NCBI GenBank assembly: GCA_905176665.1
Contig: CAJINA010000104.1
Location: forward strand, 36,699 to 100,698
Source of the DNA: Olavius algarvensis Delta 4 endosymbiont
Lineage (GTDB): Bacteria; Desulfobacterota; Desulfobacteria; Desulfobacterales; CAJINA01
Direction of reading: 5' to 3'
Length of the DNA stretch: 64,000 bases
The notes beneath the pieces are model-generated. The model saw only the letters and a program-made list of their open reading frames with translations. It was not told the origin of the DNA and searched no databases. The position numbers and the translations under genes were made by a program. Every line of letters starts with the position of its first letter. Within the stretch, counting starts at the first letter, position 1. Of this stretch, positions 1 to 64,000 are shown in pieces.

Positions 1-180
1 TACTGGCCTTGCGTTCCAGGGTGACTATTTTTGCAGTCTCATTGATACTCTGCATCGTCAGGTCGTTTATGCAGCTCTTTGAAACCTGTTCCTCAGGACC
101 AGGTTTTTAAAGAACTGAATAAATCAAAAGAAGGTACTTTCAATATCAAAGCAAAGTACTGCCTATACTGACTTTAACTC

Positions 181-2763
181 TCACTCTTTGGGGTATTTTT
201 CAGATTTCTCTATCCGACTTTGTATGTCACCAGCAGGTATTTCTAATGCAGAATTACTATCAATAGTTGAACGTATGTGAATATCGCGCTGTGGAAAGGC
301 GATCTCGATATTGCGTTCCTTGAAAAGGCGATCGATTTCAAAGCGCACGTCTGTTTCGACTTTGAGCATGTAGTCAACAGCGGTCCAAAAACGCAGCCTG
401 AATATCAGCGCGCTATTTCCGAAATCTGTGAACAGGACTTCGGGTGCCGGATGCTTCAAGACACGCTTTGTCTTCCCTGCTATCTCAAGCAGGGTTTCCC
501 GAACGAGTTCAATGTCCGAACCATAGGCAACCCCCACATCCACATTTCGTCGCAGGCGCCTGTCCTTAAAGCTCCAGTTTGTTACCTGGCGGCTGATAAA
601 CTCAGAATTAGGAATTATCAGGGAAGCGTTATCGTAGGATTGAACAACGGTGGAACGTACGTTGATTTTTTTTACGGTTGCCCAGGTACCATTGACTTCA
701 ACATCATCGCCCACCTGGATCGGTCGCTCGAAAAGCAGAATGATGCCGGAAATGAAATTATTGACTATGTTCTGAAGGCCAAAACCAATACCAATACCAA
801 GCCCGCCTAAAACCACGGCCATCGTTGCCATATTCAATCCAAACACGTGCATCGCAATGGTAATACCCAAAAACCAGATGCCATAGACGGTGATAGAGGT
901 TATCGAATCTTGCAGACCAATTTCCATGCCACTGCGATTCAGGAATTTATTTTGAAATACCCAGCGCCAAAGCCGGGTAATGCCGTGGGTCGCCAAAAGA
1001 ATCAATACAGAATAAATCAAACCCAGAAAACTGAACGTCATACTCCCGATTTTCAGTGGATATCCCAGAAACTCATAAATTTTAAACAAGACGGCTCGTT
1101 GGCCGCCCCAGGCAAGGATGAGAACAACCACCAGGGAAAGTGCACAGGCAAGTTGCCCGAAGCGAATCATGAGCCATTGCCAGGGATATTCGTCCTGCAG
1201 CAGTTCATTTTTTTGGCTGACGCTTTTCTCCCGGTAATAATGATCCCACTCCTGCAGCATCGTATAAAAACCGATCCAGCATAAAATCACGATAATGCTC
1301 CGGCCCCACGACACCAGCCAAAGAATTGCCAGGGGCCCATAGCCTACCAAATCCAAAATAAGGGCCGCCCCGCCAATCAGGTAACTGATTGCCTTAAGGG
1401 CGATAACCAGCGGTCGCCGGTTCTGATTTTCCCCAGGTTTGGATTTCAGACCAAAAGACATTCGGCGCCAGAAATTTAAAGCCCAGCCGATTAAAAATAA
1501 TTCAAAGGCGATTCTGATTAGCAGCAATAGGATTGAATCATTCCCCAGACTCCAGTTTGCAATGAGATAAATCCACCAGAAATATTGCACCAGGATTATC
1601 AAGCTCTTTAAGCGGGCTGATGTCTCATCCGACAGGGCCGGCCCCCAGTCCCAGGACTCAAGAAGCAACTTTAAAAAACGAGCACATATTAAAACCAACA
1701 ACAGTTTGGCCAAAAGTTGCAACGCGGCAGTAGATAAATATAAGACATCGAGATGTGAATAGATGTAAATAAGCACGGTAATCCCGGTAGTGAAAAACAA
1801 CGAATTTAACACTTGGACCGCCAGTTGGTGGCAGGGGCCCAATTTCTGTAAGATTACGTGCTCTGAAAGGCGGGTGATGCCCAGGGTCGCCCGTTTAAGC
1901 AAAATGATCAGCGCCCCGAGTAAAAAAAGAAAAGCAATCAGGACATTGCCGGAATTTTTCCAGAACCGCCGCAGGTCGGTTTGCCACTCGTGCGATCGTG
2001 TAAAAGCACCTATTTTCTTTGAAACCGAAGCCCACTCAGCTTCTAAAGCAGGCCTGGTTATATATGAAAACAGCCCCTGGCGGCGTTGAAAAAGATGCTG
2101 CTCATTAAGCTGTTCAAGCATGCCCTTAAATTTAACCGCCAGTTCAGAATACGCTTGATTAAGGTTGTTCAGCTGATCTAAACGCGACGCAATAATTGAA
2201 TTCAGCTGCAACAGCAATTTTTCTTTCTGGACCAGCAAATTAGATATTTCCCGGGTACGTGATTTGAGGCCCTCGACAACACTGGCCGGGGCGCTTATCT
2301 TCATCAGCTCACGCAGCTGTTTCTTATTTAAAGTCTTCTGCTGACCTATGTTTTCTATTGCCTGGGTGATGACATTCAAGCGCGGGGCATTTTCAGCAAC
2401 CATATCACGGACCTCATTGATTGAGGCCTGCAACTCCGTTTGCGCCTTTTGGACTGTAGCGATGGCAACACCCGAAGTCAGCAAAAGGCTCTCGTAGGTC
2501 GAAACCCTTAGCTGATAGCCATTTAGTGCTGCTGTAAAATAGAGCTTATCATGCTTTAGAAGGTTCAACTGCTCTTTAAAGCTCGCCACACTTGCTTTTT
2601 CTGCCGCTATGGACTCATCGACCGCCCGACCTAACTCTGCAAGATTCAGGGTCTGATCAGAGACAGGGGATTGCGCGTCTGCAGCATTTACCCCATATCC
2701 GCAAAGCCATGCAGCTGAGACCAGGATAAGTACCATATATGCAAAGACTTCTTTCTTGATCAT
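181..2763 (-). CDS. Mechanosensitive ion channel, MscS family (MscK/KefA-like, long N-terminal periplasmic coiled-coil domain plus multi-TM plus MscS core)
   Basis: 860-aa ORF; signal peptide; coiled-coil N-terminal half; about 10 TM helices; C-terminal MscS-type block GLQNIVNNFISGIILLFERPIQVGDDVEV...VRSTVV...IPNSEF typical of the MscS pore/beta-domain. Confidence 0.85.
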   Translation of the reverse strand: MIKKEVFAYMVLILVSAAWLCGYGVNAADAQSPVSDQTLNLAELGRAVDESIAAEKASVASFKEQLNLLKHDKLYFTAALNGYQLRVSTYESLLLTSGVAIATVQKAQTELQASINEVRDMVAENAPRLNVITQAIENIGQQKTLNKKQLRELMKISAPASVVEGLKSRTREISNLLVQKEKLLLQLNSIIASRLDQLNNLNQAYSELAVKFKGMLEQLNEQHLFQRRQGLFSYITRPALEAEWASVSKKIGAFTRSHEWQTDLRRFWKNSGNVLIAFLFLLGALIILLKRATLGITRLSEHVILQKLGPCHQLAVQVLNSLFFTTGITVLIYIYSHLDVLYLSTAALQLLAKLLLVLICARFLKLLLESWDWGPALSDETSARLKSLIILVQYFWWIYLIANWSLGNDSILLLLIRIAFELFLIGWALNFWRRMSFGLKSKPGENQNRRPLVIALKAISYLIGGAALILDLVGYGPLAILWLVSWGRSIIVILCWIGFYTMLQEWDHYYREKSVSQKNELLQDEYPWQWLMIRFGQLACALSLVVVLILAWGGQRAVLFKIYEFLGYPLKIGSMTFSFLGLIYSVLILLATHGITRLWRWVFQNKFLNRSGMEIGLQDSITSITVYGIWFLGITIAMHVFGLNMATMAVVLGGLGIGIGFGLQNIVNNFISGIILLFERPIQVGDDVEVNGTWATVKKINVRSTVVQSYDNASLIIPNSEFISRQVTNWSFKDRRLRRNVDVGVAYGSDIELVRETLLEIAGKTKRVLKHPAPEVLFTDFGNSALIFRLRFWTAVDYMLKVETDVRFEIDRLFKERNIEIAFPQRDIHIRSTIDSNSALEIPAGDIQSRIEKSEKYPKE

Positions 2764-2810
2764 GCCTATTGGCCTCTATACAAAATTGTCACTGATTAGA
2801 TTATCAGTAC

Positions 2811-3875
2811 CTAAAACCATTTCTTTTTCTTAAAATACAGTATCATGCCAGCTGCGATGGCTGCCATAGCAGACAGAGCAACAAAGTAACCGTGTTTCAT
2901 CTTCAGCTCAGGCATCCATTCAAAGTTCATCCCGTATATCCCGGCTATGAAAGTCAAGGGAATAAAGATGGTGGCCATAATGGTTAGCACCTGCATCACC
3001 TCGTTCATCCGGTTGCTGACGGTGGAAAGATACAGATCCTGCATACCTGAGAGGATATCTCGGAAAGAATCGATTGTGTCCGTCACCTGAATAAGATGAT
3101 CATATACATCTGAATAAAAGATCCCTGTGGACTCTTGAATTAGCGGGGATTCTGTCTTGATCAGCCGATTTACCATTTCTCGCATGGGCCAAACCTGCTT
3201 TCGAAACAAGATCATCTCGCGTTTTAGCTTGTGGATAGACTCAAGCCGGGAGGCACTCGGATTATCCATCAAATCTTGTTCAAAGCCTTCTATCTTTTCT
3301 CCCAAGCTTTCAAGGACTACAAAATAGTGATCCACGACAGCATCGATCAATGCATAGGCTAAATAACCAGCGCCCGCCGTGCGGATACGGCCTTTTCCTC
3401 TTTTGATCCGTTCACGGACAGGCTCAAATAGGTCACCCTCTGCTTCTTGAATGGAAATCACAAAACCGTCGCCCACAATCAGGCTGGTTTGCTCGGCTTT
3501 AACAACCCCGGCCTGCTGATCGAACACCAGCATTTTAAAGACCAGGTAAAGATAGTCTTCATAGTCATCGATTTTGGGGCGCTGTCGGGTGTTCACGATG
3601 TCTTCTAAGGTTAGTGGATGGATACCCACATCTTTGCCCAGCTGCCCTATGAATTCAACATCATGGATACCATTGACATTGTACCAGACAACCCCGACTT
3701 GCGTGCGAATCTGATTGAATTGCTCAGTCTCAACCGATTCGTTTTCTATCAGGTGACCCTCGTTATAGTGCGTAATTGAAGTGCTAGTCTGTTGAACCTT
3801 TTTTTCACCAACATGGATAAGGGCGCCGGGAGCGCCCCCAACCGGTTTGCGCGACTTTTTAAATAGTTTGGCCAT
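2811..3875 (-). CDS. corA: Magnesium/cobalt transporter CorA
   Basis: 354 aa; C-terminal two TM helices with canonical YGMNFEWMPEL (GMN motif) and a basic tail. Confidence 0.9.
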   Translation of the reverse strand: MAKLFKKSRKPVGGAPGALIHVGEKKVQQTSTSITHYNEGHLIENESVETEQFNQIRTQVGVVWYNVNGIHDVEFIGQLGKDVGIHPLTLEDIVNTRQRPKIDDYEDYLYLVFKMLVFDQQAGVVKAEQTSLIVGDGFVISIQEAEGDLFEPVRERIKRGKGRIRTAGAGYLAYALIDAVVDHYFVVLESLGEKIEGFEQDLMDNPSASRLESIHKLKREMILFRKQVWPMREMVNRLIKTESPLIQESTGIFYSDVYDHLIQVTDTIDSFRDILSGMQDLYLSTVSNRMNEVMQVLTIMATIFIPLTFIAGIYGMNFEWMPELKMKHGYFVALSAMAAIAAGMILYFKKKKWF

Positions 3876-4407
3876 TCGGTATTTGGTTATAATCTATAGA
3901 TTGCGATCTTGCTTTAGGTCTGAGCTTTTCGAATTGCGGTCACCTTGCCAGAAAACCAATATATCATACTTAGCAAAATGTTGTAACATGTGTAAATATG
4001 ACAGTTTTAAGAGAATTTAGGTATCAGGTTTCTTTAGAGAGGGATAGACGTGCATTCTGCTAAAGATATTTGCATAGAACTTTTTACATTTAGACAAGCT
4101 TTGTATATGCGGGCCGCCAATTAATGGGTAACTCCGTAACAATTCCGGATTTCATCGAATTGCTCGCTGCCGGGCTTACCAGCGCGGGATTGACCAAGTT
4201 TGAATGATTCCCTTCCGCATACGCTTCCTCCCATTTTTTTAGGACTGCGGCTCCCTGCCTGAAATAAACGCGGTAATACGCACTTGCCGCAACTGCGGCT
4301 TGCAATTACACCTGAGGTCCCATATTGAGGGGATGGTTTCTTCCAAATATTATGGTTTTATCAGAAAACTGGGCACGGAATCGAACTTGAAAGCATCGGG
4401 TACGAAA

Positions 4408-5733
4408 ATGGAACCACCATCAAACGCAAAGAACCCAATCCCGTCGGCACCTTTCAGGCAGACCCTGAAATTCTGGACCCGTCTGGGGTTCATCAGTTTC
4501 GGCGGCCCGGCCGGCCAGATTGCCATGATGCACCGGGAGGTGGTTGAGAAGCGCGGCTGGCTGGGTGAGAACCAGTTTCTACGGGCCCTCAATTTCTGCA
4601 TGCTCTTGCCCGGTCCTGAGGCCCAGCAGCTGGCCACCTACATCGGCTGGCGGCTGAATGGCGTGCTGGGCGGCCTTGCGGCCGGTGCGCTCTTTGTCAT
4701 CCCGTCGATTTTCGTTATGCTGCTGCTCAGTTACCTGGCGGTGGCCCACTACGATGTCCGGGCTGTTGCGGCGGCCTTCTACGGCATCCAGCCGGTTGTC
4801 GTCGCCGTGGTGATCGAAGCCGTGCTGCGCATCGGCAAAAAGGCGCTCAACCACTGGGCGCTGTATGGATTTGCCGTCCTGGCGTTTGCGGCCATATTTG
4901 TTTTCAAAGCCCCCTTTCCTTACGTGGTTGCCGGGGCGGCCTGCGGCGGTCTACTCATGCAGCGCCGTCTGCCCCAGGTATTTTGCAGGGGTGATTTCGA
5001 TCCGGAGTCCGGCGAATGCCGCATCGCGATCGAGCCGGCTGGCGCCAATAAAATAGCCCCGCCCTCCGGGGCCCACCTGATTCGGGTTTCCCTTATCTGC
5101 TTTGCATTATGGGTCGCAGTGGTAGGCGCTGTCTGGGCCTGGCAGGGCGGCAGCGGCATTTTGACCCAGATCGCCCTCTTTTTCACCAAGGCGGCGTTTG
5201 TCACCTTCGGGGGGGCCTACGCAGTGCTGAGTTACATCAACGAAGTGGCGGTCGGCAGCGGCTGGTTGAGCAGCGGCCAGATGCTCATCGGCCTCGGCCT
5301 GGCGGAAACCACGCCCGGCCCATTGATCATGGTGACGCAGTACGTGGGTTTTCTGGGGGCCTGGCATCTGCCTGGCGGGCTTTCACCGCTGACCGCCGGC
5401 GTCCTGGGCGCCCTGCTGACGACTTATGTCACCTTTTTACCCTGCTTCTTCTTCATCTTCGCCGGCGCGCCCTACATCGAGACGATGGCGGAAAGCGAAA
5501 AACTCCAGGCGGCGCTCACCGGTGTCACAGCTGCCGTGGTCGGGGTTATCCTGAACCTGGCGGTCTGGTTCGGCTACAAGGTAATCTGGCCGGCCCAGGG
5601 CATTGACCTTTATGCCCTGAGCGTGTCAGGGGTCTCCCTGCTCTTGCTCCAGAAATTCCACCTGCCCATCCAGTACCTGATACCCATCGCCGCAGCTGCC
5701 GGAATCATTTGGAAGTTGATGATCGTGGGATAG
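4408..5733 (+). CDS. chrA: Chromate ion transporter (CHR family), duplicated-halves type
   Basis: FGGPAGQIAMMHREVVEKRGWL motif in the first half and FGGAYAVLSYINEVAV... in the second half, about 12 TM helices. Start is uncertain: the ORF opens at 4300, an internal ATG is at 4408. Confidence 0.8.
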   Translation: MEPPSNAKNPIPSAPFRQTLKFWTRLGFISFGGPAGQIAMMHREVVEKRGWLGENQFLRALNFCMLLPGPEAQQLATYIGWRLNGVLGGLAAGALFVIPSIFVMLLLSYLAVAHYDVRAVAAAFYGIQPVVVAVVIEAVLRIGKKALNHWALYGFAVLAFAAIFVFKAPFPYVVAGAACGGLLMQRRLPQVFCRGDFDPESGECRIAIEPAGANKIAPPSGAHLIRVSLICFALWVAVVGAVWAWQGGSGILTQIALFFTKAAFVTFGGAYAVLSYINEVAVGSGWLSSGQMLIGLGLAETTPGPLIMVTQYVGFLGAWHLPGGLSPLTAGVLGALLTTYVTFLPCFFFIFAGAPYIETMAESEKLQAALTGVTAAVVGVILNLAVWFGYKVIWPAQGIDLYALSVSGVSLLLLQKFHLPIQYLIPIAAAAGIIWKLMIVG

Positions 5734-5900
5734 AAAAGCAGCCAGGTTGCCCTGTTCATCCTGCCAGTCCTGTTGGCAGTATTCTTACCGAACTGAAAAA
5801 CAAAAACTCACTGGTGTTGCGTCTCATAAGTTTCTTATTTAATGACACTGCCGTAGTGGTGATTGTGAACACCTTAAAAATTCGAAATCCGAATATCGGC

Positions 5901-6058
5901 ATGTTCTCAAAGCGAACGCCGCAAATTCGAAACAATAAAGCAAATCAGAATGACCAAAAAATTCGAAAAACACCTATTGTAACAGCTACCAAGTTTCTGT
6001 TTTGGTCATTTAGACATTTGAATTTTAGATTTGTTTGGGGCGTTCGCCTTGAGAACAT
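5901..6058. repeat. Nested imperfect palindrome (about 160 nt) containing four TTCGAA-centred mini-palindromes
   Basis: Outer arms atgttctcaaagcgaacgcc (5901-5920) and ggcgttcgccttgagaacat (6039-6058) are 19/20 complementary. Inner arms aatgaccaaaa / ttttggtcatt. AAATTCGAAA-type palindromes recur four times in 5880-6070. Confidence 0.6.
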
Positions 6059-6147
6059 TTCGAAATTAGTCACCTCATTAACTCGATATCGAGCGGGCCG
6101 AATTTATTTGCCTTATTTGCGGCGACGGTAAAGAAAATTGGTGTCGT

Positions 6148-7221
6148 CTAAACGACCCTGCTTTCATCGCGCAATTCTACTTTGGAGATCTTCCAGTAAT
6201 CATTCACCGGGATCAGGGTCACCCCCGCTTTGTAGGTATTGCAGCGATAGTGGATGTGGTCCAGGTGCTTTACGGTGCCATAGGCGTCCCAGTTCACAAC
6301 GACATTGATGGTCCCATTGTGCCTGTGGGTCATGGATTCGATCGATTTGATATCCAAACGATCAATGATGCTCAATGTCCCTTTGCTGGCACCTGTCCGG
6401 AAGGTCTCCCTATTTTGCAGGTAGACCTGCTCTATAAAATCACCCGCGACACTTCTGGATAAAACCGCATAAACTTCATCATCATTTTCCAATATAAAGG
6501 CCCTGTAGGTGTTTAACAAGAGACCCTGTAAAACCCGCTTGGTCTCGGTTTCCGTAAGGTTTCTGGCCCCCCAAAGTTCGCCGGAATCAATGCGGCTCCC
6601 CAGGGCATGCCCGCTGAAACTTCCCGCTATCAGGGCAATAGCGCAGAGCAAAACGCCCCTTTTACGGGCATTCGGGGTCAAGCTCAAAAGATAGGCCACC
6701 ATGAAGAACACGACGTATAGCCAGGGTGTTGCGGCCAGGAAACTGTCTTCTAACGGGTTTACCCTTAAGCTGCCCGATGTCTCGCGAGCCGGAACGACAG
6801 CCTGGGTTTTGGTTGGCCGCAGAACCATACGATGTAGTGAACCGTCCACAAGTTGAATGCGTACCAGGGCATCCGTCGTTGTTTCTTCAAGCCCTGATAT
6901 GCCGATAGTCGACCCGGCCAGAGCCTGCCCGCCGCAAACCATGGTCCATTTTTCGATTTGAGCCCTGGGTACCTGCACCCGGCTTTTAGGAGAGGTGGCA
7001 ATAAACGTTTTCGGGAACTTCGGTCGGACATGCGCTGGTATCTTCTGGTTCAGCGGCACTTTCCAGACAACCCGGAGGGTATCGGGCTTGAACTCTTCGA
7101 TCTCGAGATAAACCGGTTGGACGTTATCGGCCACGCAGACAGCCGGGCCGAAGATTGCGCCAATCAGGAGCAGGAGGCTGACTGCTTTTTGGGTAAGGCT
7201 ATTTTTACTTGCGGTCATCAT
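6148..7221 (-). CDS. Hypothetical secreted/membrane-anchored protein
   Basis: 357-aa ORF with N-terminal signal/TM segment and one internal TM. No recognisable catalytic motif. Translationally coupled to the upstream PPIase-like gene (4-nt overlap). Confidence 0.5.
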   Translation of the reverse strand: MMTASKNSLTQKAVSLLLLIGAIFGPAVCVADNVQPVYLEIEEFKPDTLRVVWKVPLNQKIPAHVRPKFPKTFIATSPKSRVQVPRAQIEKWTMVCGGQALAGSTIGISGLEETTTDALVRIQLVDGSLHRMVLRPTKTQAVVPARETSGSLRVNPLEDSFLAATPWLYVVFFMVAYLLSLTPNARKRGVLLCAIALIAGSFSGHALGSRIDSGELWGARNLTETETKRVLQGLLLNTYRAFILENDDEVYAVLSRSVAGDFIEQVYLQNRETFRTGASKGTLSIIDRLDIKSIESMTHRHNGTINVVVNWDAYGTVKHLDHIHYRCNTYKAGVTLIPVNDYWKISKVELRDESRVV

Positions 7222-8135
7222 TGATTCACATCCAGGTCATAGGGCATCCCCTCAACCAGAACCTGATACCGTGTCCGCATGTTCAGGTAGCCCTGGGCCG
7301 CCAGTTCTCGCTCCCTGGCAGCCAACCAGTCCATTTTGAGACGCTCAGCCAGTTCGCCGAACGCCGGCAGGCTTGATTCCGTCCGCGCTTGAACATAAAC
7401 CGCATGCAGGCCGTACCCGGAAGTGACCGGCCCCTGCCATTTCCCGGACGACAGCTGCCAGATCTCCCTGGCAAAGCGTTCGCCGAATTCGTCCCTTACC
7501 TTAGTGATCGGTTTGTTGGTATGTCGTGCGGGCAGGAGAAGAGCATCACCCAGGGACGACAGATCCGGCGAATTTGATCCATGTTCGTTTAGCCATGCAA
7601 TCAGGTTTTTAGCTGCTTGGGCCGCGTCGGATGGCCCGCGCTTATCCGCATTGAAATAAATTTGGGTAAAGTTGATAAGACGCGGGGTTTCGTAGGCCTG
7701 CCGGTTTCCCCGGAGGTAGGCCCGCAGTTCGCTTTCCGAAGGGTCAGCGATCGCCGACAGGTCTTTGAAGAGAAAATCCATCTTCTGAGCCAGCCGGCGC
7801 CGCACGACCGTATCATCCGTATCCAACCCCATGGCAACCGCTTCACGGCTGAGAATCTGCTCTCGGATGAATTGGTTGACCTGGCCACGCAGTTCTTCTG
7901 TGGTGGGTTGGCGCCCCATCCGTGTATGCCACATGGTGCGGAACCACTCGATTTCGGCCGAGGTCACCTCCACCAATAAAGGATCATCCACCGGTTTGGC
8001 GTTTACACCAAGAAAGCTGTAGAGGCCGAAAACCACCAGGCCCAGAACAAAGAAATGGACAAGCGGCTCCCAAAGCCACCTTTTCAGTAGCGAGCGTTGA
8101 TTTGGTGATGACGGTGGGGACTTCATGCCACCCAC
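7218..8135 (-). CDS. Peptidyl-prolyl cis-trans isomerase, parvulin-like with SurA-N-like chaperone region (membrane anchored)
   Basis: N-terminal TM anchor. C-terminal region WQGPVTSGYGLHAVYV resembles the parvulin G-x-G-x-H-I-I-K-V signature. Confidence 0.5.
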   Translation of the reverse strand: MGGMKSPPSSPNQRSLLKRWLWEPLVHFFVLGLVVFGLYSFLGVNAKPVDDPLLVEVTSAEIEWFRTMWHTRMGRQPTTEELRGQVNQFIREQILSREAVAMGLDTDDTVVRRRLAQKMDFLFKDLSAIADPSESELRAYLRGNRQAYETPRLINFTQIYFNADKRGPSDAAQAAKNLIAWLNEHGSNSPDLSSLGDALLLPARHTNKPITKVRDEFGERFAREIWQLSSGKWQGPVTSGYGLHAVYVQARTESSLPAFGELAERLKMDWLAARERELAAQGYLNMRTRYQVLVEGMPYDLDVNQ

Positions 8136-8181
8136 CGCACATTATCCAGATGACGGCATCTCGACACGCAGGCTCCTCTCT

Positions 8182-10140
8182 TTACTCAGGCGTATACCAG
8201 ATCGGACTGGTATAGGCCCTTTCCTGGGTGGTCATGGGAACCTCTTTGGACAGCTGCACGCCGAAACGCTTGGCGTCATAAGCCGTCCAGCGCGGCGTCG
8301 GTATCTCGATCACGCGGGCATAGTAAATGGCCCTATGCTTTGGATCAAAATCCGGGTCCCGCCAGGTGGTGATCAACTCGGGATCGCCAATGGTGTTGGC
8401 CCAGGTGGCATTCTCCACATTCACCGTGTTACCGACCGGCGTCAGCTTGCCCTGCAGATCCCTTTTGCGGCGATGGGTGTCGCCCCAGGCCACGTTGTAC
8501 ACCTTTTCATGGGTTTTGCCTTTGTTGTCGAGCCAGCCTTTAACAATCTGGATGCGGTCAAGATTGGCGCCGTAAGGATCCTTTAGCGCAGCGACCAGAA
8601 AGGTCGGGGCGCTTACGTCTTTCGGCTTGGCGGACAGGTCGCCCCCCATGGGCACACCTTTGGCGTAGCCGACTTCGGCTGGCAGGCGGCTTTGCGCATC
8701 CGCTTCGACAAAATCCCACCCCCCCCAAAAACGCACCAGCATGCGCGGGCCGGTAGTAGCGTACACTTCCTTGCGCTTCATGGCATCGAATAGGGCCTTG
8801 CGGGTGTTGTCCGTGGCCCATACAGCGGCATAACCTGATGAAGCCATGGCATAACCTTCGTACTGCCGGCCGGCAAATTTGGCCATTGGGTGGTTCCAGC
8901 GATCGGGTGTCGGCTCGGTACCGGCATGCTTACCAATGTAGTTGTCTTCCTCGACCGCAGCCAGGGCCGTGTGGGTGTCACTGGAGCCGACCATGCCGAA
9001 CTTGTAAGGGTTGGTGCCGAGTTTAGTGGCCAACTTGAGCCCGTTTTTTAGTGCTTCGCGGGCGTATTCATACTGCAGCATGCTGTTTTTTTTCGGCACC
9101 GTCAGGTTCAGGTTGCCCAGAGCCAGGGTTTCGTAGTCGGCAAATTCATCGTCCGATGACAGCAATGGGTGGGTCTCGCCGTCGCCCTTGATCTGGGTTA
9201 CCTCGTAAAGCGGCTCCCAACGGATGCGCTCGGCCGCATAGCCCTTGGTAAGCGGTTTGCCGGTGGCCGGATTTCTCTCCACGGGAAACATGATCCCATT
9301 GGACATGTTGCCGTTATGGGCCAGGGCCAGCACCTGTCCGCCGGTGGTCTCCTCGTAGCGACGCATCCATTTCCAAAGATCCTCGGGATTGAAGCTCTCG
9401 GCAGTCGTGTAAGGGACCACCCGGCGGGCGCGTTCGCCGCCATCACGATAGAGGACATTGCGATGCAGGTTGTTGCCTTTCTCGGTCGAGGTCCACTCGT
9501 AGCCGATGATGGTCGTGAAAGTACCTGGATCGTTGAAGCGCTCAGCGATTTCGATATAGTCGTCCCACACCGTCTGCTGAAAAGTCTTATCGAGTATGAC
9601 GGCGGGCACCTTACCCTGGGAAAAGGCGTTGATCACTTCCATCGTGGCATTAAAAGCCGCCTCCCCCCCCTCGCGAAAAGCCTCGTGCCATTTACGGACC
9701 TGGGGGTCTTTCAGCAGGTTGGGATTGCCGGCGATGACTTCCTTCATGGCTCCCATACCGTCGGAGTGGTCCGAAACGACGAGCCAATCGAGCGGGCGGG
9801 AGAGTTTAAACGGCATGCCACTGCTGGTAACAACCTCTTCACCGCGGGCAAAGCGGTATGCTTCCTCCGGCCCAATCGTCACCCCGAATCCCCGTGCATC
9901 CAGCGAGTTGTCAGTGTGTACATGGGTATCGCCCCAATAGACCTGGGTCGGAAAACCGCGACCGGCATAGGGCGAATAACTGGGTTTCTTAATCCCCTGC
10001 TTGACGCTCTTCTGATCAGCCTTAACGGCCCCGGCATAATCAGCATGGGCATATCCGGGTAAGGCTAAAACCAGTAGCACCAGCATCGTGAAAGTCATCG
10101 TCAATGCAGTAATCAATTGCAGTCGCAATGAGGTTACCAT
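8182..10140 (-). CDS. DUF3604 family secreted protein
   Basis: 652 aa, signal peptide, WGDTHVHTDNSLDARGFG metal-binding-like N-terminal motif characteristic of DUF3604, Trp-rich. Confidence 0.7.
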   Translation of the reverse strand: MVTSLRLQLITALTMTFTMLVLLVLALPGYAHADYAGAVKADQKSVKQGIKKPSYSPYAGRGFPTQVYWGDTHVHTDNSLDARGFGVTIGPEEAYRFARGEEVVTSSGMPFKLSRPLDWLVVSDHSDGMGAMKEVIAGNPNLLKDPQVRKWHEAFREGGEAAFNATMEVINAFSQGKVPAVILDKTFQQTVWDDYIEIAERFNDPGTFTTIIGYEWTSTEKGNNLHRNVLYRDGGERARRVVPYTTAESFNPEDLWKWMRRYEETTGGQVLALAHNGNMSNGIMFPVERNPATGKPLTKGYAAERIRWEPLYEVTQIKGDGETHPLLSSDDEFADYETLALGNLNLTVPKKNSMLQYEYAREALKNGLKLATKLGTNPYKFGMVGSSDTHTALAAVEEDNYIGKHAGTEPTPDRWNHPMAKFAGRQYEGYAMASSGYAAVWATDNTRKALFDAMKRKEVYATTGPRMLVRFWGGWDFVEADAQSRLPAEVGYAKGVPMGGDLSAKPKDVSAPTFLVAALKDPYGANLDRIQIVKGWLDNKGKTHEKVYNVAWGDTHRRKRDLQGKLTPVGNTVNVENATWANTIGDPELITTWRDPDFDPKHRAIYYARVIEIPTPRWTAYDAKRFGVQLSKEVPMTTQERAYTSPIWYTPE

Positions 10141-10335
10141 ATCGTTTCCTCCTGTAACTTGTGGCCGTCAAAGGCCGAGGTAGGGTATTTGTGAAAGGCA
10201 GTACAGCCATCTGATCATCTATATTTTAAAAACGATAATTATCATGGGCCGTATAGTCAAACGTTTCTGAAGTCTTAATCTGTTATTAACAGTAGGTTAA
10301 CGGTTTCAGTATAAGCAGCGCGATCGAATGCGCCG

Positions 10336-11226
10336 TTATAATGCTTGGAGGGGTTTTTCTGCCCAGAGCGTTTTATAATCGAATTGCCCCGAACAGATGA
10401 TGTTGTATTTAACGACCTCAAAGTTGGGGCTGATATCAAAATCCCTGGGCACAATTTGGGAAAAATGGCGCATCCGCAGCTTTGAGCCGCAAGGGTCGCT
10501 AGTCTGCCGTTTGTTAATTGCAGCATTCGGCAACAGGGCGGGGACAATGGGATAGCCCACTTTCTGGAAAGCACTGGCAATCATCCCGGAGCAGATCACT
10601 TTGTACTCCGTGCAGCCGCCCAGGCAGGCTTGGATGGTGCGCTTTCTAAAGGGATTTAAAAGAGGCGGCATAGCCAGCAGCGCCAGATCCAGCAGGTTTT
10701 CGTGATCATAATGTTTGCCCAGGTTGGCAATGGCATCATCAATGACCCTGGACAGGTCGTGGAGAGTGATGCCGAAGGGCCGGCAGATGCGGATGTTGAA
10801 ATCCCGGTACTTGGCCAAAGGCACGGCGATGACCCCGTTGCCGCCATCGGCTTCCACCAGCATGTGCTTTATATCTCGTTCGGTGAGGTTTTCCTGTTCG
10901 ACAACGACATGGGGACTGCCCGCCATTTCCGGCCGGTCACCCACATACAGGGCCGAGTGACTCCAGGAACTCTTGGTCAGCAATTGGATGATGCGGCTGA
11001 CCTGGGAGTTGCCTTCAACCAGCAGGACATCACCCGGCCGGATCTCGCGGTACAGGTTGTCCATGTTGTTGATGATGCGCTGCTCATAAGTTGAGATCGG
11101 CCGTTCCAGGCGCTTGAGGAAATAACGACCGATTTTTTTCAAGAGTCTGTTGAGTGGTTTTTCAGTGTTTGCAGCCATAGGTTGCCTTTCATTTGTCTGT
11201 GGCCTTAGTCTTACACTGGGTGTCAT
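10336..11226 (-). CDS. Permuted papain-fold (NlpC/P60 superfamily, YiiX/YaeF-like C92) putative amidase/peptidase
   Basis: GDVLLVEGNSQVSRIIQLLTKSSWSHSALYVGD (His region) precedes the C-terminal YKVICSGMIASAF (Cys region), which is the circularly permuted order. Confidence 0.5.
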   Translation of the reverse strand: MTPSVRLRPQTNERQPMAANTEKPLNRLLKKIGRYFLKRLERPISTYEQRIINNMDNLYREIRPGDVLLVEGNSQVSRIIQLLTKSSWSHSALYVGDRPEMAGSPHVVVEQENLTERDIKHMLVEADGGNGVIAVPLAKYRDFNIRICRPFGITLHDLSRVIDDAIANLGKHYDHENLLDLALLAMPPLLNPFRKRTIQACLGGCTEYKVICSGMIASAFQKVGYPIVPALLPNAAINKRQTSDPCGSKLRMRHFSQIVPRDFDISPNFEVVKYNIICSGQFDYKTLWAEKPLQAL

Positions 11227-11290
11227 CCCGGACTTGATCCGGGATCCAGGGAAGATTCTGGATGCCGGGTCGAGCCCGGCATGACGCGTT
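11215..11290 (-). terminator. Tandem GC-rich hairpins downstream of the 11324-11671 gene
   Basis: tcatCCCGGActtgaTCCGGGat and atGCCGGGtcgaGCCCGGCat palindromes directly 3' of the minus-strand ORF stop. Confidence 0.4.
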
Positions 11291-11323
11291 GAAAACCGCA
11301 GACCGCCATGAAAAGGTCACGAC

Positions 11324-11671
11324 CTATCCGGTGCCATTTTGAACCCAATAGAGAATACTGGCGACCATGAAATAAAGGCCGATCAATTCAACGCCCAAAA
11401 ACATCCAGTAGTACCAGAGCTTGCGGATCAATGTGGTTGGGATCAGACTCCCCATGGCCACGATGCCGAGGCAGATCAAAGAGTAGAAGGTAAAATAGTA
11501 GCCTCGCGCCACCAAACCGGTCAGAAAAAACATACTGATATTCATGATGACCAGCAGGTTGTTGACCCGGCTCAGGTTGCCCCAGAAATTCATATGGTCG
11601 GCATCGAAGGCGGTGTCTAATTTCTCATATCGGGTTGCCAGCATGGATGGGTTCCTCTCTATTGCAAGCAT
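11324..11671 (-). CDS. Small hypothetical membrane protein (3 TM)
   Basis: 115-aa ORF, hydrophobic helices, no motif. Confidence 0.4.
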   Translation of the reverse strand: MLAIERNPSMLATRYEKLDTAFDADHMNFWGNLSRVNNLLVIMNISMFFLTGLVARGYYFTFYSLICLGIVAMGSLIPTTLIRKLWYYWMFLGVELIGLYFMVASILYWVQNGTG

Positions 11672-11863
11672 TTAAATTTTCGTCGCAGATTGCCGGTAAA
11701 CCTTACAGGATACTGTTATCTTTTACAAAGATGACAGGCTGAGGGGTTATATGAGGGATTTAAAAAATTCAAAGGTGCTAATCTGTAAGGCATAGCCCAT
11801 TCAAGCGACAAAATGCTAAACTCAATTTCATTACGATGCGTTCCAGTGAAAAGGAAAAGCAAC

Positions 11864-12640
11864 ATGTCAGTCAAAATAAACTCTATAGCCTTGATCCGGT
11901 TCCGCCCGTGGGTTGTGACCCTGGCGGTACTATTTCTGACACTATGTATATGGACGGCATCTGCAGCGGCAGTGGACCACACCTCGTATACCGACCTGTT
12001 GACCCAATACAATCGTAACGGGAATGTGGATTATGCCGGCCTCAAGAAAGACGAAGCACGCCTGGATGAATATCTGGACCAATTGGCTAAAATCGATCCG
12101 GAAGATTTATCCCGCGACGAGAGATTCGCCTTTTACGCAAACGCTTACAATGCCTGGACCATCAAGCTCATATTAACCGGGTATCCCGGGGTTGGATCGA
12201 TCAAGGACCTGGGCAGCCTGTTTAGAAGTCCCTGGAAGAAGAAGTTCGTCAAACTGGGAGGCAAAGTCATCACCCTGGACCATATCGAACATGATATCCT
12301 TAGACCGCAATTCAAAGATCCCCGGGTGCACATGGCGGTGAACTGTGCTTCGAAGAGTTGCCCGCCACTTTGGAGCGAGCCCTTTACAGGCAGCCGTCTC
12401 AATGATCAACTGAACACTGCCACCCGTAACTTCATCAACAATCCTGGATTTAACCGGCTGGAAGGCAACACACTTTATGTCAGCCGAATCTTTAAATGGT
12501 TCAGCGAAGACTTCGACGACGATGTTATCGGCTTCGTTGAAAAATACGCGGAGGGCGAACTCAAACGTAACATCACAGCCAACCGGTCAGCCATCGAAGT
12601 AGAGTATCTGGATTATGACTGGTCACTCAATGGCCGCTAA
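11864..12640 (+). CDS. DUF547 family protein (secreted)
   Basis: FAFYANAYNAWTIKLIL matches the DUF547 core (F-W-I-N-x-Y-N). N-terminal signal peptide. ATG at 11864 with an upstream aaaggaaaag SD; the ORF opens at 11813. Confidence 0.7.
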   Translation: MSVKINSIALIRFRPWVVTLAVLFLTLCIWTASAAAVDHTSYTDLLTQYNRNGNVDYAGLKKDEARLDEYLDQLAKIDPEDLSRDERFAFYANAYNAWTIKLILTGYPGVGSIKDLGSLFRSPWKKKFVKLGGKVITLDHIEHDILRPQFKDPRVHMAVNCASKSCPPLWSEPFTGSRLNDQLNTATRNFINNPGFNRLEGNTLYVSRIFKWFSEDFDDDVIGFVEKYAEGELKRNITANRSAIEVEYLDYDWSLNGR

Positions 12641-12754
12641 AGTTGCTCGCTATTAAACCCGGATAAACCGGTTTGATATTCCAGCTTGCATTCCATCACC
12701 AGTTTGGTACCCTTACTGCAATCACACTACTTCTCAAAAAGGGTACCCACCGGC

Positions 12755-13336
12755 ATGAAAGATGGCCCGCAAATAGATCCTGAGTCCTGGGTAGACCGCT
12801 ATGGTGACGCGCTATTTCATTTTGCTCTGGCGCGCGTCAAAGACAGAGAGATCGCTGAAGATCTTGTTCAGGAAACCTTCCTGGCGGCTGTCAAAGCCAA
12901 GGACCGCTTCAAAGGAAAATCCACGGAAAAGACTTGGTTGTTCGGTATCCTGAAGCACAAAGTGATCGATCACTACCGCAAGAAAAGGTCAGTCATTTAT
13001 GAACAGGACCTCAGTAAGGGAACCGAAGACCTGGATGCTTTTTTTAACGCCAAAGGCGCCTGGTCAACCATGCCGGAAAACTGGCGCTTGAATCCCGGCA
13101 AATCCCAGGAGGTCAGAGAGTTTATTGATCATTTCTACCAGTGCCTGGCCGACTTGCCCAAGAAAACAGCTGAGGTATTCGCCTTTCGGGAAATCGACGG
13201 GCTGAGTACCAAGGAAATATGTAAGCGCCTGAACATCACCGCCAGCAATTGTCGGGTGATTTTGTACCGGGCTAGAATGCTGTTGCGTAAATGCCTCGAG
13301 TTGGCCGGTCTTGGGCCAAGCGGGGCTGCAGAATAA
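12755..13336 (+). CDS. RNA polymerase ECF-type sigma-70 factor
   Basis: Region 2 (DLVQETFLAAVKA...) and region 4 HTH (STKEICKRLNITASNCRVILYRARMLLRK). Confidence 0.85.
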   Translation: MKDGPQIDPESWVDRYGDALFHFALARVKDREIAEDLVQETFLAAVKAKDRFKGKSTEKTWLFGILKHKVIDHYRKKRSVIYEQDLSKGTEDLDAFFNAKGAWSTMPENWRLNPGKSQEVREFIDHFYQCLADLPKKTAEVFAFREIDGLSTKEICKRLNITASNCRVILYRARMLLRKCLELAGLGPSGAAE

Positions 13337-13365
13337 GGGTAAACCTTGTTTTAGGATAGAAGAAA

Positions 13366-13632
13366 ATGATGAACCATTGGATGTTTCGATGCAAAGACAT
13401 TTCCCGGAAGGTATCACTGGGTATGGATGCCGGGCTGCCCTTCCATGAGCGCCTGGCGGTTGAGTTTCGCCTGGTGATGTGCCGCTATTGTGCCCGCTAT
13501 CGCAAACAGCTGCGACAGCTGCGCGAAATAAGCGGCCAGATCGACACCGATCTTCCCGGATGTGAACCCTCAGAACTCCTGTCCGAAGAGTGTAAAGACC
13601 GTATCAAAGAAGCGCTGCGAAGCTATCAGTAA
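13366..13632 (+). CDS. Anti-sigma factor, zinc-finger (zf-HC2/RsrA-ChrR-like), cytoplasmic
   Basis: Immediately downstream of the ECF sigma gene. H-x3-C-x2-C motif (HERLAVEFRLVMCRYCARY), 88 aa. Confidence 0.7.
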   Translation: MMNHWMFRCKDISRKVSLGMDAGLPFHERLAVEFRLVMCRYCARYRKQLRQLREISGQIDTDLPGCEPSELLSEECKDRIKEALRSYQ

Positions 13633-13801
13633 ATCACGTCCCGGTTTTTCTCCTGGTACTGCCCCTCCCCTTGAGCAATATGGTTAGCCCCAATTTTCCT
13701 GTAAGGAATTTGGCCAGTAACTGACAAAATTAATAGAAGCTATTAACTCATATCGTAAGTCACTGCCTATGACTGCAGCGGCTCACGGAAATGGGGGTCC
13801 C

Positions 13802-14452
13802 ATGAAAACCAAACTAAAAAGAAAATGGATCTTGTTCGTGATCCTGTTTGCCTTCGCAGGCCTGCTGCTGGTGTCCCAGTCATCCGGGACGGCCGCCCTG
13901 AAAGAAGGTGAAAAAACATATATTGTCGATCAAACCGGCGAGCGCTGGAACATCACCCAGGCGGTATCCCTGGGGTTCAATCCGCGCTATTTTGAATTCG
14001 GCATCGGGCGCAATGCGTTCACGCCCCTGGGGGAGGACAACTGGCAGGAAAGCCCGGTGGACGAATATTCCCAGATGCGGGTTATCGGCATAACCGGCAA
14101 CGGTGAGGCCCACGCCTATTCCATAGCGAAACTCTGGTCACACGAAACCGCCAATACCCATTTGGGTTCCCAGCCGATCGTCGCCGGCTACTGACCGCTT
14201 GTCAATCTGGCGGCTGTGTACAGCCGCGAAATCGATGGACAGGCGCTCACGCTGGCGCCCTCGGGGTGGACCTATCGGCGCACGTTTGTGCTCTATGACA
14301 AGGAAACCGGCACGCTCTGGTATCCGGATAGGGGCAGCCTGATGGGCATCCAGGGCAAGCATTTCAAGCGGCGGCTGCCCATGTTGGAGTCGACCGACAC
14401 CAAGTTCAATAAATGGGTAAAGGAGAATCCAGCGACCAAGTTGATGAAGTAG
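13802..14452 (+). CDS. DUF3179-family secreted protein, predicted selenoprotein (in-frame UGA at 14192-14194 read as Sec)
   Basis: ORFs 13769-14194 and 14216-14452 are in the same frame, separated only by TGA. Joined translation ...VIGITGNGEAHAY...SQPIVAGY-U-PLVNLAAVYSREIDGQALTLAPSG...VLYDKETGTLW matches the DUF3179 core (…AVTYCPLC…DGxxLTF…YDRETxSLW) with Sec at the first Cys of YCPLC. Stem-loop 15 nt downstream of the UGA. Confidence 0.7.
14207..14228 (+). other. SECIS-like stem-loop downstream of the DUF3179 UGA
   Basis: ggcggctg-tgta-cagccgc: 7-bp stem, 4-nt G/U-containing loop, starting 15 nt 3' of the UGA. Confidence 0.5.
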
Positions 14453-14603
14453 AAAAGCGGGCCAGGAATTTTGAGCGGCCGGTTGCCAGGCGGATGTACC
14501 ACCGGTTACCGGCCAGAGTAAAGCATCCTGGCCCAGAGGGCCAGGCTTTGAGGTACCCCTAAAAGGAGCCTCCCCATCAAAACAAGATGACAAAACTATG
14601 CAT

Positions 14604-14761
14604 CGCGCTGAGGCGCAGAGTCGCAGAGAAAGGCAAGAACAGATTTTCGTCGCGCTATCGCGCGAAAACCGTTTCAGGTTTCAGACTCAATGGCCCTTCT
14701 GGTTTTAACCGGCGAAGCCGGATATATGCATGGGTTCTCTGCGTCTCTGCGCCTCTGCGCG
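14604..14761. repeat. 26-nt inverted repeat pair flanking about 105 nt in a convergent intergenic region
   Basis: cgcgctgaggcgcagagtcgcagaga (14604-14629) versus the reverse complement of tctctgcgtctctgcgcctctgcgcg (14736-14761), 24/26 match. Additional terminator-like hairpin cctggccc-aga-gggccagg at about 14507-14527. Confidence 0.55.
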
Positions 14762-14852
14762 AGAATCCTGTTTTACGGTATAGCCATAGACTCTGACCTG
14801 ATTACGAAGACCAGGTTTTAAAGGCAAAATATCGGCTTTTTTGTTTGGGGGC

Positions 14853-15731
14853 CTACCCCGGCGCCTGCTCCTGCTTCCGGTCAACTTTATTGATCAGTAC
14901 GCCGACCTGTTGGGTCAACAAATCCACTTTCCTGTTCAGATCGGTAATCGCGCCTGATCCGCATTGGTCCTCGTCCTCATTCTCGGATTGACACTCTGCC
15001 ATAACCTGGTCATAGTTATTGACCACGGCGCCGACCACAAGGTTAATCAGCAGGAAGGCCGACAGCCCCAGCCATGAGACATGGTAGGCTGTGATCAGCC
15101 AGTCCGTTGCCCCAACGACCTGCCCGCCAAGCATGTTGTACCTCAGATCCGTCCAGTCCTCGCCGGTCATAATCCGAAAGAGGGTAAAAAAGGATTCGGT
15201 GATCGTCCCGTATGGATCGGGGCTGGTCGGTCCCATAGCCGGCCCGTTGGCGGCCACCGGCCCTCCTTTGAAGAGTATGACCCCGATGATGGCGTACATG
15301 TACATGAATATGAACAGCAGGATGAAGGTGTAACCGAGGGATTTGAGTGACCTCAGCAGCACACTAACAATGATTTTCAGTTCCGGAAGCGTCTTGACAA
15401 GCCGCAGGATCCGGAAAACACGCATGATCCGGAAAACGCTTAAGGCGGCGCTGTTTTCAAAAAGCGAATCGGGGATATAGGAAATACTCACGATCACAAT
15501 ATCGAACAGGTTCCAACCATCCGAAAAATAGGCCTTGATGGAGGTCCGGCCGATAAAACGCAAGGCGATCTCGAGTGTAAAGATGCCGAGTATAACCCTT
15601 TGCGTATACCCGATCAGCGTGCTGGTATAATAGGTCTCAATCCCGATTAAGGTGGCATTGATCACAATGATCAGGTTTATCCAGAGAGCAAAGGCAAGCG
15701 AGTTGACCATATAATGAATTTTTCCGCGCAT
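14853..15731 (-). CDS. Bacterial voltage-gated cation channel (BacNav/NaChBac family), single 6-TM domain
   Basis: S4 with Arg every third residue (VFRIMRVFRILRLVK). Pore region ESFFTLFRIMTGEDWTD aligns to the NaChBac FxTLFQVMTLESWS selectivity-filter region. Confidence 0.85.
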   Translation of the reverse strand: MRGKIHYMVNSLAFALWINLIIVINATLIGIETYYTSTLIGYTQRVILGIFTLEIALRFIGRTSIKAYFSDGWNLFDIVIVSISYIPDSLFENSAALSVFRIMRVFRILRLVKTLPELKIIVSVLLRSLKSLGYTFILLFIFMYMYAIIGVILFKGGPVAANGPAMGPTSPDPYGTITESFFTLFRIMTGEDWTDLRYNMLGGQVVGATDWLITAYHVSWLGLSAFLLINLVVGAVVNNYDQVMAECQSENEDEDQCGSGAITDLNRKVDLLTQQVGVLINKVDRKQEQAPG

Positions 15732-16280
15732 CTTCTCAATCCTCTTATATCTGGTTCGGCCCTAAGCGGGGTGACCCAAGGCGTTCTATATAACGACAGC
15801 CAGTTTGGTCGGATAAGAACGTGCAGGTACCCATTTAGAAACCAAACGCAGAAACTGATTTTTATCAGAAAATGTTATATTGTGTATTGAATGCAACCTG
15901 TCCGAATACCGACTCCGCGGGAGCCTGCACCGGTAAGCTGATAGAAAAGGCCATTTGCCGAAATGGACAGGTCTAAACAGATAGAATATTAGGAGGACCT
16001 ACTGTCTTGTCAAATCCTGGGTTGGAATGATGCTGCCTGCTCCGCCGGTTAACCGCATTATGAAACGAAGCCAGGGCCGCTAGCGGGTGCTTCTCTTCTA
16101 TATGGCCAACCAGTGTCGCGCTGTTGCTATAGCGCTTTGCGCAAATTCCTGTGATTTTCGGCTTTTAATCAACGCGCCGATAGTCCGAGTATTCTTTGTA
16201 GGGTTTCAACACCGATATTGAACGCTTCCCGCAGCAAGCGGCGGGGAATGCGCGTGGTGATCGGTTCAGGACAGCAGGTT

Positions 16281-18461
16281 TTATGTTTCATCGAGTATGT
16301 GCCGTACCTTTTCAGAAAGGGTAGCTACGGAAAATGGTTTCTGAATGAAGCCGTTACACCCGCTTTGCATGATTTCTGCGGCTTGACCGTCAATAGCGTA
16401 GCCGCTCGAGAGCAACACTGCCATTTGTGGGTAAAGCTCACGGATGCGGCTGAACACCATCCCGCCATCCATGCCCGGCATGACCAGATCGAGGATAACC
16501 AGATCAATCTCATCACCGTCCTGTTCTATTTGAGCAACCGCCTGCTTGCCGCTTTTGGCAGCAAGAACCCGATATCCCAGTTTCTCCATCATACCCTGCC
16601 CCACGTCCAGGATCATCTGCTCATCATCGACCAGCAGGATGGTTTCCGATCCCCGCAGATACGTTTCGGCTTTTTGTGCTTCCCGCCGGGCTTTTGTATC
16701 TGACAGGGGCAGATGGATATTGAAGCTCGCACCCTGACCGATCTCGCTGGTCACGGTTATAAATCCATCGTGATTTTTGATAATCCCGTATGTGGAAGCC
16801 AGCCCAAGACCGGTCCCGCGTTCTTTCTCCTTGGTTGTGAAAAAGGGGTCGAAAATGCGTTGCCGGGTCTCCGCCTCCATGCCTGTGCCGGTATCGGTCA
16901 CGATGATATTGACATAGTGCCCTGGATTTACCTGGTGGGGGCCGGCCTGGGTACTGTCTACCGTCGTAATCCTGGTTTCCAGGTAAAGGTCGCCACCCAA
17001 CGGCATGGCCTGCCAGGCATTGACATATAGATTGATCATGACCTGTTCTATCTGACTGCGGTCAACTTTAACCACCGGGGCCGGCTTGTGGAATTTGACA
17101 TGAATCTTGAGTTCTTTTTTTGTGCGCCCAAACATGTTCACGCTTTTGCGAATTAGGTCATTGATGTCGGTAGGCTTGACCTCATATTTTCCGCCCCGGG
17201 CAAAGCCCAAGAGTTGTCGGGTAAGATCGGTTGCACTCCGAACGTAGTCCTCAAGGGCTTCAATGTGCTCATTATTTGAAGGCGGTTGCTCGGTATCCAT
17301 AGACATCAGCGATACCCGCCCCTGAATTCCCATGAGAAGATTGTTGAAATCGTGCGCAACACCGCCGGCCAGGGTCCCAATCGCCTCAAATTTCTGGGAC
17401 TGATGCAACTGCTGCTCCATCTCCTTGAGTTGGGTGATATCCGTGGCGATCTGCAGCCTTACAATGCGGCCATCGATCCACTTGACGGCTCTGTCATAGT
17501 TGATATACGTTTCGCCGGTTTTGGGATTCTCTCCCTGCCAAATGACCACCTCACCGGGGTCCCCGTCTTTGTCGAGCAGCCGCTTATTGGTGCAGATTCC
17601 ACAGGGTCGGTCTTCCCCCCTAAAGGCTTTAAAGCAACGTTCACCGGTAAAATTTCCGCCGAATCTGTCAATCATGTATTTGTTCATGAATAAGATCTCA
17701 TGGTTGTCCATGTCGGCAACGTAAACGGTGGCATCGATGCTGTTGAGGACCTTGAGAAAGGTCTGGTGGGTTTCTTTCAAAACCCGCTCTGAACCTTTGC
17801 GCTCGTCGATCTCATTCTCGAGAAGCTCATTCGTCCGCGCCAGCTCACGGGTTCTTTGCAGCACGCGGGACTCCAGTTCATTCTTGGACCGGGTAAGGGC
17901 ACTGAGAAGATAGAGGTTGTCATGCTTGGCTATGGCCATCTCAACCACCTGGTTGAGCAGCATCAGAATCTGCCTGAAACGGAATTCCTCAGGGGCACTG
18001 TCCATGAACAGGAACACGCCATGGGCGACTGTTTGGGAGTTGAACGGAATAAGCGCTATCTGCTGCGGGGCAAAATTCTCTTTGTTGAAACGGTACTGAA
18101 TGTCATTACCGGGGTGGATGATCGTTGGCCCGTATTCCAATTCGCGGGTGATGGCTGGGGTTAACTCAATGGGATAACCGGTGTGTTCCTCTTCGGAAAA
18201 CGCGGCATAGGTGGCGATGGGTTTTAGCGTGGTACCGTTATATTCCGCACAGGTTGCATAGGGGATCGTTTTCAGAATCGAAATACGCTCAAGGGTGTTC
18301 TCTATAATTTCAGTGCCACTGGAAAGGTTCTGAATGTTTTCGGAAACCAGCCCTAACAGTAGAGAGTCTTCCGCCCTCTCGGCCAACTGGGCATTTTCCT
18401 CCTCCAGGACGCGAACCTTATGCTCGAGAACGCCAATTTTTTTCTTCAACTTTTCAAACAT
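16281..18461 (-). CDS. Hybrid sensor histidine kinase/response regulator (coiled-coil, GAF/PAS-like, Cys-rich PAS, HisKA, HATPase_c, REC)
   Basis: HDFNNLLMGIQG H-box; N/G1/G2 boxes (DTGTGM, GTGLGL); C-terminal receiver ILLVDDE...DLVILDLVMPGMDG...K. PAS with C-x10-C-x2-C. Confidence 0.9.
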   Translation of the reverse strand: MFEKLKKKIGVLEHKVRVLEEENAQLAERAEDSLLLGLVSENIQNLSSGTEIIENTLERISILKTIPYATCAEYNGTTLKPIATYAAFSEEEHTGYPIELTPAITRELEYGPTIIHPGNDIQYRFNKENFAPQQIALIPFNSQTVAHGVFLFMDSAPEEFRFRQILMLLNQVVEMAIAKHDNLYLLSALTRSKNELESRVLQRTRELARTNELLENEIDERKGSERVLKETHQTFLKVLNSIDATVYVADMDNHEILFMNKYMIDRFGGNFTGERCFKAFRGEDRPCGICTNKRLLDKDGDPGEVVIWQGENPKTGETYINYDRAVKWIDGRIVRLQIATDITQLKEMEQQLHQSQKFEAIGTLAGGVAHDFNNLLMGIQGRVSLMSMDTEQPPSNNEHIEALEDYVRSATDLTRQLLGFARGGKYEVKPTDINDLIRKSVNMFGRTKKELKIHVKFHKPAPVVKVDRSQIEQVMINLYVNAWQAMPLGGDLYLETRITTVDSTQAGPHQVNPGHYVNIIVTDTGTGMEAETRQRIFDPFFTTKEKERGTGLGLASTYGIIKNHDGFITVTSEIGQGASFNIHLPLSDTKARREAQKAETYLRGSETILLVDDEQMILDVGQGMMEKLGYRVLAAKSGKQAVAQIEQDGDEIDLVILDLVMPGMDGGMVFSRIRELYPQMAVLLSSGYAIDGQAAEIMQSGCNGFIQKPFSVATLSEKVRHILDET

Positions 18462-19295
18462 TTACTTTCCTGCAAAGAAGTCAACCATCGCCGCTGCAAT
18501 TTGCTGAGGCTCGTCTTCCTGGATGAAATGGCTGCCCGTGGGGATTTTGATGAGTGTGTTGTTGGGAATATTGCGAGCCAATTTGCCTGCTATGGCCCCA
18601 CTCAGATAGGGGTCTGCGTCACCGCGGATGATAAGGACCGGCAGTTCAAGCCGATGCAGTTGGTCTGTAATTTCCAGCAGGTCCTGATTGTTCAAGCTGG
18701 CGGCAAAATGCAGAAAGGCTTTACGCCCCTCCCTGGATTTCATCTGGGCCCAGAAATATTCCATTAGTTCCGGGGTCAGATTCTCTTTGTGATACAAGCC
18801 ACGTCGGACAATCATGCGCAACGCGCCCATATCCAGGGTAGCCATCGCCAATTGTCGGACAATCGGGGTCCGCATGGCAATAATCGGCTGTACCGGCCAG
18901 AAATCGTAGGCGACAGAATTAATAACAACGAGGTCAAAAAGCATATCCGGATAATTGACCGCAAAAATCTGACCAATCCCGCCTCCGACATCGTGGCCGA
19001 CAAAGTGAAATTTACCAATCTCAAGTTTTTGCAAGAATTTTTGCAACAAGTGCGCATGGCGTTTTATGGAATAAGGTTGGTCCAGGTTCTTACTGGATAA
19101 GCCGCAGCCCACCAGATCCACCCCGATAAGCTGGTAGCGATCCTCAAGAAACGGGAGCACTTTTCTCCAAATAAACGAATAGGTTGATATGCCATGGACC
19201 AGCAGTAAGGGTTCTCCCTGGCCACGGACAAAATAGGCAAATTGATGCCCCTCGATGTCACAATGCGAAGTTGTAAGGTGTTCCATCATCAGCAC
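18462..19295 (-). CDS. Alpha/beta-fold hydrolase (haloalkane dehalogenase/epoxide hydrolase-like, Asp nucleophile)
   Basis: HGISTYSFIWRKV oxyanion region and VGHDVGGGIG nucleophile elbow with Asp. The stop abuts the kinase start. Confidence 0.8.
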   Translation of the reverse strand: MLMMEHLTTSHCDIEGHQFAYFVRGQGEPLLLVHGISTYSFIWRKVLPFLEDRYQLIGVDLVGCGLSSKNLDQPYSIKRHAHLLQKFLQKLEIGKFHFVGHDVGGGIGQIFAVNYPDMLFDLVVINSVAYDFWPVQPIIAMRTPIVRQLAMATLDMGALRMIVRRGLYHKENLTPELMEYFWAQMKSREGRKAFLHFAASLNNQDLLEITDQLHRLELPVLIIRGDADPYLSGAIAGKLARNIPNNTLIKIPTGSHFIQEDEPQQIAAAMVDFFAGK

Positions 19296-19433
19296 TCGAT
19301 TAGATCGTTCAACGCTATACAGGATAGAATACCATAGCCCTTTTAAAACACAAGGAATTGGGTATTACGCTGCCCAGACGGACCAAAACCTTATTCGAGC
19401 CCCCAGCAAATGAGAGGATTGCATTATTTTGTT

Positions 19434-19470
19434 GACAATTATATAAAATTATATAAAATGTAGCATAATT
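19434..19470 (+). promoter_or_regulatory. Candidate sigma70-type promoter with a tandem AT repeat upstream of the response-regulator gene
   Basis: TTGACA followed by attatataaaattatataaaat (a direct repeat of attatataaaat) giving a TAAAAT -10-like hexamer about 16-17 nt downstream. Confidence 0.3.
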
Positions 19471-19521
19471 TCAAGTTAATTGGATCACGATGAAGGAAAC
19501 TGCGACGTATCAGCTTGATCC

Positions 19522-19914
19522 TTGGATGCTGCCATACTTGGAAATGCCATGTACCGAGTTCTGATCATCGACGACGAAGATGACATCTGCAACCTGCTTC
19601 TTTACGCGTTTTCGCGAAATGGTATTGAGGCAAAAATAGCGACCAATGGTCGTGAAGGATTGGATTGTTTCAATCAGGAGCATTTCGATCTGGTCATCAC
19701 GGATATGTTGATGCCCGGGGTCAACGGCAATAACGTTGCCCGCCAGATACGCAGTTCCAGTAGACCCGAGACGCCCATCATCGGCATTTCGGCGACTGCC
19801 TGGCTGCTTGATCGGAATGATTTTAACGCTGTTTTTGAAAAACCGATGTCGATTCACGCGCTTCTGGATAAAGTGAAGGACCTGGTCATGGCATCCCACG
19901 AAGTTCCGGTCTGA
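19522..19914 (+). CDS. Single-domain response regulator (CheY-like receiver)
   Basis: VLIIDDEDD...DLVITDMLMPGVNG...K receiver signature, 130 aa. Confidence 0.85.
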   Translation: MDAAILGNAMYRVLIIDDEDDICNLLLYAFSRNGIEAKIATNGREGLDCFNQEHFDLVITDMLMPGVNGNNVARQIRSSSRPETPIIGISATAWLLDRNDFNAVFEKPMSIHALLDKVKDLVMASHEVPV

Positions 19915-19970
19915 CGGCACTCCCCTTCAAACAAAATTCTTCAAATTCGCAATATGGGGCTTTGCAATCT

Positions 19971-20843
19971 CTAGTCAAAGCAACCAATTGCCGCTTCAAC
20001 TACCTTTTCCGGCTTGACCGGCTTTTTCACGTACCCGCGAGTCCCCAATGAGGCCGCCGCCATGACCTCTTTCTTGTCCGCCGTGGAGGTCAGCACAAGC
20101 ACCTTTGCCTGGGGCGCGATCTTTCTGATCTGACTGATGGCCTCAAGACCGTCCATATTCGGCATCACCATATCCGTTATGGTCAGTTCGGGCCGCTCCA
20201 CCTTGAACTTTGCGACGGCGTCAGCCCCATCCACGGCCTCTACAATAGTACAACCCTGGTTCTTGAAAGCCTTGACCAGCACTTTGCGAATTGTCCGGGA
20301 ATCATCGACGACGAGTAACTTTTTGCCGGTCAATACGGTTTCCGCAAACTCTTCAAAGGTTGCAAACATGGAAATTGAGTCGCCGGCAACGCGCAGGGTA
20401 ACAATGTGAGTTTCGCGTCTGGTAGGCGCGAGTTTGACTATCTTATTGGAATTCAGCTTTAAAGGCGGGCTGAATTTGGTATCCTTGCCCAGTCTATCCC
20501 ACCCATCAACCGCCTCCCCGACCACCGCGCACAGAAACCTGGTAAGGATGTTCGCAACCTGATTGTCCAGTTCCGATGCCGCAGACAATTTGTCATCCAT
20601 GCCGAGTTCAGATGCCAGGCGGATTGTCTTTTTATAATCCGTCAGGCCCAGGAAGCATTGCCCGGCCAGCTTTTCTTTCCAATCTTCATATGGGACGGCA
20701 ATACCCGTGGCATAATCACCTACCTGGGTGGTCTTGCTGGCTTTGACAACATAGCTGTCGGTCTGCTTTCTGGCCATCTGCGCATATACCTGTTTGCATG
20801 CTTCGGACAGTAACTGGAGATATTTATCATAATTGACAGCCAT
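19971..20843 (-). CDS. Response regulator with C-terminal receiver domain and N-terminal domain of unknown function (possibly CheC/CheX-like)
   Basis: C-terminal KKLLVVDDSRTIRK...ELTITDMVMPNMDGLEAISQIR...K receiver. The N-terminal 170 aa are unassigned. Confidence 0.7.
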   Translation of the reverse strand: MAVNYDKYLQLLSEACKQVYAQMARKQTDSYVVKASKTTQVGDYATGIAVPYEDWKEKLAGQCFLGLTDYKKTIRLASELGMDDKLSAASELDNQVANILTRFLCAVVGEAVDGWDRLGKDTKFSPPLKLNSNKIVKLAPTRRETHIVTLRVAGDSISMFATFEEFAETVLTGKKLLVVDDSRTIRKVLVKAFKNQGCTIVEAVDGADAVAKFKVERPELTITDMVMPNMDGLEAISQIRKIAPQAKVLVLTSTADKKEVMAAASLGTRGYVKKPVKPEKVVEAAIGCFD

Positions 20844-21207
20844 GGAATGTGTCTCGCTTTGTTGTTCAGTGGGCAGTCTGGTTGGTCACAAGCCGCGTGT
20901 ACCCACACCCGGCCATCTTATGTTTTATCGGCATATAGACAAGCAACTTGAGGTAATGATCACGGGAAAACCGCCCTGAAAATTGCAAAAGGTCTAAATT
21001 GTTTTAGTATTAGACAGTTAAAATGTCATTTTCTTTTAAAATGCTATTCATTGGTTGGCACGGGCATTTACGGTATAGCTAATTGCAACGGCAACTGCCG
21101 GCATTGATTTGTTACCGGACCAAAGGATATCTCTATGTATGTAGTTTTTTATGGCTTGTGGCACCTACATGAAGCTATCCTGAGACAGAACTCACCTGAA
21201 AGGACCG

Positions 21208-21945
21208 TTGGGGAACATGTTGACTACCACGACCAATAGTATCGGCATGGAATTCGTTTCGATTCCATCGGGTTTTTTTAAAATGGGCGGGGACAAGGTC
21301 CGCGAGCAGGCCGAGGATCATGAAAATCCTATTCATCGGGTTGATATCAGGAAAGGGTTTTTCATGGGTCGCTTTTCAGTCACCCAGGAACAATGGGCCC
21401 GTGTGATGGAATCCAACCCCAGCGAATTCGCCGGTGGCCAGCGACCGGTGGAATGTGTCTCCTGGCATGACGCCCAGGTGTTCATTGAAAGCCTGAACGC
21501 CAGCGAGAACACCCGGACATACCGCTTGCCAACCGAAGCAGAATGGGAATATGCGGCCCGGGCCAACTCAACGACGGCTTATTCATTTGGGAATGAAACC
21601 AGCTCATTGAGCGCACACGCCTGGTTTAAAAAGAATGCCGGGGACATGACACAGCCGGTTGGACAACTCGAACCGAATGAATGGGGGTTGTATGACATGC
21701 ATGGCAATGTCCATGAATGGTGCCAGGACTGGTTTGATCGAAACTATTATACCCAGAGCCCGAAAACAGATCCCACAGGCCCATCTACAGGCCTGGCCCG
21801 GGCTTTGCGGGGCGGAGACTGGAGCAGTCTTGACTGGTATTGCCGCTGTGCTTCCCGCAGTCTCAGCTCACCGGATCGCCGCAGCAGCCGCGTGGGGTTT
21901 CGCCTGGTTCGTGAGGTAAATGAAAATGATAGCCAAGCTGCGTAA
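21208..21945 (+). CDS. Formylglycine-generating enzyme (FGE/SUMF1) family protein
   Basis: PVECVSWHDAQVF, RLPTEAEWEYAAR, GLYDMHGNVHEWCQDW, RGGDWSS. The full FGE-sulfatase domain signature set. Confidence 0.85.
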   Translation: MGNMLTTTTNSIGMEFVSIPSGFFKMGGDKVREQAEDHENPIHRVDIRKGFFMGRFSVTQEQWARVMESNPSEFAGGQRPVECVSWHDAQVFIESLNASENTRTYRLPTEAEWEYAARANSTTAYSFGNETSSLSAHAWFKKNAGDMTQPVGQLEPNEWGLYDMHGNVHEWCQDWFDRNYYTQSPKTDPTGPSTGLARALRGGDWSSLDWYCRCASRSLSSPDRRSSRVGFRLVREVNENDSQAA

Positions 21946-22468
21946 TCTATATGAGGACCTGGAATACCGACGTTATGCCTTGATAGAGGAACTCGAACTC
22001 TGCTCGAACGCTGTGCTCAGATTTCGACCAGGGCCGGATCGCTGGTCGATCCTCATGGTCGTTGAACACATGATCATGGGCGAAAGAGGTGTTAGGTTGA
22101 AAGGGGCCGAAATCCTTGGCGAACAGATCGAAGCTGACCCGCAATCCGAAAAGCTGTTCAAAATGGTCATTGAGATCCTGGATAAAGACGTGCCGGTGGA
22201 TGTCCCGGATCCGAGCATAGAGCCGGTTGGCAATAAAGACCTGCCGGACCTCCTAAAGCTCTGGGATACTGAACGTGAAAAACTCGGTAATCTCCTGGAG
22301 ACCGTCACACCGGCAGATGTGGGCAAAGTGGTGGCCAGGCATACGGTCACCGGGCCACTGGATCCAGTCAGGACATTAGAATTGGCCCTGGCGCATTTCG
22401 AAACCCACCACCGCCAAATCCGCCGTATTCTCAAAGATAAAAAATCAGGTGCGGCAATCAATCCTTAG
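21920..22468 (+). CDS. DinB/YfiT-like (DinB_2 superfamily) four-helix protein
   Basis: 182 aa. Pattern of conserved His in helices (HMIMGE..., HFETHH) resembles DinB_2. Overlaps the FGE gene by 26 nt. Confidence 0.45.
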   Translation: MKMIAKLRNLYEDLEYRRYALIEELELCSNAVLRFRPGPDRWSILMVVEHMIMGERGVRLKGAEILGEQIEADPQSEKLFKMVIEILDKDVPVDVPDPSIEPVGNKDLPDLLKLWDTEREKLGNLLETVTPADVGKVVARHTVTGPLDPVRTLELALAHFETHHRQIRRILKDKKSGAAINP

Positions 22469-23087
22469 CGCGTTCATGCGCTGAAAGCTTTAAGTCAGGA
22501 TAGAGGGTGTGGACACAATCGGGGCAGAGGCTGTGGGTCAGTTGGGTGCCGGCCTTGCGCCCCAAGTAGTCTTCAATGGTTTCCCACTGATCTTCAGGGC
22601 TTCTTATCTTCTTGCATTGTGAACAGATGGGCACCATTTCTCTCAGAACGACAAGTTCTGTAATGTCTTCCAATGCCAATATGGCGTATGGTTGCCCCTC
22701 GTGTTGAAAGGGCGACCCGGAAACCAGATAAACACACCGGTAAACATCATTCTTTGCCTGTCTTAAAAATTCGACCTTTCTTTTGACAACATGCTGCCCG
22801 GTGCAGCAATCACGAACCGTATTCCTGATCACACAATCGGGACAATGTTCTGCTGTCCCGCAACCAGCCGGGGCATTCATAGCATGGACACAATGCAGAA
22901 TCTCACCGCTCAAACGATGAAGGGAAACATCCTTCATGTTATTGGTAAGTTGAGCGCCGTAATGGTTCATGTCTACAACCCGAGCGTCTTGATCTACAAT
23001 GAATAGCGCGGACGGTATGGTATCGATGACGGTTCGTAGATTCATATCTTTCAGGCTTTTTGGAGACGCCATGGTACAATCCTTCAT
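22458..23087 (-). CDS. Cys-rich PAS-domain sensor protein with C-terminal CxxC…H…H…CPxC zinc-ribbon-like tail
   Basis: PAS fold (IPSALFIVDQDARVVDMN...). Cys cluster CGTAEHCPDC...DCC. C-terminal PICSQCKKIRSPEDQWETIEDYLGRKAGTQLTHSLCPDCVHTLYPD. Confidence 0.7.
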   Translation of the reverse strand: MKDCTMASPKSLKDMNLRTVIDTIPSALFIVDQDARVVDMNHYGAQLTNNMKDVSLHRLSGEILHCVHAMNAPAGCGTAEHCPDCVIRNTVRDCCTGQHVVKRKVEFLRQAKNDVYRCVYLVSGSPFQHEGQPYAILALEDITELVVLREMVPICSQCKKIRSPEDQWETIEDYLGRKAGTQLTHSLCPDCVHTLYPDLKLSAHERAKD

Positions 23088-23232
23088 ATAATTTTCGAGT
23101 CGATGGGTTGCCTACCTCTCTACCCTGGTATCGGCCCTGCCTTGTAATCCTTTAGTTTAACTATAAAAATAAATACAAAACACTACTTGTAAAGGAAACA
23201 GACTTCAGCATTCGCTCTTACTTATCCAGTGG

Positions 23233-26200
23233 CTAGCGTCGACCATCACCTACAATGGCATAGGGCGCCCAGAAAATCGGATGGGCGTATGAAAACCCCT
23301 GGTCATGATTCTTGGCAATCATGGCATTCATTGTCTGACGCAGCGCTTCGGCCCGGTTGATACCCGGGTTTTCCAATTGCCGTTTGAACAGGTCAGTGGT
23401 TAATAGTTTCGCACTCACCGTCTCCACCGGCCAGCCGGTCACCAGCATAGACCGGGCCCCGGCATAGAAAAAGGCTTGTCCCAATCCGGACACTGCTTCG
23501 GCGCCCTCACCTTCGGCCGCCCCGGTGTTGCAGGCCGACAAAACAACCCAGTCGGCATTGAGCCGCAGCCCCATGATTTCACCCATGGTCAGCAGGCCGT
23601 CCTCGTCTGGGTTACCGGTGATATCCGGGGCGCTCAGGGCCAGGGCCGGCTGATCGAGCCCGTCCAGGTCGCCCGGCACCAGGCCGTGGGTGGCAAAGAC
23701 CACCACCTTGCGGTTGCTCAGGTCCAGGGATTTAACAATCTGCTCGCTGGCCTGTTTACCGATGAACACATCCTTTTCAGTGTCCGCATTCAGCGAAACG
23801 GCAATATTGAGGACCTCCTCACGGGTATCCGGCAGACGGTTAAGCATGCTGATGTCAATGGATGCAATCTTCTTCTTGTCGATCCGGCCGGCTTCGGTCA
23901 CCCGGATGCCGCGCATCTGGATGGGAGCATTGCGCATGGCCAGCATCTGGTCCTGCATGGCTTCGTCCTCTGCTTGGGCCAGTTGATCTTTATTGAAGTA
24001 GGGATCACCGAATCCGGCATAGGCGGCCCGTTCAGTTTGCTGGGGAACAATGGAACGCAGGTTGACCAAAGCGGATACCGACGGCAGGACCGTCACCGAA
24101 TGGTGTCTTATCAACCAGTCGACATCCTGATAATTTGAAAAGACCGGTTTGCCGGTTGCGGCTTCGGTTTTGAATTTCGCCTTAGTCGGCAGGATGGAGA
24201 GTGGTATCTGGCCGATCGGTCCCTGGGTGATCACCATCAGATGCTCGGCTTCTTTCCAGCCGGTTTCGACTGGTTTAAGCGTCTGCTTATACAGACTGTA
24301 GGCCAGTTCCAGGTCAAACTGCGGCAACTCCAGGATCCCGAACACCTCACCCGGATTGAGGGCTTTTCGCAATTTGCCCACCACGCCTGCCATTTTTTCT
24401 TTTCCGATGGGAACCTTGGCCAGTGCTACTGGCCCGGTTTTGGGGATGGCCCAGATAAAGGTATAATCTTTTCCCGAGAAGATAGATATCAGGGTCTCGC
24501 TCTCATCCAACGTAGTTCGGACCTTGGCCACATCGGCACTCTCCAGGTTTACGATATTGGCGTACTCGGGAAAACTATTTTTAATCTCCTGTTCCAAAGT
24601 CTTTACTGCCAGATGAACGGTCGTTACCTGGTCGCGCAGTTCATTGATGACTTCGGTATTGATCAACTCTAGTGGTGCAAAAAGGGCATTGTTCAGTCGG
24701 TTTTTAAAAGCGGACAGTTTCAATTCCAAATCCTGACGCTGCCGGATCAGGCCAGCCAGGCCAGGGTCTTTCACTGCAACACGAGCTGAGCTTTGGGCTA
24801 CTGCCCGGCCGATCAGCTTGTCCTGCAAGGCGCTGGTATATTTAAAACTATTTTCGGCGTCCTCAGATTTGCCACTGTCGGCCAGCAGCGCCAGGTAGGC
24901 TTCCAGAATCAGTTTAAACTTAAATGGCCGCGCATTCTCCGAGTTGATGCCCTCCTCCTTGGTTTCCCATTTTTTCAGCAGCATGGGAACATATTGGTCA
25001 AATGTTTTCAGCGCGGTCTTGGGTTGGCCGAACCTTGCCAATGCAATAGCGTGTAACCCTTTCAGTTCAGCCTGTTTATAGGTATCCGCACCTATAATTT
25101 GTTCACTTTGCCGGACGGCGAACTCAAGCTTATCAATGGCCGCCTGAATATCGCCGCTCATCAACAGAGCCAGCCCCCATTCGGCACTCCCTTTAAACCG
25201 ACGATTAAAGGTCGCCGGGTCGGTTTTCAACTCATCCTCGATCAGCTTGAACTGCTCCAGCGCGTCCCTGTACTGACCAAGGGCAAACAGGGCTCGCGCA
25301 TAATCTTCCCGGGCTTTTGCCCTAACAAAGGCGTCAATGGGAGCCCGCAAAGACATGGTCACATGCAACGCCGTCCGCGCACATACGCTGGCATCTTCAA
25401 AGCGGCCCTGTGCGAAAAAAATGCGGCTCAAAGTCAGGAATGCGTGCGGTTGGATGTTTACGTGCCCCAGGCGAACAGCTTCGCGCACCTGTATTTCTGC
25501 TTCCGTTACACGCCCCTGCGCCAGCAGAACCCGAGCAAGATTTACATGGGCTTCGGGTTCATGCGAGGTTGGCTCGGCCAAGCGGCCATTGTGGCGGAAC
25601 TTATCAAGGTCAATCAGAAGCTGTCGATACGCCTGCTCGGCCGCCGCCAAATCCCCGCGGGCAAAATCAACTGCTGCCCTGGACCGGGTGACGACTGCCT
25701 TCATCAGAAGTGATCTGGCGTGGGTACTGTGGTTTCGCCCCGTCCAGGATCTATATTGGCTATAGTAACGATTGGCTGCAGAAAGCGCCGGTTCGGCTGC
25801 TTTGTAATCGCCGGCCTCTGCCAGGATTGAGGTCTTGAAGGCATACGCTTCAGATTTATTCCCAGACATCCTTTCAGGCGCTTTGGAAATTGCCAGGTCT
25901 GCCAACCGGATTGAAAAGCTGAGGTTGCCCAGTAAAAATTCATCATAGGCCCAAGTGGCATAAAATCTGGGCTCATCATACTTGCGTTGTTTCTTTACGC
26001 CTTTATAGAGGTCATTGAGTTCCGCGTCGGTATACCTTTTACGGGGAATCAGGAATTCTGCGGGCACATTGGGTGGGTCTTTATAGTAGGCCACCTTCCG
26101 CTCGATCAACTCCCCCAACCCTCGTGGCGGAACGATCTTATATGTCTCCTGAAACTCAATGGCCACATCCTGGGCCTCTTGAACAGACATAGTGTTGGTT

Positions 26201-26274
26201 TTACACCCGGTGATGATTCCAACCATAGCTATGAATACAAGGATCTTGAGCAACCGCGCAGAAGTCGTATGCAT
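23233..26274 (-). CDS. CHAT-domain (caspase-like) protein with TPR repeats, lipoprotein
   Basis: Lipobox IITGC after a signal peptide. Central TPR-like repeats. C-terminal CHAT with His/Cys dyad context (VVFATHG... VVLSACNTG). Confidence 0.85.
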   Translation of the reverse strand: MHTTSARLLKILVFIAMVGIITGCKTNTMSVQEAQDVAIEFQETYKIVPPRGLGELIERKVAYYKDPPNVPAEFLIPRKRYTDAELNDLYKGVKKQRKYDEPRFYATWAYDEFLLGNLSFSIRLADLAISKAPERMSGNKSEAYAFKTSILAEAGDYKAAEPALSAANRYYSQYRSWTGRNHSTHARSLLMKAVVTRSRAAVDFARGDLAAAEQAYRQLLIDLDKFRHNGRLAEPTSHEPEAHVNLARVLLAQGRVTEAEIQVREAVRLGHVNIQPHAFLTLSRIFFAQGRFEDASVCARTALHVTMSLRAPIDAFVRAKAREDYARALFALGQYRDALEQFKLIEDELKTDPATFNRRFKGSAEWGLALLMSGDIQAAIDKLEFAVRQSEQIIGADTYKQAELKGLHAIALARFGQPKTALKTFDQYVPMLLKKWETKEEGINSENARPFKFKLILEAYLALLADSGKSEDAENSFKYTSALQDKLIGRAVAQSSARVAVKDPGLAGLIRQRQDLELKLSAFKNRLNNALFAPLELINTEVINELRDQVTTVHLAVKTLEQEIKNSFPEYANIVNLESADVAKVRTTLDESETLISIFSGKDYTFIWAIPKTGPVALAKVPIGKEKMAGVVGKLRKALNPGEVFGILELPQFDLELAYSLYKQTLKPVETGWKEAEHLMVITQGPIGQIPLSILPTKAKFKTEAATGKPVFSNYQDVDWLIRHHSVTVLPSVSALVNLRSIVPQQTERAAYAGFGDPYFNKDQLAQAEDEAMQDQMLAMRNAPIQMRGIRVTEAGRIDKKKIASIDISMLNRLPDTREEVLNIAVSLNADTEKDVFIGKQASEQIVKSLDLSNRKVVVFATHGLVPGDLDGLDQPALALSAPDITGNPDEDGLLTMGEIMGLRLNADWVVLSACNTGAAEGEGAEAVSGLGQAFFYAGARSMLVTGWPVETVSAKLLTTDLFKRQLENPGINRAEALRQTMNAMIAKNHDQGFSYAHPIFWAPYAIVGDGRR

Positions 26275-26544
26275 GCCACTTCCTTTCTCTTTACAAACTG
26301 ATGCATGGGAATTTTTGATACCAATCCAAAAGTTGCAGAGGTACTATCGGTATGTTCGGAAAAGGGATGCTTTCTTATACCAAAAACTGTTGAGATTTTC
26401 AATTTTTCCAGAAAAAGTACCCCGGTATGAGTAGCGGTATAGGTAGGCGCCCGCATACGGATCACAGCTTCAGATCTTAAGGGCGGAAATGTGTTTAATT
26501 TCAATCTGCCAAACGGTTATGATCCTAATATTTGAACAAAGCAA

Positions 26545-27945
26545 CTAACGCTCAGGGTCATAACGGTACCAACACCATCTGCCGTCGGACTTTTGGGCCA
26601 TGTGTGAAACCATCAGCGGCGTCCGATACCCCTTGCGCTGGACATATCCGTCTACCCGGGCCCGGTTGCCCTGCCGGTCGAAACGGGTCAGAATGATCTG
26701 GTGGTATTGTATGGGGCGTTTCTGGTAGGCGCGCCGGATGAATCCCATTACCTGCTGCCGATTGTAGATGCCGCTGGACAGATAGTCAGGGGAGAAATAG
26801 TCCTCCAACGCCTTAAAGTCACTGCTCACGAGCAGGCGGGAATAGGCAGTCAAGAAATCCTGCACGTCATGGGGGACGTCTATGCGGTGGGTCTCTATAT
26901 CGCTGGCTCGGGCGACCCTAAACATTTTCATTTGTGATTTCGCTTTCTGAATGAGCCGGCGACGTTTGGAATGTACCGGCACCTGGGCGTGGACAATATT
27001 CAGAAAGCCGCAAATTTTGCCGCTGACCGTGCCATCGCTGCGGATCAAATAATGTTGAGTCAACGCCTCGGGACTCTGGTCAGAAAGCATCTCCAAGCCG
27101 CGCAGGTGTACGAATGTCTCCAAATGCCGAGGATCAATGCCGAAGACATAGGGTTCCCCCTGGAAGGCAACATAGGAAGTCACCCGCCGGGCACCATAGG
27201 CCGAATAGTCCAGGCCCAGGGCTACATCTGCGTGCAGGTAATCGAAAACGACGCCACTGCCGGGTGCTGAGTGTTCCGCGATAAATCGTAATGTGTTGTC
27301 AACGCCCTCCTGGGAGATGTAATAGGTCACACCCTCCCAAACGTAAAAAGTCTTCTGGTCGGTGAGAAAGGTTGCGGCGGCTAGCACGTCCGCCAATGAT
27401 TGGGTATTGAAGTCAATAGGCACGAAATGCACCCAATCGGGCCGCCGGCCCAATAGCTTTTCAACGCGGGCCTGTTTATCCATTGAAGTGGCCGGCAGAT
27501 CGACTTCGAAAAAGCGTGCCTGCGGGTAGGAATCGTGAAAACGGTAGGCCCGGCTGTCGAACCCGGCGCCCAGGATCACCACCTGCCGGCAGCCTTCCTG
27601 GAGGGCCTCTGCAAGCAGCGCATCCATGTGCAGGGTGCGGGCATTGACGTAATAGAACGCCCCGCTTTTCATCTGGTCCATTGCGATCTTGGCCGCCGCA
27701 TAGTCCATGCCCAGACCGGGAAAGCGTCCTTCCCACTCAGGGTTTAGAAAATGCCGGGCCAGATAATCCGGGTTTCTGGTTTTGGGGTCCGGGTCAGTAG
27801 CCCCGATGGTACGAAAAGCGCAGGTTGCTTCGGCCGTACGGGAAATCTGGCCGGGATCGACCCCAAAGGCCTGACCAGGCAGCAGGCTGCCCAACAGGCA
27901 GACCATGCAGATAAATACTGATAGATTGTGCCGGATTCTTTTCAT
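26545..27945 (-). CDS. Secreted class I SAM-dependent methyltransferase (leucine carboxyl methyltransferase, LCM/TcmP-like) with C-terminal SnoaL/DUF4440-like domain
   Basis: Signal peptide. RNPDYLARHF...VVILGAGFDSRAYRF motif of the LCM family. C-terminal about 150 aa small alpha+beta domain. Confidence 0.65.
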   Translation of the reverse strand: MKRIRHNLSVFICMVCLLGSLLPGQAFGVDPGQISRTAEATCAFRTIGATDPDPKTRNPDYLARHFLNPEWEGRFPGLGMDYAAAKIAMDQMKSGAFYYVNARTLHMDALLAEALQEGCRQVVILGAGFDSRAYRFHDSYPQARFFEVDLPATSMDKQARVEKLLGRRPDWVHFVPIDFNTQSLADVLAAATFLTDQKTFYVWEGVTYYISQEGVDNTLRFIAEHSAPGSGVVFDYLHADVALGLDYSAYGARRVTSYVAFQGEPYVFGIDPRHLETFVHLRGLEMLSDQSPEALTQHYLIRSDGTVSGKICGFLNIVHAQVPVHSKRRRLIQKAKSQMKMFRVARASDIETHRIDVPHDVQDFLTAYSRLLVSSDFKALEDYFSPDYLSSGIYNRQQVMGFIRRAYQKRPIQYHQIILTRFDRQGNRARVDGYVQRKGYRTPLMVSHMAQKSDGRWCWYRYDPER

Positions 27946-27998
27946 CAGCTTAAGGATTTATAAGGTAGCAAAAATAAATCTGTTGATAGTTGAAGTTT

Positions 27999-28610
27999 TT
28001 ATTTTCCAGGATAGATGTCGTCGTCGGGAAAACGTTCGGAAGCACATTCCGGGCAGATCCCGTGACTGAATTTGGCTTCAGACCGTCTCTGGATATAGGC
28101 CTCGATTTTATTCCAGTTCCCTTCATCATCTCTTACTTTCTTGCAGTAGGAGCAAACGGGCAGGATGCCTTGCAGGGTCTTGATCTCATTCAAAGCCTCT
28201 TGAAGCTGGTCTATCAGCTTTTCACGTTCCTGTTCAGCCCTTTTTCGTGCGGTGATATCGGTGGCAATTTCAAGTCTCACCATGCGACCATTGATCCAGG
28301 TAATGGCCCTGTCCCGAATGTCATACCAGCGACGGCTTACCGTATTTTGAAATTCCCAGGCATACAGCCCTTTCGGGGTTCCATCGGGTGCAACCAGTTT
28401 GTCGTTGCTGCAAAAATCGCACGGCGCAGCCTGGTTGCTCTGGAGAACCTGCCAGCAAGGCTTCCCAATACCATCTCCGAATATCTCGCGGGCATACTTA
28501 TTTAAAAACAGGAGTTCGTACGTCTGCAGGTCGGCTACGTAGACGATGGCATCCAGGCTGTCCAGAACCGTTAAAAGGATATTATGGGATGCTTCCAGAT
28601 TAGCGTTCAA
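27999..28610 (-). CDS. Cys-rich PAS sensor protein with C-terminal Cys4His2 zinc-ribbon-like tail
   Basis: PAS with C-x11-C-x2-C (GKPCWQVLQSNQAAPCDFCSND). Tail LPVCSYCKKVRDDEGNWNKIEAYIQRRSEAKFSHGICPECASERFPDD. Confidence 0.75.
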   Translation of the reverse strand: MNANLEASHNILLTVLDSLDAIVYVADLQTYELLFLNKYAREIFGDGIGKPCWQVLQSNQAAPCDFCSNDKLVAPDGTPKGLYAWEFQNTVSRRWYDIRDRAITWINGRMVRLEIATDITARKRAEQEREKLIDQLQEALNEIKTLQGILPVCSYCKKVRDDEGNWNKIEAYIQRRSEAKFSHGICPECASERFPDDDIYPGK

Positions 28611-28640
28611 TTACGACTCTCCTCTTCGTATCCGACAACC

Positions 28641-30521
28641 CTATTCAGGATACTCCAAGTCGGGGTATAATTCCCGGGCACATTCCGGACAGATGCTGTG
28701 GCTGAACTGGGCCTCCGAGTGATCCCGGATATAAGATTCGATCTGGTTCCAATAGCCGCCATCATCGCGAATCTTCTTGCATGAAGAGCATATGGGCAGC
28801 AGACCGCTTAAAACGCGCACTTCACTGAGCGCCGCCTGTAATTCGCCGATTAACCGTTCGCGTTCCTTTTCCGATTTTTTAGCAGCCGTCACATCCCGTA
28901 TTGATTCAATGGCGCCAATCGCCTCGCCACGGGTATTGTATAGCCTGGCGGCAGATCCGGCCAGGTAACTACCGCCCTCACCCATTAGCGGATTGAAGGA
29001 CTCGCTGGCCATGATGTCTCCTTCATCCCTGAAACTCAGGTAGGTGCTTTCCCACTTCGGATCGCCTTTCAATACAAGGTCTATCAACAGCGGCCGGGGG
29101 ATGCCATAAAACGGGACGGCATGGGCATGATTGCCTTTACCGAGCATGTTCTGTTTACTTACACCGGAAAGCCGCTCCATGGCCCGATTCCAGGCAACGA
29201 CCCGGCCCTGGGTATCGATCACCCAGGTGGGATCCGGCAGAAACTCAATGATGTCGGCCAGCCGTTGCTCTGAATCGGCCAGGGCCTGCTCAGCCTCTTT
29301 CCGGTGGGTAATGTCCCGGGCGACCACGACAATACGCTTCTGTTCATCAATAGTGGTTAACTCCAACTTCACTTCCGTCCAGAACAGGTCCCCGTTTTTT
29401 CTTCTTGACCGCCATTCAAAAAGTTGCGGCCCCTCTTCAATACCCTTTTGTATATACTTAGCAGCGTCTTGCTGGGTATAGGGCGGCTCACCCTGGGACA
29501 GATCCTCGGCCGTGCAGTTCAGCGCTTCTTCCCGGGTCATCCCGAACATCTCGCTGACCGTCCGGTTGACATCCAGGATCCGGCCTTGCATGTCATGAAT
29601 AAAGACCGCATCGCTGGTAGCGCCGAAAATCTCCCGGTAATACCGCTCGGAGTTGGCCAACTGCTGTTCCATCTGTTTGCGGGCAGTAATGTCGATGATA
29701 ACCCCTTCCGAATATCCTTGGTCAGGATAAAGGATAGCGCTCAGGGCGATATTTATAGGCGTACCGTCTTTTCGGGCCACCTCAATCTCATAGCCTTCCA
29801 CGAACCCGTCTTGTTCCAGCTTTTCAATGAGTTCTTCGCGACGCCTGCGGTCGGTATAGTGTTCCGATGTGATGAATTCAGCAATGAATTCATCAACGGA
29901 ATCATAGCCCATCATTCTGGCCAACGATTCGTTGGCGGCCAGAAACTTACCGTCTTCAATTCTCGTGCGATATATCCCTACCAACGCCGTTTCAAAAAGC
30001 TGGCGATATTTCTGCTCGTTCTCTTTCAGGGACGCTTCGGTCTTTTTCTGCAGCGTTAAATCGGTATGGGCGCCCAGCATGCGCATTGGTTTGCCGGTCT
30101 CATCGCGGATGGCGATACCTCGGCAGCGCACCCAGACCGTCGAACCATCTTTGTGCCGATACCGCACAACTTGATCATAGGGATGCGCAGGATCCTCGCA
30201 ATGCTTGTTGAAATTCTCTAGGGCCACCTGCCGGTCGTCCGGGTGAATGATATCCTGCCATTCAGCGGCCAGGTGTTCTTTGTCTCGGGGGTCATGACCG
30301 AGTAACGTCCAGAACCGATCACTCATCCACTCAATTTCCGGCTTTTCCAGGTCCCAGTACCAGATACCATCCAATGACCCATTTTGCAGAAAATCAAAAA
30401 TGGACGGATCGGACTGGATAAGGGCGTACAATTCCTTTTTTAGGTAATGGGCTTCCGGGTCCAGATGCTGGACTTGGGCGGCCAAATCGGGGTGGGTCGG
30501 CTTCGGAGGCATAATGAGCAC
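28641..30521 (-). CDS. Multi-PAS (about 4 PAS) sensor protein lacking a kinase, with C-terminal Cys4His2 zinc-ribbon-like tail
   Basis: Repeated PAS/PAC blocks. No HisKA/HATPase. Tail LPICSSCKKIRDDGGYWNQIESYIRDHSEAQFSHSICPECARELYPD. Confidence 0.8.
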   Translation of the reverse strand: MLIMPPKPTHPDLAAQVQHLDPEAHYLKKELYALIQSDPSIFDFLQNGSLDGIWYWDLEKPEIEWMSDRFWTLLGHDPRDKEHLAAEWQDIIHPDDRQVALENFNKHCEDPAHPYDQVVRYRHKDGSTVWVRCRGIAIRDETGKPMRMLGAHTDLTLQKKTEASLKENEQKYRQLFETALVGIYRTRIEDGKFLAANESLARMMGYDSVDEFIAEFITSEHYTDRRRREELIEKLEQDGFVEGYEIEVARKDGTPINIALSAILYPDQGYSEGVIIDITARKQMEQQLANSERYYREIFGATSDAVFIHDMQGRILDVNRTVSEMFGMTREEALNCTAEDLSQGEPPYTQQDAAKYIQKGIEEGPQLFEWRSRRKNGDLFWTEVKLELTTIDEQKRIVVVARDITHRKEAEQALADSEQRLADIIEFLPDPTWVIDTQGRVVAWNRAMERLSGVSKQNMLGKGNHAHAVPFYGIPRPLLIDLVLKGDPKWESTYLSFRDEGDIMASESFNPLMGEGGSYLAGSAARLYNTRGEAIGAIESIRDVTAAKKSEKERERLIGELQAALSEVRVLSGLLPICSSCKKIRDDGGYWNQIESYIRDHSEAQFSHSICPECARELYPDLEYPE

Positions 30522-31076
30522 TCATGAGGATGAACGCTTTCTGCTCGCATTAGTGATGTGGTGAGGCCCACCAGACTGCAGAAAGGGGTGTCGCGTAGCA
30601 ACCTTCTCTGTTCAACCTACCAATCATATTAATTATTCTATAGTAAATTCAAACGGAAGACAAGCAGAGAAACGCCCTGCCAAGGTTACATCCGAAAGCG
30701 GTGTGATCCTCAAATACAAAAAGTCCGCAGCCAGCGACCGCGGACTTACATTAAAACGCTTTGTATGGTGATTAAGACAGCATGCAGGCTCGTGAACGTT
30801 TTCCGCTTTCGCGGGCCGCCGCGCGAGAACACCGGTGAAATTCAGCGTAACTCGTAGAACTCATGTCACACTTGCGCAGGTCTTCAACCAAGCGCTTTTT
30901 TTCCATGCTGCAGCATTTGGCACTCTTATTTGCAGAGGATTTCATAAGCAGTACACCCTCTAGTATATCAGGGAAAACCCTGGTGAATGTCAATCAGAAC
31001 TTCACCACCGATAGGTGGTGTGTCTAACCTTAAGATAAACGCCTACCGACCAAAGTCAATTGCAATAGCTTGTTAA

Positions 31077-33095
31077 TCAATGACCTTTCAACCGGGCTTT
31101 GACAAGGTTCAGCACTCCACCTGCCAGCACAATATCAACCTGTCGCTGGTTGAGGTGATGTTCGACCTTGTAAGTTTCTCCCCTGGTTGGATTGATCACC
31201 GTTAAACCTGAATCTGGTCGCAGGTTTACATGGATGTCGGCAATCTCGATCTGATCGCCCTGCTCAACTGCACCGTAATCGGCTGGGTCGGCAAAGGTCA
31301 GCGGCAATATCCCGAAATTGATTAAATTCTGGCGATGAATCCGGGCAAAACTCTTGGCTACGACTGCGCGCAGACCAAGGTAGCGGGGGGCCAGGGCAGC
31401 GTGTTCGCGACTCGAGCCCTGCCCGTAGTTGTCCCCGCCAACCCATAGGAAGCCACTTTCCTGATAAGCCCGGGATCTTTCATAAAGGGTCTCATCGACT
31501 CGGCTGTAAACAAATTTGCTGATCTCCATGATATTGCTGCGATATGGCAAAATTGCCGCCCCGGCCGGCATGATCTCGTCGGTGGACACATCGTCGCCTA
31601 CTTTTAAAAGGACTGGTCCGGATATCGAATCCGGCAACAAGTCGAAAACCGGCAGGGGTTGGATATTGGGTCCCATCTCCAGTTCTACCGGGCCACTCCC
31701 GTTATCCGGCGGCGGCGTCAGCATCTTGGTGTTGATGCGCAGTGTTTTGGGCTCCTTGTAAGTTGGGTAGGGCATATCGAGTGTGCGTGGATCCGTGATA
31801 ACGCCGGTAATAGCGGATGCAGCAGCCGTTTCCGGGCTGCACAAATATACCTGGTCTTCCCTGGTACCGGACCGTCCCGGGAAATTTCGCGGTACCGTAC
31901 GCAGGCTGATCTTACCGGTGGCCGGCGCCTGGCCCATCCCGATGCAGCCGTTGCAGCCCGCCTGGTGAAAGCGCGCCCCGGAATGGAGCAACTTTTCCAC
32001 CATGCCGGCATTTATGAGGTTTTCGAGCATTTGCCGTGACGTAGGGTTGATATCGAAGGAAACGCGTTCAGGTACCTGTCTGCCATCCACCATAAGGGCC
32101 GGGATAGTGAAATCGCGCTGACCGGGATTGGCCGAAGATCCGATGTAAGCCTGGAAGATTTCACGGCCGGCCACTTCGCGCACCGGCACCACGTTTCCCG
32201 GACTGCTGGGCAACGCAATCAGCGGTTCCAGAGTTGACAGATCGATCACGTCTGTAAATTTATACTCGGCATCGGTGTCGGCAGAAAGGGGGCGCCAATC
32301 CGCCCCGCGCCCCTGGACGTTCAAGAACTTTTTTACAACCTCGTCCGATGGAAAGACCGTGGAGGTGGCCCCCAGTTCCGCCCCCATGTTTGCGATGACA
32401 TGGCGGTCCATGACACTTAGACCATCCAAACCGGGCCCGTAGTATTCAAGGACTTTGCCCAGGCCGCCGTTCACGCCGTGCCGCCTGAGCATTTCCAGGA
32501 TGACGTCCTTGGCACTTACCCATTCGGGCAGCTTGCCTTCCAGGCGGACGCCCATCACGGCCGGCATGGGGATATAGATCGGCTCACCGGCCATGGCCAT
32601 GGCCACTTCCAGGCCTCCGGCCCCCATCGCAAACATACCCAGCGCTCCGGCAGCCGGGGTATGACTGTCGGACCCAAGCAGGGTTCGTCCCGGCCTTCCA
32701 AAGCGCTCCATGTGCACTGGATGGCTGATGCCGTTGCCGGGCCGGCTGTACCAGACACCGAACTTTTCACAGGCACTCCGCAAGAACAGGTGGTCGTCGG
32801 CATTTTTATAATCCGTCTGGATCAGATTGTGATCAACATATTGGACCGAAAGCTCTGTTTTTACGTTTTCAATCCCCAGGCTGTCGAACTCCAGCATCAC
32901 CATCGTACCGGTAGCGTCCTGAGTTAGGGTCTGATCGATCTGCAACCCGATTTCCTTTCCTATTTCCATGCTGCCATGCACCAGATGGGCAGCGATCAAT
33001 TTTTCGGTGACGTTGGCTCCCATGTTCACCTCCCGCTGGTTGTATATATGCGACAAAGGTTCGTTCCGCGTTGCAGGCTTATTGAGAATACGCAT
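31077..33095 (-). CDS. Aconitase-family hydratase (aconitate hydratase, mitochondrial/AcnA-type domain order, about 670 aa)
   Basis: GSDSHT, CNGCIGMGQAP (Fe-S ligand region), C-terminal swivel domain VGGDNYGQGSSREHAALAPRYLG. Confidence 0.85.
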   Translation of the reverse strand: MRILNKPATRNEPLSHIYNQREVNMGANVTEKLIAAHLVHGSMEIGKEIGLQIDQTLTQDATGTMVMLEFDSLGIENVKTELSVQYVDHNLIQTDYKNADDHLFLRSACEKFGVWYSRPGNGISHPVHMERFGRPGRTLLGSDSHTPAAGALGMFAMGAGGLEVAMAMAGEPIYIPMPAVMGVRLEGKLPEWVSAKDVILEMLRRHGVNGGLGKVLEYYGPGLDGLSVMDRHVIANMGAELGATSTVFPSDEVVKKFLNVQGRGADWRPLSADTDAEYKFTDVIDLSTLEPLIALPSSPGNVVPVREVAGREIFQAYIGSSANPGQRDFTIPALMVDGRQVPERVSFDINPTSRQMLENLINAGMVEKLLHSGARFHQAGCNGCIGMGQAPATGKISLRTVPRNFPGRSGTREDQVYLCSPETAAASAITGVITDPRTLDMPYPTYKEPKTLRINTKMLTPPPDNGSGPVELEMGPNIQPLPVFDLLPDSISGPVLLKVGDDVSTDEIMPAGAAILPYRSNIMEISKFVYSRVDETLYERSRAYQESGFLWVGGDNYGQGSSREHAALAPRYLGLRAVVAKSFARIHRQNLINFGILPLTFADPADYGAVEQGDQIEIADIHVNLRPDSGLTVINPTRGETYKVEHHLNQRQVDIVLAGGVLNLVKARLKGH

Positions 33096-33345
33096 CGACA
33101 GGTGTCATATCCGCACGGATAACACGCTCCGGAACTGTCGGATTTCGCCAAGATCTTTCAATGATTTCGGTTCTGAAACTTGAGTGCGGAATATGCAGGG
33201 CAAGCACGGGCTTCGCTAGGTTATACGGAGGACGAACCTTGATAAAATTCAGGGAATTGAAAGATCTGATAAAAGATGGATACGCAACCGGTGGATGTCA
33301 AATGGCTGTCAGGTTGCCTGAAAGGCACATTCGCATTTTAAGCCG

Positions 33346-33615
33346 TCATTCGGAATACTTTTTCCACAGGTGCCCATAAGCGCCGTTTTGCTTGATCCGA
33401 TCCAAGGAAGTCTGGAGTTTATTCACAAGAACATCCTCAGTTTTGCGGTTCACCGCCAGGTAATAATCATAGCGGTCATCCAGCAGGATCGTTTTCACTA
33501 CAAGATATTTTGAGGTAGTTGCTTTAAGGTGCGCCGGGTAATTCTCAGCGAGATTGTTTCCCTTAATTTTATCTATTTCGGAAATAGTCCCTGAGCACGC
33601 CCTTGACCAGATCAC
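33346..33615 (-). pseudogene. Relic C-terminal fragment of a solute-binding protein family 3 (amino-acid ABC substrate-binding) gene
   Basis: 89-aa ORF ...YYLAVNRKTEDVLVNKLQTSLDRIKQNGAYGHLWKKYSE matches only the C-terminal about 60 aa of SBP_bac_3 proteins. No N-terminal domain. Overlaps the 3' end of the caspase-like gene. Confidence 0.4.
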
Positions 33616-35278
33616 CGATCACTCCACCGGCTGTATAGTGATTGCCCCGGGCTTTTTTCTTATAGACCTTGGCATTTTCCGTATCATACAGAAATACCGT
33701 GCAACTTTCTTTAATGCTTATCCCTACATCGATGTCAACCAGAACAACCAGATTCGCGCCGACCTGAAGGCCGATGTCACGCACGGTTTTCAAGTCCGGT
33801 TCCAATTTCGAGAACATGTTCTTGCGCTTCCAAAGATTGGGGCTGTTGTGTTTTTCAAATATGCGCGGCTGCGTCAGTTCCACGGGAATGCTATCGGACG
33901 TTTCATATGAGTATTGCAAGGCAACCCGTTCATCACGGTCCAGGGTGGAAACGATCCCCTCCAGGGCGCTACTTTCCACGTTCTTGAGCCAGGCCTCCAG
34001 GTTCGCCTCAGCGGTATAAATGTTGGGGGGCAGGATTGCCAACCGGTAAGCTTCACGGGCGACCCTGCGTGAATTTGTGGTTTGAGGCGAAAGAGCTGCC
34101 TGGAGGCTACTTGCTGTAGCGGTTTTTTCAGCGGTCTTCCTCTTGCGCTCCATCTCCTCCATTTGGGCCTGCAATTTGGCATACTCGATTTCCTGCTTTT
34201 GTTGTTCCAGCTTGAGCTTTTCCAGTTCAATGGTTTTCTGCTGGGCCAGCTGTTCCTTCTCCAGGGCCAGTTTCTGTTTTTCCATTTCAAAACGCTGGCG
34301 TTGGAGTTCCAGTTCAGCCTGGGCCACGGTGGCCTGCTGCCGGGCCCGGTTCTGCTGCTGCCGCTGTGCTTCCAGGGCGACGTGTTTACGGGCATGCTCC
34401 GCGGCCCAGGCCGTGTTGTAAAGCACGAACTGACCGTCCTGGTCCATGGGCGTCTTCAAGCGCCCCACGTTGGGCCGCTGGTCTCCGATCTCGGTCACCT
34501 TGGTCCAGACCCGGGTGTGGAACAGGTTTTCCAGGTCGATCACCTCGCGGTCGTTCTTGCGCAGGGCATCGATCAGGTAAAAGGCAAACAGGCTGTGGCC
34601 TTCGGCGCCGCCGTCCGCCACCGGCTCCACCCCGCCCGACGAGATCACCTGGCGACTGCGCAAGGAGGCTTTCTGGACCAGCTTTTCCTTATAGCGGCGG
34701 TCGTTTAAAGACATCAGCGAGGGACCGCCGCGCAGCATGGACCCGCTGTAGCAGGAGTCGGCAATGACCACCACGTTCTTGGTCTGCAGTTTTTCCGAGC
34801 TGAGCACCGCCTTGATGTAGGAGTTGGCCACCCAGGTCCCGGGGTTTTTCAGGGCACCTTCGGCCGGCACCCAGTAGCCGTCGCCGGTAAAGTCGTCCAA
34901 CTGGCCGTGGCCGGCATAATAGACGAACAGGTTGTCGTGCGCGCCCATGGACTGGGCCAGGTAGCGCAGGTCCTGGATAATCTGCAGGCGGCTGGCCTGG
35001 CGGTCGGTGCGCAGGATGACACTGTCGGGTTTGAACCCGTAGCGGCCGACCAGGGTCTCTTTGATGACCGTGGCGTCCTTTACAGCCGTCTTGAGTCGCG
35101 GCCATTTGGCATAGTCATTTATGCCGATGATCAGGGCGTGGTAGGCACCCCAGGAACCGGACGCTCCGGATTGCGGGACGATGGCCAGGCCGCGCTGTGT
35201 GGATTGAGCTAAAACGGGATGATTGAGAAGAAAAAACAGGGATACTGAAAGGGTCAGAATAAGCCGTTTCAAAAGCAA
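33569..35278 (-). CDS. Secreted caspase-like (peptidase C14/orthocaspase) protein with Q/E/K-rich coiled-coil linker and C-terminal CsgG/LpoB-like(?) domain, paralog 1
   Basis: Signal peptide. HALIIGINDY...YYAGHGQL (His)...VIADSCYSGS (Cys) dyad. Long ELQRQRFEMEKQKLALEKEQL coiled coil. C-terminal about 170-aa domain shared with the paralogs. Confidence 0.85.
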   Translation of the reverse strand: MLLKRLILTLSVSLFFLLNHPVLAQSTQRGLAIVPQSGASGSWGAYHALIIGINDYAKWPRLKTAVKDATVIKETLVGRYGFKPDSVILRTDRQASRLQIIQDLRYLAQSMGAHDNLFVYYAGHGQLDDFTGDGYWVPAEGALKNPGTWVANSYIKAVLSSEKLQTKNVVVIADSCYSGSMLRGGPSLMSLNDRRYKEKLVQKASLRSRQVISSGGVEPVADGGAEGHSLFAFYLIDALRKNDREVIDLENLFHTRVWTKVTEIGDQRPNVGRLKTPMDQDGQFVLYNTAWAAEHARKHVALEAQRQQQNRARQQATVAQAELELQRQRFEMEKQKLALEKEQLAQQKTIELEKLKLEQQKQEIEYAKLQAQMEEMERKRKTAEKTATASSLQAALSPQTTNSRRVAREAYRLAILPPNIYTAEANLEAWLKNVESSALEGIVSTLDRDERVALQYSYETSDSIPVELTQPRIFEKHNSPNLWKRKNMFSKLEPDLKTVRDIGLQVGANLVVLVDIDVGISIKESCTVFLYDTENAKVYKKKARGNHYTAGGVIGDLVKGVLRDYFRNR

Positions 35279-35616
35279 CCTCCAGCCAAGGGAACCATCA
35301 AATGTAGTCTCAATTGAAATGGGTCTGCGGATGCTAATATAGTTTCAAAATAAAGGCAAGTGTGGGCGCTCATGTATCCAATTATCCGTAAACGTTCTTT
35401 GTCAGCCAAGTCAGATGGATTGCTTGAGGTGCCTATTGGCAATGACGATGGACCAAATATCTTAAATTGGAACACTTAAAATGGCTGGCTCATTACTTTG
35501 AAGGCAGGTTTTTAGGAAGCACGATTTTGAGGTAACAATGATGCAATCGGCAGGTAATACAATTAGAAGATAGTTAACCAATGGCCAGTCGATTCTTTAA
35601 AGCCAGGCATCCGATA

Positions 35617-37311
35617 TCATTGGTTCTTAAAATAGTCTTTCATAAGGCTGCGTACATAACCCTCAACGCTGTTAGGATATGCAAGCCAGGCGGGCCTGAA
35701 ATTTTTAGAGTAAATCTTTGCCTTAGCTAAGTCATATAAATAGAAGGTAAAACTTCCGGGATAGATTTCACCTTCTATCATCAAAACAAGATCCACGTCA
35801 ATTTTCAGATTGAGTTTATTAACTTCTTCCCAATCCGGCTTCAATCTGGAGAATATCGATTTCTTTTTCCATACATCATTTTTCGTAATATCACTTAGAA
35901 TTGTTACGCCTTCCGTAAAGTCCTCAAATTCTTCGTAACCATGGGTTAATTTTAATCTATCATCATCAAACGTTACATTGGCGACTGCTTGTATGCTGGC
36001 CAATTGATAACTACGCAGATATCTATCATCATTCGTGGAAGCATATAAATTCTGAGGTAATATCGCCAATTTGTATTCTTCTCGGGAAGCTTTCCGGTTT
36101 AACGCTCCGGGTTGATTTTTTACGGGAGGAGATACTGCCGCGACCATTTGCTGGCCAACCGGCGGGGCGGTTTCTTGAGGTTTGCGCTTCATATCTTCCA
36201 GTCGCGCCTGCAGCTTGGCATATTCGATCTCCTGTTTTTGCTGTTCCAACTTGAGCTTTTCCAGTTCGATGGTTTTCTGCTGAGCCAACTGCTCTTTTCC
36301 CAATGCCAGCTTTTGCTTTTCAATCTCAAAGCGCTGGCGCTGTAGCTCCAGTTCAGCCTGGGCCACCGCGGCCTGCTTTCAGGTCCGGTCCTGCTGCTGC
36401 CGCTCGGCTTCCAAAGCCGTGTGCTTCCGGGCGTGCTCCGCGGCCCAGGCCGTGTTGTAAAGCACGAACTGACCGTCCTGGTCCATGGGCGTCTTCAAAC
36501 GCCCCACGTTGGGCCGCTGGTCGCCGATCTCGGTCACCTTGGTCCAGACCCGGGTGTGGAACAGGTTTTCCAGGTCGATCACCTCGCGGTCGTTCTTGCG
36601 CAGAGCATCGATCAGGTAGTAGGCAAACAGGCTGTGGCCCTCGGCGCCGCCGTCCGCCACCGGCTCCACCCCACCCGACGAGATGACCTGACGCGAACGC
36701 AGAGATGCTTTCTGGACCAGCTTTTCCTTGTAGCGGCGGTCGTTTAGCGACATCAACGACGGTCCGCCTCTCAGCATGGAACCGCTGTAGCAAGAGTCGG
36801 CAATGACCACCACGTTCTTGGCCTGCAGTTTTTCCGAGCTGAGCACCGCGTTGATGTAGGAGTTGGCCACCCAGGTCCCGGGGTTTTTCAGGGCACCTTC
36901 GGCCGGTACCCAGTAACCGTCGCCGGTAAAGTCGTCCAACTGGCCGTGGCCGGCATAATAGACGAACAGGTTGTCGTGCACGCCCATGGACTGGGCCAGG
37001 TACCGCAGGTCTTCGATGATCTGCAGGCGGCTGGCTTTACGGTCGGTACGCAGGATGACGTTATCAGGTTGAAATCCGTAGCGGGAGATAAGAGTCTCTT
37101 TGATAACCGTGGCATCCTTCACTGCGGTCTGCAGCCGCGGCCACTTGGCATAGTCATTTATGCCGATGATCAGGGCGTGGTAGTCACCCCAGGAACCGGA
37201 CGCACCGGATTGCGGGGCGATGGCCAGGCCGCGCTGTGGGGATTGAGCTAAAACAGGATGATTGAGAAGAAAAAGCAGGAATACCAATAAGGTAAGAATT
37301 CTCAAATGCAA
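35617..37311 (-). pseudogene. Caspase-like (C14) paralog 2 interrupted by an in-frame TGA (36379-36381); otherwise the same architecture
   Basis: ORFs 36379-37311 and 35617-36366 are collinear with paralog 1. The TGA AAG replaces the CGG CAG (Arg-Gln) of the paralog inside the coiled coil. No SECIS-like hairpin follows. Confidence 0.6.
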
Positions 37312-37415
37312 GAATAGCCTCCGCTGTAATGTTACCGGCCAACTCCAATGAAAATGATACCCACTCTATTAGTACAATCTGGTGTCAAAGGCAAGTTGCC
37401 GGGTTGGATTGGAGG

Positions 37416-38015
37416 CTATCCTTGCTTATAAAATTTGGGATAATTTTCCTGGGAGCAATCGGGACACATGGAGTGCGGAACTTCTATGTCTGAATAATCT
37501 TTTATATATTGCTCGACGATCACCCAGCGGTTGTCAGGCTCGCGGACTTTGTTGCAACGGATACAGATGGGCGCGATTTCCCCCAGGGCACCCAATATCA
37601 ACTTGTTCATGGCGCGTACCCGCAGGCTCATGCTCTCCAGCAGCTCCAAGGCTAACTCCGGATTTTTCCGGATTTGGTTTTGGAAATCTTCCCGTTCGAT
37701 ACAGACCACTTGCACATAAGTGTCGGCCACTACAGTGGCGGAACGATTTTGCCGGTCAATAAGGGACATCTCTCCAAAATAGCTTTTGGGCCCGAAGGTC
37801 TGAATGTGCTTCTGGTATTTTTCCCCATAGCCAGTATAAATTTTGACCTGACCGTCGATCACGATAAAGAGCCGGTCACCCTGTTCGCCTTCCTGGATGA
37901 TGACATCCTCCCGTTCAAATTCATATTGTTTCGCTTTGTCACTAAGCTGTTTCAGGTCTAGCTCCGGTAGTTTTCCCAGCAAGGGAATTGCTTGAAAAGT
38001 TGCAGACCAGTCCAT
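37416..38015 (-). CDS. Cyclic-nucleotide-binding (cNMP/CAP effector) domain protein with C-terminal Cys4His2 zinc-ribbon-like tail in place of an HTH
   Basis: GEQGDRLFIVIDGQVKIY...YFGEMSLIDRQNRSATVVA cNMP-binding signature. Tail APICIRCNKVREPDNRWVIVEQYIKDYSDIEVPHSMCPDCSQENYP. Confidence 0.8.
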   Translation of the reverse strand: MDWSATFQAIPLLGKLPELDLKQLSDKAKQYEFEREDVIIQEGEQGDRLFIVIDGQVKIYTGYGEKYQKHIQTFGPKSYFGEMSLIDRQNRSATVVADTYVQVVCIEREDFQNQIRKNPELALELLESMSLRVRAMNKLILGALGEIAPICIRCNKVREPDNRWVIVEQYIKDYSDIEVPHSMCPDCSQENYPKFYKQG

Positions 38016-38047
38016 TGAGATCCTATCCTCCCTATTAAATTAAAAGA

Positions 38048-41000
38048 CTATCGATAATCACCAATAACCTGGAATGCAGCCCAATAATAAGGATGCCGGT
38101 ATTCCGGGTTCCCAATCATTTCTAACTGGGCCTGCCGCATGGCGGCAAACTTATTCATGGATTTTGGATTCGCGTAAAAGTGTTTCATCAACACACTGGT
38201 GGACTTGTCGTTCACACTCCAGAAGGTGCTCATGATCGAGGGTGTCCCGGCAAACATGAAGGCCCGGGTCAACCCCATGAGCTCGTCGCCGCTGGCCATT
38301 TTGCCCATAGCGGTGTTGCAGGCGCTAAGTGTAACCAGATAGGCATTCAGATTAAGCTCGAAGATTTCGGCGGTTTCCAGCCGGCCATCCTCATCGTTGC
38401 CCGGGGCCAGCCGCAGGCAGGAGAGCAGCGGGGTGTCCTGGTTGAATTCCCCGTGGGAAGCAATATGCAGAATATCGTAGTTGCCGGCGCTTTGCTTGAA
38501 AGCCGACTCTGAAGCCTGGTTCTGCGTCAAAACTGTGGTCTGATTGAAAAACTGCCTGATGTCCCGGACTTCAACCTCCGCATAGGGCAGCGTCATTTGG
38601 GGGTTACCCAGATTGGGGTTTCCGAGTGCCAGGACCGCCTTTTTAACAGTCTTCTTTTTATCAAAGACATGCCCGAGAACCGAGGCGCTGGGGGAGTAGC
38701 CAATCTCGTAGCTTTCAATCAAATATTTTCCTTCGAGGGTCAGGGCCTGGAAAGGCAGGTAGTGGAGAATCCCGTGCGGAATGATATATATTTTCCCGGC
38801 TGGGATGCCTGATAAAATGTCCGTGACCAGGACATCTTCCAACTGCCGGCTGATGGCCGCCAGGCTTTCCCGGGTTGGGGTCTGACGCGGCGCTTCCTGT
38901 GCGGCGACTTCCAGCCCGCGGACTGTATCCGGCCGACTGATAAGGTCGCGGTAGGCGCTGACAAGCTCAAGCAACTCGCTTGCGTCTATCTGTTTTTGAA
39001 CAAACCGAAAAGATTGCGGCCCGATGATCCAGGCAAATAGGTGCTTATCCCGGAAGTAATATTCCACCAGATGGGCATCCGCCGGAAGCAGTGCCTGGAC
39101 TTTTTCAATCGGCAGGGTGTCCGCTGACCGCAGGGATGCAAAATCTTTATTCCGACGAAACCAGCGCGAAAAGAACTCACCCAGGGCGCCCCGGGCGGCC
39201 GCTATTTCCCGGCTGTTGTCTATAGCCGCACCGCGTTCCTGGAACATACGCGTGTTCATTTCCGTACGGTATTGGACGTTCAACAAGTTCTCCCGCAGCC
39301 TTTTTTCTTCTTCCGTTATCTCCTTGAGGGCTTCGTTTTTTTGGCCGATGATTTTATCCGATCTGGCGATCAAATCAAGAAAGGCGCGTGCTTTTGATTT
39401 TTCTACATAATTATAGGCTGCTTTCGTTCGCTCTAGTTTAACCAAGCACTTTACCATGCGGGCGTAAGGCTCCTGCTTGTCCGACATGAAATTAATTTTA
39501 AGACCATGCGAAGTAAGTCGCGCCCGCGAAAATTCGATGGCATCGATTGCTTTTTGGTAGAATTCCACGGCCAACTCCAGCTTGTTTTCGGACTCGGCGA
39601 TCATCCCCTGGAGCTGGTAGGACCGCCACAGGAAGGCATTGGTCGGGGATTTTACGTTTTGCAAGATTTCCCGCGCCGGCTTGTATTGCCCCTGGTGGTA
39701 TAGTGTTTTGGCGATCCCGATTTGGATGCTGATCATCTGGTCATGGTATATGGCAGGCCGAACCTCGTAGCCAAGATACTTTTCTGCCTCCCTATATAGC
39801 CGCAGCGCCTCTACATAACCGCCGTTGCGCAGAGCGGCATCGCCCATGGTTTGATAGGCGATAGCCAGGGGGACAAACTTACCGATCTCCGTCGTCCGTG
39901 TATTGTAATGCGCCCAGGTGTCGTCAAAATTGTTTATGACCCGGTACGCATAGTATTCGGCCTCAGAACCATCCTGAAGGTGGTAGTGGTTGATGGCCAG
40001 GTAGGCACTTAATAGGAATTCCAGGTAATTCGCTTTGCCGATGATGTGTTTGGGCACCGGTCGTGACAGATTTTCTTTTACCCGCTCGATTTCCTTGAGG
40101 GCCTTTTCGCATTCGGCCACCGAGCTGTGGTAGTCCCCCACGAAGTTGTACGCCAAGGCGAGCCCGGAGCGCACTTTAGGCGTCAAGAGGGTCAGGGGTT
40201 GCTCCGCTTGCAGCCGGCTGGCTTTACGGTGGTAATCCAGGCTCTTATTGTATAGCCCGGTCCAGCGGTAATAATCGCCGATCCGGGCGTAAACATAGCT
40301 CAGGCTGTCGCCGGCCAGACTCCCGGGGTCGCTGATTTCCGCCAACAGATAGGGCAGCTTCACCAAAGCGATATAGAGTTCTTCATCGTTCAGGTCTTTA
40401 AAGAGGGCGAATTGATCCGGGAAGCGACGATCTTCTTTCACCCCGGTTGCCGATAGCTGTGAACGCCCTGATGTATGGGTTCTGATTATCGCCAGGTTTA
40501 TTCTTTTAATTATATACCGCTCATAATTAATCCTACCGCCCCTGTTGGCCGAGCGTACTTTCTGGTGGCCAAACTCGATGGTGTTTTTTCCGGAACGAAA
40601 ATAGGAAGCCGGCAGGTAGCGCTGGGTCCGGGCCTGCTTTTTTCGTTTTTTGGGCCCGGCTTGCCCGGCGTACCATTCGTCCTGATTAATCCCGTATCCT
40701 GCTCGCTTCAAAAAGCCAATCGGATGGCCGTTTAAAAAGAGCGGGTTTTCGGGATGATCTACATCCAGGGTATCGATGCTCAGGTAGGCGTACCGAATCC
40801 GCTGGGTCTCTTTCAGGTTGAAATCAAAGTGGTAGGATTGACGTACGCCGCCCCCGCTGCCTGATGAACCCATCTGCACGCCCAGGTTTCGGCTCTGAAA
40901 AAGCTCCTGCTCGAGGTGCAGGTTCTCCCTACCCTGCGGAATTGTGATTTGAAGGTTGGTGGATGAGCTGACACAGGCCCCTGCAAGCAGCGGCAGCAGG

Positions 41001-41074
41001 AACATCAAGATGATTAGGCGGATATTGTTTTTAAGGGCCTCCATTTGTACCCACCTTCCAATCCGTGTACACAC
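38048..41074 (-). CDS. CHAT-domain protein with TPR repeats, secreted/lipoprotein (paralogous architecture to 23233-26274)
   Basis: Signal peptide ending LLAGAC. TPR-like repeats. C-terminal CHAT (ILHIASHGEF...VTLSACNTAMG). Confidence 0.85.
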   Translation of the reverse strand: MCTRIGRWVQMEALKNNIRLIILMFLLPLLAGACVSSSTNLQITIPQGRENLHLEQELFQSRNLGVQMGSSGSGGGVRQSYHFDFNLKETQRIRYAYLSIDTLDVDHPENPLFLNGHPIGFLKRAGYGINQDEWYAGQAGPKKRKKQARTQRYLPASYFRSGKNTIEFGHQKVRSANRGGRINYERYIIKRINLAIIRTHTSGRSQLSATGVKEDRRFPDQFALFKDLNDEELYIALVKLPYLLAEISDPGSLAGDSLSYVYARIGDYYRWTGLYNKSLDYHRKASRLQAEQPLTLLTPKVRSGLALAYNFVGDYHSSVAECEKALKEIERVKENLSRPVPKHIIGKANYLEFLLSAYLAINHYHLQDGSEAEYYAYRVINNFDDTWAHYNTRTTEIGKFVPLAIAYQTMGDAALRNGGYVEALRLYREAEKYLGYEVRPAIYHDQMISIQIGIAKTLYHQGQYKPAREILQNVKSPTNAFLWRSYQLQGMIAESENKLELAVEFYQKAIDAIEFSRARLTSHGLKINFMSDKQEPYARMVKCLVKLERTKAAYNYVEKSKARAFLDLIARSDKIIGQKNEALKEITEEEKRLRENLLNVQYRTEMNTRMFQERGAAIDNSREIAAARGALGEFFSRWFRRNKDFASLRSADTLPIEKVQALLPADAHLVEYYFRDKHLFAWIIGPQSFRFVQKQIDASELLELVSAYRDLISRPDTVRGLEVAAQEAPRQTPTRESLAAISRQLEDVLVTDILSGIPAGKIYIIPHGILHYLPFQALTLEGKYLIESYEIGYSPSASVLGHVFDKKKTVKKAVLALGNPNLGNPQMTLPYAEVEVRDIRQFFNQTTVLTQNQASESAFKQSAGNYDILHIASHGEFNQDTPLLSCLRLAPGNDEDGRLETAEIFELNLNAYLVTLSACNTAMGKMASGDELMGLTRAFMFAGTPSIMSTFWSVNDKSTSVLMKHFYANPKSMNKFAAMRQAQLEMIGNPEYRHPYYWAAFQVIGDYR

Positions 41075-41141
41075 TCGTTTAAACTTGAATATCGGTTCAG
41101 TTTAAACGTCTTCTAATTTAATCTGTTCCGGTAGTGAACCG

Positions 41142-44100
41142 CTAGCTACCATTCCTTCCGGTGCTTTTACCATCGAGAATCTCCCGGACTTTCTGGGACA
41201 GATCGGAGATATTGTACGGTTTCTGGATAAACCCGTTGCAGCCCTTTTTCATGATCTCGTTCGCCTGGCCGTCGAGGGCGTAGCCACTGGCGAGAATAAC
41301 CGGCATATTCGGCTTGATCTTTTTAATGCGATCGAAGGTCTTGCCTCCATCCATACCCGGCATGATCAGATCCAGGATCACCAGATCGATGGCATGGCCA
41401 TTGTGCTTGATCAGATCCAAGGCCTGTTCTCCGCCATCGGCCACCAGGGAATTATAGCCCAACTTGGTCAGCATGGCCTCGCCCACATCACGGATCATTT
41501 CTTCGTCATCGACCAGAAGGACTGTTTCGGTTCCCCTGACCAGTTTACTTTTGACGGAAACCTCCGGGAGGGCGTCTTTATCGCTCAACGGCAAATGAAG
41601 ATTAAAGGTGGTACCGACGCCGACTTCACTATTTACCACGGTAAAACCGTCGTGATTGTTAATGATGCCGTAAACCGAAGCCAGGCCCAAGCCGGTCCCG
41701 CGCCCCTTCTTTTTGGTGGTGAAAAAGGGGTCGAATATCCGCTGCCTGGTGGCCTCGTCCATGCCGACACCGGTGTCCGTCACCGACAGCTTGACATACC
41801 GCCCGGGTGCGATGTCGTAAGGTTGGCAGTAAGACTCGTCCAGGTCGACAATCTGGGTCGCCAGGTACAGCTCGCCGCCATCGACCATGGCCTGCCAGGC
41901 ATTGATGTACAGATTCAACAATACTTGTTTGATTTGACCACGGTCCACAGCCACTACGGGGGATGGGTCTTGGAACCGGGTATGTATCCGGATTTCTTTC
42001 TTTGTCCGCCCGAACATTTTGGCGCTTTTGCCCACCAGGTCATTGATCTCGGTAGGCTTGACTTCATATTTGCCACCCTTGGCCAGCCCCAGGAGTTGGC
42101 GGGTCAAATCAGTGGCATTGCGAATATAGGTCTCGATCGCCTTGATATTTTCCAAATCCATTTGGGAAGATTCGAGATCTACCGCCAGAAGTGAAGACCG
42201 CCCCTGGATGCCCATGAGAAGATTATTAAAATCGTGGGCAATCCCGCCGGCCAGCGTGCCGATTGCCTCGAACTTCTGGGTTTGCTGAATCTGTTGTTCC
42301 ATTCTTTTAAGATCGGTTATATCGGTCGCAATTTGCAGCCTGACCAGCCGTCCGTCCGTCCATTGAATGGCGCGGTCGTGGTTGATGTACCATTTTCCGG
42401 TAAGGGGATTTTTACCCTGCCAGATGCATACATCCTTTGGTTGACCCTGGGCATCCACCAGTTGGTCATTGGTGCAGTGCGGGCACGGACCGGTCGAGCC
42501 CCGGAATGCTCCCCAGCACAATTGGCCGGTCATATCCCCACCGAAACTCTCCACCATATTTCTATTCATGAATAGGATTTCGGAGGTATCCATATCGGCC
42601 ACATATATGGTCGCATCGATACTGTCCAGTACCGTAAGGAACCTTTCATGGGATATGCGCAGGGCCTCGCGGTTTTTCTTGCGCTCGGTGATATCCAGTG
42701 CGGTGAAGGTAACCCCCTTCGAAAGATCGCTCAGATCCATGGGGGTTGAACTGAGCAGCACATCGAGTATGCGGCCGTCTTTGGTCTGCCAGCGGGTCTC
42801 GACCGTCCCGGTGCCGTGCTCGCTTATCTGGCGGTATTTTTCGCGGCCGACATATTCATAATCTTCATCACTGGGATATAATATCCTGGCATTCTGATCG
42901 ACCAGCTCCTCCTCGGTGTAGCCCGTCATTTCACAGATGCGTGCATTGACCTGTTTGAACATGCGATCGGCGACCACGCCGATATCGGTCGGTGCAATCC
43001 GAAACACACTCGACAACTGCTCTTCACTCTCCTGCAGGGCCAGTTCGGCCTGTTGGCGTTCGCTGATATCCCGAACCACACTGAGTACGGCCGGTGCCCC
43101 GGCATATTCGATATAGGTAGCGGTCGACTCAGCTACCAAAGTCTGACCATCAACTGTCAAATATTGAAATTCCGCTGGATGTAAGGTGATATGTTCTTGG
43201 TATACTTTTTGGATCCGCGCCTTTACGTGTTCATAGAACTGGGGGGACACAAAATTCATCAGATCCTGGCCGTTGAGCTCCTGTGCGTTGGCCGCACCAA
43301 ACATTTCTACACCACTGGGATTGATGTACTTGATGATATTGTCCTGGTGCACAAAAACAGCCTCCGGAAAAAGCTCTACAAGGCTTTTGTACCTGCTTTC
43401 CGATTCCTTTAGCTGATCGATGAGGCTCTGGACCTCCTGGGTCTTCATACTAAGACTGGCGACCATCGAATTGAAGAACGCTGTCAACTGGCCGATTTCA
43501 TTGTCGCGGATCGGGTCGACCGGCAGCAGCTTTCCCGCGGCAACATCCTGAGTCGCCCGGATCAGGCGGTTGAGTGGTTTCGTGAGGGCGTACCGGAACG
43601 TAAGCAACAGCACGAAAAATACGGCAGCCAGCAGCACGATGGTGCTGATGACAACGCTGCGACGGGCCGTCGCCATGGGGGTCTGGAGTTCCTGCATGTA
43701 CACGAAACTGATGATGTGCCAGTCCCAGAAAGGAAAATATTGGACCAGCGCCTGAATCGTTTCCGCGCCCAGCCGAATGTTTTCAAGTTTCCCTTCCTGC
43801 CCTTCCAGGGGCGGCAATTGCCAGACATCATTAGGATAGTCGACCGATATGGTCTTGATGATCTGTTTGTCTTCCAGGACCATGATATGCACGCCCGTCA
43901 CCTGGGTTCCGATTTTTTTTATTGCCGTCAGAGCCTCTTTTTGCAAGGCAGCGTTCATATCCAGGTTGTCTTCCAGGCGCATATCCAGAAGCTGGTTGAA
44001 ATGGCTCTCGCAAACCCCAACCCCCAGACTGGCAGTGAGCCGCAGGTTGTCTTCAAAGTGTTGGTTTACATGGTCTTCTATGTGTGGGGAGATGTAAACA

Positions 44101-44207
44101 ATCAGCAGCCAGGCAATCAGGACGCCGACGAGAAATACCGGTAAAATCAGCCAGAAAATAATTCGCCGGTAAAAAGGCGGGGTGTGAGATTCGCTTGAAG
44201 GTGCCAT
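41142..44207 (-). CDS. Hybrid sensor histidine kinase/response regulator (TM, HAMP, 3 PAS including a Cys-rich PAS, HisKA, HATPase_c, REC)
   Basis: Two TM helices plus HAMP. HDFNNLLMGIQG H-box. ATP lid. C-terminal receiver. Paralog of 16281-18461. Confidence 0.9.
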   Translation of the reverse strand: MAPSSESHTPPFYRRIIFWLILPVFLVGVLIAWLLIVYISPHIEDHVNQHFEDNLRLTASLGVGVCESHFNQLLDMRLEDNLDMNAALQKEALTAIKKIGTQVTGVHIMVLEDKQIIKTISVDYPNDVWQLPPLEGQEGKLENIRLGAETIQALVQYFPFWDWHIISFVYMQELQTPMATARRSVVISTIVLLAAVFFVLLLTFRYALTKPLNRLIRATQDVAAGKLLPVDPIRDNEIGQLTAFFNSMVASLSMKTQEVQSLIDQLKESESRYKSLVELFPEAVFVHQDNIIKYINPSGVEMFGAANAQELNGQDLMNFVSPQFYEHVKARIQKVYQEHITLHPAEFQYLTVDGQTLVAESTATYIEYAGAPAVLSVVRDISERQQAELALQESEEQLSSVFRIAPTDIGVVADRMFKQVNARICEMTGYTEEELVDQNARILYPSDEDYEYVGREKYRQISEHGTGTVETRWQTKDGRILDVLLSSTPMDLSDLSKGVTFTALDITERKKNREALRISHERFLTVLDSIDATIYVADMDTSEILFMNRNMVESFGGDMTGQLCWGAFRGSTGPCPHCTNDQLVDAQGQPKDVCIWQGKNPLTGKWYINHDRAIQWTDGRLVRLQIATDITDLKRMEQQIQQTQKFEAIGTLAGGIAHDFNNLLMGIQGRSSLLAVDLESSQMDLENIKAIETYIRNATDLTRQLLGLAKGGKYEVKPTEINDLVGKSAKMFGRTKKEIRIHTRFQDPSPVVAVDRGQIKQVLLNLYINAWQAMVDGGELYLATQIVDLDESYCQPYDIAPGRYVKLSVTDTGVGMDEATRQRIFDPFFTTKKKGRGTGLGLASVYGIINNHDGFTVVNSEVGVGTTFNLHLPLSDKDALPEVSVKSKLVRGTETVLLVDDEEMIRDVGEAMLTKLGYNSLVADGGEQALDLIKHNGHAIDLVILDLIMPGMDGGKTFDRIKKIKPNMPVILASGYALDGQANEIMKKGCNGFIQKPYNISDLSQKVREILDGKSTGRNGS

Positions 44208-44212
44208 GATTT

Positions 44213-45382
44213 TTAAAAAAGCGCCGGAGCGGTTTGCATTTTATAAGGCCAGACAATCTCTTTTTTGTCTTGCTGCCATTGAATAATGATCGGATTATGC
44301 CCAATCTGCCGGCCGGCCGGATCTACTTTGAAACGGCCAATTACGGTCACCGTATCCAGGGCGGCGATGTAGTTGCGAAGCTTGCGATTGTCCAGAGATC
44401 CGGTGTATCGAACGGCGTCTGCCATCAATTGACAGGCGGCATATGCCGACCCGGCGTGGTAAGATGGAATCTTCCCGGAAAAACGGTTGAACGCATTTAC
44501 AAATTCCCTGGTACCTGGAAAGGGGATCCGTTCATTGGGTTCCCACTGGGATGGGCCGAACACACGGTCGGCCATGGGGCCGGCGTTTTTGGCAAAGTCC
44601 GGATGAACCGGTGCAATGGTCATCCCGAGAACCCGGGGATGGTAGTCAAGCTGCCGCATCAGATCCAGTATCCGGTAACAGTCCGGCGGATAAGCGGAAA
44701 CGATAATCTGGCCCGCCTCCGCCGCTTTTAATTCAGAAACAATCGCCGCCAGTTCCTTTTCGCCATCCTGGTAGGGCTTTTCGTGTGCAACGGAAATCAT
44801 GAATCTCCGGGCCCACTTTTTGGACCCTGCAGCCACGTCCACATTAAAGGGCGAACCTTTGTTGTAGACAAGCGACACGCTGTCGATTCCCTGGCGCGCC
44901 ATCATGTCCAGCAGCCCGATAAAATATCGATTCGCCAGCGCATAGACACCAAAAATGTATTGGAAGTCTCTTTCCCAGATAACTTCACCTGAGGCAGCAC
45001 AGGCCAGCATCAGCAATTCGTGTTGTTCGCTGACTTCCGAGGCAGTGAGGGTCAGCGGGGTACCATAAGGGGACAGGACAAGGTCTACCTGGTCTTCATC
45101 GATCAATTGACGGTAAAGACTTTTTGCCCGCGCCTTTTGACTTTTATCGTCATAGAGGACCAGTTTCACCTGGCGCCCGAGCAGGCCGCCCTGCTGGTTC
45201 ACCTCATGGGCCCATAGTTGATAAGCCTTCTGAATCATCAAAGAAGGCTCTTTGTAGGGCCCCTCCTTCGATATCGTCGCCCCAATCTTAATGGGCGCAT
45301 CTGCAGCAATGCCTGCGGTATGGGAGCCGGACAATAGGCAGAAAGTCACAAACAGGGTTGTCAATGTAAAACATGTTTTCAT
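44213..45382 (-). CDS. Periplasmic substrate-binding protein (LivK/Peripla_BP_6 family), probably a sensor-associated ligand-binding protein
   Basis: Signal peptide. IKIGATISKEGPY...LVLYDDKSQ type I PBP signature. Immediately upstream of the hybrid kinase (5-nt gap). Confidence 0.85.
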   Translation of the reverse strand: MKTCFTLTTLFVTFCLLSGSHTAGIAADAPIKIGATISKEGPYKEPSLMIQKAYQLWAHEVNQQGGLLGRQVKLVLYDDKSQKARAKSLYRQLIDEDQVDLVLSPYGTPLTLTASEVSEQHELLMLACAASGEVIWERDFQYIFGVYALANRYFIGLLDMMARQGIDSVSLVYNKGSPFNVDVAAGSKKWARRFMISVAHEKPYQDGEKELAAIVSELKAAEAGQIIVSAYPPDCYRILDLMRQLDYHPRVLGMTIAPVHPDFAKNAGPMADRVFGPSQWEPNERIPFPGTREFVNAFNRFSGKIPSYHAGSAYAACQLMADAVRYTGSLDNRKLRNYIAALDTVTVIGRFKVDPAGRQIGHNPIIIQWQQDKKEIVWPYKMQTAPALF

Positions 45383-45875
45383 CTAAGGCCCTCCCCAAGG
45401 TCGCGTTTGCAGGCCTTTGCACTTGGGTGGCTAACGAATCCGGATAGTTCAATGCAATGGAAGGTAGGTCGATTTCAGTACCGGATAGGTGGCATTATAC
45501 ATGAATCAATAAAATTTACAGCATAATTGAGACCGCTGTGGTCATCCTGATAAAAATGATTGCTAAACAGTGTCTGGTCTTCATTGAACCGACCGGTTGC
45601 AGCTCTAAAAAATCAGCAGCCCGATCACATCAGGATAAATGAGAAACATGAACTTATCAAAGCGATAGCTATTACTACGGGGAATGTATGCATCAAACGC
45701 TGGGCTTTAGAGGGACGGGTAAATCGATTGGGCTGAAAGGCAGTCGCCTGGCCATCAACCGGGGGGCAGCATGTCTGCTACCTGGCAGGCCAAATCCCCA
45801 GTTTATGAACTCAGGGGGCAAGTTTCCTAAAGGACCCGGCATTAAGATGTTCACCACCATCACCTTTTCGGGCGC

Positions 45876-46304
45876 CTATTTGGCCGTTGTCGGATAGTCT
45901 GCCTCGATCCATTCATCCCAGCCGCCCTTGAGGGCATAAACGTTGTTGTAACCCTGCTCGACTAAATTGAACGCCACACTGGCGCTCGTCTGTTCCCTGG
46001 CTCAGTCGCAACACAACACAATCATCTGGTGCTTGGGGTACTTGTGGATCCAGGAGCCGACTTCCATCGGCTCTTCGCGCACGGCGCCGGCAATCAGGCG
46101 ATCACTCTTTTTCCAGTTTGGGCCATACCGGACATCAATAATGCTGACGGCCGGCTCGCCTAGCTTTTGTTTGAGCTCTTCCTTGGTTATCCTGGGTATG
46201 TGCTCCACCTGTTTGATGGATTTGATACGGTGGTGACAGCCGAAAACGAATACGAGGACGAGCAGGAAGCTTATGCGCAAGACTGCTTTTCGATAATTTC
46301 GCAT
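45876..46304 (-). CDS. Periplasmic single-domain rhodanese, predicted selenoprotein (UGA at 46002-46004 read as Sec; C-x-U active-site loop)
   Basis: ORF 46002-46400 ends IVLCCD at TGA. The frame continues AREQTSASVAFNLVEQGYNNVYALKGGWDEWIEADYPTTAK* to TAG at 45876, completing a rhodanese fold. Signal peptide from ATG 46304. SECIS-like hairpin 13 nt after the UGA. Confidence 0.7.
45969..45987 (-). other. SECIS-like stem-loop (rhodanese 1)
   Basis: Minus-strand gagcgcc-agtgt-ggcgttc, 7-bp stem with one G-U pair, 13-14 nt 3' of the UGA. Confidence 0.5.
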
Positions 46305-46326
46305 AACAATTCCTCGGCAATAAGTT

Positions 46327-46737
46327 TCATTTCTTTTCAGTGGGGTACCCGGCCAGCACCCAGGCATCCCAGCCCCCCTTGAGCGCAAAGACTTGCTCAA
46401 ATCCCAGTTCCTTCAACCGGAGCACCACACTGGCGCTCGTGTATTCGCTGGGTCAGGCGCAGTAGATGACATAGGTGTTCTGTTTGGGCGATTTCGTAGC
46501 CCACGCGCTGACGTTGTGGGGGTCCTTGCGAACAGCGCCGGCAATCTTGCGGTCGCTGCCACGCCAATCCGAAACCCTGCGTACGTCAATCACTGTAAGA
46601 TCCTGTTGATTGAGCATCGCGTTCAACTCGGCGGGTTCTATTCTAAGGGAATCATCGGATGCATAAGCGCCTGCGGACAGAGACAGAATCAAGGCACTGA
46701 GAAACAGTATTTTTAAAAGTGTGCGAGAATATTTCAT
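46327..46737 (-). CDS. Periplasmic single-domain rhodanese, predicted selenoprotein (UGA at 46453-46455 read as Sec), tandem paralog
   Basis: ORF 46453-46737 ends VIYCA at TGA. The frame continues PSEYTSASVVLRLKELGFEQVFALKGGWDAWVLAGYPTEKK* to TGA at 46327. Signal peptide. Same hairpin GAGCGCC-AGUGU-GGUGCUC downstream. Confidence 0.7.
46420..46438 (-). other. SECIS-like stem-loop (rhodanese 2)
   Basis: Minus-strand gagcgcc-agtgt-ggtgctc, 7-bp stem, 13-14 nt 3' of the UGA. The nucleotide block around the UGA is nearly identical between the two paralogs. Confidence 0.5.
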
Positions 46738-47281
46738 TTCAACTCACTTTCCCCGGAAAGGATTCCGCTGCACCCTCAGCCAGCCTGATAAATAGGGCTG
46801 TTCAGCCAACACCCGGAAGAAGTCTGGCGTTGTTTGCCTGGCGCCGGGAAAACCTTTGATCACAGATAGATAGGGCGCAGCATCCTGTAAATAGAGTTAT
46901 ACTCCTTTGCAGCATGTCAAGGCGGCGGCGCGACAAATCAGCCTGCCCGGAGGTGGGCAAGGGCCCACCAGATGTGCCTATCTCGATCTAAATATCCGAC
47001 TGTACTGAATTAATCTGTACCCTCGCCACAGCAGTGAGTCGAAAACGGCCGCTTGACAGCGTGTTCGGGAGAGACGGATTCGCACAATGACATTGATAAA
47101 TTCTATTTAAAAAATTTTTTATATAGATTTTATCTATGATTGGGTGCTATAGTACGTATTCAAAAACCCCACCGGCAAACGGGTCTGAAAACTGCCGGGG
47201 CATTTTTGCTACGTTCAGGTGGCGACGCAAGTTATGTACACAAACGCTTGCCACCGGCGACTTTAGTGGGCATCACGAAAA

Positions 47282-48058
47282 ATGGAAACTTATCTGTTAA
47301 TTGGCTGCATAGGCATTTTTACAGGTTTTACATCGGGACTGCTTGGCATTGGTGGGGGCATCGTCATGGCGCCCCTGCTTCTGTTTTTACCGCCACTATT
47401 CGGCCTGGAACCCTATACCATGCGGATTGTAGCCGGGCTTACCATTGTGATGGGACTATTAGGCTGCCTCTCCGGGGGATTAACCCACCGCAAGTTCGAC
47501 TACGTGTCAACCCGACTTTCCGTTTATATGGGGATCAGTATTTTCATTGCCGCGTTTGTGGGCGGGGCCGCGACGCAATTTATCGCCAACGAGATTCTCC
47601 TGTTCATTTTCGCCAGCATGGCCTTTGCAGCTGCGATTTTGATGTTTGCACCGCTCAACCATGATGTGGAAAACCCGGATACCGCCGCCCTTGTGTTTCG
47701 CAAATCCCGGGCCGTGACGGCAGCCACCGGGGTGGGTCTTTTCGGCGGCCTGGTTGGCCAGGGGGGGTCATTTATTTTGATTCCCCTGATGACGAACTAC
47801 GTCAATATTCCTACCCGCATCGCGATCGGCAGTAATCTGGCTGTCGTCTTTTTATCATCGTTGGCGGCTTTTATCGGCAAGGCCGTTACCGGACAAATCG
47901 AGTGGCTTTTATCCACCCCGATTTTACTGACAGTGCTCCCGGCCGCATCCCTCGGTGGCCATGTCAGCCGCAGGGTCCCGATAAAATGGCTTAGAAGAAT
48001 TCTGGCCGTCCTAATCGCACTGGCCGCTATCCGTATGTGGTATTCCCTCGTGATTTGA
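47282..48058 (+). CDS. TauE/SafE (TSUP, DUF81) family sulfite/anion exporter-type permease
   Basis: 258 aa, 7-8 TM, duplicated GIGGGIVMAPLL / GGSFILIPLM motifs typical of TSUP. Confidence 0.8.
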   Translation: METYLLIGCIGIFTGFTSGLLGIGGGIVMAPLLLFLPPLFGLEPYTMRIVAGLTIVMGLLGCLSGGLTHRKFDYVSTRLSVYMGISIFIAAFVGGAATQFIANEILLFIFASMAFAAAILMFAPLNHDVENPDTAALVFRKSRAVTAATGVGLFGGLVGQGGSFILIPLMTNYVNIPTRIAIGSNLAVVFLSSLAAFIGKAVTGQIEWLLSTPILLTVLPAASLGGHVSRRVPIKWLRRILAVLIALAAIRMWYSLVI

Positions 48059-48245
48059 GATCAGTGAACAAAATTGCATCCTCAAAATCCAGTTTTCGCT
48101 CTACGCGCAGGCTCGAAAGGCAAAGCGGTCTTGTATATCAAATGTGGAGGGACACTGATAGTATTTTGAAGATTTGCTGCCTGCGCCCGACGCCGAGTTT
48201 TAGCCAAGAGAGTTGATTGCGATTGATACCAAGGAGGAAGAAGGA

Positions 48246-48563
48246 ATGAAGATAGCAATGGTCCTGTGCCAGGAAAACGTCGAGGTCATTTGGAACGCCT
48301 TCCGGTTGGCCAATATGATGTTGGAAGGCATGGAAGACGTCAGCATTTTTTTAAATGGTCCGGCTGTTGAATATGAAAAGATGGATTCCGTGACTTTCCC
48401 CCTGCTTGAGTTGGCCAAGGCATTCACCCTTTCCGAAGGAGCGCTTTTTGCCTGAGGGAAGCTAATGGACCTTCACGGTGTGAAGGAAGGTCACCACAAG
48501 AGAGGGACCCAGAAAGTTCTCTACGACTTGATCAAAGAGAGCGATAAGATTTTGGCTTTCTAG
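48246..48563 (+). CDS. DsrE/DsrF-like small sulfur-relay-fold protein, predicted selenoprotein (UGA at 48453-48455 read as Sec)
   Basis: ORF 48213-48455 (MKIAMVLCQENVEVIWNAFRLANMMLEGMEDVSIFLNGPAVEY...GALFA) stops at TGA. The frame continues GKLMDLHGVKEGHHKRGTQKVLYDLIKESDKILAF* to TAG at 48561-48563. Strong SD aaggagga before ATG 48246. Hairpin 15 nt after the UGA. Confidence 0.6.
48470..48486 (+). other. SECIS-like stem-loop (DsrE-like gene)
   Basis: ccttca-cggtg-tgaagg, 6-bp stem, GGUG loop, 15 nt 3' of the UGA. Confidence 0.45.
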
Positions 48564-48660
48564 CCTGTACTAGACATGGATGATTTGAAGTGCAGGCAGG
48601 CCACCGGCAATCAACTTTCAGTGAACCACTCAAAGGCCTTTGTCGCCTTCACCGGCCGAA

Positions 48661-48960
48661 CTAACTTTTCACCACCAGAACCACCAGGTCATCCAATGCC
48701 TGTATCCCGCGGGCTTCATTCGCATTAATGTGGACGTATTCGTGCGGCCCCAGTTCAATTTCCTCTTCTCCATGCGTAAAGATTCCTTTTCCCTGAATGA
48801 CCATGAAAAAGACGGCATGCCCGCCCCGGTGGGGCGGAATGGTCACCCCTTTTCCCAAAGCAATGCGCACCAGAGCAAAATGCTCCTGTTTTAAAATTGG
48901 TGTCTTAATGGGACCATCTATGGAGAAGGTCAACTTTTCAAGTAAGTTATTTGTTTGCAT
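48661..48960 (-). CDS. Cupin-fold small protein
   Basis: 99 aa, PPHRGGHAVFFMVIQGKG...HEYVHINANE two-motif cupin pattern. Confidence 0.7.
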   Translation of the reverse strand: MQTNNLLEKLTFSIDGPIKTPILKQEHFALVRIALGKGVTIPPHRGGHAVFFMVIQGKGIFTHGEEEIELGPHEYVHINANEARGIQALDDLVVLVVKS

Positions 48961-49070
48961 GCTGCCTCGATGGTAGAATCAAGAGAGTTACGGTAAAGAT
49001 TTGTCTGAATTTTCAAGTAAACATCTAAAGATAGGCAACCGATATGTGGCCGGTGAAGCAATGCGACACT

Positions 49071-50807
49071 CTACAAGCTACGTTTGTATTTTTCCAGAAG
49101 CTTGGTAGTATATTTGTCAACCAAATTACCAACGCCGAACCAGGCGCGGGCGCGTATTTTTTCGTTATACATTTTTCCGGTTCTGGCATTATAGACCAGG
49201 ATAGTGACTGTTACGCCGTCAGAGTCGGCGTGAATCTTTATTAAAGCAGCGATATCCATATCCAGCTTCCGGCAGACTTTTCTGATCTGCTCCAAGTCCG
49301 GTTCCGGTTTTGAAAGAAAGGATTTCTTTTTCCAGACGGCAAGTTCTTTTTTGTCGATTTTCTCCGCCAAGGGTGTGATTGTCTCGGGCAAATCGCTGGT
49401 AATTTTGTATGATGCCGCGAATTCAACTGCGTCACTTTTTCCGGTAGCCAGGTACACGCCCTGTATGGCTGCCGCTTCAAAGTTAGCCAGACCCCCGGTG
49501 GCCGATTCGATCACATTTATCGGAAAGAGTGCCAGCTTATAGCGTTCCCGGAAGACGGGGCGCTCGGATTGCAAACTTTTATCTACCGCGGCTAACTGCG
49601 TTTGCTGTTGGGAAAGTTGAGTTTGCTGCTTGGTAAGCTGAGTTCGCTGATCGGCCAATTTGCGGTCGTTCTCCAATTTATCCAGACGCGCCTGCATTTT
49701 GGCATACGCGATCTCCTGTTTTTCCCTTTCCAGCTTGAGCCGTTCCATCTCAAGGCTTTTCTGTTGGGCCAGTTTATCCCTCTCCAGGGCAAGTTTCTGT
49801 TTCTCCATCTGGATACGCTGGCGCTGGAGTTCCAATTCCGCCGATGCGACCGCGGCTTTCTGGCGGGCTTGCTCTTCTTTTTTGGCGGCCGCCTGGGCAG
49901 TTGCTTGGGCAGCCGCTTGCTTGCGGGCCTGCTTTTCAGCCCAGGCCGCGTTGTAAAGCACGAATTGGCCATCCTGGTCCATCGGGATTTTTAAACGGCC
50001 CACGTTGGGTCGTTGGTCGCCGATCTGGGTCACCTTCTCCCACACCCGTGTATGAAAGAGGTTTTCCAGGTCGATGACTTCACGGTCGTTGGTTTTCAGG
50101 GCATTGATGAGGTAGTAAGCAAACAGGCTGTGGCCGTCGGCCCCGCCGTCGGCAACCGGCTCGACGCCGCCCGAAGAGATGACCTGGCGAGATCGCAGGG
50201 CGGCCTTCTGGGCCAGCTTTTCCTTGTAGCGCCGATCTTCCAGGGACATCAAAGACGGCCCGCCGCGCAGCATGGAACCGCTGTAGCAGGAGTCGGCAAT
50301 AACAACCACATTTTTGGCCTGTAATTTTTCGGAACTCAGGACCGCCTTGATATAGGAATTGGCAACCCACGTGGCCGGGTCTTTCAGGGCGCCCTCGGCC
50401 GGCACCCAGTAGCCGTCGCCGGTGAAATCAGCCAATTGCCCGTGACCGGCAAAGTAGACGAGCAGGTTGTCGTTCTGACTCATGGATACAGCCAGATACC
50501 GCAGGTCACCAGTAATCCTGATTCGGTTGGCATCCCGGTCTGTGCGCAGGATGACATTCTGCGGGTTAAAACCGTAATTGGTGATCAGGGTATCCCGGAT
50601 AACGGTGGCGTCTTTCACCGCGGTTTGGAGGCGGGGCCACTTGGCATAATCGTTTATACCGATGATAAGGGCGTAGTACGTACCCCAGGAACCGGCGTTT
50701 ACTTGGGTGGGTGCCACAGCCAGTCCCCTTTGCGGGGATTGGGCCATTGCGGGCGGCACCAGAACTATCAAGGCAAGTACCAGGAAAGGCAGAATTGTCC
50801 GTTTCAA
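49071..50807 (-). CDS. Secreted caspase-like (peptidase C14) protein with coiled-coil linker and shared C-terminal domain, paralog 3
   Basis: Signal peptide. YALIIGINDY...YFAGHGQL...VIADSCYSGS. Q/E/K coiled coil. C-terminal RERYKLALFP...WKKKSFLSKPEPDLEQ...LVYNARTGKMYNEK homologous to paralogs 1 and 2. Confidence 0.85.
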   Translation of the reverse strand: MKRTILPFLVLALIVLVPPAMAQSPQRGLAVAPTQVNAGSWGTYYALIIGINDYAKWPRLQTAVKDATVIRDTLITNYGFNPQNVILRTDRDANRIRITGDLRYLAVSMSQNDNLLVYFAGHGQLADFTGDGYWVPAEGALKDPATWVANSYIKAVLSSEKLQAKNVVVIADSCYSGSMLRGGPSLMSLEDRRYKEKLAQKAALRSRQVISSGGVEPVADGGADGHSLFAYYLINALKTNDREVIDLENLFHTRVWEKVTQIGDQRPNVGRLKIPMDQDGQFVLYNAAWAEKQARKQAAAQATAQAAAKKEEQARQKAAVASAELELQRQRIQMEKQKLALERDKLAQQKSLEMERLKLEREKQEIAYAKMQARLDKLENDRKLADQRTQLTKQQTQLSQQQTQLAAVDKSLQSERPVFRERYKLALFPINVIESATGGLANFEAAAIQGVYLATGKSDAVEFAASYKITSDLPETITPLAEKIDKKELAVWKKKSFLSKPEPDLEQIRKVCRKLDMDIAALIKIHADSDGVTVTILVYNARTGKMYNEKIRARAWFGVGNLVDKYTTKLLEKYKRSL

Positions 50808-51180
50808 AGCGCCCTCCAGCTTGAGCTTTTATGAATTGGGGTTATGTGAAACTGAATATTGAAATGCTAATGCACGAGTTTCACAAATGCAAGGCGGCCT
50901 AATCCCCTTAAGCACCTAACATACCGGTATAATGACTCATACGCAATTGGCTGAGCACCGCCATGCTTCTATCAGGAAGGTCATAGAAGAACACTTAGCC
51001 GTTCAGTTTGGTGAGAGAATAGCTGAAAAATTATAGATATATACAGATTTCATATGTGATATAAAAAAGCTGGCCCCGCAAAAAACCAGATTCTGGTTGG
51101 GGCATTTCATGAACACCCGACTAGCGAAGCTGCACTCGGTGCAGCTTTTAAGTGCGACAAATGATTGAGGAGGGCATCCA

Positions 51181-51632
51181 TGGCCTATCAGCTTACAACC
51201 TACGACGACCTGAAAGTGGGGCAAACCGCATCATTACAAAAGACGATTACCGAGAAGGATTTAGACCTTTTTATTCAGATCACGGGCGATGAAAATCCGC
51301 TGCATATTGATGATGACTTTGCCCGGCAAACATTTTTCGGCCAAAGGATCGCCCACGGCATGCTGTCCGCAGCCTTTTTTTCAACGTTGGTGGGCATGCA
51401 TCTGCCCGGTATTGGAGCAATTTACAAATCACAAACGCTTGAATTTCTGCGGCCGGTCTTTGTGGGGGATACCCTCACGGCCTTTTTTGAAATCATCGCC
51501 ATAGACCCTGAGCAGGAACGGATTGAAATTAAGAGCTGGATTGATAATCAGGCCGGTGAAAATGTAATTGAGGGAAAAACAGTAGCCAGCCTGTTGCGCG
51601 GGTTAAAAAAAATGAAGCGGGGGCGACAATAG
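51181..51632 (+). CDS. MaoC-like (R)-specific enoyl-CoA hydratase/dehydratase, hot-dog fold
   Basis: ITGDENPLHIDDDFARQTFFGQRIAHGML hot-dog hydratase motif. SD gaggaggg before ATG 51181; the ORF opens at 51165. Confidence 0.85.
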
Positions 51633-51704
51633 AAATAAACCCTTTTAGCGATTCTGAAGCTTCACTTTATAGCCAGGCCAGCCAGCAGAAGCTGTGGCAT
51701 CGGT

Positions 51705-51800
51705 TGGTGGTGGCGGATAGAGTCAAAACTGCGCCCCACTCTGATTGTAAATGGAATATTACCGTTTAAATTTTCAGGGGGGATACCCCCGGGATATCTA
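51705..51800 (-). repeat. Degraded tmRNA/tRNA 3'-end-like fragment plus GGGAYACC-N4-GGAYAYMT motif (copy 1)
   Basis: tggtggtggcgg-atagagtcaaaactgcgcc resembles tggtggaggcggcgggagtcgaacccgcagcc (63761). Followed by tttaaattttcaggggggatacccccgggatatct. Confidence 0.5.
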
Positions 51801-51880
51801 TGCGAGGGTCTGCTAATATCCAAAAGAGATCAAGTTTACCACTTTCAATATATCAAGCAACTACACCGGCAATTTTACCT

Positions 51881-52990
51881 TCAAGGTTCCCCTCGCCGCT
51901 TTTTAACCATCCAATAAGGCGCCTGGCTGTCTCTACTCAAGATCAATTCAGCCACCTTTAAAAATCCATTTTCCCTGGCATACATCAGGGCGGTTTTGCG
52001 TTTGTAGCATTCGGCGTTTACATTTGCACCGTTATCCAGCGGCAGCCGGACAATCCCTAAGTGACCGTGTTTCGCGGCTAGAATCAATGGTGTCCGGCCA
52101 CTTGCGTTGGTGGGTTCGATATGAGCCCCTTTCTTTAATAGTGTTTGGACAACATGGGTACGGCCCCAGGTCGCGGCAGCGCCGATTGGGGTAACGCCGT
52201 TTTCGTTAGATTTATTTAACTTGGCACCCGCCGATATAAGTGTGAGCACCACGTCCAGATGCCCCCTCTGGGCCGCAAGTATCAGCGCAGTCGAATCATT
52301 ACCTTTTTCACGTTTGTGAACATCCGCGCCTTTCTCGATCAAAAGGATCACAATTTTGATACGGCCGGAATAGGACGCCGCTATAAGGGGCGTAAAACCG
52401 ATAGTTCCACCGTTGGAATTAATGGGAACACCATCGGCCAACAGTTTTGAGACCTGATCGATATCACCTTTTCTCGCCGCATTCACCAGCTGATCGCTGG
52501 GGCTGGGACGATACTTTGTAATCACCGGGTTCAGCCGCTTGCGCAGTAAAAATACCAAAAACCCCATCACGGCACCTGCAAACATCCTCGGTGGCGTCGC
52601 CCGGATATGTTTTGTGATGTCAGCCCAGAATGGATTCTCCCAGAGGATGATCAGAGCCGCTATACCGGCAACCACCGCCCCAAGCCCAATAGCCCCTATG
52701 CCGACCATCCCATCGGGGGCCTGGGGGCCCTCAAGGTCTAAAGCTGAATATAGAATGCCCAGCACCATTCTACCCAGGGGATTATTATATGATGCCAGTC
52801 CACCCAAAATCATGCCCAGGAGGGTTGGCGCAATCAGCCAGAAGCGCGTGTAATGAAGGGCCGCACCCAAAAATGCTCCCAACATCGCACCAGCCGAAGC
52901 ATAGGTGAACGCTATCAGAATCTTTTCGAAGCCATCTTCAGATTTTGATCCGCGTCCGCCCGAATTGGAAAATTGATGGTTCGCCTTCAT
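51881..52990 (-). CDS. Ankyrin-repeat protein with N-terminal multi-TM region
   Basis: About 5 ANK repeats (TALILAAQRGHLDVVLTLISAGAKLN, TPLILAAKHGHLGIVRL..., TALMYARENGF...) after 4-5 hydrophobic helices. Confidence 0.8.
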   Translation of the reverse strand: MKANHQFSNSGGRGSKSEDGFEKILIAFTYASAGAMLGAFLGAALHYTRFWLIAPTLLGMILGGLASYNNPLGRMVLGILYSALDLEGPQAPDGMVGIGAIGLGAVVAGIAALIILWENPFWADITKHIRATPPRMFAGAVMGFLVFLLRKRLNPVITKYRPSPSDQLVNAARKGDIDQVSKLLADGVPINSNGGTIGFTPLIAASYSGRIKIVILLIEKGADVHKREKGNDSTALILAAQRGHLDVVLTLISAGAKLNKSNENGVTPIGAAATWGRTHVVQTLLKKGAHIEPTNASGRTPLILAAKHGHLGIVRLPLDNGANVNAECYKRKTALMYARENGFLKVAELILSRDSQAPYWMVKKRRGEP

Positions 52991-53224
52991 TTGACTTACT
53001 CAAAGTCGGCTAAGAAAATAGTGAGTATCTATTATAGAATTTGTTCTACCTTTTGTCATCCAGTAACGCAGTCCCTGAGTTATACATATCATTGTGGGCC
53101 ATCATCATCGCTAAATAACTCCTTCGATATTCATATATGAAAGGCCTAACTCATTAAATATATTAGTTTTGTCCAATTTTCACGGACCTAAACTGCCTCA
53201 ATGGAGATACAGTTTTTGGGGGGA

Positions 53225-53303
53225 GAAGGTAGCGACGGGAGTCGAACCGGCTACCCTTTTTGAAATCATTGAAGATATTGATATGGCCACGGTACATTCG
53301 CAG
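53225..53303 (-). repeat. tmRNA/tRNA 3'-end-like fragment, variant sharing island-side sequence with copy at 62933 (copy 2)
   Basis: ggtagcgacgggagtcgaaccggctaccc then tttttgaaatcattgaagatattg...gtacattcgcag, the same downstream block as 62965-63012. Confidence 0.55.
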
Positions 53304-53696
53304 AACCGGACACGCTTTATTCATAAAAAGTTTACAGAAAATCCAAATCTTTAGCAGATATCGTGACCGGCAAGAGTAATCGAACACTTGATTATTTGTT
53401 GCCTAAACGACAATTTGAGTTCCTAAATAACTTTCTGACTGGTCGATTATTTGACAAATTAGGCACTTATAGTATATAGTGCCGGTTATGAATATTTTCG
53501 GAGTCGACTTCACATCATCTGACTTTGTGCTGCTGGGGATATGCGGCGGAATTGTAATCTTCCTAATTGCCAACCGCATAGTCGGTGCACGGAAAAAAGG
53601 GGAGAATTAGGATCCCTGCCAAGAATTCTGTTTCACCAGTATTCATAAGGCAGGAGACGCCTCTTTCCAATCTTCAAGCCTCTCCATCTTAAAATT

Positions 53697-53728
53697 GGAG
53701 TGAAGGTTCGATTCCTTCACGGCCCACC
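53697..53728 (+). repeat. Plus-strand tRNA 3'-half fragment (T-arm plus acceptor plus CCA) without a 5' half
   Basis: GAAGG-TTCGATT-CCTTC perfect T-arm, then ACGGCCC-A-CCA. No complementary GGGCCGT acceptor 5' strand within 100 nt upstream. Confidence 0.5.
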
Positions 53729-53939
53729 ACTCTACTATTTGTAATTACAACATAAAGAATTGAAACGCCCTGCCAACACGGTGCCAACAGGTGCCAACAA
53801 ATGGTGGGTTTTTTTATGAAGAAAGGCCTGTGAAGTTGAATCCTAATAGGCCAGATATTCAATGCATATCTCAGGGTGGGGTAACCTGTAACTTAGCGAA
53901 TAGATGCGTAACGCTCGATCCCGCGAGCCAGGCAAGATA

Positions 53940-55289
53940 TTAAGAATCTTCAAAACACCAGGCCGTCATCTCAACGCCTAATTCTTTGACCCGGGCGTTG
54001 ACTTCTTTTAGCACGGCATCAAAGGATGATTCACTGACAAACTCATTCTCGATGCTGAATTTATTCGTGCCGTCTTTCAATATCTTTTGTAGATCTGTTT
54101 GCGGCAGCCTGGATACCCGGTCGCGTAATTGGCTTTGCAGGAGGTGCTCCAGGCGTCGACTAACGAGTTGGGGTTGACTGGCTGTGGTCCGCAGGTAAGT
54201 GTCGGCGTTCACGACATGCCAGGAGGCGGCATACTTTATTGAGACGTTGCCCTTATCGATAGTAAAGAATTTTCCGTTTCCTTCTAGTTTGTAGAATTTC
54301 TCCTCTGAAACCCGTTTGGTTTGCTCAAAAAATGGAATTTTAATATTGAAACCGGATTTGGATTGAACCCGATCGGGTTTTCCAAACCTGGATATAATGA
54401 CTTGTTGTCCGGGCTCAACTTTATACACCGCATCAAATGCCATCGCCAGGCCGATACCAGCTGCCAGGATTAAAACCGCAGGCCACAGAAATCGTGAACC
54501 CAGAATTTGATTCGAAATAGATTTAAGGCTCGCTTTTCCCTGCACCCGCCGGCCCGTCAATTCTGCATATGAAAGGGCGAGAATGGACAGGTACCATAAG
54601 ATAAAATAAGTTTCCAGGATGCCTGCCAGAAGTTTTATCAAGGTCTGGTTCACGTACATCTCGAAAGCTATACTAATAGAGCCGTTGATCAATCCCGGAA
54701 TAAGTACAAGCAGTATAAGAAGTTTGAACCCGCTGCCCTTTGACAGGTTCCATATACGCCTGGGGGTGACGTCGTGCCTGGCCGAAATGGCCGGAAGTGC
54801 CAAGGCAAAGCGAACCACGGGGTATGCCGCTGCGCCCACCACCAAAACCCAAATCAAGACGGATCCAGATGCCAACCAGGGTTTCGGGCTGTTGATTGCC
54901 ATGGAAAACCAGACAATTGCAGGAAGGACCAAATACAAAAGCAGTCCCAGAAATAGTGCCAGGAACAGACACAGTAACACCAACACCAGTAAAAAGAGGC
55001 CATACCGGCGCCACATCCCGGGTTCGGATTCGTGTCCTGAAGGGCCGATCACCAAGTGGCGCTGATATTCCAAACCAAACCAGGCGATTGATGTCCATAC
55101 GGGAAGCTGGGCAAACAATTGAAAGGTAGCGTTTAGCTTGAAATAGCTGGCTGTTAACAGCACAGCGATAGAGACAGCCAGAGCAAATCCTGGCCTCAAA
55201 AGTGCCTGCCATGATGTTGCGCTCAAACTGAATGGTGCAATAAGTGCTCTGGCTAAAATCGACCATATGCTCAATTGAGGAGTAGTCAC
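53940..55289 (-). CDS. Polytopic membrane protein with C-terminal SPFH/band-7 (HflC/K-like) domain
   Basis: About 8 TM helices then VEPGQQVIISRFGK...GFNIKIPFFEQ SPFH-like core. Confidence 0.55.
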   Translation of the reverse strand: MTTPQLSIWSILARALIAPFSLSATSWQALLRPGFALAVSIAVLLTASYFKLNATFQLFAQLPVWTSIAWFGLEYQRHLVIGPSGHESEPGMWRRYGLFLLVLVLLCLFLALFLGLLLYLVLPAIVWFSMAINSPKPWLASGSVLIWVLVVGAAAYPVVRFALALPAISARHDVTPRRIWNLSKGSGFKLLILLVLIPGLINGSISIAFEMYVNQTLIKLLAGILETYFILWYLSILALSYAELTGRRVQGKASLKSISNQILGSRFLWPAVLILAAGIGLAMAFDAVYKVEPGQQVIISRFGKPDRVQSKSGFNIKIPFFEQTKRVSEEKFYKLEGNGKFFTIDKGNVSIKYAASWHVVNADTYLRTTASQPQLVSRRLEHLLQSQLRDRVSRLPQTDLQKILKDGTNKFSIENEFVSESSFDAVLKEVNARVKELGVEMTAWCFEDS

Positions 55290-55630
55290 TGAACGATAGC
55301 CCCCTGAGAGTATAGGATGATCATTACATTTACCTTAGATCATAAGATAATTCCAGATCCCTTGCAAGAATCCTCGCATAAGGGCTCCAGTGTGTTTAAC
55401 TCTCAATCAATATGAGATCCGGCCGAACCTTTAGGTGCAATTGAGTGTGGTTTTGACGTGACTATTGGATGGAGGGTTTTTGCTAGCGTCTTTGTTGAAA
55501 TGCGTACAGCGAGAACCGGTATGTTTGGTGTTTGTAAGGTGCATATTTAGGCAAAAAATAAAATTCCGATAATTGCGCTAAAGTCCATACTGGAGAAAAT
55601 ACCACGTTTGATTAACGTAACTTTTGAAGT

Positions 55631-55665
55631 TGATGACGGCGGCGGGGTTCGAACCCGAGGTAGCC
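55631..55665 (-). repeat. Degraded tmRNA/tRNA 3'-end-like fragment (copy 3); a second T-arm-like remnant lies at about 55753-55775
   Basis: gacggcggcggggttcgaacccgaggtagcc versus gaggcggcgggagtcgaacccgcagcctacc. ggggatttgaacc at 55755. Confidence 0.4.
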
Positions 55666-56012
55666 TATAGAGGATAAGGGTTTTCTGTGGCACACCACCA
55701 CATAGATACCACCAATAGAATATCAAAGGGAAGATTAGTAATAGATGTGAAAAAGATAGCACGGGGATTTGAACCTATACCTCCGTATTCCCTTGGTTTG
55801 CTGAAAGGGCTCTGTTTCAGACCTACCTGTCTGCTTTGATTGCAAAACCTTATAATAAAAAAATGATGTAAAAACTATGGGTTATATGTTATGTTTTTCA
55901 AGAACATTACCGTCAGCAACATCGGTAACATTTGCTTGGCCGAGTACGTTGGTTTCGAATACGATACATTTACAATCTTCAGGTGTATAACTAAAGCTGG
56001 TCTTAGAATCAT

Positions 56013-56276
56013 ATGATAAGTTTTCTCTTTATAACCGGGATCGTACTAATATTTATAATTATCCTGGTGCTATTATGGCTTAAAATGGAAAAAGTGTATG
56101 ATTCGCAAATTAATATCGAGAATATCGATAGTTTTTACTTTTTTCTCTTTGGCATTAGCAAGGATGTCTACGACAAAGAAACTTGGATAAAAAACCAAAA
56201 ACGATACTTAATTAAATTAGCGATATTTACAGCATGTATCACCATGTCAGGAACATTATTGATATTGTTTATTTGA
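56013..56276 (+). CDS. Small hydrophobic hypothetical protein inside a low-GC islet
   Basis: 87-aa ORF, two TM, codon usage very A/T-rich relative to surrounding genes. Confidence 0.25.
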   Translation: MISFLFITGIVLIFIIILVLLWLKMEKVYDSQINIENIDSFYFFLFGISKDVYDKETWIKNQKRYLIKLAIFTACITMSGTLLILFI

Positions 56277-56462
56277 GACAATCAAGCAGTATTGGCAATT
56301 TGTTAATACCGGTATAACAGATACGAAAAATTTCTATCAGGGTTACTGTATTTGTGATATCTCCCGCCATTGCAAATTACGGTGAATTCTTGCCGGGAGT
56401 TAAGGCCAAGATTAGGAAGGTACTTACTGTTCTTACATAATTACGGGAGTATGATTTTATAA

Positions 56463-56849
56463 GTGAAAATTCTATTGATTGAGGATGTTCGGGTAGAAAG
56501 AAGGAAAATAAAAAGATGGCTGGAAAGGTTTGGATACGAGGTCATCGAGGCTTCCAATGGCATTGAAGGGCTCAAACTCTATCATGACCATGCACCGGAC
56601 CTGGTAATATCAGACATCGTGATGCCCGAGAGTGAAGGTATCCAATTGATAACTGATCTCAAAACCGCTGACCCCCACGCGACGATATTCGCTATGTCGG
56701 GTGCCGGCAGAGAGCGAGGCGAATACCTTTCCCTGGCAGAGGGCATCGGCGCTGTCCGTTCGTTTGTCAAACCGATCGATAAGAATGCACTCTTGAAGGC
56801 AATTAAGGAGTTTTTTCCAGATAAGCCGTTATTGGATGAACAAGATTAG
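56463..56849 (+). CDS. Single-domain response regulator (CheY-like), GTG start
   Basis: ILLIEDVRVERRKI...DLVISDIVMPESEG...K receiver motifs. Confidence 0.8.
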   Translation: MKILLIEDVRVERRKIKRWLERFGYEVIEASNGIEGLKLYHDHAPDLVISDIVMPESEGIQLITDLKTADPHATIFAMSGAGRERGEYLSLAEGIGAVRSFVKPIDKNALLKAIKEFFPDKPLLDEQD

Positions 56850-58084
56850 ATCTTCTTTGTGCCATCGCTTTCGAGAGTGTATGCCGGAAGCCGTACCGTA
56901 AATGTGGTACCCTTTCCACGTTCCGACCGAACTTGCACCTCTCCATTGTAAGCAGCGACCATAGACCGCACACTGGCAAGCCCCAGCCCCGTGCCTTTGT
57001 CCCTGGGTTTTGTACTAAAATCAGGTTTAAATATTTTCTCAAAATTGTCACTTTCGATCCCCTCACCGGTATCTTCAATCTCGATAATAACCCCCCCTTC
57101 GCTGCTGCGGGTCTTGATCCTGAGAAATTTTAGCGGGGTTGCTTCCATGGCATCAATGGCATTTTTTATAAGATTGTCAAAAATCTGTTTGAGTTGAATA
57201 TAATTGCCATGGACAGGTAAAAGGTCTTTCTGGAGATCCAGCTTCTTTTCTATTTCATTTTTAAAAGTTGCGTTAAGATTGAAGAACTCCATTTCGTCAT
57301 CTATAATTTCATTGATATCCACTGGCTCCGGTTGATAGAGAGCACGGTTTTTTGAATGCGCGAGCACTGAATCAATAATCTTCTCAAGTTTATCGGCACC
57401 GCTAAGCAGCACGCTATGCATTCTGTTCAACAAGTCTTCATCCGGAGGGCTGGGCTCCAAAGCAATTTGAGAGATGTGCAAAGCACCAAATATAGCTTGC
57501 AAGGGATTGTTCAGATTGTGCACAAGCTGCGCGGCGTATTTTCCAATCTCCGCCTGATTATACAAATCCAACACCTGGTTTGTGCGATATTGAACAGTCT
57601 TGTGAAGCTGGCGGTTGGCTTGTTCCAATTCCATCAAAATTCGCTGTCTATCTTGCTGGATAATGGACATCTCCAAAGACTGACGTACCACAATTTTGAG
57701 CTCATCTGTCTTGTAGGGTTTCAAAACGTAGCGATAAACTGACCCCCTATTGATTGCATCAAGCAGAGAATCGGTATCGCTGGCGCTCGACACGATCACA
57801 CGCAAGACCTCCGGCTTTTTTTCTTTGAGCCGCTCCAGCAGTTCAAGCCCATCCATCACAGGCATCATTAGATCAGTCACGACAACATCGATTTTTTCAG
57901 AATCAAGTATTTCAATGGCCTGGGCACCATTTTCAGTGAATATTGCCTGGTACGGTTCCGCGGCCACTGTCTTTCTGATTTTGGCCAACGTAATGCGATC
58001 ATCTTCGACAAAGAGGACTTTTCGATTTTTCATTAACTTACCGTTTTTTATAGAGTTTATAACTGGGCAGAGACCAACAAGCAA
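56846..58084 (-). CDS. Response-regulator/histidine-kinase hybrid (N-terminal REC, HisKA, HATPase_c)
   Basis: N-terminal KVLFVEDDRITLAK...DVVVTDLMMPVMDG. H-box AQLVHNLNNPLQAI. G-boxes DTGEGI / GTGLGL. Confidence 0.85.
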   Translation of the reverse strand: MLVGLCPVINSIKNGKLMKNRKVLFVEDDRITLAKIRKTVAAEPYQAIFTENGAQAIEILDSEKIDVVVTDLMMPVMDGLELLERLKEKKPEVLRVIVSSASDTDSLLDAINRGSVYRYVLKPYKTDELKIVVRQSLEMSIIQQDRQRILMELEQANRQLHKTVQYRTNQVLDLYNQAEIGKYAAQLVHNLNNPLQAIFGALHISQIALEPSPPDEDLLNRMHSVLLSGADKLEKIIDSVLAHSKNRALYQPEPVDINEIIDDEMEFFNLNATFKNEIEKKLDLQKDLLPVHGNYIQLKQIFDNLIKNAIDAMEATPLKFLRIKTRSSEGGVIIEIEDTGEGIESDNFEKIFKPDFSTKPRDKGTGLGLASVRSMVAAYNGEVQVRSERGKGTTFTVRLPAYTLESDGTKKI

Positions 58085-58223
58085 TCATCCTGAAAGATTG
58101 GAATCCGAATGAAAGACCATGAACTTATCGAGGCGATAGAAATGAATAAAAAATGAGTGCACAGGTGACACAGGTGAATCCAATATCTATCCACGCCCAA
58201 TACCCAGTATCAGTCGGAGCCAC

Positions 58224-58925
58224 TTAAAGCGTCCCCGGTTGACTGATAGCCTCATCCTTAATACGAATGGCATCGAAAAGTATAGCCTTTAGTCCACCTT
58301 TGAGTTTTTTTTCGGTTATTGCGCATTCGTCTTGAATGGAAATTGTGACGTGGTCCCAGGCCAATATTTCATAGGCCGATTCAATACCTTGGCGGTCGTT
58401 GATCCGCGCATCCATAAAATCCCCATTGTGGAAGAATAGGACGCCCTGTTTTTGGGTATCTCTGTTGACAACTCTTACGGTGCAGGTTTTATGATCCATC
58501 TCGATAAGTTGAATGAACATTTCCATCGAAACGGTCTGGAGAGTACCGCCTTCGTTTTCTTTCTTCAACATTTGTAGAATTTGGTCCGCCAGTTCCTCCA
58601 CAACGAAGGGTTTTTCTAAATAAGCTATCGCACCGGTGTCCATGACCCTCTTTTCGGACGTCGGACTCCCGTACGCGGTCAAGATAACTACCTGAATATC
58701 GGGATATTTATCTGAAATTTCGGATAGTAAAGCATAGCCGTCCATTCTCGGCATCTGAAGGTCTGTAACAACTATGGAAATGTGATTTTCCTTTAAAATC
58801 TGCTGGGCTTCTATCCCATCTGCTGCCAGGAATGTAGTAACTATCTCTGAATAAGGCTTGAGTTTCTTGCTGACCAAGTTCCTCAAGACTCTATCATCAT
58901 CGACAAATAGGATTTTTTTGTTCAC
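58224..58925 (-). CDS. Response regulator: REC plus DUF4388-like output domain
   Basis: KILFVDDDRVLRN...IVVTDLQMPRMDG receiver. C-terminal GTLQTVSMEMFIQLIE...GVLFFHNGDFMDAR...ESAYEILAWDHVT resembles DUF4388. Confidence 0.65.
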   Translation of the reverse strand: MNKKILFVDDDRVLRNLVSKKLKPYSEIVTTFLAADGIEAQQILKENHISIVVTDLQMPRMDGYALLSEISDKYPDIQVVILTAYGSPTSEKRVMDTGAIAYLEKPFVVEELADQILQMLKKENEGGTLQTVSMEMFIQLIEMDHKTCTVRVVNRDTQKQGVLFFHNGDFMDARINDRQGIESAYEILAWDHVTISIQDECAITEKKLKGGLKAILFDAIRIKDEAISQPGTL

Positions 58926-59429
58926 GCGAGCTCCTAAAAGTGATGAAACAAGTATACAATTACCTTTTACCGGTTTTCAAATCATCATGGATTAATTTAG
59001 TATTTACAAAGCAATCATTGTGCCACTTCATACAGAACACACAAAAATCCCCGGCAGGCGGTTGTTCCCTCAGTTTCTAACGGGAAATTTGTTTTAAATG
59101 AAATTCAGTGGATACTTACCAAATAGCTTCCACCTTTTTTATCTCAGCAAGACCAGGATAACTGTCGGTCAGACAATACGGCAACCATGGAAAGAGATTC
59201 CAAAGTTCTAACATTTTACCCGGTATGTCGCCTGTTGACATAATATCTGATTGCGGGCATAAAAGTTCCTACCGGTGACTGCAGCGCGATATTCGGAGCG
59301 CGGAATCCGGTCCACTAAATATCGGGGTCAATCCTGCTACGTCGCATACTGTGAAGTTTATCTTTTTCCGTTCCTGAAAAACGAATTCTTAAAACCCGCA
59401 AGCGATTCCAACGGACAGGTGGTGTCGCG

Positions 59430-60272
59430 ATGAGTCAAAGAAACTATATTTGGATGCTTGGGTGGAAGCTCCTGTTGCTTCCCGCCTCTGCGGATGCCTG
59501 CTCCATGTGCGTGACCGCCTCTGCCGACAAGATTCTGCCGCCTGTTGAGACTTGGGCGCTTTGGCTGACTATACTTTTTTTGCTGATATCTCTAATCGGT
59601 TCAATAACCGGAGAGAGATTAAGCGGTATTCCCTCCTTCCTGAGGGCGTTTATAGTTATTAGCGTGCTGCTTTTGGCCGGTGCCGGATTCCTTGGGATCT
59701 GGTTTATGGTGGTCCTTGCCCTTCCATTGATGATTTTTTGTGCCGGTGTCCTCAGGACACACCTGCGCTCGCAAGAGCGTCGCTTCCATGTGTTGAAGGT
59801 GTCGCTGGCCTTTGTGGTTATCGCTGTTTTTATAGGGCTTGGCGGATTAACCGCCCATGTGCATCTGACTCGCACACCCGCAGAATACGCAATCAAGTGG
59901 GCGCATACGGCTCCGGGTCGGCTGACCATGGAAGCCTTGAAAGGAGAGGGGCGGTCGGCATTGCCGCAGTTTCGCCGGATTGCGGCGGAGATAGAACCAC
60001 GCAGGTCGGGGGTGGCCAGCGACGTCATCGCGCGCTACGGCGATCCTGAACGGGATGTGCCGCTTCTCATCGACGTGCTAAGACGCGACGGGGGAGAATC
60101 GCTCGCCTCGCGAGATATCGAAGCCGCATTGACCCGACTCACCGGTCTCACACTGCCGCCCGGCTCAAATTATGTCCAATGGAGTAACGCCTGGAAAAAG
60201 AGCGGAAATCCTTTCAAACTGGAAGAATCGCTACCTGACACAAGGTCGCCGGGACCGGTAGGATTAAAATGA
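59430..60272 (+). CDS. Hypothetical polytopic membrane protein
   Basis: 280-aa ORF, 4-5 TM helices, Arg/Asp-rich C-terminal soluble domain, no motif recognised. Confidence 0.45.
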   Translation: MSQRNYIWMLGWKLLLLPASADACSMCVTASADKILPPVETWALWLTILFLLISLIGSITGERLSGIPSFLRAFIVISVLLLAGAGFLGIWFMVVLALPLMIFCAGVLRTHLRSQERRFHVLKVSLAFVVIAVFIGLGGLTAHVHLTRTPAEYAIKWAHTAPGRLTMEALKGEGRSALPQFRRIAAEIEPRRSGVASDVIARYGDPERDVPLLIDVLRRDGGESLASRDIEAALTRLTGLTLPPGSNYVQWSNAWKKSGNPFKLEESLPDTRSPGPVGLK

Positions 60273-60278
60273 AAAAAA

Positions 60279-60380
60279 GTGCGGTGGCGGCGGTGAAGGC
60301 GCGCTGGCGTACCACTCGTATTTTCCGAGCAACATTATATAGTTAAATTTTATAGTGGGACACCTCCGGGACACACAAGT
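60279..60380 (-). repeat. Degraded tmRNA/tRNA 3'-end-like fragment plus GGGACACC-N4-GGACACAC motif (copy 4)
   Basis: gtgcggtggcggcggtgaaggcgcgc followed by ...tagttaaattttatagtgggacacctccgggacacaca. Confidence 0.5.
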
Positions 60381-60477
60381 AAGATTTGGACCTAACCCCA
60401 CCGAATCACAAGAATTTTATACTACTCGTAGAACCCCACCGCCAACCGCATGTTCGAGTCGATTCAGGTAAATTGAT

Positions 60478-61146
60478 TCATTTAAGTTTCATTTCGTATT
60501 TCTTGTAGCTTATAGAAACGCCGGCCCGGCTCGAATGGTTGATGGTTGTCTGAAAATCCGGGCGGCTGTGAACATAATCCATAAAGTCCTGTATCCCTCT
60601 GCTCCACCCTGCCATAGACATATTATGGGCGGTAAAACAGCCCCCGACTGTCAGCTTCGGTGCGATAGCCTTGAAGTAATTGGTATACCAGTCCTTGTCT
60701 GCGTCGCTGAACACAAAGTCGAAAGGTCCTTCCAAATCTTTTACCAGAGCATGAGCATCGGCGAGCCGGGCATCTATATATTGGGATAGGCCGGCCTTAT
60801 CGAAATTATTTAAAGCTTCTTTATATCTGCGCTGATCAATTTCGATGGTGATGAGTTTCCCACCGGTTTTGCTCAGCGCCCATGCAATCCAAATTGCTGA
60901 GTGGCCTGTGGATGTTCCTATTTCAAGGGCTCTCCGGTAGTTGTGTTTTACAATGATGTCATACAGGAGCTTGCCGTCCGCCATGGGCACGTTCATATCT
61001 CGCCAGCTCGATCGGTGGCTTTCTAAAAACGCTGTCACCCTGCCGTCCAGTTCAGGATTCCGATTGATTTCACCAGCCTCAGCAAAACCGATAAGACCAG
61101 CCAGGGCCACTGTCAGCAGCAGGCACCTCATTTTGATTGTTTTCAT
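60478..61146 (-). CDS. Secreted class I SAM-dependent O-methyltransferase (family 3, caffeoyl-CoA OMT-like)
   Basis: Signal peptide MKTIKMRCLLLTVALAGLIGFAEA. ALEIGTSTGHSAIWIA (motif I), ITIEID, FDFVFSDADKDWY. The ORF extends to 61248. Confidence 0.8.
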   Translation of the reverse strand: MKTIKMRCLLLTVALAGLIGFAEAGEINRNPELDGRVTAFLESHRSSWRDMNVPMADGKLLYDIIVKHNYRRALEIGTSTGHSAIWIAWALSKTGGKLITIEIDQRRYKEALNNFDKAGLSQYIDARLADAHALVKDLEGPFDFVFSDADKDWYTNYFKAIAPKLTVGGCFTAHNMSMAGWSRGIQDFMDYVHSRPDFQTTINHSSRAGVSISYKKYEMKLK

Positions 61147-61542
61147 TAGAATTGCTACCTCCAAAAACTTAATAATCCCCAATGGATCCTCGACGCTGCG
61201 GATCATTATATTTGTCGAATCCCTGTTAGTCGGCGTACCATATTCCAATGATGGTTATTGATCTGATGACAATCAAGCGGAAAAGAGAGACACAGTGATA
61301 GAAGTGCTAAAGATAATTGATACTACATCTCGACCTGTCCATCGCCCTTTACGGAAAAGCCGTGAGCGAATTCGAAAGATTGGAAAGCGAAGGCAGACTT
61401 TATTACTATAGCAAATTTAGGGGCGAAAATGGGCGATTAAGCCTGTTTCAGAGGAATTTTTACGCTATTCTGCGGGCAATGTATGTTACTTAGCGTGGCC
61501 CGCACCATAGCTGCCTAAGAAGCAGATATGTTAATGATTTAA

Positions 61543-61640
61543 GTGGAGGACCGCGGGAGTCGAACCTGTGTCCTACCCATTTTTTTCAATTATATCTGAA
61601 GGATAACATTTGGGGCGGGGTACCTCGGGGATACATGTAC
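61543..61640 (-). repeat. tmRNA 3'-portion-like fragment (about 100 nt) with GGGGTACC-N4-GGATACAT motif (copy 5)
   Basis: gtggaggaccgcgggagtcgaacctgtgtcctaccc ... gaaggataacatttggggcggggtacctcggggatacat parallels 63761-63860. Confidence 0.6.
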
Positions 61641-61750
61641 ATAGCAGATAGTTGTAGTTAAACGCCAAACTGTGCGGCGCGCCCCTTGCGTCCGCACCAC
61701 TGACATGCTAGGCATCGTCGTCAATAGATTTATTCAAAATCGAAGATCCA

Positions 61751-62272
61751 CTATTCAAAGGTAGTCTCAATAGGTGGCGGTGACTTGAGAGTTTGCTGAA
61801 CAACACAACACTCCTTCGCGGCAGCCTGGAGGTGCTCTAACAGTCTCGGCTGAGTTCCTTCCTTCACGTTCATCTTTACCTCGCATTTCATGGCCTGAAA
61901 TCCAACAGGCACATTCCGATCCATCATCAAAGCACCACGAACATCTGCGGTAGCCGTTACTCGGACCTCCAAGTCAATGAGTTCGATGTTCATCAAGTTT
62001 GCGACCATCCGAATGGTCGAGTCTTGGCAGGCCGCTAACGCGGCGCAAAGCAGATCTCCAGGTGTCGGAGCATCGTGTTTTCCGCCGACCGCTGCATGGA
62101 CGCCAACCGGCACCGAAACGCCACAGCCATCCATAGGTTCGACCTTTGAATGAAAAGGATCTGAAGCAATATCACCGGATGTCTTTGCATGGTCTGTAAC
62201 CATGGCCAGCTCTGGTTCTCGCGTATACTGTGCCCTAAGAGGTTTTTGCGCTTCTAACACACTTGGTTGCAT
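61751..62272 (-). CDS. OsmC/Ohr family peroxiredoxin-like protein
   Basis: Two conserved Cys in the expected context (MDGCGVSV...GDLLCAALAACQDSTIR). Start taken at ATG 62272; the ORF extends to 62440. Confidence 0.75.
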   Translation of the reverse strand: MQPSVLEAQKPLRAQYTREPELAMVTDHAKTSGDIASDPFHSKVEPMDGCGVSVPVGVHAAVGGKHDAPTPGDLLCAALAACQDSTIRMVANLMNIELIDLEVRVTATADVRGALMMDRNVPVGFQAMKCEVKMNVKEGTQPRLLEHLQAAAKECCVVQQTLKSPPPIETTFE

Positions 62273-62932
62273 GTTGAAATCTCCTTTGTTGTGATACCTA
62301 TCGCGGTCTCTATTTCGAGCAAGAGCGTCTAATCTTGTTTCACCGGGAAAAGAAAGGGGAGTAGGGACTGAATGCAGTATTTCTGTGTCAGCGTGCAAGC
62401 GATTATTAGCCCTTGCTTCTATTCTCGACATTCTTATCAAGCCGACAAATCAGGTATTAAAAACTTTTAATTACTATTGGTGTAGGAAATGGGAATGAAG
62501 TCTTTTGAAAGATTTATCAGTACCACGTTGTGGCATACATATACTGAGGAGGTTTTTTGTTTTGTCAAGGATGGACTGGAAAACACTTATTCGGCCAATA
62601 TTACAAATAGGGGCAATTCAATAGTGGTAACGTTTTCAATTTTGCCTCACAAGTACTATGATAAAGAAAGAGTTGACAATGGAAGAAGTTTGAAACAGGA
62701 AAACATTATGTAACCCACCTAATTTATATGATATATTAGAGTTTATGTCGTACAGCTTGCCAGAAAACCAATATATCATTCTTAGCAAGATATGGTGATA
62801 TTATCAAATTATGACAGGTTTAAATTGCTCCTGCGATCGTGCAGGATTCAATGGTAGGATTACACTGCTGATGGGATACCACTTTTGAGCAATGAATATA
62901 TATATAACAACCTGATTTTGTTAAATATTTAA

Positions 62933-63012
62933 TGGTGGAGGCGGCGGGAGTCGAACCCGCTGTCCCCCTTGAAATCATTGAAGATATTGGCGGGGCCGCA
63001 GTACATTCGCAG
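62933..63012 (-). repeat. tmRNA 3'-end-like fragment (29 nt identical to 63761-63789) plus variant island-side block (copy 6)
   Basis: tggtggaggcggcgggagtcgaacccgc identical to the copy at 63761, then diverges into tgtcccccttgaaatcattgaagatattg...gtacattcgcag, the block also found at 53253-53303. Confidence 0.65.
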
Positions 63013-63102
63013 TAACGTATTGAAAAACGAACCCAGCGTGAACAGCTACCAAGATAGAATATAGCGTTGACAAATGGTAACATAAATGTTACCTTCTTGG
63101 CC

Positions 63103-63432
63103 ATGATCGTAGTCAAGGAATATATCAATTCTAAAGGCCAAAGCCCTTACGCCAAGTGGTTCAACCGCCTCAATGTTGTGGCAGCCGCGAAAGTCGCCAC
63201 CGCTTTAATCAGAATGGAGCAGGGCAACTCTTCCAACTCCAAACGTCTTGGTAGCGGAGTTTTGGAATATAGAATTGATTTTGGTCCAGGATACCGCATC
63301 TATTTTGGTCGCGATGGCGACAGGATTGTGATCTTGTTAGGGGGCGGTACCAAAAAGCGCCAGCAAAGTGACATAGAAAACGCAAAGGTGCTTTGGAAAG
63401 AATACAAAAGGCGAAAACGCCAGGAGGGCTAA
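63103..63432 (+). CDS. Type II toxin, RelE/ParE superfamily (HigB-like addiction-module killer protein, HI1419-like)
   Basis: KEYINSKGQSPYAKWF...GVLEYRIDFGPGYRIYFGRDGDRIVILLGGGTKKRQQSDIENAK matches the killer-protein family. Paired with a downstream antidote gene. Confidence 0.75.
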   Translation: MIVVKEYINSKGQSPYAKWFNRLNVVAAAKVATALIRMEQGNSSNSKRLGSGVLEYRIDFGPGYRIYFGRDGDRIVILLGGGTKKRQQSDIENAKVLWKEYKRRKRQEG

Positions 63433-63434
63433 AA

Positions 63435-63752
63435 ATGGCACTCACGAGAGATTTTAAAGAGACTATTAAAAACCGGATTGAACGTGAACCGGCATTTCGC
63501 GAAGCGTTACTCAAAGAAGGGATAGAGTGCCTTTTAAACGGAGAAGTGGATACCGGTAAAGCTATTTTGCGTGATTATATAAACGCCACAATCGGTTTCG
63601 ATGCTTTAGGCACGGCCACGGCCAAATCCCCTAAAAGCCTTATGCGCATGTTTGGCCCTAAAGGAAACCCTCAAGCTCGCAACATTTTTGAAATCATCGC
63701 ACATCTGCAAAAACAGGAAGGGTTCCATTTCAAGGTTCAGACGGTTCGTTGA
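63435..63752 (+). CDS. Addiction-module antidote protein (HigA-like, HI1420-like)
   Basis: MALTRDFKETIKNRIEREPAFREALLKEGIECLLNGEVDTGKAILRDYINATIGF. Overlapping/coupled to the toxin gene. SD ggaggg. Confidence 0.7.
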   Translation: MALTRDFKETIKNRIEREPAFREALLKEGIECLLNGEVDTGKAILRDYINATIGFDALGTATAKSPKSLMRMFGPKGNPQARNIFEIIAHLQKQEGFHFKVQTVR

Positions 63753-63760
63753 TAATTTTG

Positions 63761-64000
63761 TGGTGGAGGCGGCGGGAGTCGAACCCGCAGCCTACCCAAA
63801 TTTTATTAACAATTATAGAAGGTTAACATATTGAACGGGATACCGCCAGGATACATAAGCGGTATTAGTGGGATATTTTAAGCGTATCACAAGGTATCTT
63901 AAGCTGTAAAAGTCAAAGACCTCCCGGACAGTCAGCCCTCTCGGGTCAGTGATTATTAGGCGGCCTCCTTTGACAATTCTTCTCGACGTTTTTTACCAAG
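63761..64000 (-). ncRNA. ssrA: Probable tmRNA gene (ssrA), 3' about 240 nt; the 5' part lies beyond the window end
   Basis: Minus-strand 3' end ...GCGGGTTCGACTCCCGCCGCCTCCACCA: 5-bp T-stem, TTCGACT loop, acceptor 3' strand CGCCTCC with U70-type wobble position and discriminator A plus CCA (tRNA-Ala/tmRNA-like). No matching 5' acceptor within 100 nt, so not a tRNA. GCC GCC TAA TAA lies about 195 nt upstream of the 3' end, as for a tag-ORF end. Confidence 0.4.

What the first reader, a model, noticed from the sequence alone, without database searches (positions are those of the whole stretch)
33569..50807. Three paralogous secreted caspase-like (C14) proteins with a Q/E/K coiled-coil linker and a shared C-terminal (A/I)(L/I)(L/F)P-containing domain
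Three genes share the architecture: 33569-35278, 35617-37311 (interrupted) and 49071-50807. Each has a signal peptide, a caspase His/Cys domain (HG…DSCYSG) with more than 80% identical cores, a 90-120-aa charged coiled-coil, and a roughly 170-aa C-terminal domain with conserved blocks (E/R)xY(K/R)LA(I/L)(L/F)P, WKKK(S/N)xFS(K/R)L(E/K)PD and (V/L)YDxxxxK(I/M)Y. The LA(I/L)LP block recalls the AVLPF strand of CsgG/LpoB/TolB-N-like periplasmic domains; this is my conjecture. Periplasmic orthocaspases tethered to such a domain, triplicated next to CHAT proteins, suggest a multi-protease extracytoplasmic system.
Basis: partly seen in the sequence, partly recalled or inferred. Interest (0 to 1): 0.7.

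Follow-up and report, generated by a model that had tools for sequence, protein, structure and literature searches.

The report
Exported caspase-like proteases with swappable TolB-like tails
Three paralogous genes encode exported caspase-like proteases carrying a long helical stalk and a previously unnamed C-terminal domain predicted to have the TolB-N/LpoB/CsgG envelope fold; the protease half is kept almost identical while the tail is highly divergent, but I found no conserved link to the neighbouring CHAT proteases.

Summary
Three minus-strand genes (33569-35278, 35617-37311, 49071-50807) share one layout: signal peptide, Peptidase_C14 domain, long helix, disordered linker and a ~160-aa C-terminal domain.

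- **Active site.** The catalytic His and Cys are invariant in 83 homologues.
- **Gene B.** It is broken by one in-frame TGA, not a frameshift. A 99.94%-identical assembly has CGA (Arg) there.
- **CHAT link not supported.** CHAT lies within 10 kb only in the window's own lineage and one syntenic relative. It is absent from 12 other distinct loci.
- **New findings.**
  - The family is confined to Desulfobacterales-type MAGs.
  - It forms tandem arrays of 1-5 genes.
  - It is mosaic: caspase domains are 82-98% identical where the C-domains are 17-60%, and the break falls at the end of the helix.

The most likely reading is Arg/Lys-specific envelope proteases docked or oligomerised through interchangeable C-domains. 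It is a new variant of a known kind and moderately interesting.

The parts
33569..35278 (-). Gene A: 569-aa exported caspase-like protein (intact)
   Evidence: ORF; identical to database protein P0001; Pfam Peptidase_C14 E 5e-20
35207..35278 (-). A: predicted Sec signal peptide, residues 1-24 (…NHPVLA|QS); TTG start
   Evidence: Sequence inspection; modelled as an N-terminal helix 2-18; no in-frame ATG or GTG start upstream
34415..35149 (-). A: caspase (p20+p10-like) domain, residues 44-288; His124 at 34907-34909, Cys176 at 34751-34753
   Evidence: Pfam; pLDDT >90; Foldseek to Yca1, MCA9, MALT1 and GSU0716 at E ~1e-11; H124 and C176 invariant, D92 and D174 >=90% conserved; coordinates checked
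34160..34414 (-). A: 85-residue Q/E/K/R/A-rich helix (stalk), residues 289-373
   Evidence: AF2 secondary structure H289-373; weak or moderate heptad signal
34049..34159 (-). A: disordered linker, residues 374-410. The recombination or identity break between paralogues falls at its start (codon ~378)
   Evidence: pLDDT <50 for 370-407; nucleotide identity falls from 83-93% to 30-46% here
33572..34048 (-). A: C-terminal domain with TolB-N/LpoB/CsgG-like fold, residues 411-569
35617..37311 (-). Gene B: 564-codon paralogue interrupted by one in-frame stop
   Evidence: ORFs 36379-37311 and 35617-36366 are in the same frame. The ENA contig L004 and the JGI protein P0003 show the gene intact
36379..36381 (-). 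B: TGA nonsense codon 311 (CGA = Arg in the sister assembly)
36454..37188 (-). B: caspase domain (His122 at 36946-36948, Cys174 at 36790-36792)
   Evidence: Pfam E 6e-21; coordinates
35620..36096 (-). B: C-terminal TolB-N-like domain
   Evidence: Family profile hit E 4e-52
49071..50807 (-). Gene C: 578-aa paralogue, solitary, about 12 kb from B
   Evidence: ORF; Pfam E 7e-19; its caspase domain and C-domain are each >=99% identical to P0023
49950..50684 (-). C: caspase domain (His122 at 50442-50444, Cys174 at 50286-50288)
49074..49550 (-). C: C-terminal TolB-N-like domain
   Evidence: Family profile hit, best-domain E 6.5e-47

Best explanation
Each gene encodes a self-contained, Sec-exported cysteine protease of the metacaspase/orthocaspase type. 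It most likely cleaves after Arg or Lys.

After signal-peptide removal, the caspase head is carried on a long helical stalk. By length alone, 85 residues would span about 12-13 nm. A flexible linker then joins the stalk to a C-terminal domain of the TolB-N/LpoB/CsgG/PelC fold.

That fold is used elsewhere by periplasmic and outer-membrane-associated proteins to bind partners or to form rings. I therefore infer that the C-domain docks or oligomerises the protease at a particular envelope site. The stalk would set the reach of the catalytic head.

The paralogues keep one nearly identical protease-plus-stalk module and differ in the docking domain. Arrays of 1-5 genes would then give one activity several addresses.

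- **Shown:** the domain architecture, the conserved active site, the fold assignment, the mosaic evolution, and the lack of conserved partner genes.
- **Inferred:** periplasmic location, Arg/Lys specificity, the docking or oligomerisation role, and autoprocessing at the invariant R29-G30 and R183-G184.

The nearby CHAT lipoproteins are neighbours, not a conserved part of the unit. Copy B in this assembly is a nonsense allele of an otherwise intact gene.
For: **Protease identity**
- Pfam C14 hits.
- H124 and C176 are invariant, and D92 and D174 are >=90% conserved, in 83 homologues. D174 sits in the DSC motif. This corresponds to TbMC2 Asp211, one of two Asp residues that accommodate basic substrates (PMC6426788).
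- The closest solved relatives are Yca1 (E 3e-9 by sequence) and Yca1, AtMC9, MALT1 and GSU0716 by fold.

**Architecture**
- The full-length model shows a head at 46-287, a helix at 289-373, a disordered segment at 374-410 and the C-domain at 411-568.

**C-domain fold**
- One family member (P0150) has a Pfam LpoB hit (32.5 bits, above the cut-off) inside a stretch also matched by the C-domain profile.
- Among the C-domain profile's top hits outside the first caspase search, about half have exported-type N-termini by a crude classifier. Several are lipoprotein-like.
- The same domain is fused to other proteases (Trypsin_2, Peptidase_S9) and to envelope modules (PEGA, CarboxypepD_reg, YfiR-like).

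**Mosaic evolution**
- A/B caspase region: 92% nucleotide identity and dS 0.31. The C-domain has 45% nucleotide identity and saturated dS. The break is at codon ~378.
- In syntenic arrays, L1_1/L5_1 are 96% identical in the caspase domain but 29% in the C-domain. L1_5/L5_3 are 96% and 76%.
- Across 83 homologues, median identity is 73% for the caspase domain and 20% for the C-domain.

**Stand-alone unit**
- No partner gene recurs near the family.
Against: - No experiment, and no localisation or oligomer prediction, was possible.
- The caspase fusions have no lipobox, so attachment to the outer membrane is not implied.
- The heptad signal in the stalk is weak, so the helix could be a single alpha-helix rather than a coiled coil.
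- Sequence-level homology of the C-domain to TolB_N, CsgG or LpoB was not shown. There are no Pfam hits for 49 members at E<=1. A small profile-profile test gave probability 3.8%.
- The fold is also shared with cytoplasmic anticodon-binding domains at lower Z (6-8).
- dS is about two-fold lower in the caspase region even for clear orthologues (0.69 vs 1.55). Part of the head/tail contrast may therefore reflect constraint on synonymous sites rather than recombination.
Confidence: 0.55

Rival explanations
1. The three caspases work together with the adjacent CHAT-TPR proteins, the cNMP-binding protein and the sensor kinase as one extracytoplasmic multi-protease cascade.
For: - The genes for the Peripla_BP_6-type periplasmic binding protein (PBP), the hybrid histidine kinase (HK), CHAT, the cNMP-binding protein, B and A are co-directional with short gaps.
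- Both CHAT proteins have lipoprotein-like N-termini, so they are probably also exported.
- A related genome keeps PBP-HK-CHAT about 7 kb from a C-like caspase pair.
Against: - CHAT is absent within 10 kb in 12 other distinct loci with the same caspase architecture. These include the 5-gene and 3-gene arrays.
- The one further case (L090) is a syntenic relative, not independent evidence.
- No non-caspase neighbour family recurs apart from generic sensors.
Confidence: 0.1
2. The C-terminal domain is mainly an intramolecular regulator: an inhibitory or pro-domain, or a built-in substrate. It would be released by autoprocessing, for example at the conserved, basic WKKK loop or in the linker, rather than acting as a docking module.
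For: - Metacaspases and orthocaspases commonly autoprocess after Arg or Lys (general knowledge; PMC6426788).
- The strongly conserved W-K-K-K-S-x-F-S-x-x-E-P-D motif lies in or next to a lower-confidence excursion of the model.
- Invariant R-G dipeptides occur in flexible segments.
Against: - A regulatory domain that must fit one highly conserved protease head would be expected to co-evolve with it and stay conserved. Instead it is the most variable part.
- The same domain occurs alone, in tandem repeats and with unrelated partners.
Confidence: 0.15
3. The proteins are released effectors used against other cells, either competitors or, in symbionts, the host. The variable C-domain would act as a receptor-binding module under diversifying selection.
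For: - The pattern of a conserved enzymatic part, a hypervariable or swapped C-terminus and variable-copy tandem arrays recalls polymorphic effector loci.
- Relatives occur in the Olavius Delta-4 endosymbiont.
Against: - No immunity-like small genes lie between array members. Intergenic gaps are only 50-340 bp with no recurrent ORF.
- No secretion-system genes or recognisable outer-membrane export signal are present.
- The variable part is not a toxin fold but an envelope-docking fold.
Confidence: 0.15

Closest known systems
Bacterial orthocaspases / type-I-like metacaspases (MEROPS C14B; e.g. Microcystis MaOC1, yeast Yca1, Geobacter GSU0716)
   Same: - Peptidase_C14 domain with the HG…DSC dyad and both conserved Asp residues.
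- p20 followed by a p10-like half with a short loop.
- Nearest in sequence and fold.
- N-terminal signal-like helices on prokaryotic caspase homologues have been noted before (PMC3501461).
   Different: - Signal peptide instead of a cytoplasmic pro-domain.
- An 85-residue helical stalk.
- A C-terminal TolB-N-like domain, which I did not find described with caspases.
- Unusually high conservation of the protease domain (median 73%, often >83%) across the family.
TolB N-terminal domain / CsgG / LpoB / PelC / FlgT-FlgO / HpaA / DUF330 fold group. Pfam places CsgG, TolB_N and DUF330 in one clan (PMC3173608).
   Same: - Same predicted alpha/beta fold, with a hydrophobic beta-1 strand ending in Pro (LAxFP versus AVLPF-type).
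- Extracytoplasmic context.
- Stand-alone relatives with lipoprotein-like N-termini.
   Different: - No significant sequence match to any of these Pfam families.
- It has its own conserved W-K-K-K-S-x-F-S-x-x-E-P-D-W insertion.
- No lipid anchor in the caspase fusions.
- No transmembrane hairpins like those of CsgG (from my own knowledge of the CsgG structure).
- Oligomeric state unknown.
LpoB-type periplasm-spanning regulators (a globular domain on a long spacer that reaches a partner across the periplasm)
   Same: A globular TolB-N-like domain is separated from the rest of the protein by a long spacer, which suggests reach across a defined distance. This is an inference from general knowledge of LpoB.
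   Different: - The spacer here is a rigid helix plus a short disordered linker, not a long disordered tether.
- The cargo is a protease.
- The orientation is reversed: the domain is C-terminal and there is no lipid anchor.
Polymorphic or cassette-type loci (conserved N-terminal part, exchangeable C-terminal module, tandem copies)
   Same: - Sharp identity break at a domain boundary.
- Near-identical heads on unrelated-looking tails.
- Variable copy number between syntenic loci.
   Different: - The conserved part is the enzyme and the variable part is a binding-type fold.
- No cognate immunity genes.
- No secretion-system association.

Membership tests
Peptidase C14 (caspase/metacaspase/orthocaspase, clan CD) | Sequence match to the Peptidase_C14 profile above the curated threshold | tested here: met
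   72.6, 75.7 and 68.8 bits against a cut-off of 21.4
Peptidase C14 (caspase/metacaspase/orthocaspase, clan CD) | Catalytic His-Cys dyad in the HG and (D)SC motifs, conserved in orthologues | tested here: met
   H124 and C176 are invariant in 83 homologues. They align with the Yca1 GHG and DSCHSG motifs.
Peptidase C14 (caspase/metacaspase/orthocaspase, clan CD) | Caspase-hemoglobinase fold | tested here: met
   AF2 head pLDDT >90. Foldseek hits to Yca1, Candida MCA, AtMC9, MALT1 and GSU0716 at E 1e-11 to 1e-9.
Metacaspase/orthocaspase subgroup (Arg/Lys-specific) | Two acidic S1-pocket residues (TbMC2 Asp95 and Asp211) | tested here: met
   D92 (ILRTD) and D174 (DSC) are >=90% conserved. The residue roles come from PMC6426788. 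Mapping of D92 to Asp95 is by motif position, not by structural superposition.
Metacaspase/orthocaspase subgroup (Arg/Lys-specific) | Proteolytic activity and autoprocessing after Arg/Lys | not testable with these tools
   Only candidate sites were found: invariant R29-G30 and R183-G184.
TolB-N / CsgG / LpoB / PelC-like fold group | Three-dimensional fold | tested here: met
TolB-N / CsgG / LpoB / PelC-like fold group | Sequence membership of a named Pfam family of the group (TolB_N, CsgG, LpoB, FlgO, DUF330…) | tested here: not met
   No hit for the three window domains at E<=10. None of these families was hit consistently among the 49 family members at E<=1; there was one weak DUF3280 hit. 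No PDB sequence hit. hhalign against three CsgG-type segments gave probability 3.8%.
TolB-N / CsgG / LpoB / PelC-like fold group | Transitive sequence link through intermediate family members | tested here: inconclusive
   In P0150, residues 401-564 match the C-domain profile (1e-17) and contain a Pfam LpoB hit at 486-533 (32.5 bits, cut-off 22.3). This rests on the one intermediate examined; the summary scan lists a second LpoB-hitting member that was not checked.
TolB-N / CsgG / LpoB / PelC-like fold group | Lipoprotein anchor and/or ring oligomer (CsgG, PelC, LpoB) | tested here: not met
   No Cys follows the signal peptide in A, B or C. Oligomerisation cannot be tested here.
Conserved caspase-CHAT multi-protease gene cluster | Recurrent gene neighbourhood across independent genomes | tested here: not met
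   CHAT lies within 10 kb only in the window lineage and one syntenic relative. It is absent from 12 other distinct loci. Neighbour clustering found no recurrent partner.
Coiled coil | Heptad periodicity of hydrophobic a/d positions over several heptads | tested here: inconclusive
   Best-register a/d occupancy is 0.25-0.5 with shifting register. It is stronger in residues ~317-373. AF2 shows a single long helix.

The most novel reading that the evidence does not exclude
The family may be a cassette-like retargeting system. One strongly conserved exported protease-plus-stalk module would be recombined, at the stalk/linker boundary, with a pool of very divergent TolB-N-like domains. Tandem arrays would then give a cell (here free-living and symbiotic sulfate reducers) a changeable set of envelope or cell-cell 'addresses' for one proteolytic activity. 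Possible uses are self/non-self discrimination, defence or host interaction.
Probability: 0.2. Interest if true: 0.7.

Novelty: new variant of a known kind. Interest (0 to 1): 0.5.

Why it matters
Bacterial caspase homologues are widespread, but almost none has a known substrate or location. The exported ones are the least understood.

This family has three features that make it tractable:
- A clean three-part design of head, ruler-like stalk and envelope-fold tail.
- An unusually conserved active domain.
- Natural 'domain-swap experiments' within and between genomes.

It also defines a new sequence family of the TolB-N/LpoB/CsgG fold, with about 345 clusters in 1.84 billion representatives. 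That domain is repeatedly fused to different proteases. It could therefore be a general device for placing enzymes in the Gram-negative envelope.

If the tails prove to be address modules, the arrays would show how a bacterium diversifies the targets of one periplasmic protease.

Tried and rejected
- **Word-indexed homologue search.** The search with the three-sequence C-domain alignment found nothing. This was a sensitivity limit. The exhaustive profile search later found 345 relatives.
- **afdb50 fold library.** It was unavailable.
- **Selenocysteine or recoding at the TGA in gene B.** Rejected: the sister assembly has CGA (Arg) at that codon. Three of the 13 differences between the assemblies fall in B, all non-synonymous, which fits a nonsense allele.
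- **Frameshift in B.** Rejected: both ORFs are in the same frame.
- **Promoter and terminator scan.** It gave counts equal to the shuffled expectation, so it says nothing about operon structure.
- **Profile-profile test against three Pfam-CsgG-type segments.** Not significant: probability 3.8%.
- **PADLOC and NCBIfam.** They gave only generic caspase, CHAT and cNMP matches, and the NCBIfam hits were below their cut-offs. No defence-system assignment follows.
- **Literature searches.** Searches for caspase with TolB/LpoB/CsgG, and for caspase in Olavius symbionts, found nothing relevant.
- **Extra copies in the window.** No further copy of the C-domain was found.

Full report
**1. What is there**

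- A: 33569-35278, 569 aa.
- B: 35617-37311, 564 codons.
- C: 49071-50807, 578 aa.

Each matches Pfam Peptidase_C14 at E ~1e-20 over residues ~45-271. The proteins align end to end. Caspase-domain identity is 95% for A/B and 82-84% for either against C.

The N-termini have a basic start, a hydrophobic core and a VLA|QS or AMA|QS site. By inspection I read them as Sec signal peptides. None has a lipobox Cys.

All three genes can only begin at TTG, and each has GGAGG just upstream.

**2. Gene B**

The interruption is one in-frame TGA at 36379-36381, not a frameshift. An ENA contig that is 99.94% identical over 21.7 kb has CGA (Arg) at that codon. It and the JGI protein P0003 both encode an intact 564-aa protein.

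Of the 13 differences between the window and that contig, three fall in B. All three are non-synonymous. So B in this assembly is a nonsense allele, or possibly an error, of a normally intact gene. If real, it would yield an exported but stalk-less and tail-less caspase head.

**3. The protease domain**

- In an alignment of 83 full-length homologues, H124 and C176 are invariant. D92 and D174 are >=90% conserved.
- D174 is the Asp of the DSC motif. Together with the upstream Asp it corresponds to the two acidic S1-pocket residues that let metacaspases accept Arg/Lys (PMC6426788).
- The closest solved sequences are fungal and plant metacaspases, with Yca1 at E 3e-9.
- The full-length model's head matches Yca1, Candida metacaspase, AtMC9, MALT1 and Geobacter GSU0716 at E 1e-11 to 1e-9.
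- Two Arg-Gly dipeptides are 100% conserved in flexible segments. R29-G30 lies just after the signal peptide. R183-G184 lies seven residues after the catalytic Cys. They are candidate self-processing sites. This is an inference only.

**4. Stalk and linker**

AlphaFold2 with the 83-sequence alignment gives this layout:
- caspase head, residues 46-287, pLDDT >90;
- one uninterrupted helix, residues 289-373;
- a disordered stretch, residues 374-410;
- a compact C-terminal domain, residues 411-568.

A simple heptad count finds strong hydrophobics at only 25-50% of a/d positions. The register shifts along the helix, and the signal is best in the distal ~55 residues. I therefore call it a long helical stalk. 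A coiled coil is possible but not shown.

**5. The C-terminal domain**

*Sequence level.* The domain has no Pfam hit even at E<=10. It has no NCBIfam family and no PDB sequence match. Scanning 49 family members at E<=1 gave no consistent family.

*Fold level.* Modelled alone with 49 homologues, it gives pLDDT 90 and pTM 0.87.
- Foldseek agrees, with TolB, FlgT, PelC and LpoB at E ~1e-4.
- Pfam already groups CsgG, TolB_N and DUF330 in one clan (PMC3173608).

*Homology.* The evidence at sequence level is thin. One intermediate protein, P0150, carries a Pfam LpoB hit above threshold inside a stretch matched by the C-domain profile. A small profile-profile test was not significant.

**6. Distribution of the C-domain**

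An exhaustive profile search of 1.84 billion representative proteins found 345 relatives at E<=1e-3.

Among 104 of the profile's top hits outside the first caspase search, the partner domains were:

| Partner domain | Members |
|---|---|
| Peptidase_C14 | 30 |
| PEGA | 4 |
| CarboxypepD_reg | 4 |
| CsgG | 4 |
| Guanylate_cyc | 4 |
| YfiR-like | 3 |
| Lcl_C | 3 |
| FlgO | 3 |
| Trypsin_2 | 2 |
| Peptidase_S9 | 1 |

The domain also occurs alone and in tandem runs of 2-4 stretches. About half of the 104 have exported-type N-termini by a crude test, and some are lipoprotein-like. This fits an extracytoplasmic interaction module that is repeatedly attached to proteases.

**7. Taxonomy and gene context**

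- In species-representative genomes, the full architecture appears only in Desulfobacterales and Desulfatiglandales-type MAGs. Caspase domains alone, at 35-45% identity, occur in Nitrospira, Acidobacteriota and others. One homologue cluster (P0038, on the same contig as P0006) is labelled Olavius algarvensis Delta 4 endosymbiont.
- Arrays vary in size. There are five tandem genes around P0006 (L001), three in a syntenic locus (L005) and two in L009. The window has two plus one.
- CHAT is found within 10 kb only in the window's own lineage (L004) and in one syntenic relative (L090). It is absent from 12 other distinct loci.
- Clustering of all neighbouring ORFs found no recurrent partner except generic PAS/histidine-kinase sensors.
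- Both CHAT-TPR proteins in the window do look like lipoproteins. Several exported clan-CD proteases are therefore co-located here, but a conserved 'system' is not supported.

**8. Mosaic evolution (not in the original finding)**

*Within the window.* For A against B, the caspase region is 92% identical at the nucleotide level, and the third positions of conserved codons are 84% identical. The C-domain is 45% and 40%. NG86 dS is 0.31 in the caspase region and saturated in the C-domain. The switch is abrupt, at about nucleotide 1135 (codon ~378). That is the end of the predicted helix.

*Between two syntenic arrays*:

| Gene pair | Caspase identity | C-domain identity |
|---|---|---|
| L1_1 / L5_1 (first gene of each array) | 96% | 29% |
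| L1_5 / L5_3 (last gene of each array) | 96% | 76% |

*Across all pairs of 83 homologues.* Median identity is 73% for the caspase domain and 20% for the C-domain. Pairs with 90-100% identical heads have a median C-domain identity of 29%.

The caspase domain is under strong purifying selection, with omega 0.02-0.10.

The simplest reading combines two processes. One is homogenisation of the head-plus-stalk module by gene conversion or recent duplication. The other is retention or exchange of old, divergent tails at the linker.

One caution applies. dS is also about two-fold lower in the head for clear orthologues. Constraint on synonymous sites may therefore contribute to the contrast.

**9. 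Interpretation**

*Best explanation (confidence about 0.55).* These are self-contained exported Arg/Lys-specific cysteine proteases. A TolB-N-like tail docks or oligomerises them in the envelope. The stalk sets their reach. The paralogues provide different 'addresses' for the same activity.

*Rivals:*
- A CHAT-linked protease cascade (0.1).
- The tail as an autoinhibitory or processed regulatory domain (0.15).
- Released antagonistic or host-directed effectors with a variable receptor-binding tail (0.15).

None of these can be settled without biochemistry and localisation.

**10. Novelty and score**

Exported bacterial caspase homologues are a known but uncharacterised category (PMC3501461). 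The tail fold is known. What I did not find described is:
- this sequence family of the tail;
- its fusion to a caspase through a helical stalk;
- the tandem arrays;
- the head/tail mosaicism.

I rate it a new variant of a known kind, with interest 0.5.

Noticed in passing
window 37416-38015, 28641-30521, 27999-28610, 22458-23087 (all minus strand): Four otherwise different sensor-type proteins (one cNMP-binding; two with PAS domains, one hit weak; one not scanned) end with the same ~37-aa motif, CxxC-x(15-40)-H[SG]xCPxC. An example is CSSCKKIRDDGGYWNQIESYIRDHSEAQFSHSICPEC. It looks like a shared zinc-ribbon-like output module. For the two that were scanned with Pfam (37416-38015 and 27999-28610), no hit covered it.
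   Followed up: partly
window 38048-41074 and 23233-26274 (minus strand): Two ~1000-aa TPR-CHAT proteins have lipoprotein-like N-termini (…LLAGAC…, …IITGC…). They are therefore probably extracytoplasmic CHAT proteases. The PBP-hybrid kinase-CHAT trio is conserved in a related genome (L090).
   Followed up: partly
window 35276-35278, 37309-37311, 50805-50807: All three caspase genes start at TTG, preceded by GGAGG. No in-frame ATG or GTG would keep the signal peptide. In the sister assembly, codon 3 of gene A is TTA instead of TTG.
   Followed up: partly
gene A residues 29-30 (window 35189-35194) and 183-184 (window 34727-34732), and the equivalent positions in B and C: Two Arg-Gly dipeptides are 100% conserved in 83 homologues although they lie in low-confidence, flexible segments. 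One is just after the signal peptide. The other is seven residues after the catalytic Cys. They are candidate autoprocessing or pseudosubstrate sites.
   Followed up: partly
window 23569-45278 versus L004: The window differs from an independent ENA assembly at 13 positions in 21.7 kb. Nine are non-synonymous. Three of those cluster in gene B, and two adjacent-codon changes lie in the PAS protein at 28641-30521.
   Followed up: yes
homologues P0057, P0065, P0067, P0070, P0071, P0076, P0080 and P0094, P0082, P0098, P0099: Two kinds of family variant exist. Some insert an Lcl_C (PF07603/DUF1566) domain between the caspase stalk and the TolB-N-like tail. Others carry two tandem tails.
   Followed up: no
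L001 3440-3748 and L005 7054-7362: An FlgM (anti-sigma-28) gene lies just upstream of the 5-gene and 3-gene caspase arrays in two syntenic relatives. A PAS histidine kinase and a large PKS lie downstream. None of this is present next to the window's copies.
   Followed up: no

What the first reader, a model, noticed from the sequence alone, without database searches (positions are those of the whole stretch)
45876..46737. Tandem pair of periplasmic rhodaneses, each with UGA two residues after the catalytic Cys (C-x-U active-site loop)
Both ORFs in the track stop at TGA right after the rhodanese catalytic strand (IVLCCD|TGA and VIYCA|TGA). Reading through, each completes a canonical rhodanese C-terminal half (…TSASV…GY/F…V(Y/F)ALKGGWD(E/A)W…) before a true stop. 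Each TGA is followed 13-14 nt later by the same hairpin GAGCGCC-AGUGU-GG(C/U)G(U/C)UC, and the nucleotides around the UGA are conserved beyond what the protein requires. Both proteins have signal peptides. A Cys-x-Sec loop would allow a selenenyl-sulfide or perselenide chemistry distinct from ordinary rhodaneses.
Basis: partly seen in the sequence, partly recalled or inferred. Interest (0 to 1): 0.8.

Follow-up and report, generated by a model that had tools for sequence, protein, structure and literature searches.

The report
Known CxU rhodanese selenoprotein gene pair
Two adjacent genes in a sulfate-reducing worm symbiont encode exported rhodanese-type proteins with selenocysteine, read from an in-frame UGA, in a Cys-x-Sec active-site motif; the reading is correct, but the family is already catalogued and was already counted in this organism.

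Summary
Two minus-strand rhodanese genes (46737..46327 and 46304..45876) each carry an in-frame TGA. Exactly 14 nt after each TGA lies the same 7-bp/5-nt-loop hairpin, and the downstream frame completes the rhodanese domain.

Recoding of UGA as selenocysteine is strongly supported:
- Both TGAs and both downstream frames are conserved in all orthologous loci.
- All 82 gene copies in 76 distant genomes have TGA in that column.
- The hairpin shows compensatory C:G to U:A covariation at synonymous sites, and one loop G is invariant.
- Full-length homologues carry Cys, or Ser, in that column.

It is not new. Both proteins score about 149 bits (cutoff 115) against NCBIfam NF041203 "rhodanese_LYCAU, rhodanese-related (seleno)protein". 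Reviews list this CxU rhodanese form. The window comes from the Olavius algarvensis Delta 4 symbiont, for which a 2007 selenoproteome paper already counted two rhodanese-type selenoproteins.

The biochemical function is still unknown. Whether the invariant Cys or the Sec occupies the canonical catalytic position is unresolved; conservation and AlphaFold models favour the Cys. A third, known selenoprotein gene (DsrE-like) lies 1.5 kb away.

The parts
46327..46737 (-). Gene A: exported single-domain rhodanese selenoprotein, 136 residues with Sec95, motif VIYCA-U-PSEYTS. It ends at a real TGA stop at 46329..46327.
   Evidence: Translation. Pfam PF00581, E 4.4e-12. NCBIfam NF041203, 148.7 bits against a cutoff of 115. 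Orthologues keep the TGA and the downstream frame.
46453..46455 (-). In-frame UGA of gene A, the Sec codon (codon 95).
   Evidence: TGA is conserved in L001-L008 and in 82 of 82 distant copies.
46420..46438 (-). SECIS-type hairpin of gene A: GAGCGCC-AGUGU-GGUGCUC, starting 14 nt after the UGA.
   Evidence: -12.4 kcal/mol. Covariation and an invariant loop G across 88 distinct sequences.
46660..46737 (-). Predicted Sec-type signal peptide of A (residues 1-26, ...SAGAYA|SDD).
   Evidence: Read from the sequence. 70 of 81 family copies have a signal-like N-terminus by a crude rule. No dedicated predictor was available.
45876..46304 (-). Gene B: second rhodanese selenoprotein, 142 residues with Sec101, motif IVLCCD-U-AREQTS (LYCD-U-PSEQTS in orthologues). 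It starts 22 nt after gene A and ends at TAG.
   Evidence: Translation. Pfam PF00581, E 1.3e-12. NF041203, 148.9 bits. Orthologues. 43% identical to A.
46002..46004 (-). In-frame UGA of gene B, the Sec codon (codon 101).
   Evidence: Conserved in all orthologous loci.
45969..45987 (-). SECIS-type hairpin of gene B: GAGCGCC-AGUGU-GGCGUUC, starting 14 nt after the UGA.
   Evidence: -12.3 kcal/mol. None of its 7 codons shows synonymous variation among orthologues. Covariation.
46236..46304 (-). Predicted lipoprotein signal peptide of B (residues 1-22 plus Cys23: ...LVLVFVFG|C).
   Evidence: Read from the sequence. The Cys and the G-C junction are conserved in all orthologues. The fit to the lipobox pattern was judged by eye.

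Best explanation
These are two paralogous members of the known rhodanese_LYCAU family of bacterial selenoproteins (NCBIfam NF041203; the 'CxU' rhodanese form). They lie in the genome of the sulfate-reducing Delta 4 symbiont of the gutless worm Olavius algarvensis.

Steps shown or strongly supported:
- The two genes lie 22 nt apart on the same strand and are probably co-transcribed.
- In each, the in-frame UGA is recoded as selenocysteine. A small stem-loop that starts 14 nt downstream puts its loop 21 nt from the UGA. It has the features expected of a bacterial SelB-binding SECIS element.
- The full products are single rhodanese domains with an N-terminal export signal. A is a soluble periplasmic protein; B is probably a lipoprotein.

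Steps inferred:
- The family has a two-residue insertion at the rhodanese active site, giving an invariant Cys, one variable residue, then Sec (Cys or Ser in other members).
- The Cys most likely sits at the canonical position, directly after the central strand, and carries sulfane sulfur as a persulfide.
- The Sec at loop position 3 is most likely a neighbouring nucleophile. It could accept that sulfur, or selenium, or close a selenenyl-sulfide. The protein would then act as a periplasmic sulfur/polysulfide carrier or a thiol-selenol redox protein.
- No biochemical function has been established for any member of the family.
For: - Family membership: NF041203, 148.7 and 148.9 bits against a cutoff of 115, covering profile positions 6-126 and 8-126 of 126. 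PF00581.
- Source organism: P0001 is 100% identical and is named for the Olavius algarvensis Delta 4 endosymbiont.
- Recoding:
  - Both TGAs and both downstream frames are conserved in orthologues of 72-79% identity, with synonymous changes.
  - 82 of 82 copies in 76 genomes of Desulfobacterota, Nitrospirota, Geobacter, Acidobacteriota and others have TGA at this column.
  - An exhaustive profile search finds 568 clusters at E <= 1e-10. Nearly all of the top 150 are ORFs of about 94 aa that end at this codon.
  - Full-length homologues have Cys in the U column.
- SECIS:
  - The five inner pairs are 99-100% paired in 88 distinct sequences.
  - One pair is 47 C:G, 35 U:A, 6 U:G and 0 unpaired, at two synonymous third positions (0 of 10000 permutations reach this).
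  - Loop position 2 is G in 88 of 88 sequences, although the encoded residue varies among S, R, G and W.
- UGA is also used as a stop: gene A itself ends at TGA, so the code is not reassigned.
- Export: 70 of 81 family copies have signal-like N-termini.
- Fold: the AlphaFold model of the CxC homologue P0137 (pLDDT 80.8) matches solved rhodaneses including Sud (1qxn) and GlpE (1gmx).
- Cys at the canonical position:
  - The first Cys is at least 90% conserved while the U column is U, C or S.
  - In the P0137 model the strand is 81-85, the coil is C86-A-C-P-D-E91 and the helix starts at 92.
  - In the canonical-loop relative P0058 the strand is 87-91, the coil is C92-A-K-G-L-T97 and the helix starts at S98.
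- Literature:
  - The CxU rhodanese form is listed as a predicted selenoprotein family.
  - Delta 4 has 23 selenoproteins, including SelD and 2 rhodanese-related sulfurtransferases.
Against: - There is no direct evidence of selenium incorporation for these genes.
- The window holds no selA/B/C/D and no tRNA-Sec. Rfam has no matching model. Sec competence therefore rests on the literature for this organism.
- The hairpin is short (5-7 bp), and the folding energy of the region is not significant on its own.
- Function:
  - No gene neighbourhood is conserved across the family, so context gives no functional clue.
  - HMMER alignments to 6mxv (both domains) and to 1yt8 domain 4 place the Sec column, not the Cys, on the catalytic Cys, with no gap up to the GGW motif.
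  - The structural models are of homologues, not of the window proteins. One of them was built from a single sequence and has pLDDT 66.6.
Confidence: 0.9

Rival explanations
1. Register alternative. The Sec, not the Cys, occupies the canonical catalytic position of the rhodanese loop (U-P-S-E-Y-T corresponding to GlpE C-Y-H-G-N-S). The upstream Cys is an extra residue at the end of the strand that acts as a resolving partner.
For: - Ungapped spacing from the U column to the helix, the G-[FY] motif and the GGW motif equals that of canonical rhodaneses.
- phmmer aligns the U column with the catalytic Cys of both domains of 6mxv and of 1yt8 domain 4.
- 'TS' after the loop aligns with the canonical 'RS' position (reasoning from the sequence).
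- Sec is usually the reactive residue in selenoproteins (general knowledge).
Against: - The first Cys is nearly invariant, whereas the U column can be Ser in a large subfamily (YCASPNE).
- From the N-terminal side, the first Cys aligns without a gap with the only Cys of the canonical-loop relative P0058.
- AlphaFold places the first Cys directly after the strand, with a six-residue coil, in both P0137 and P0058.
- The query had Cys substituted for Sec, so the C-C match is partly an artefact.
Confidence: 0.3
2. The protein is a thiol/selenol oxidoreductase rather than a sulfurtransferase. The Cys-x-Sec pair cycles between a reduced form and a selenenyl-sulfide form, for example in periplasmic redox homeostasis or in reducing a small oxidised sulfur or selenium compound.
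For: - Reviews note that most predicted prokaryotic selenoproteins resemble thiol oxidoreductases with paired Cys/Sec motifs.
- CxC homologues exist.
- E. coli periplasmic rhodanese PspE can feed disulfide-bond pathways (recalled from memory, not tested here).
Against: - The Ser forms keep only one Cys and could not form an intramolecular bond.
- No Dsb-type or thioredoxin-type neighbour is conserved.
- There are no biochemical data.
Confidence: 0.3
3. The UGAs are ordinary stop codons. The genes encode truncated proteins of 94 and 100 residues, or are pseudogenes, and the downstream similarity is a decaying remnant.
For: - Public gene calls annotate exactly these truncated ORFs.
- The folding energy around the hairpin is not significant.
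Against: - The downstream frame is conserved with synonymous substitutions.
- TGA is retained in 82 of 82 copies from distant phyla.
- Covariation occurs in the hairpin.
- Cys homologues are full length.
- A half rhodanese domain would lack the active-site loop and helix.
Confidence: 0.02
4. UGA is read as Trp or Gly, through a reassigned code or hairpin-stimulated near-cognate read-through, rather than as Sec.
For: Two database homologues show W in that column: P0085 for the rhodanese and P0195 for the DsrE-like protein.
Against: - Gene A and several orthologues terminate at TGA, so the code is standard.
- The column pairs with Cys, not Trp, in full-length homologues.
- The W entries are most simply gene calls made with a code in which TGA is Trp.
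- The organism has a documented selenoproteome.
Confidence: 0.03

Closest known systems
NCBIfam NF041203 'rhodanese_LYCAU', rhodanese-related (seleno)protein. [quoted passage not shown] It was first predicted by Zhang & Gladyshev 2005 (Bioinformatics 21:2580).
   Same: Both window proteins score above the curated cutoff over the whole profile. They share the [LIV]-Y-C-[AD]-U motif, the N-terminal signal, the size of about 135 aa and the hairpin after the UGA.
   Different: Nothing of substance differs. Window protein B has LCCD-U instead of LYCD-U (Tyr to Cys; orthologues keep Tyr) and a lipoprotein-type signal. The tandem A-type plus 'YCD-U' B-type arrangement recurs in only a minority of genomes.
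Rhodanese-related sulfurtransferase selenoproteins of the Olavius algarvensis symbionts (Zhang & Gladyshev 2007, PMC1976440).
   Same: Same organism set. Table 1 lists 8 such genes, 2 of them in Delta 4. The window is Delta 4.
   Different: I could not confirm that the two counted genes are these exact loci, because no supplement is held. That paper also reports a UxU variant in the family, which is not seen here.
Sud, the periplasmic polysulfide-sulfur transferase of Wolinella succinogenes (PDB 1QXN).
   Same: It is a periplasmic single-domain rhodanese. There is weak sequence similarity (E 7.5e-4), and the fold of the homologue model matches it (TM 0.65).
   Different: Sud has one catalytic Cys in a six-residue loop and no Sec. 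It works with polysulfide reductase, and no psr genes are seen beside these genes. Membership is not claimed.
GlpE and PspE, the single-domain thiosulfate sulfurtransferases of E. coli (PDB 1GMX for GlpE).
   Same: Same fold and size. PspE is also periplasmic (recalled from memory).
   Different: NCBIfam GlpE scores are far below cutoff (25.7 and 35.3 bits against 102). Their loop is canonical (C-X4-S) without the two-residue insertion, and they have no Sec.
Other rhodanese selenoprotein forms: forms 1, 2 and 4 (UxxS or UxxG, with Sec replacing the catalytic Cys) and TsoB (UxxxxU).
   Same: They are rhodanese domains with Sec at or near the active site.
   Different: The Sec position and motif differ. 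The TsoB model scores only 19-24 bits against a cutoff of 805.

Membership tests
NCBIfam NF041203 rhodanese_LYCAU (rhodanese-related selenoprotein, CxU form) | Whole-protein score above the curated cutoff (115 bits) over the full-length profile. | tested here: met
   A scores 148.7 bits over profile positions 6-126 of 126. B scores 148.9 bits over positions 8-126 of 126 (with Cys written in place of Sec).
NCBIfam NF041203 rhodanese_LYCAU (rhodanese-related selenoprotein, CxU form) | Signature motif L-Y-C-A-U (Cys, one residue, then Sec or Cys) at the end of the central strand. | tested here: met
   A has VIYCA-U. B has VLCCD-U, and its orthologues have VLYCD-U. The same motif occurs in 82 copies elsewhere.
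Bacterial selenoprotein (general criteria) | In-frame UGA conserved among homologues, with a conserved coding frame downstream. | tested here: met
Bacterial selenoprotein (general criteria) | SECIS stem-loop shortly downstream of the UGA, with a conserved G in the apical loop. | tested here: met
   The hairpin starts 14 nt after the UGA. Covariation and G in 88 of 88 sequences at loop position 2. The numerical bSECIS criteria are recalled from memory. No dedicated SECIS predictor was available.
Bacterial selenoprotein (general criteria) | Homologues with Cys aligned to the Sec position. | tested here: met
   P0137, P0141, P0158, P0159 and P0185 have Cys. A larger subfamily has Ser.
Bacterial selenoprotein (general criteria) | The genome encodes selA, selB, selC (tRNA-Sec) and selD. 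| not testable with these tools
   None lies in the 64-kb window (no tRNA). The literature reports 23 selenoproteins, including SelD, for the Delta 4 symbiont. A third selenoprotein gene lies in the window.
Bacterial selenoprotein (general criteria) | Selenium demonstrated in the protein. | not testable with these tools
   This needs 75Se labelling or mass spectrometry.
Rhodanese homology domain (PF00581) | Pfam match above the gathering score, and the alpha/beta rhodanese fold. | tested here: met
   46.8 and 48.5 bits against a cutoff of 22.2. The model of homologue P0137 matches solved rhodaneses with probability 1.00.
Rhodanese homology domain (PF00581) | Catalytic Cys as the first residue of a six-residue active-site loop between the central strand and the helix. 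| tested here: inconclusive
   The family has a two-residue insertion here. Conservation and the models favour the Cys as first loop residue. Ungapped alignment to PDB chains favours the Sec.
Cdc25 / Acr2-type phosphatase or arsenate reductase (rhodanese fold, CX5R loop) | Seven-residue C-X5-R loop. | tested here: not met
   There is no Arg six residues after either the Cys or the Sec (CAUPSEY and UPSEYTS).
Sud-type polysulfide-sulfur transferase | Periplasmic single-domain rhodanese functionally coupled to polysulfide reductase. | not tested
   The export signal and the fold fit. No psr genes lie among the neighbours examined. There is no biochemical test.

The most novel reading that the evidence does not exclude
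The tandem arrangement may itself be a functional unit: a soluble 'YCA-U' paralogue followed by a membrane-anchored 'YCD-U' lipoprotein paralogue. It recurs in distant lineages (Desulfobacteraceae L009, Nitrospirota L013 and L024, L087). It could form a two-component periplasmic sulfur or selenium relay built on an extended Cys-x-Sec rhodanese loop. In this symbiont it sits next to a TauE-family permease and a DsrE-like selenoprotein. Such a relay has not been described or tested.
Probability: 0.15. Interest if true: 0.45.

Novelty: already known. Interest (0 to 1): 0.15.

Why it matters
As a discovery it matters little. The family has a curated NCBI model and appears in selenoproteome catalogues, and this organism's selenoproteome was published in 2007.

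Its practical value lies in annotation. Public gene calls for these loci, and for hundreds of homologues, are truncated 'hypothetical proteins' of about 94 residues that miss the active-site loop.

The open question is biochemical. It is not known what an exported rhodanese with a Cys-x-Sec loop does in anaerobic sulfur-cycling bacteria, or why the family overwhelmingly uses Sec rather than Cys. This window does not make that question more tractable than existing data do.

Tried and rejected
- Rfam (gathering threshold) and ARAGORN on the whole window found nothing. No Rfam model matched these hairpins, and no tRNA-Sec lies in the window.
I therefore searched with the N-terminal halves and modelled homologues instead.
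- I looked for conserved neighbours across 76 loci by scanning the nearest upstream and downstream ORFs against Pfam. The results were heterogeneous (best 7 of 69 DndB; 4 of 73 pyruvate kinase or DUF547), so there is no conserved operon.
- The promoter and terminator scan around the pair gave counts at the shuffle expectation and was uninformative.
- The thermodynamic z-scores of the 64-nt regions are weak. Support for the hairpin comes from covariation instead.
- I looked for the DsrE-like gene in the orthologous loci L001-L008 by tblastn. It is absent there.
- Pfam and NCBIfam give no hit for the DsrE-like ORF. Its identity rests on named homologues.
- No supplement is held for the 2007 paper, so I could not verify that its two Delta 4 rhodanese genes are exactly these loci.
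- The structure tools return no coordinates. The Cys-versus-Sec register could therefore be judged only from DSSP strings.

Full report
**What is in the sequence**

Two ORFs lie head to tail on the minus strand, 22 nt apart. Gene A runs from 46737 to 46327. It reads MKYSR...NTYVIYCA, then TGA (46455..46453), then PSEYTSASVVLRLKELGFEQVFALKGGWDAWVLAGYPTEKK, and ends at a TGA stop. Gene B runs from 46304 to 45876. It reads MRNYR...QMIVLCCD, then TGA (46004..46002), then AREQTSASVAFNLVEQGYNNVYALKGGWDEWIEADYPTTAK, and ends at TAG.

Exactly 14 nt after each TGA is a 7-bp stem with a 5-nt loop. In A it is GAGCGCC-AGUGU-GGUGCUC (46438..46420). In B it is GAGCGCC-AGUGU-GGCGUUC (45987..45969). Each is worth about -12.3 kcal/mol. 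The read-through products match Pfam Rhodanese end to end and are 43% identical to each other.

**Is the UGA decoded?**

I fetched the orthologous loci from related gutless-worm metagenomes (L001-L008, 72-79% protein identity). All keep both genes in the same order, both in-frame TGAs, and an open, conserved downstream frame with many synonymous changes. Among amino-acid-invariant codons, 105 of 167 outside the hairpin vary synonymously. Only 2 of 13 inside it do (Fisher p = 0.0019).

An exhaustive profile search with the N-terminal halves found 1133 cluster representatives (568 at E <= 1e-10). Nearly all of the top 150 are ORFs of about 93-100 residues that end exactly at the profile's last column, so they are also cut at this codon.

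A scan of one genome per species found at least 533 loci. In the best 80 loci I found 82 copies in 76 loci, and every copy has TGA in that column followed by x-x-E-x-T-S-A and the rest of the domain. The hosts are mostly Desulfobacterota/Thermodesulfobacteriota, Geobacter relatives and Nitrospirota. Single hits come from Acidobacteriota, Dehalococcoidales, Synergistales and the Olavius Delta 1 symbiont.

The few full-length database homologues carry the following in the U column:
- Cys: YCACPD and YCSCDN (P0137, P0141, P0158, P0159, P0185).
- Ser: a YCASPNE subfamily, one member of which NCBI names 'rhodanese-related (seleno)protein'.
- Trp: once, most simply a gene call made with a code in which TGA is Trp.
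- A two-residue deletion that restores a canonical loop (P0058, YCAKGLTS).

Gene A itself ends at TGA, so the genetic code is not reassigned.

**The hairpin**

I compared 88 distinct sequences.
- The five inner base pairs are paired in 99-100% of them.
- The pair formed by the third position of the Ser codon (AGY) and the third position of the Ala codon (GCN) is C:G 47 times, U:A 35 times, U:G 6 times and never unpaired. No permutation out of 10000 reaches this, and sliding the partner destroys the pairing.
- Loop position 2 is G in all 88, although the residue encoded there varies among Ser, Arg, Gly and Trp, whose codons all have G in the middle.

This is RNA-level constraint. It fits what is known of bacterial SECIS elements: a stem-loop a short fixed distance after the UGA, with a conserved loop G contacted by SelB (recalled from memory). 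The free energy of the surrounding 64 nt is not significant by itself, and Rfam has no matching model.

**Is it known?**

Yes.
- Both proteins score 148.7 and 148.9 bits (cutoff 115) against NCBIfam NF041203, 'rhodanese_LYCAU, rhodanese-related (seleno)protein', an equivalog model named after this very motif.
[quoted passage not shown] It cites Zhang & Gladyshev 2005 for it.
- The 2022 review lists the same family as 'COG0607 form 2, CxU' and notes that the functions of such predicted selenoproteins are unclear.
- The N-terminal ORF of gene A is 100% identical to a protein of the Olavius algarvensis Delta 4 endosymbiont.
- The 2007 selenoproteome study of these symbionts lists 8 rhodanese-related sulfurtransferase selenoproteins, 2 of them in Delta 4. 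It also reports 23 selenoproteins in Delta 4 overall, including SelD.

The two Delta 4 genes counted in 2007 are very probably the two genes here. I could not check this, because no supplement is held.

**Anatomy and likely mechanism**

Protein A has a classical signal peptide (n-region with K2, R5 and K9; a hydrophobic core; AYA|S). Protein B has a hydrophobic core ending FVFG-C23, and this Cys is conserved in all orthologues, so B is probably a lipoprotein. By a crude rule, 70 of 81 family copies have signal-like N-termini and 15 have lipobox-like ones. The family as a whole is therefore exported.

Relative to canonical rhodaneses, the family has a two-residue insertion exactly at the active site.
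- Counted from the N-terminal side, the invariant Cys aligns with the single Cys of P0058.
- Counted from the C-terminal side, the Sec aligns with the catalytic Cys of GlpE-like proteins. HMMER aligns it that way to both domains of 6mxv and to 1yt8 domain 4.

Two observations favour the Cys as the canonical residue.
- It is nearly invariant, while the next-but-one column can be U, C or S.
- AlphaFold models place it directly after the central strand, followed by six coil residues. In P0137 the strand is 81-85, the coil is C86-E91 and the helix starts at 92 (pLDDT 80.8). In the canonical-loop control P0058 the strand is 87-91, the coil is C92-T97 and the helix starts at S98 (pLDDT 66.6).

The P0137 model matches solved rhodaneses, including the periplasmic polysulfide-sulfur transferase Sud and GlpE.

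My best reading, at about 65:35, is that the Cys carries sulfane sulfur and the Sec at loop position 3 is an adjacent nucleophile that can take over the sulfur or close a selenenyl-sulfide. This part is inference, and no member of the family has been characterised.

**Context**

Across the family the flanking genes are heterogeneous, so there is no conserved operon partner.

In this lineage the pair is transcribed divergently from a TauE/SafE-family permease gene (47282..48058). It is followed by a periplasmic binding protein and a PAS hybrid histidine kinase. This order is kept in most of the orthologous loci fetched; L005/L006 lack TauE.

Downstream of TauE, in this genome only, lies a DsrE-like ORF (48243..48563, +). 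It has an in-frame TGA at 48453..48455 and a 7-bp hairpin with a GGU loop. It has 340 homologues. Most are 69-residue ORFs cut at the same place, many of them named DsrE, and the full-length ones have Cys in that column. This is the known DsrE-like selenoprotein family, and the 2007 paper counted one such gene in Delta 4.

**Verdict**

It is an ordinary member pair of a catalogued selenoprotein family in an organism whose selenoproteome has been published.

Three small open points remain: the unknown biochemical role of the family, the Cys-versus-Sec register in the extended loop, and the recurrence of the soluble-plus-'YCD-U' tandem in distant genomes (L009, L013, L024, L087).

Noticed in passing
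window 48243..48563 (+); TGA at 48453..48455; hairpin at about 48470..48486: A third selenoprotein gene, DsrE-like: ...TLSEGALFA-TGA-GKLMDLHGV..., with a CCUUCAC-GGU-GUGAAGG hairpin 14 nt after the TGA. It has 340 homologues. Most are 69-aa ORFs cut at the same codon and named DsrE, and the full-length ones have Cys there (LFACGKL). There is no Pfam or NCBIfam hit, and it is absent from the orthologous loci L001-L008.
   Followed up: partly
window 47282..48058 (+): A TauE/SafE-family permease gene is transcribed divergently from the rhodanese pair (545-bp intergenic region). It is followed on its own strand by the DsrE-like selenoprotein gene. The TauE-rhodanese juxtaposition is kept in most of the gutless-worm symbiont relatives fetched (L005/L006 lack it) and is not found across the wider family.
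   Followed up: partly
L009 3291/3738, L013 3252/3728, L024 3225/3691, L087 3291/3739 (also L080, L076): The tandem of a 'YC[AS]-U' copy followed about 450 nt later by a 'YCD-U-PNEQTSASVA' copy recurs in Desulfobacteraceae, Nitrospirota and other MAGs. The A/B duplication is therefore old rather than specific to the symbiont.
   Followed up: partly
P0170-P0184 (alignment A2): A sizeable full-length subfamily has Ser in the Sec column (YCASPNEERS), plus an insertion of a few residues after the active-site helix. NCBI names one member 'rhodanese-related (seleno)protein'. Ser at a Sec/Cys position is unusual and bears on which residue is catalytic.
   Followed up: no
P0085 (rhodanese) and P0195 (DsrE-like): Database proteins with Trp exactly in the Sec column. 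Most likely these are gene calls made with a genetic code in which TGA is Trp, not real Trp codons. The DNA was not checked.
   Followed up: no
L001/L003 2230..2604 (+), and public gene calls in general: Public annotations call the rhodanese genes as 94-aa and 100-aa 'hypothetical proteins'. Between the cupin and TauE genes, the relatives have a 124-134-aa ORF with no Pfam hit on record, and its nature was not examined.
   Followed up: no
L004 (Logan assembly), gene A hairpin loop: One assembly has AGUAU instead of AGUGU in the loop (Val to Met). It keeps the invariant G at loop position 2 but changes position 4. This is either a natural variant or an assembly error.
   Followed up: no
window 53000..53500 and 55500..56500: Two low-GC stretches (0.37 and 0.32-0.40, against about 0.5 elsewhere) contain no long ORF. 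They flank a Band-7/SPFH-domain membrane protein gene (53940..55289).
   Followed up: no
window 38048..41074 (-), 49071..50807 (-), 51881..52990 (-): Three genes with domains more typical of eukaryotes or signalling proteins lie near the pair: a TPR+CHAT protein, a caspase-like (Peptidase_C14) protein and an ankyrin-repeat membrane protein. Such genes are often noted in symbiont genomes.
   Followed up: no

Follow-up and report, generated by a model that had tools for sequence, protein, structure and literature searches.

A DsrE-like selenoprotein gene and its neighbours in the Delta 4 endosymbiont of Olavius algarvensis

The DsrE-like selenoprotein family was described from the Sargasso Sea (Zhang, Fomenko & Gladyshev, 2005) and treated again by Zhang & Gladyshev (2006, 2007). 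Its members are small PF02635-type proteins that have Sec in place of a conserved Cys, with a bacterial SECIS downstream of the UGA; most come from Deltaproteobacteria, the Olavius symbionts among them. A 2026 review (PMC13188914) enters the DsrE-like selenoprotein as PF02635 with a UxxC motif, and it also contains a rhodanese-related selenoprotein, 'form 3, CxU'. The Delta 4 endosymbiont has itself been published as a Sec-decoding organism, and Table 1 of the 2007 Olavius selenoproteome (PMC1976440) counts exactly one DsrE-like selenoprotein for delta 4 and two that are rhodanese-related. We assign the gene analysed here to this published family, and the matching counts suggest that it is the 2007 delta 4 DsrE-like entry. 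The family has been known since 2005 and the selenoproteome of this organism since 2007; a reading of the DNA made from its sequence only had noted, correctly, that DsrE-like and rhodanese-like selenoproteins were on record. We compared the gene and its neighbours in the window, by which we mean the whole 64-kb stretch of DNA that was analysed, with these and other described systems.

The DsrE-like gene compared with proteins of the same fold

The DsrE-like gene and its signals are positioned as follows.

48231–48237, + strand: ribosome-binding site AAGGAGG, 8 nt 5' of the ATG (from sequence)
48246–48563, + strand: predicted DsrE/YchN-fold selenoprotein gene of 105 codons, with Sec as codon 70 (from translation and homologues)
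48453–48455, + strand: in-frame UGA, predicted Sec70, in the motif A-U-G-K-L (from the homologue alignment)
48470–48486, + strand: SECIS-like hairpin, stem CCUUCAC/GUGAAGG, loop GGU (from folding and homologue comparison)

An 80-aa open reading frame with a TTG start runs from 48213 to 48455 and ends at the TGA, as had been listed. We take the ATG at 48246, which the AAGGAGG at 48231–48237 precedes, as the likely start; AAGGAG-type motifs are the sole recurring upstream element in 31 homologue loci, and no conserved element other than the ribosome-binding site was found there. From this ATG, 69 codons lead to the TGA and, in agreement with the earlier claim, 35 in-frame codons continue to a TAG at 48561–48563, giving a joined product of 105 aa on translation.

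The assignment of this product to the DsrE fold, proposed from the letters alone, is borne out by several comparisons. The window protein alone scores 15.9 bits against Pfam DsrE (PF02635), below the gathering score of 22.7, and P0001, a Cys form 80% identical to it, scores 20.5 bits. PF02635 is matched by 62 of the 63 aligned family members at E ≤ 0.01 (best E 2.5e-14), and the family profile matches E. coli YchN (1jx7; E 9.6e-9) in an alignment that pairs the Cys residues. An AF2 run with a 10-sequence alignment reached a pLDDT of 53.7 and was unusable; the 63-sequence alignment, used instead, gave a model of P0001 with a pLDDT of 98.2 and a pTM of 0.90. The top Foldseek matches of this model are 1jx7, 3mc3, 3pnx, 2qs7 and 2fb6, and the best six PDB matches are all YchN, a DsrE/DsrF-like protein or a related structural-genomics protein (TMq 0.67–0.86). 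Membership in the DsrE fold is thus virtually certain. In NCBIfam, no model covers the protein, the sole match being a spurious one to UlaR.

The α/β fold is shared with YchN over the whole length (TM 0.86 to 1jx7), and likewise with 3mc3, 3pnx, 2qs7 and 2fb6, at a sequence identity of about 20% or below. In the P0001 model, position 70 lies where strand 66–70 ends and helix 71–76 begins, and YchN has a conserved Cys at the same strand-to-helix junction. These structures carry Cys where the window protein is predicted to carry Sec, and the CKTC of YchN corresponds to UGKL. The second Cys of the UxxC motif is also where the window protein differs from the published description of its family. 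In the Desulfobacterales clade, to which the window protein belongs, the motif is U-G-K-L; it is U-G-K-C in deep-branching orthologues (L026, L027 and L030) and U-G-V-C in L036, a more distant relative. The window gene thus falls in a derived subclade of the same homologous family, one without the second Cys. Apart from the UGA/Cys column, the clade has no invariant Cys, so that Sec would be its only conserved redox residue.

The DsrE and TusD subunits of DsrEFH and TusBCD belong to the same Pfam family as the window protein. In these subunits a single active-site Cys holds a persulfide, and we used them as the mechanistic model. However, DsrEFH and TusBCD are heterohexamers encoded by dsrEFH or tusBCD operons and work with TusA or DsrC as partners, whereas the window gene stands by itself, is shorter and lacks a conserved partner gene: across 31 neighbourhoods, neither a paralogous DsrE-fold gene nor a recurring partner was found. 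By analogy with the way in which DsrE/TusD-type proteins use their active Cys, the selenol of Sec70 could act as a nucleophile that accepts a sulfane sulfur (or selenium) atom and passes it on; alternatively, Sec70 might be linked to a partner through an intermolecular selenenyl-sulfide. The window protein probably does not use an intramolecular UxxC couple, since the loss of the second Cys in the Desulfobacterales clade argues for a single-selenol carrier. Taken together, we put sulfur or selenium carrier chemistry for this protein at slightly less than an even chance.

A DsrC-domain gene lies upstream of the DsrE-like gene at one locus, L002.

Codon 70 and the hairpin downstream of it

Codon 70 is TGA in 30 of the 32 close homologue loci, which are the window, L003 and 28 genome loci; the other two have a Cys codon, TGC in L001 and TGT in L002. 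The aligned homologue set gives the same picture (TGA in 29 of 31, TGC and TGT in the remaining two). All 28 genome loci combine the TGA with a conserved tail, in which the 35 amino acids are kept while synonymous sites vary freely. Among 340 homologues, most end at 69 aa, and position 70 of the full-length forms is C or W. The UGA column holds the Cys of a CGTC motif in over 100 distant relatives: nearly all of 101 full-length representatives at 50% identity have Cys here (48 CGTC, 10 CGSC), and C70 is invariant across the 63-sequence alignment. The UGA thus aligns both with the CGTC Cys that is invariant in the distant relatives and with the YchN motif LCKTC, at its first Cys. Sec or Cys in this column of the homologues had been named beforehand as decisive, and that is what the column holds; of the contrary outcomes that the sequence-only reading had listed, none appeared among those that could be tested. 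Within the 64-kb window we found no tRNA-Sec, selA, selB or selD. Four selenoprotein-type genes lie in it, and we infer the decoding machinery of Delta 4 from published work and from the presence of these further selenoprotein genes.

The comparative evidence therefore indicates that UGA codon 70 is very probably decoded as selenocysteine. If the TGA were instead a genuine stop, the locus would encode a truncated 69-aa DsrE-like fragment followed by an unrelated 32-aa open reading frame, or would be a pseudogene. Gene callers do end nearly all database entries at this TGA, and the hairpin behind it is energetically unexceptional; however, the codon is retained across different genera together with an in-frame tail under purifying selection, and orthologues and distant relatives place a Cys codon at the same position. 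The tail is also required by the fold, since its removal would cost the modelled structure a helix–strand–helix–strand unit, and the sole frame-disrupted locus, L032, looks quite different. We regard a true stop as very improbable. Reading of the TGA as Trp or Gly by an alternative genetic code is more improbable still, to the point of being negligible. It would account for the W at position 70 in entries P0003–P0009, but the sole entry checked at the DNA level (P0009, locus L003) has a TGA translated under table 4, and W in the full-length entries appears to have this origin. Homologues with a sense codon carry Cys and never Trp, TGA is the ordinary terminator of 10 of the 33 long open reading frames in the window, TauE included, and Desulfobacterota use the standard genetic code. 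Split genes were also considered and were rejected, as were a pseudogene and an alternative code.

For annotation, public databases list this gene and hundreds of its homologues as 'hypothetical' or 'DsrE' fragments of 69 residues, and a few are mistranslated with Trp; the correct product would be a 105-residue selenoprotein. The gain for biology is small.

The hairpin has the arms CCUUCAC (48470–48476) and GUGAAGG (48480–48486) around GGU (48477–48479), and is equally well described as 7 bp with this 3-nt loop or as 6 bp with a CGGUG loop. The sequence-only reading had found this hairpin in its 6-bp form, which is equivalent, and had placed it 15 nt after the TGA; the hairpin exists, and the distance is 14 nt. 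Its folding energy is no better than that of shuffled sequence (z-scores of -0.02, for 76 nt, and -0.71 in the region after the UGA), so it is not thermodynamically unusual on its own and gains significance only from comparison across homologues. There, synonymous entropy is about 0–0.6 bit at the stem codons 75–77 and 79–81, compared with 1.5 bits at the loop codon 78 and about 1–2.5 bits at most other degenerate codons of the gene. Stem positions pair in 99.5% of cells over 30 sequences, against 45–60% in slid controls, and one pair shows a compensatory double change, U-A to C-G, in 4 of the 30 sequences. The hairpin, with a loop of the GGN type, sits within the codons for D-L-H-G-V-K-E. It is absent from the distant Cys relatives L033–L035 and is retained in both Cys orthologues, L001 and L002, so its conservation could partly reflect the peptide LHGVK/E, or these two could be recent Sec-to-Cys conversions. 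An Rfam scan of 45500–49200 gave no matches. From the pattern across homologues, we consider the hairpin, with good confidence, to be a bacterial SECIS element lying within the coding sequence.

Neighbours of the DsrE-like gene

The genes and the segment around the DsrE-like gene are listed in order of position.

45876–46304, − strand: rhodanese-related selenoprotein 2, motif CCD-U, TGA at 46002–46004 (NF041203, 148.9 bits)
46327–46737, − strand: rhodanese-related selenoprotein 1, motif YCA-U, TGA at 46453–46455 (NF041203, 148.7 bits)
47282–48058, + strand: TauE/SafE (TSUP) permease, 258 aa, with an ordinary TGA stop (PF01925, E 4e-40)
48064–48634, no strand: lineage-specific segment with the DsrE-like gene and its flanks (blastn against syntenic relatives)
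48661–48960, − strand: cupin_2 protein of 99 aa, its gene convergent with that of the DsrE-like protein (PF07883, E 2e-7)

The TauE and cupin genes are present as first described, and the cupin protein is identical to CAD7841170.1 from the Olavius algarvensis Delta 4 endosymbiont. The two Sec-rhodaneses noticed upstream are likewise real members of a known family. Both exceed the curated cutoff of NF041203 (rhodanese_LYCAU, the 'form 3, CxU' of PMC13188914), which is 115 bits, and their C-x-U motifs, C-A-U and C-D-U, are each followed by an 8-bp SECIS hairpin after the UGA. In rhodanese 1 the hairpin is GAGCGCCA-GUG-UGGUGCUC at 46420–46438, 14 nt past the UGA; in rhodanese 2 it is GAGCGCCA-GUG-UGGCGUUC at 45969–45987. 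Judged by eye, rhodanese 1 has an N-terminal signal peptide and rhodanese 2 a lipoprotein-like N-terminus. No difference from the NF041203 family was found, and both proteins are ordinary members of it.

The sequence-only reading had joined these neighbours into a single selenium-dependent sulfur-trafficking locus, and this part of it finds no support in the comparison. In such a locus, the Sec-rhodaneses, TauE, the Sec-containing DsrE-like protein and the cupin protein would function together as a sulfur relay: periplasmic rhodaneses would load sulfur, TauE would move an oxyanion and the DsrE-like protein would relay sulfur in the cytoplasm. Five genes do lie inside 3.1 kb, with Sec in three of them, and rhodanese and DsrE folds are sulfur carriers, as in the TusA/DsrE/rhodanese relay. 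A gap of 187 nt, in which we found no terminator-like site, separates TauE from the DsrE-like gene, and the two share a strand (in this promoter and terminator scan the counts were not above those in shuffled sequence). However, the rhodaneses are transcribed divergently and the cupin gene convergently, and none of the 33 other DsrE-like loci shares these neighbours: within 6 kb we found no homologue of the window TauE, of the rhodaneses or of the cupin. Neighbour families are essentially random, with no Pfam family recurring near the DsrE-like gene among the 109 nearest neighbour open reading frames (165 Pfam families), and the only selD match near a DsrE-like locus is weak, distant and on the opposite strand (L010). 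The nearest syntenic relatives, L044, L049 and L050, retain the order rhodanese–rhodanese–TauE–cupin and lack the DsrE-like gene. When the window from 47900 to 49100 was compared with them by blastn, only the end of TauE and the cupin side matched, and an unrelated 124-aa minus-strand open reading frame occupies the place of 48064–48634. These three near relatives are also the only loci with the cupin gene next to TauE, and a rhodanese gene stands beside TauE in just 3 of 84 TauE-side loci, again closely related ones.

The replaced slot in L044, L049 and L050 and the lack of shared neighbours together show that the arrangement is specific to this lineage, and we consider a co-functioning sulfur-relay locus improbable. 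The explanation that we favour, and hold as a whole to be quite probable, is that the DsrE-like gene is an insert in a variable slot between TauE and the cupin gene and part of no conserved operon. In this explanation it stands alone and encodes a cytoplasmic product of 105 residues with a single domain, and the two exported Sec-rhodaneses belong independently to a different known selenoprotein family.

The TauE permease and selD

In the orthologues of the window TauE, a different neighbour recurs. Of the 56 orthologue loci in Thermodesulfobacteriota whose upstream sequence is long enough, 40 have selD directly 5' of TauE and on its strand; after clustering at 90% identity the count is 27 of 37 clusters. 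TauE and selD usually form an operon in this group, and the two genes often abut, with few bases between the selD stop and the TauE start, and TIGR00476 confirms the identity of SelD at 348 bits. The window TauE is nested inside this selD-linked clade. The position directly downstream of selD makes the TauE group a candidate for a selenium-linked permease, and in the literature searched we found no mention of a link between TauE and selD.

A tentative reading, which we consider possible and on balance unlikely, is that the window TauE is orthologous to a selD-coupled permease for a selenium species and was uncoupled from selD and relocated beside the Sec-rhodaneses in the gutless-worm symbiont lineage. 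The nesting of the window copy and the frequency of the selD–TauE pair speak for selenium handling. In addition, a rhodanese is reported, in work attributed to Ogasawara et al., to carry selenium as perselenide and to deliver it to SelD in vitro. At the same doubtful level, the exported Sec-rhodaneses could carry perselenide or persulfide, with the DsrE-like gene as a later arrival that may or may not participate. Against a role in selenium handling, the window TauE has no adjacent selD, gene adjacency does not identify a substrate, and TSUP permeases carry annotations as exporters of sulfite or organosulfonates. The rhodanese–TauE adjacency is confined to close relatives and may simply reflect recent common ancestry. 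Judged from gene order and homology, it is therefore a speculative proposal that the TauE orthologue group, with about 70% of its loci after selD, represents an undescribed selenium-linked transporter, and that this permease might form a lineage-specific selenium/sulfur hand-over module with the Sec-rhodaneses and the Sec-only (UxxL) DsrE-like protein that Delta 4 would have acquired at this site.

The closest described parallel is YedE/YedF (FdhT/FdhU), in which a membrane-protein gene co-localizes with selD and selenium transport has been proposed; the concept for TauE is the same. The proteins differ, as the window permease is of the TauE/SafE type (PF01925) and not YedE, and as YedF has a DsrE-like domain with CGxC, whereas the window DsrE-like protein gives no match to the YedF model TIGR03527. 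The selD-coupled TauE orthologue group, a by-product of this analysis, may be new, and it provides a candidate selenium transporter of sulfate reducers that can be tested directly.

Reading frame and decoding of UGA70

The short DsrE-like open reading frame (48213-48455) picked out by the sequence-only reading is present in the window, and its frame continues beyond the TGA as claimed. From the likely start, an ATG eight bases 3′ of a ribosome-binding site, it runs for 69 codons to the TGA and then for 35 stop-free codons to a TAG, giving 105 residues (MKIAMVLCQ...EGALFA-U-GKLMDLHGVKEGHHKRGTQKVLYDLIKESDKILAF in translation). By eye, the product is cytoplasmic and lacks a signal peptide. The claimed hairpin is also present, but it begins 14 nt past the UGA and not 15 nt. 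Upstream of the gene, no conserved element was found beyond the ribosome-binding site.

Features of the DsrE-like gene
48231-48237, plus strand: ribosome-binding site AAGGAGG (sequence)
48246-48563, plus strand: DsrE-like gene (translation), starting at ATG 48246, with in-frame TGA 48453-48455 and stop TAG 48561-48563
48470-48486, plus strand: hairpin CCUUCAC/GGU/GUGAAGG

A search of 5.8 billion proteins found 340 relatives, most of them exactly 69 residues long and thus ended by gene calling at the same codon. About ten entries are full length (105 aa); position 70 is Cys in P0001, P0002 and P0011 and Trp in all others. On the DNA, codon 70 is TGC for P0001 and TGT for P0011, in line with the expected Cys/Sec column. 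In P0009, the sole 'Trp' entry compared with its DNA (locus L003), codon 70 is TGA, so the W is apparently an artefact of table-4 gene calling. W stands at the Sec position in the public gene calls P0003-P0009, P0012, P0013 and P0085. The family is systematically mis-annotated, with W at the Sec position or, mostly, by truncation to 69 aa.

Scanning one genome per species gave 34 DsrE-like loci. Codon 70 is TGA in all 28 loci L004-L031, which come from Desulfosarcina, Desulfobacula, Desulfotignum, Desulfobulbus, Dissulfuribacterales, Thermodesulfatator and others. These loci share the in-frame tail GKLMDLHGVKEGYHKRxTQKxLYDLIKESDKxxxF and stop at the same place. In an alignment of 31 sequences the amino acids of the tail are kept while synonymous sites are near saturation; thus, the tail is translated and under purifying selection. 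General reassignment of TGA in the genome is contradicted by its use as terminator of ten of the 33 long ORFs in the window, the TauE gene among them. UGA70 is very probably decoded as Sec. The only apparent pseudogene among the 34 loci is L032 (6001-6311), in which the N-terminal frame is disrupted by a frameshift or an assembly error.

A SECIS-type hairpin is conserved downstream of UGA70. Across the 31 sequences, codons 75-77 (GAC CTT CAC) and 79-81 (GTG AAG GAA) show a synonymous entropy of only about 0-0.6 bit, compared with 1.5 bits at the loop codon 78 (GGN) and roughly 1-2.5 bits at most degenerate codons outside the hairpin. His77 is CAC in 31/31, whereas His84 is CAC in 18 and CAT in 11. 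With a 7-bp stem imposed on the 30 TGA-bearing sequences, 99.5% of cells are paired, against just 45-60% in a control with the 3′ arm slid. In four sequences one stem pair is C-G in place of U-A, and other pairs pass through G-U. The hairpin is absent from the distant Cys relatives L033-L035. Two caveats apply. The folding energy is no better than that of shuffled sequence, and the hairpin persists in both Cys orthologues, L001 (locus of P0001; TGC at 1479-1481) and L002 (locus of P0011; TGT at 1618-1620), with CUC...GAG arms in L002. Its presence there resembles a 'fossil' SECIS that outlived a recent Sec-to-Cys change, and it fits either such a conversion or partial coding constraint.

Fold of the joined protein and the UxxL subclade

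The product has the DsrE/YchN fold, and UGA70 lies at the invariant Cys position of the family. Alone, the joined window protein falls short of the PF02635 cutoff (15.9 against 22.7 bits), and no NCBIfam model matches it. Searching 1.84 billion cluster representatives in full with HMMER gave 285 relatives; most have about 106 aa and carry A-C-G-T-C at the aligned position (CGTC in 48, CGSC in 10, CGKC in 4). In an alignment of 63 sequences just two columns are invariant, one of them Cys70, and 62 of the 63 members match PF02635 (best E 2.5e-14). The family profile matches Escherichia coli YchN (1jx7) with E 9.6e-9, placing Cys70 over the first Cys of LCKTC. AlphaFold2 was run on P0001, a Cys70 form sharing 80% identity with the window protein, with the 63-sequence alignment (pLDDT 98.2, pTM 0.90). 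Against the PDB, Foldseek ranks YchN on top (TMq 0.86), followed by the DsrE/DsrF-like 3mc3, 3pnx and 2qs7 and by BT1422 (2fb6), a protein of unknown function. The DsrE assignment made from the sequence alone is thereby borne out. In this model residue 70 ends strand 66-70 and begins helix 71-76. The 35-residue tail supplies helices 71-76 and 89-98 and strands 85-87 and 101-104; thus, the 69-residue product is unable to form the fold.

The published DsrE-like family carries UxxC, whereas in the Desulfobacterales clade to which the window protein belongs, as in that protein itself, the motif is U-G-K-L. UxxC is kept by the deeper orthologues L026, L027 and L030 (U-G-K-C) and by the more distant L036 (U-G-V-C). 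Since Cys8 is not invariant either, Sec is the only conserved redox-active residue in the Desulfobacterales clade. UGA70 would be read by SelB with Sec-tRNA, aided by the hairpin, and the selenol at the strand-helix junction may act as a nucleophile carrying a sulfane sulfur or selenium atom, or else form an intermolecular Se-S bond. The proposal is modelled on DsrE/TusD, which have a single active Cys. The loss of the second Cys from the Desulfobacterales sequences speaks against an intramolecular UxxC couple as a requirement. We advance such carrier chemistry tentatively, as a possibility somewhat short of an even chance. The main alternative is the thiol/selenol oxidoreductase role assumed in selenoproteome papers.

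Gene neighbourhood and the TauE permease

The neighbouring genes are as the sequence-only reading described them, with two minus-strand rhodaneses, a permease and a cupin.

Neighbouring genes
45876-46737, minus strand: two Sec-rhodaneses, each with an in-frame TGA
47282-48058, plus strand: TauE/SafE permease (profile match)
48661-48960, minus strand: Cupin_2 gene (profile match)

The proposed compact selenium-dependent sulfur-trafficking locus is not conserved as a unit. By tblastn, none of the window TauE, rhodaneses, cupin, caspase-like or binding proteins occurs in the flanks (up to 6 kb on either side) of 36 DsrE-like loci. When neighbour ORFs were clustered, the only families to recur were ABC ATPases and promiscuous regulators. 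The 109 nearest ORFs matched 165 Pfam families; PqiA was the most frequent, with four ORFs, and TauE, rhodanese and cupin were absent from the recurrent ones. The nearest syntenic relatives, L044, L049 and L050 (TauE 82-84% and binding protein 85-90% identical), retain the kinase, binding protein, two rhodaneses, TauE, cupin and MaoC; they lack the DsrE-like gene, and window 48064-48634 has no counterpart there. The DsrE-like gene is thus solitary and sits in a variable slot in the symbiont lineage. Between TauE and cupin these relatives carry an unrelated 124-aa minus-strand ORF without a Pfam match (4857-5231 in L044), and the slot appears to be a small variable region.

TauE has many orthologues in Thermodesulfobacteriota (56-86% identity). 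In two MAGs a few bases separate its start from the stop codon of a gene with the N-terminus ARTCG-UGA-AAKIGP, which is SelD (TIGR00476, 348 bits, cutoff 125). Among 56 metagenome and MAG orthologue loci (from L046-L127) with at least 1.1 kb upstream, full-length selD precedes TauE on the same strand in 40 (27 of the 37 clusters formed at 90% identity); the gap between them is usually about 10 nt and at most 233 nt. The window TauE and its rhodanese-linked relatives are nested in the selD-linked clade of a neighbour-joining tree; the window copy is not adjacent to selD. The linkage suggests that the permease may handle a selenium species. The original locus idea gains nothing from it, since outside the symbiont lineage TauE is accompanied by neither rhodanese nor DsrE-like genes. 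In the searchable literature, no paper brings TauE, DUF81, TSUP or 'sulfite exporter' together with selD.

Published selenoproteins and other genes in the window

The selenoprotein interpretation of the gene is right; the family is already known and the selenoproteome of the organism is published. DsrE-like has been a recognized selenoprotein family since the Sargasso Sea analysis (there Pfam02635 with a UxxC motif), is listed for Desulfovibrio vulgaris and is included in a 2026 review (PMC13188914). The 2007 selenoproteome (PMC1976440) gives delta 4 one DsrE-like and two rhodanese-related sulfurtransferase selenoproteins; the window matches these counts exactly. CAD7841170.1, a protein of the Olavius algarvensis Delta 4 endosymbiont, has the same sequence as the window cupin protein, and many metagenome contigs carry identical copies of the locus. 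The possibly new parts are limited to the UxxL subclade and the selD-TauE linkage.

Both rhodaneses match NF041203 (rhodanese_LYCAU), listed in the 2026 review as 'form 3, CxU', with scores of about 149 bits against a cutoff of 115. Each gene has an 8-bp hairpin, GAGCGCCA-GUG-UGGYGYUC, 14 nt past its UGA, and the nearly identical stems suggest tandem duplication. The N-termini are hydrophobic, one signal-peptide-like (...SAGAYA/SDD) and one lipoprotein-like (...VFVFGC); as these look like export signals, both may be exported selenoproteins.

Further genes in the window
13769-14452, plus strand: DUF3179 selenoprotein candidate (PF11376, 97 bits), TGA 14192-14194
33569-35278, 35563-37311 and 49071-50807, all minus strand: caspase-like (Peptidase_C14) paralogues

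DUF3179 is a listed selenoprotein family. The candidate has its in-frame TGA in AGY-U-PLVN and a strong hairpin, GCGGCUGU-GU-ACAGCCGC, about 16 nt downstream. The three caspase-like paralogues have long coiled-coil tails and 57-60% mutual identity, and a CHAT-domain protein and an ankyrin-repeat protein lie near them. The coiled-coil part of the middle copy contains an in-frame TGA, which may be a real stop, a sign of a pseudogene or something else.
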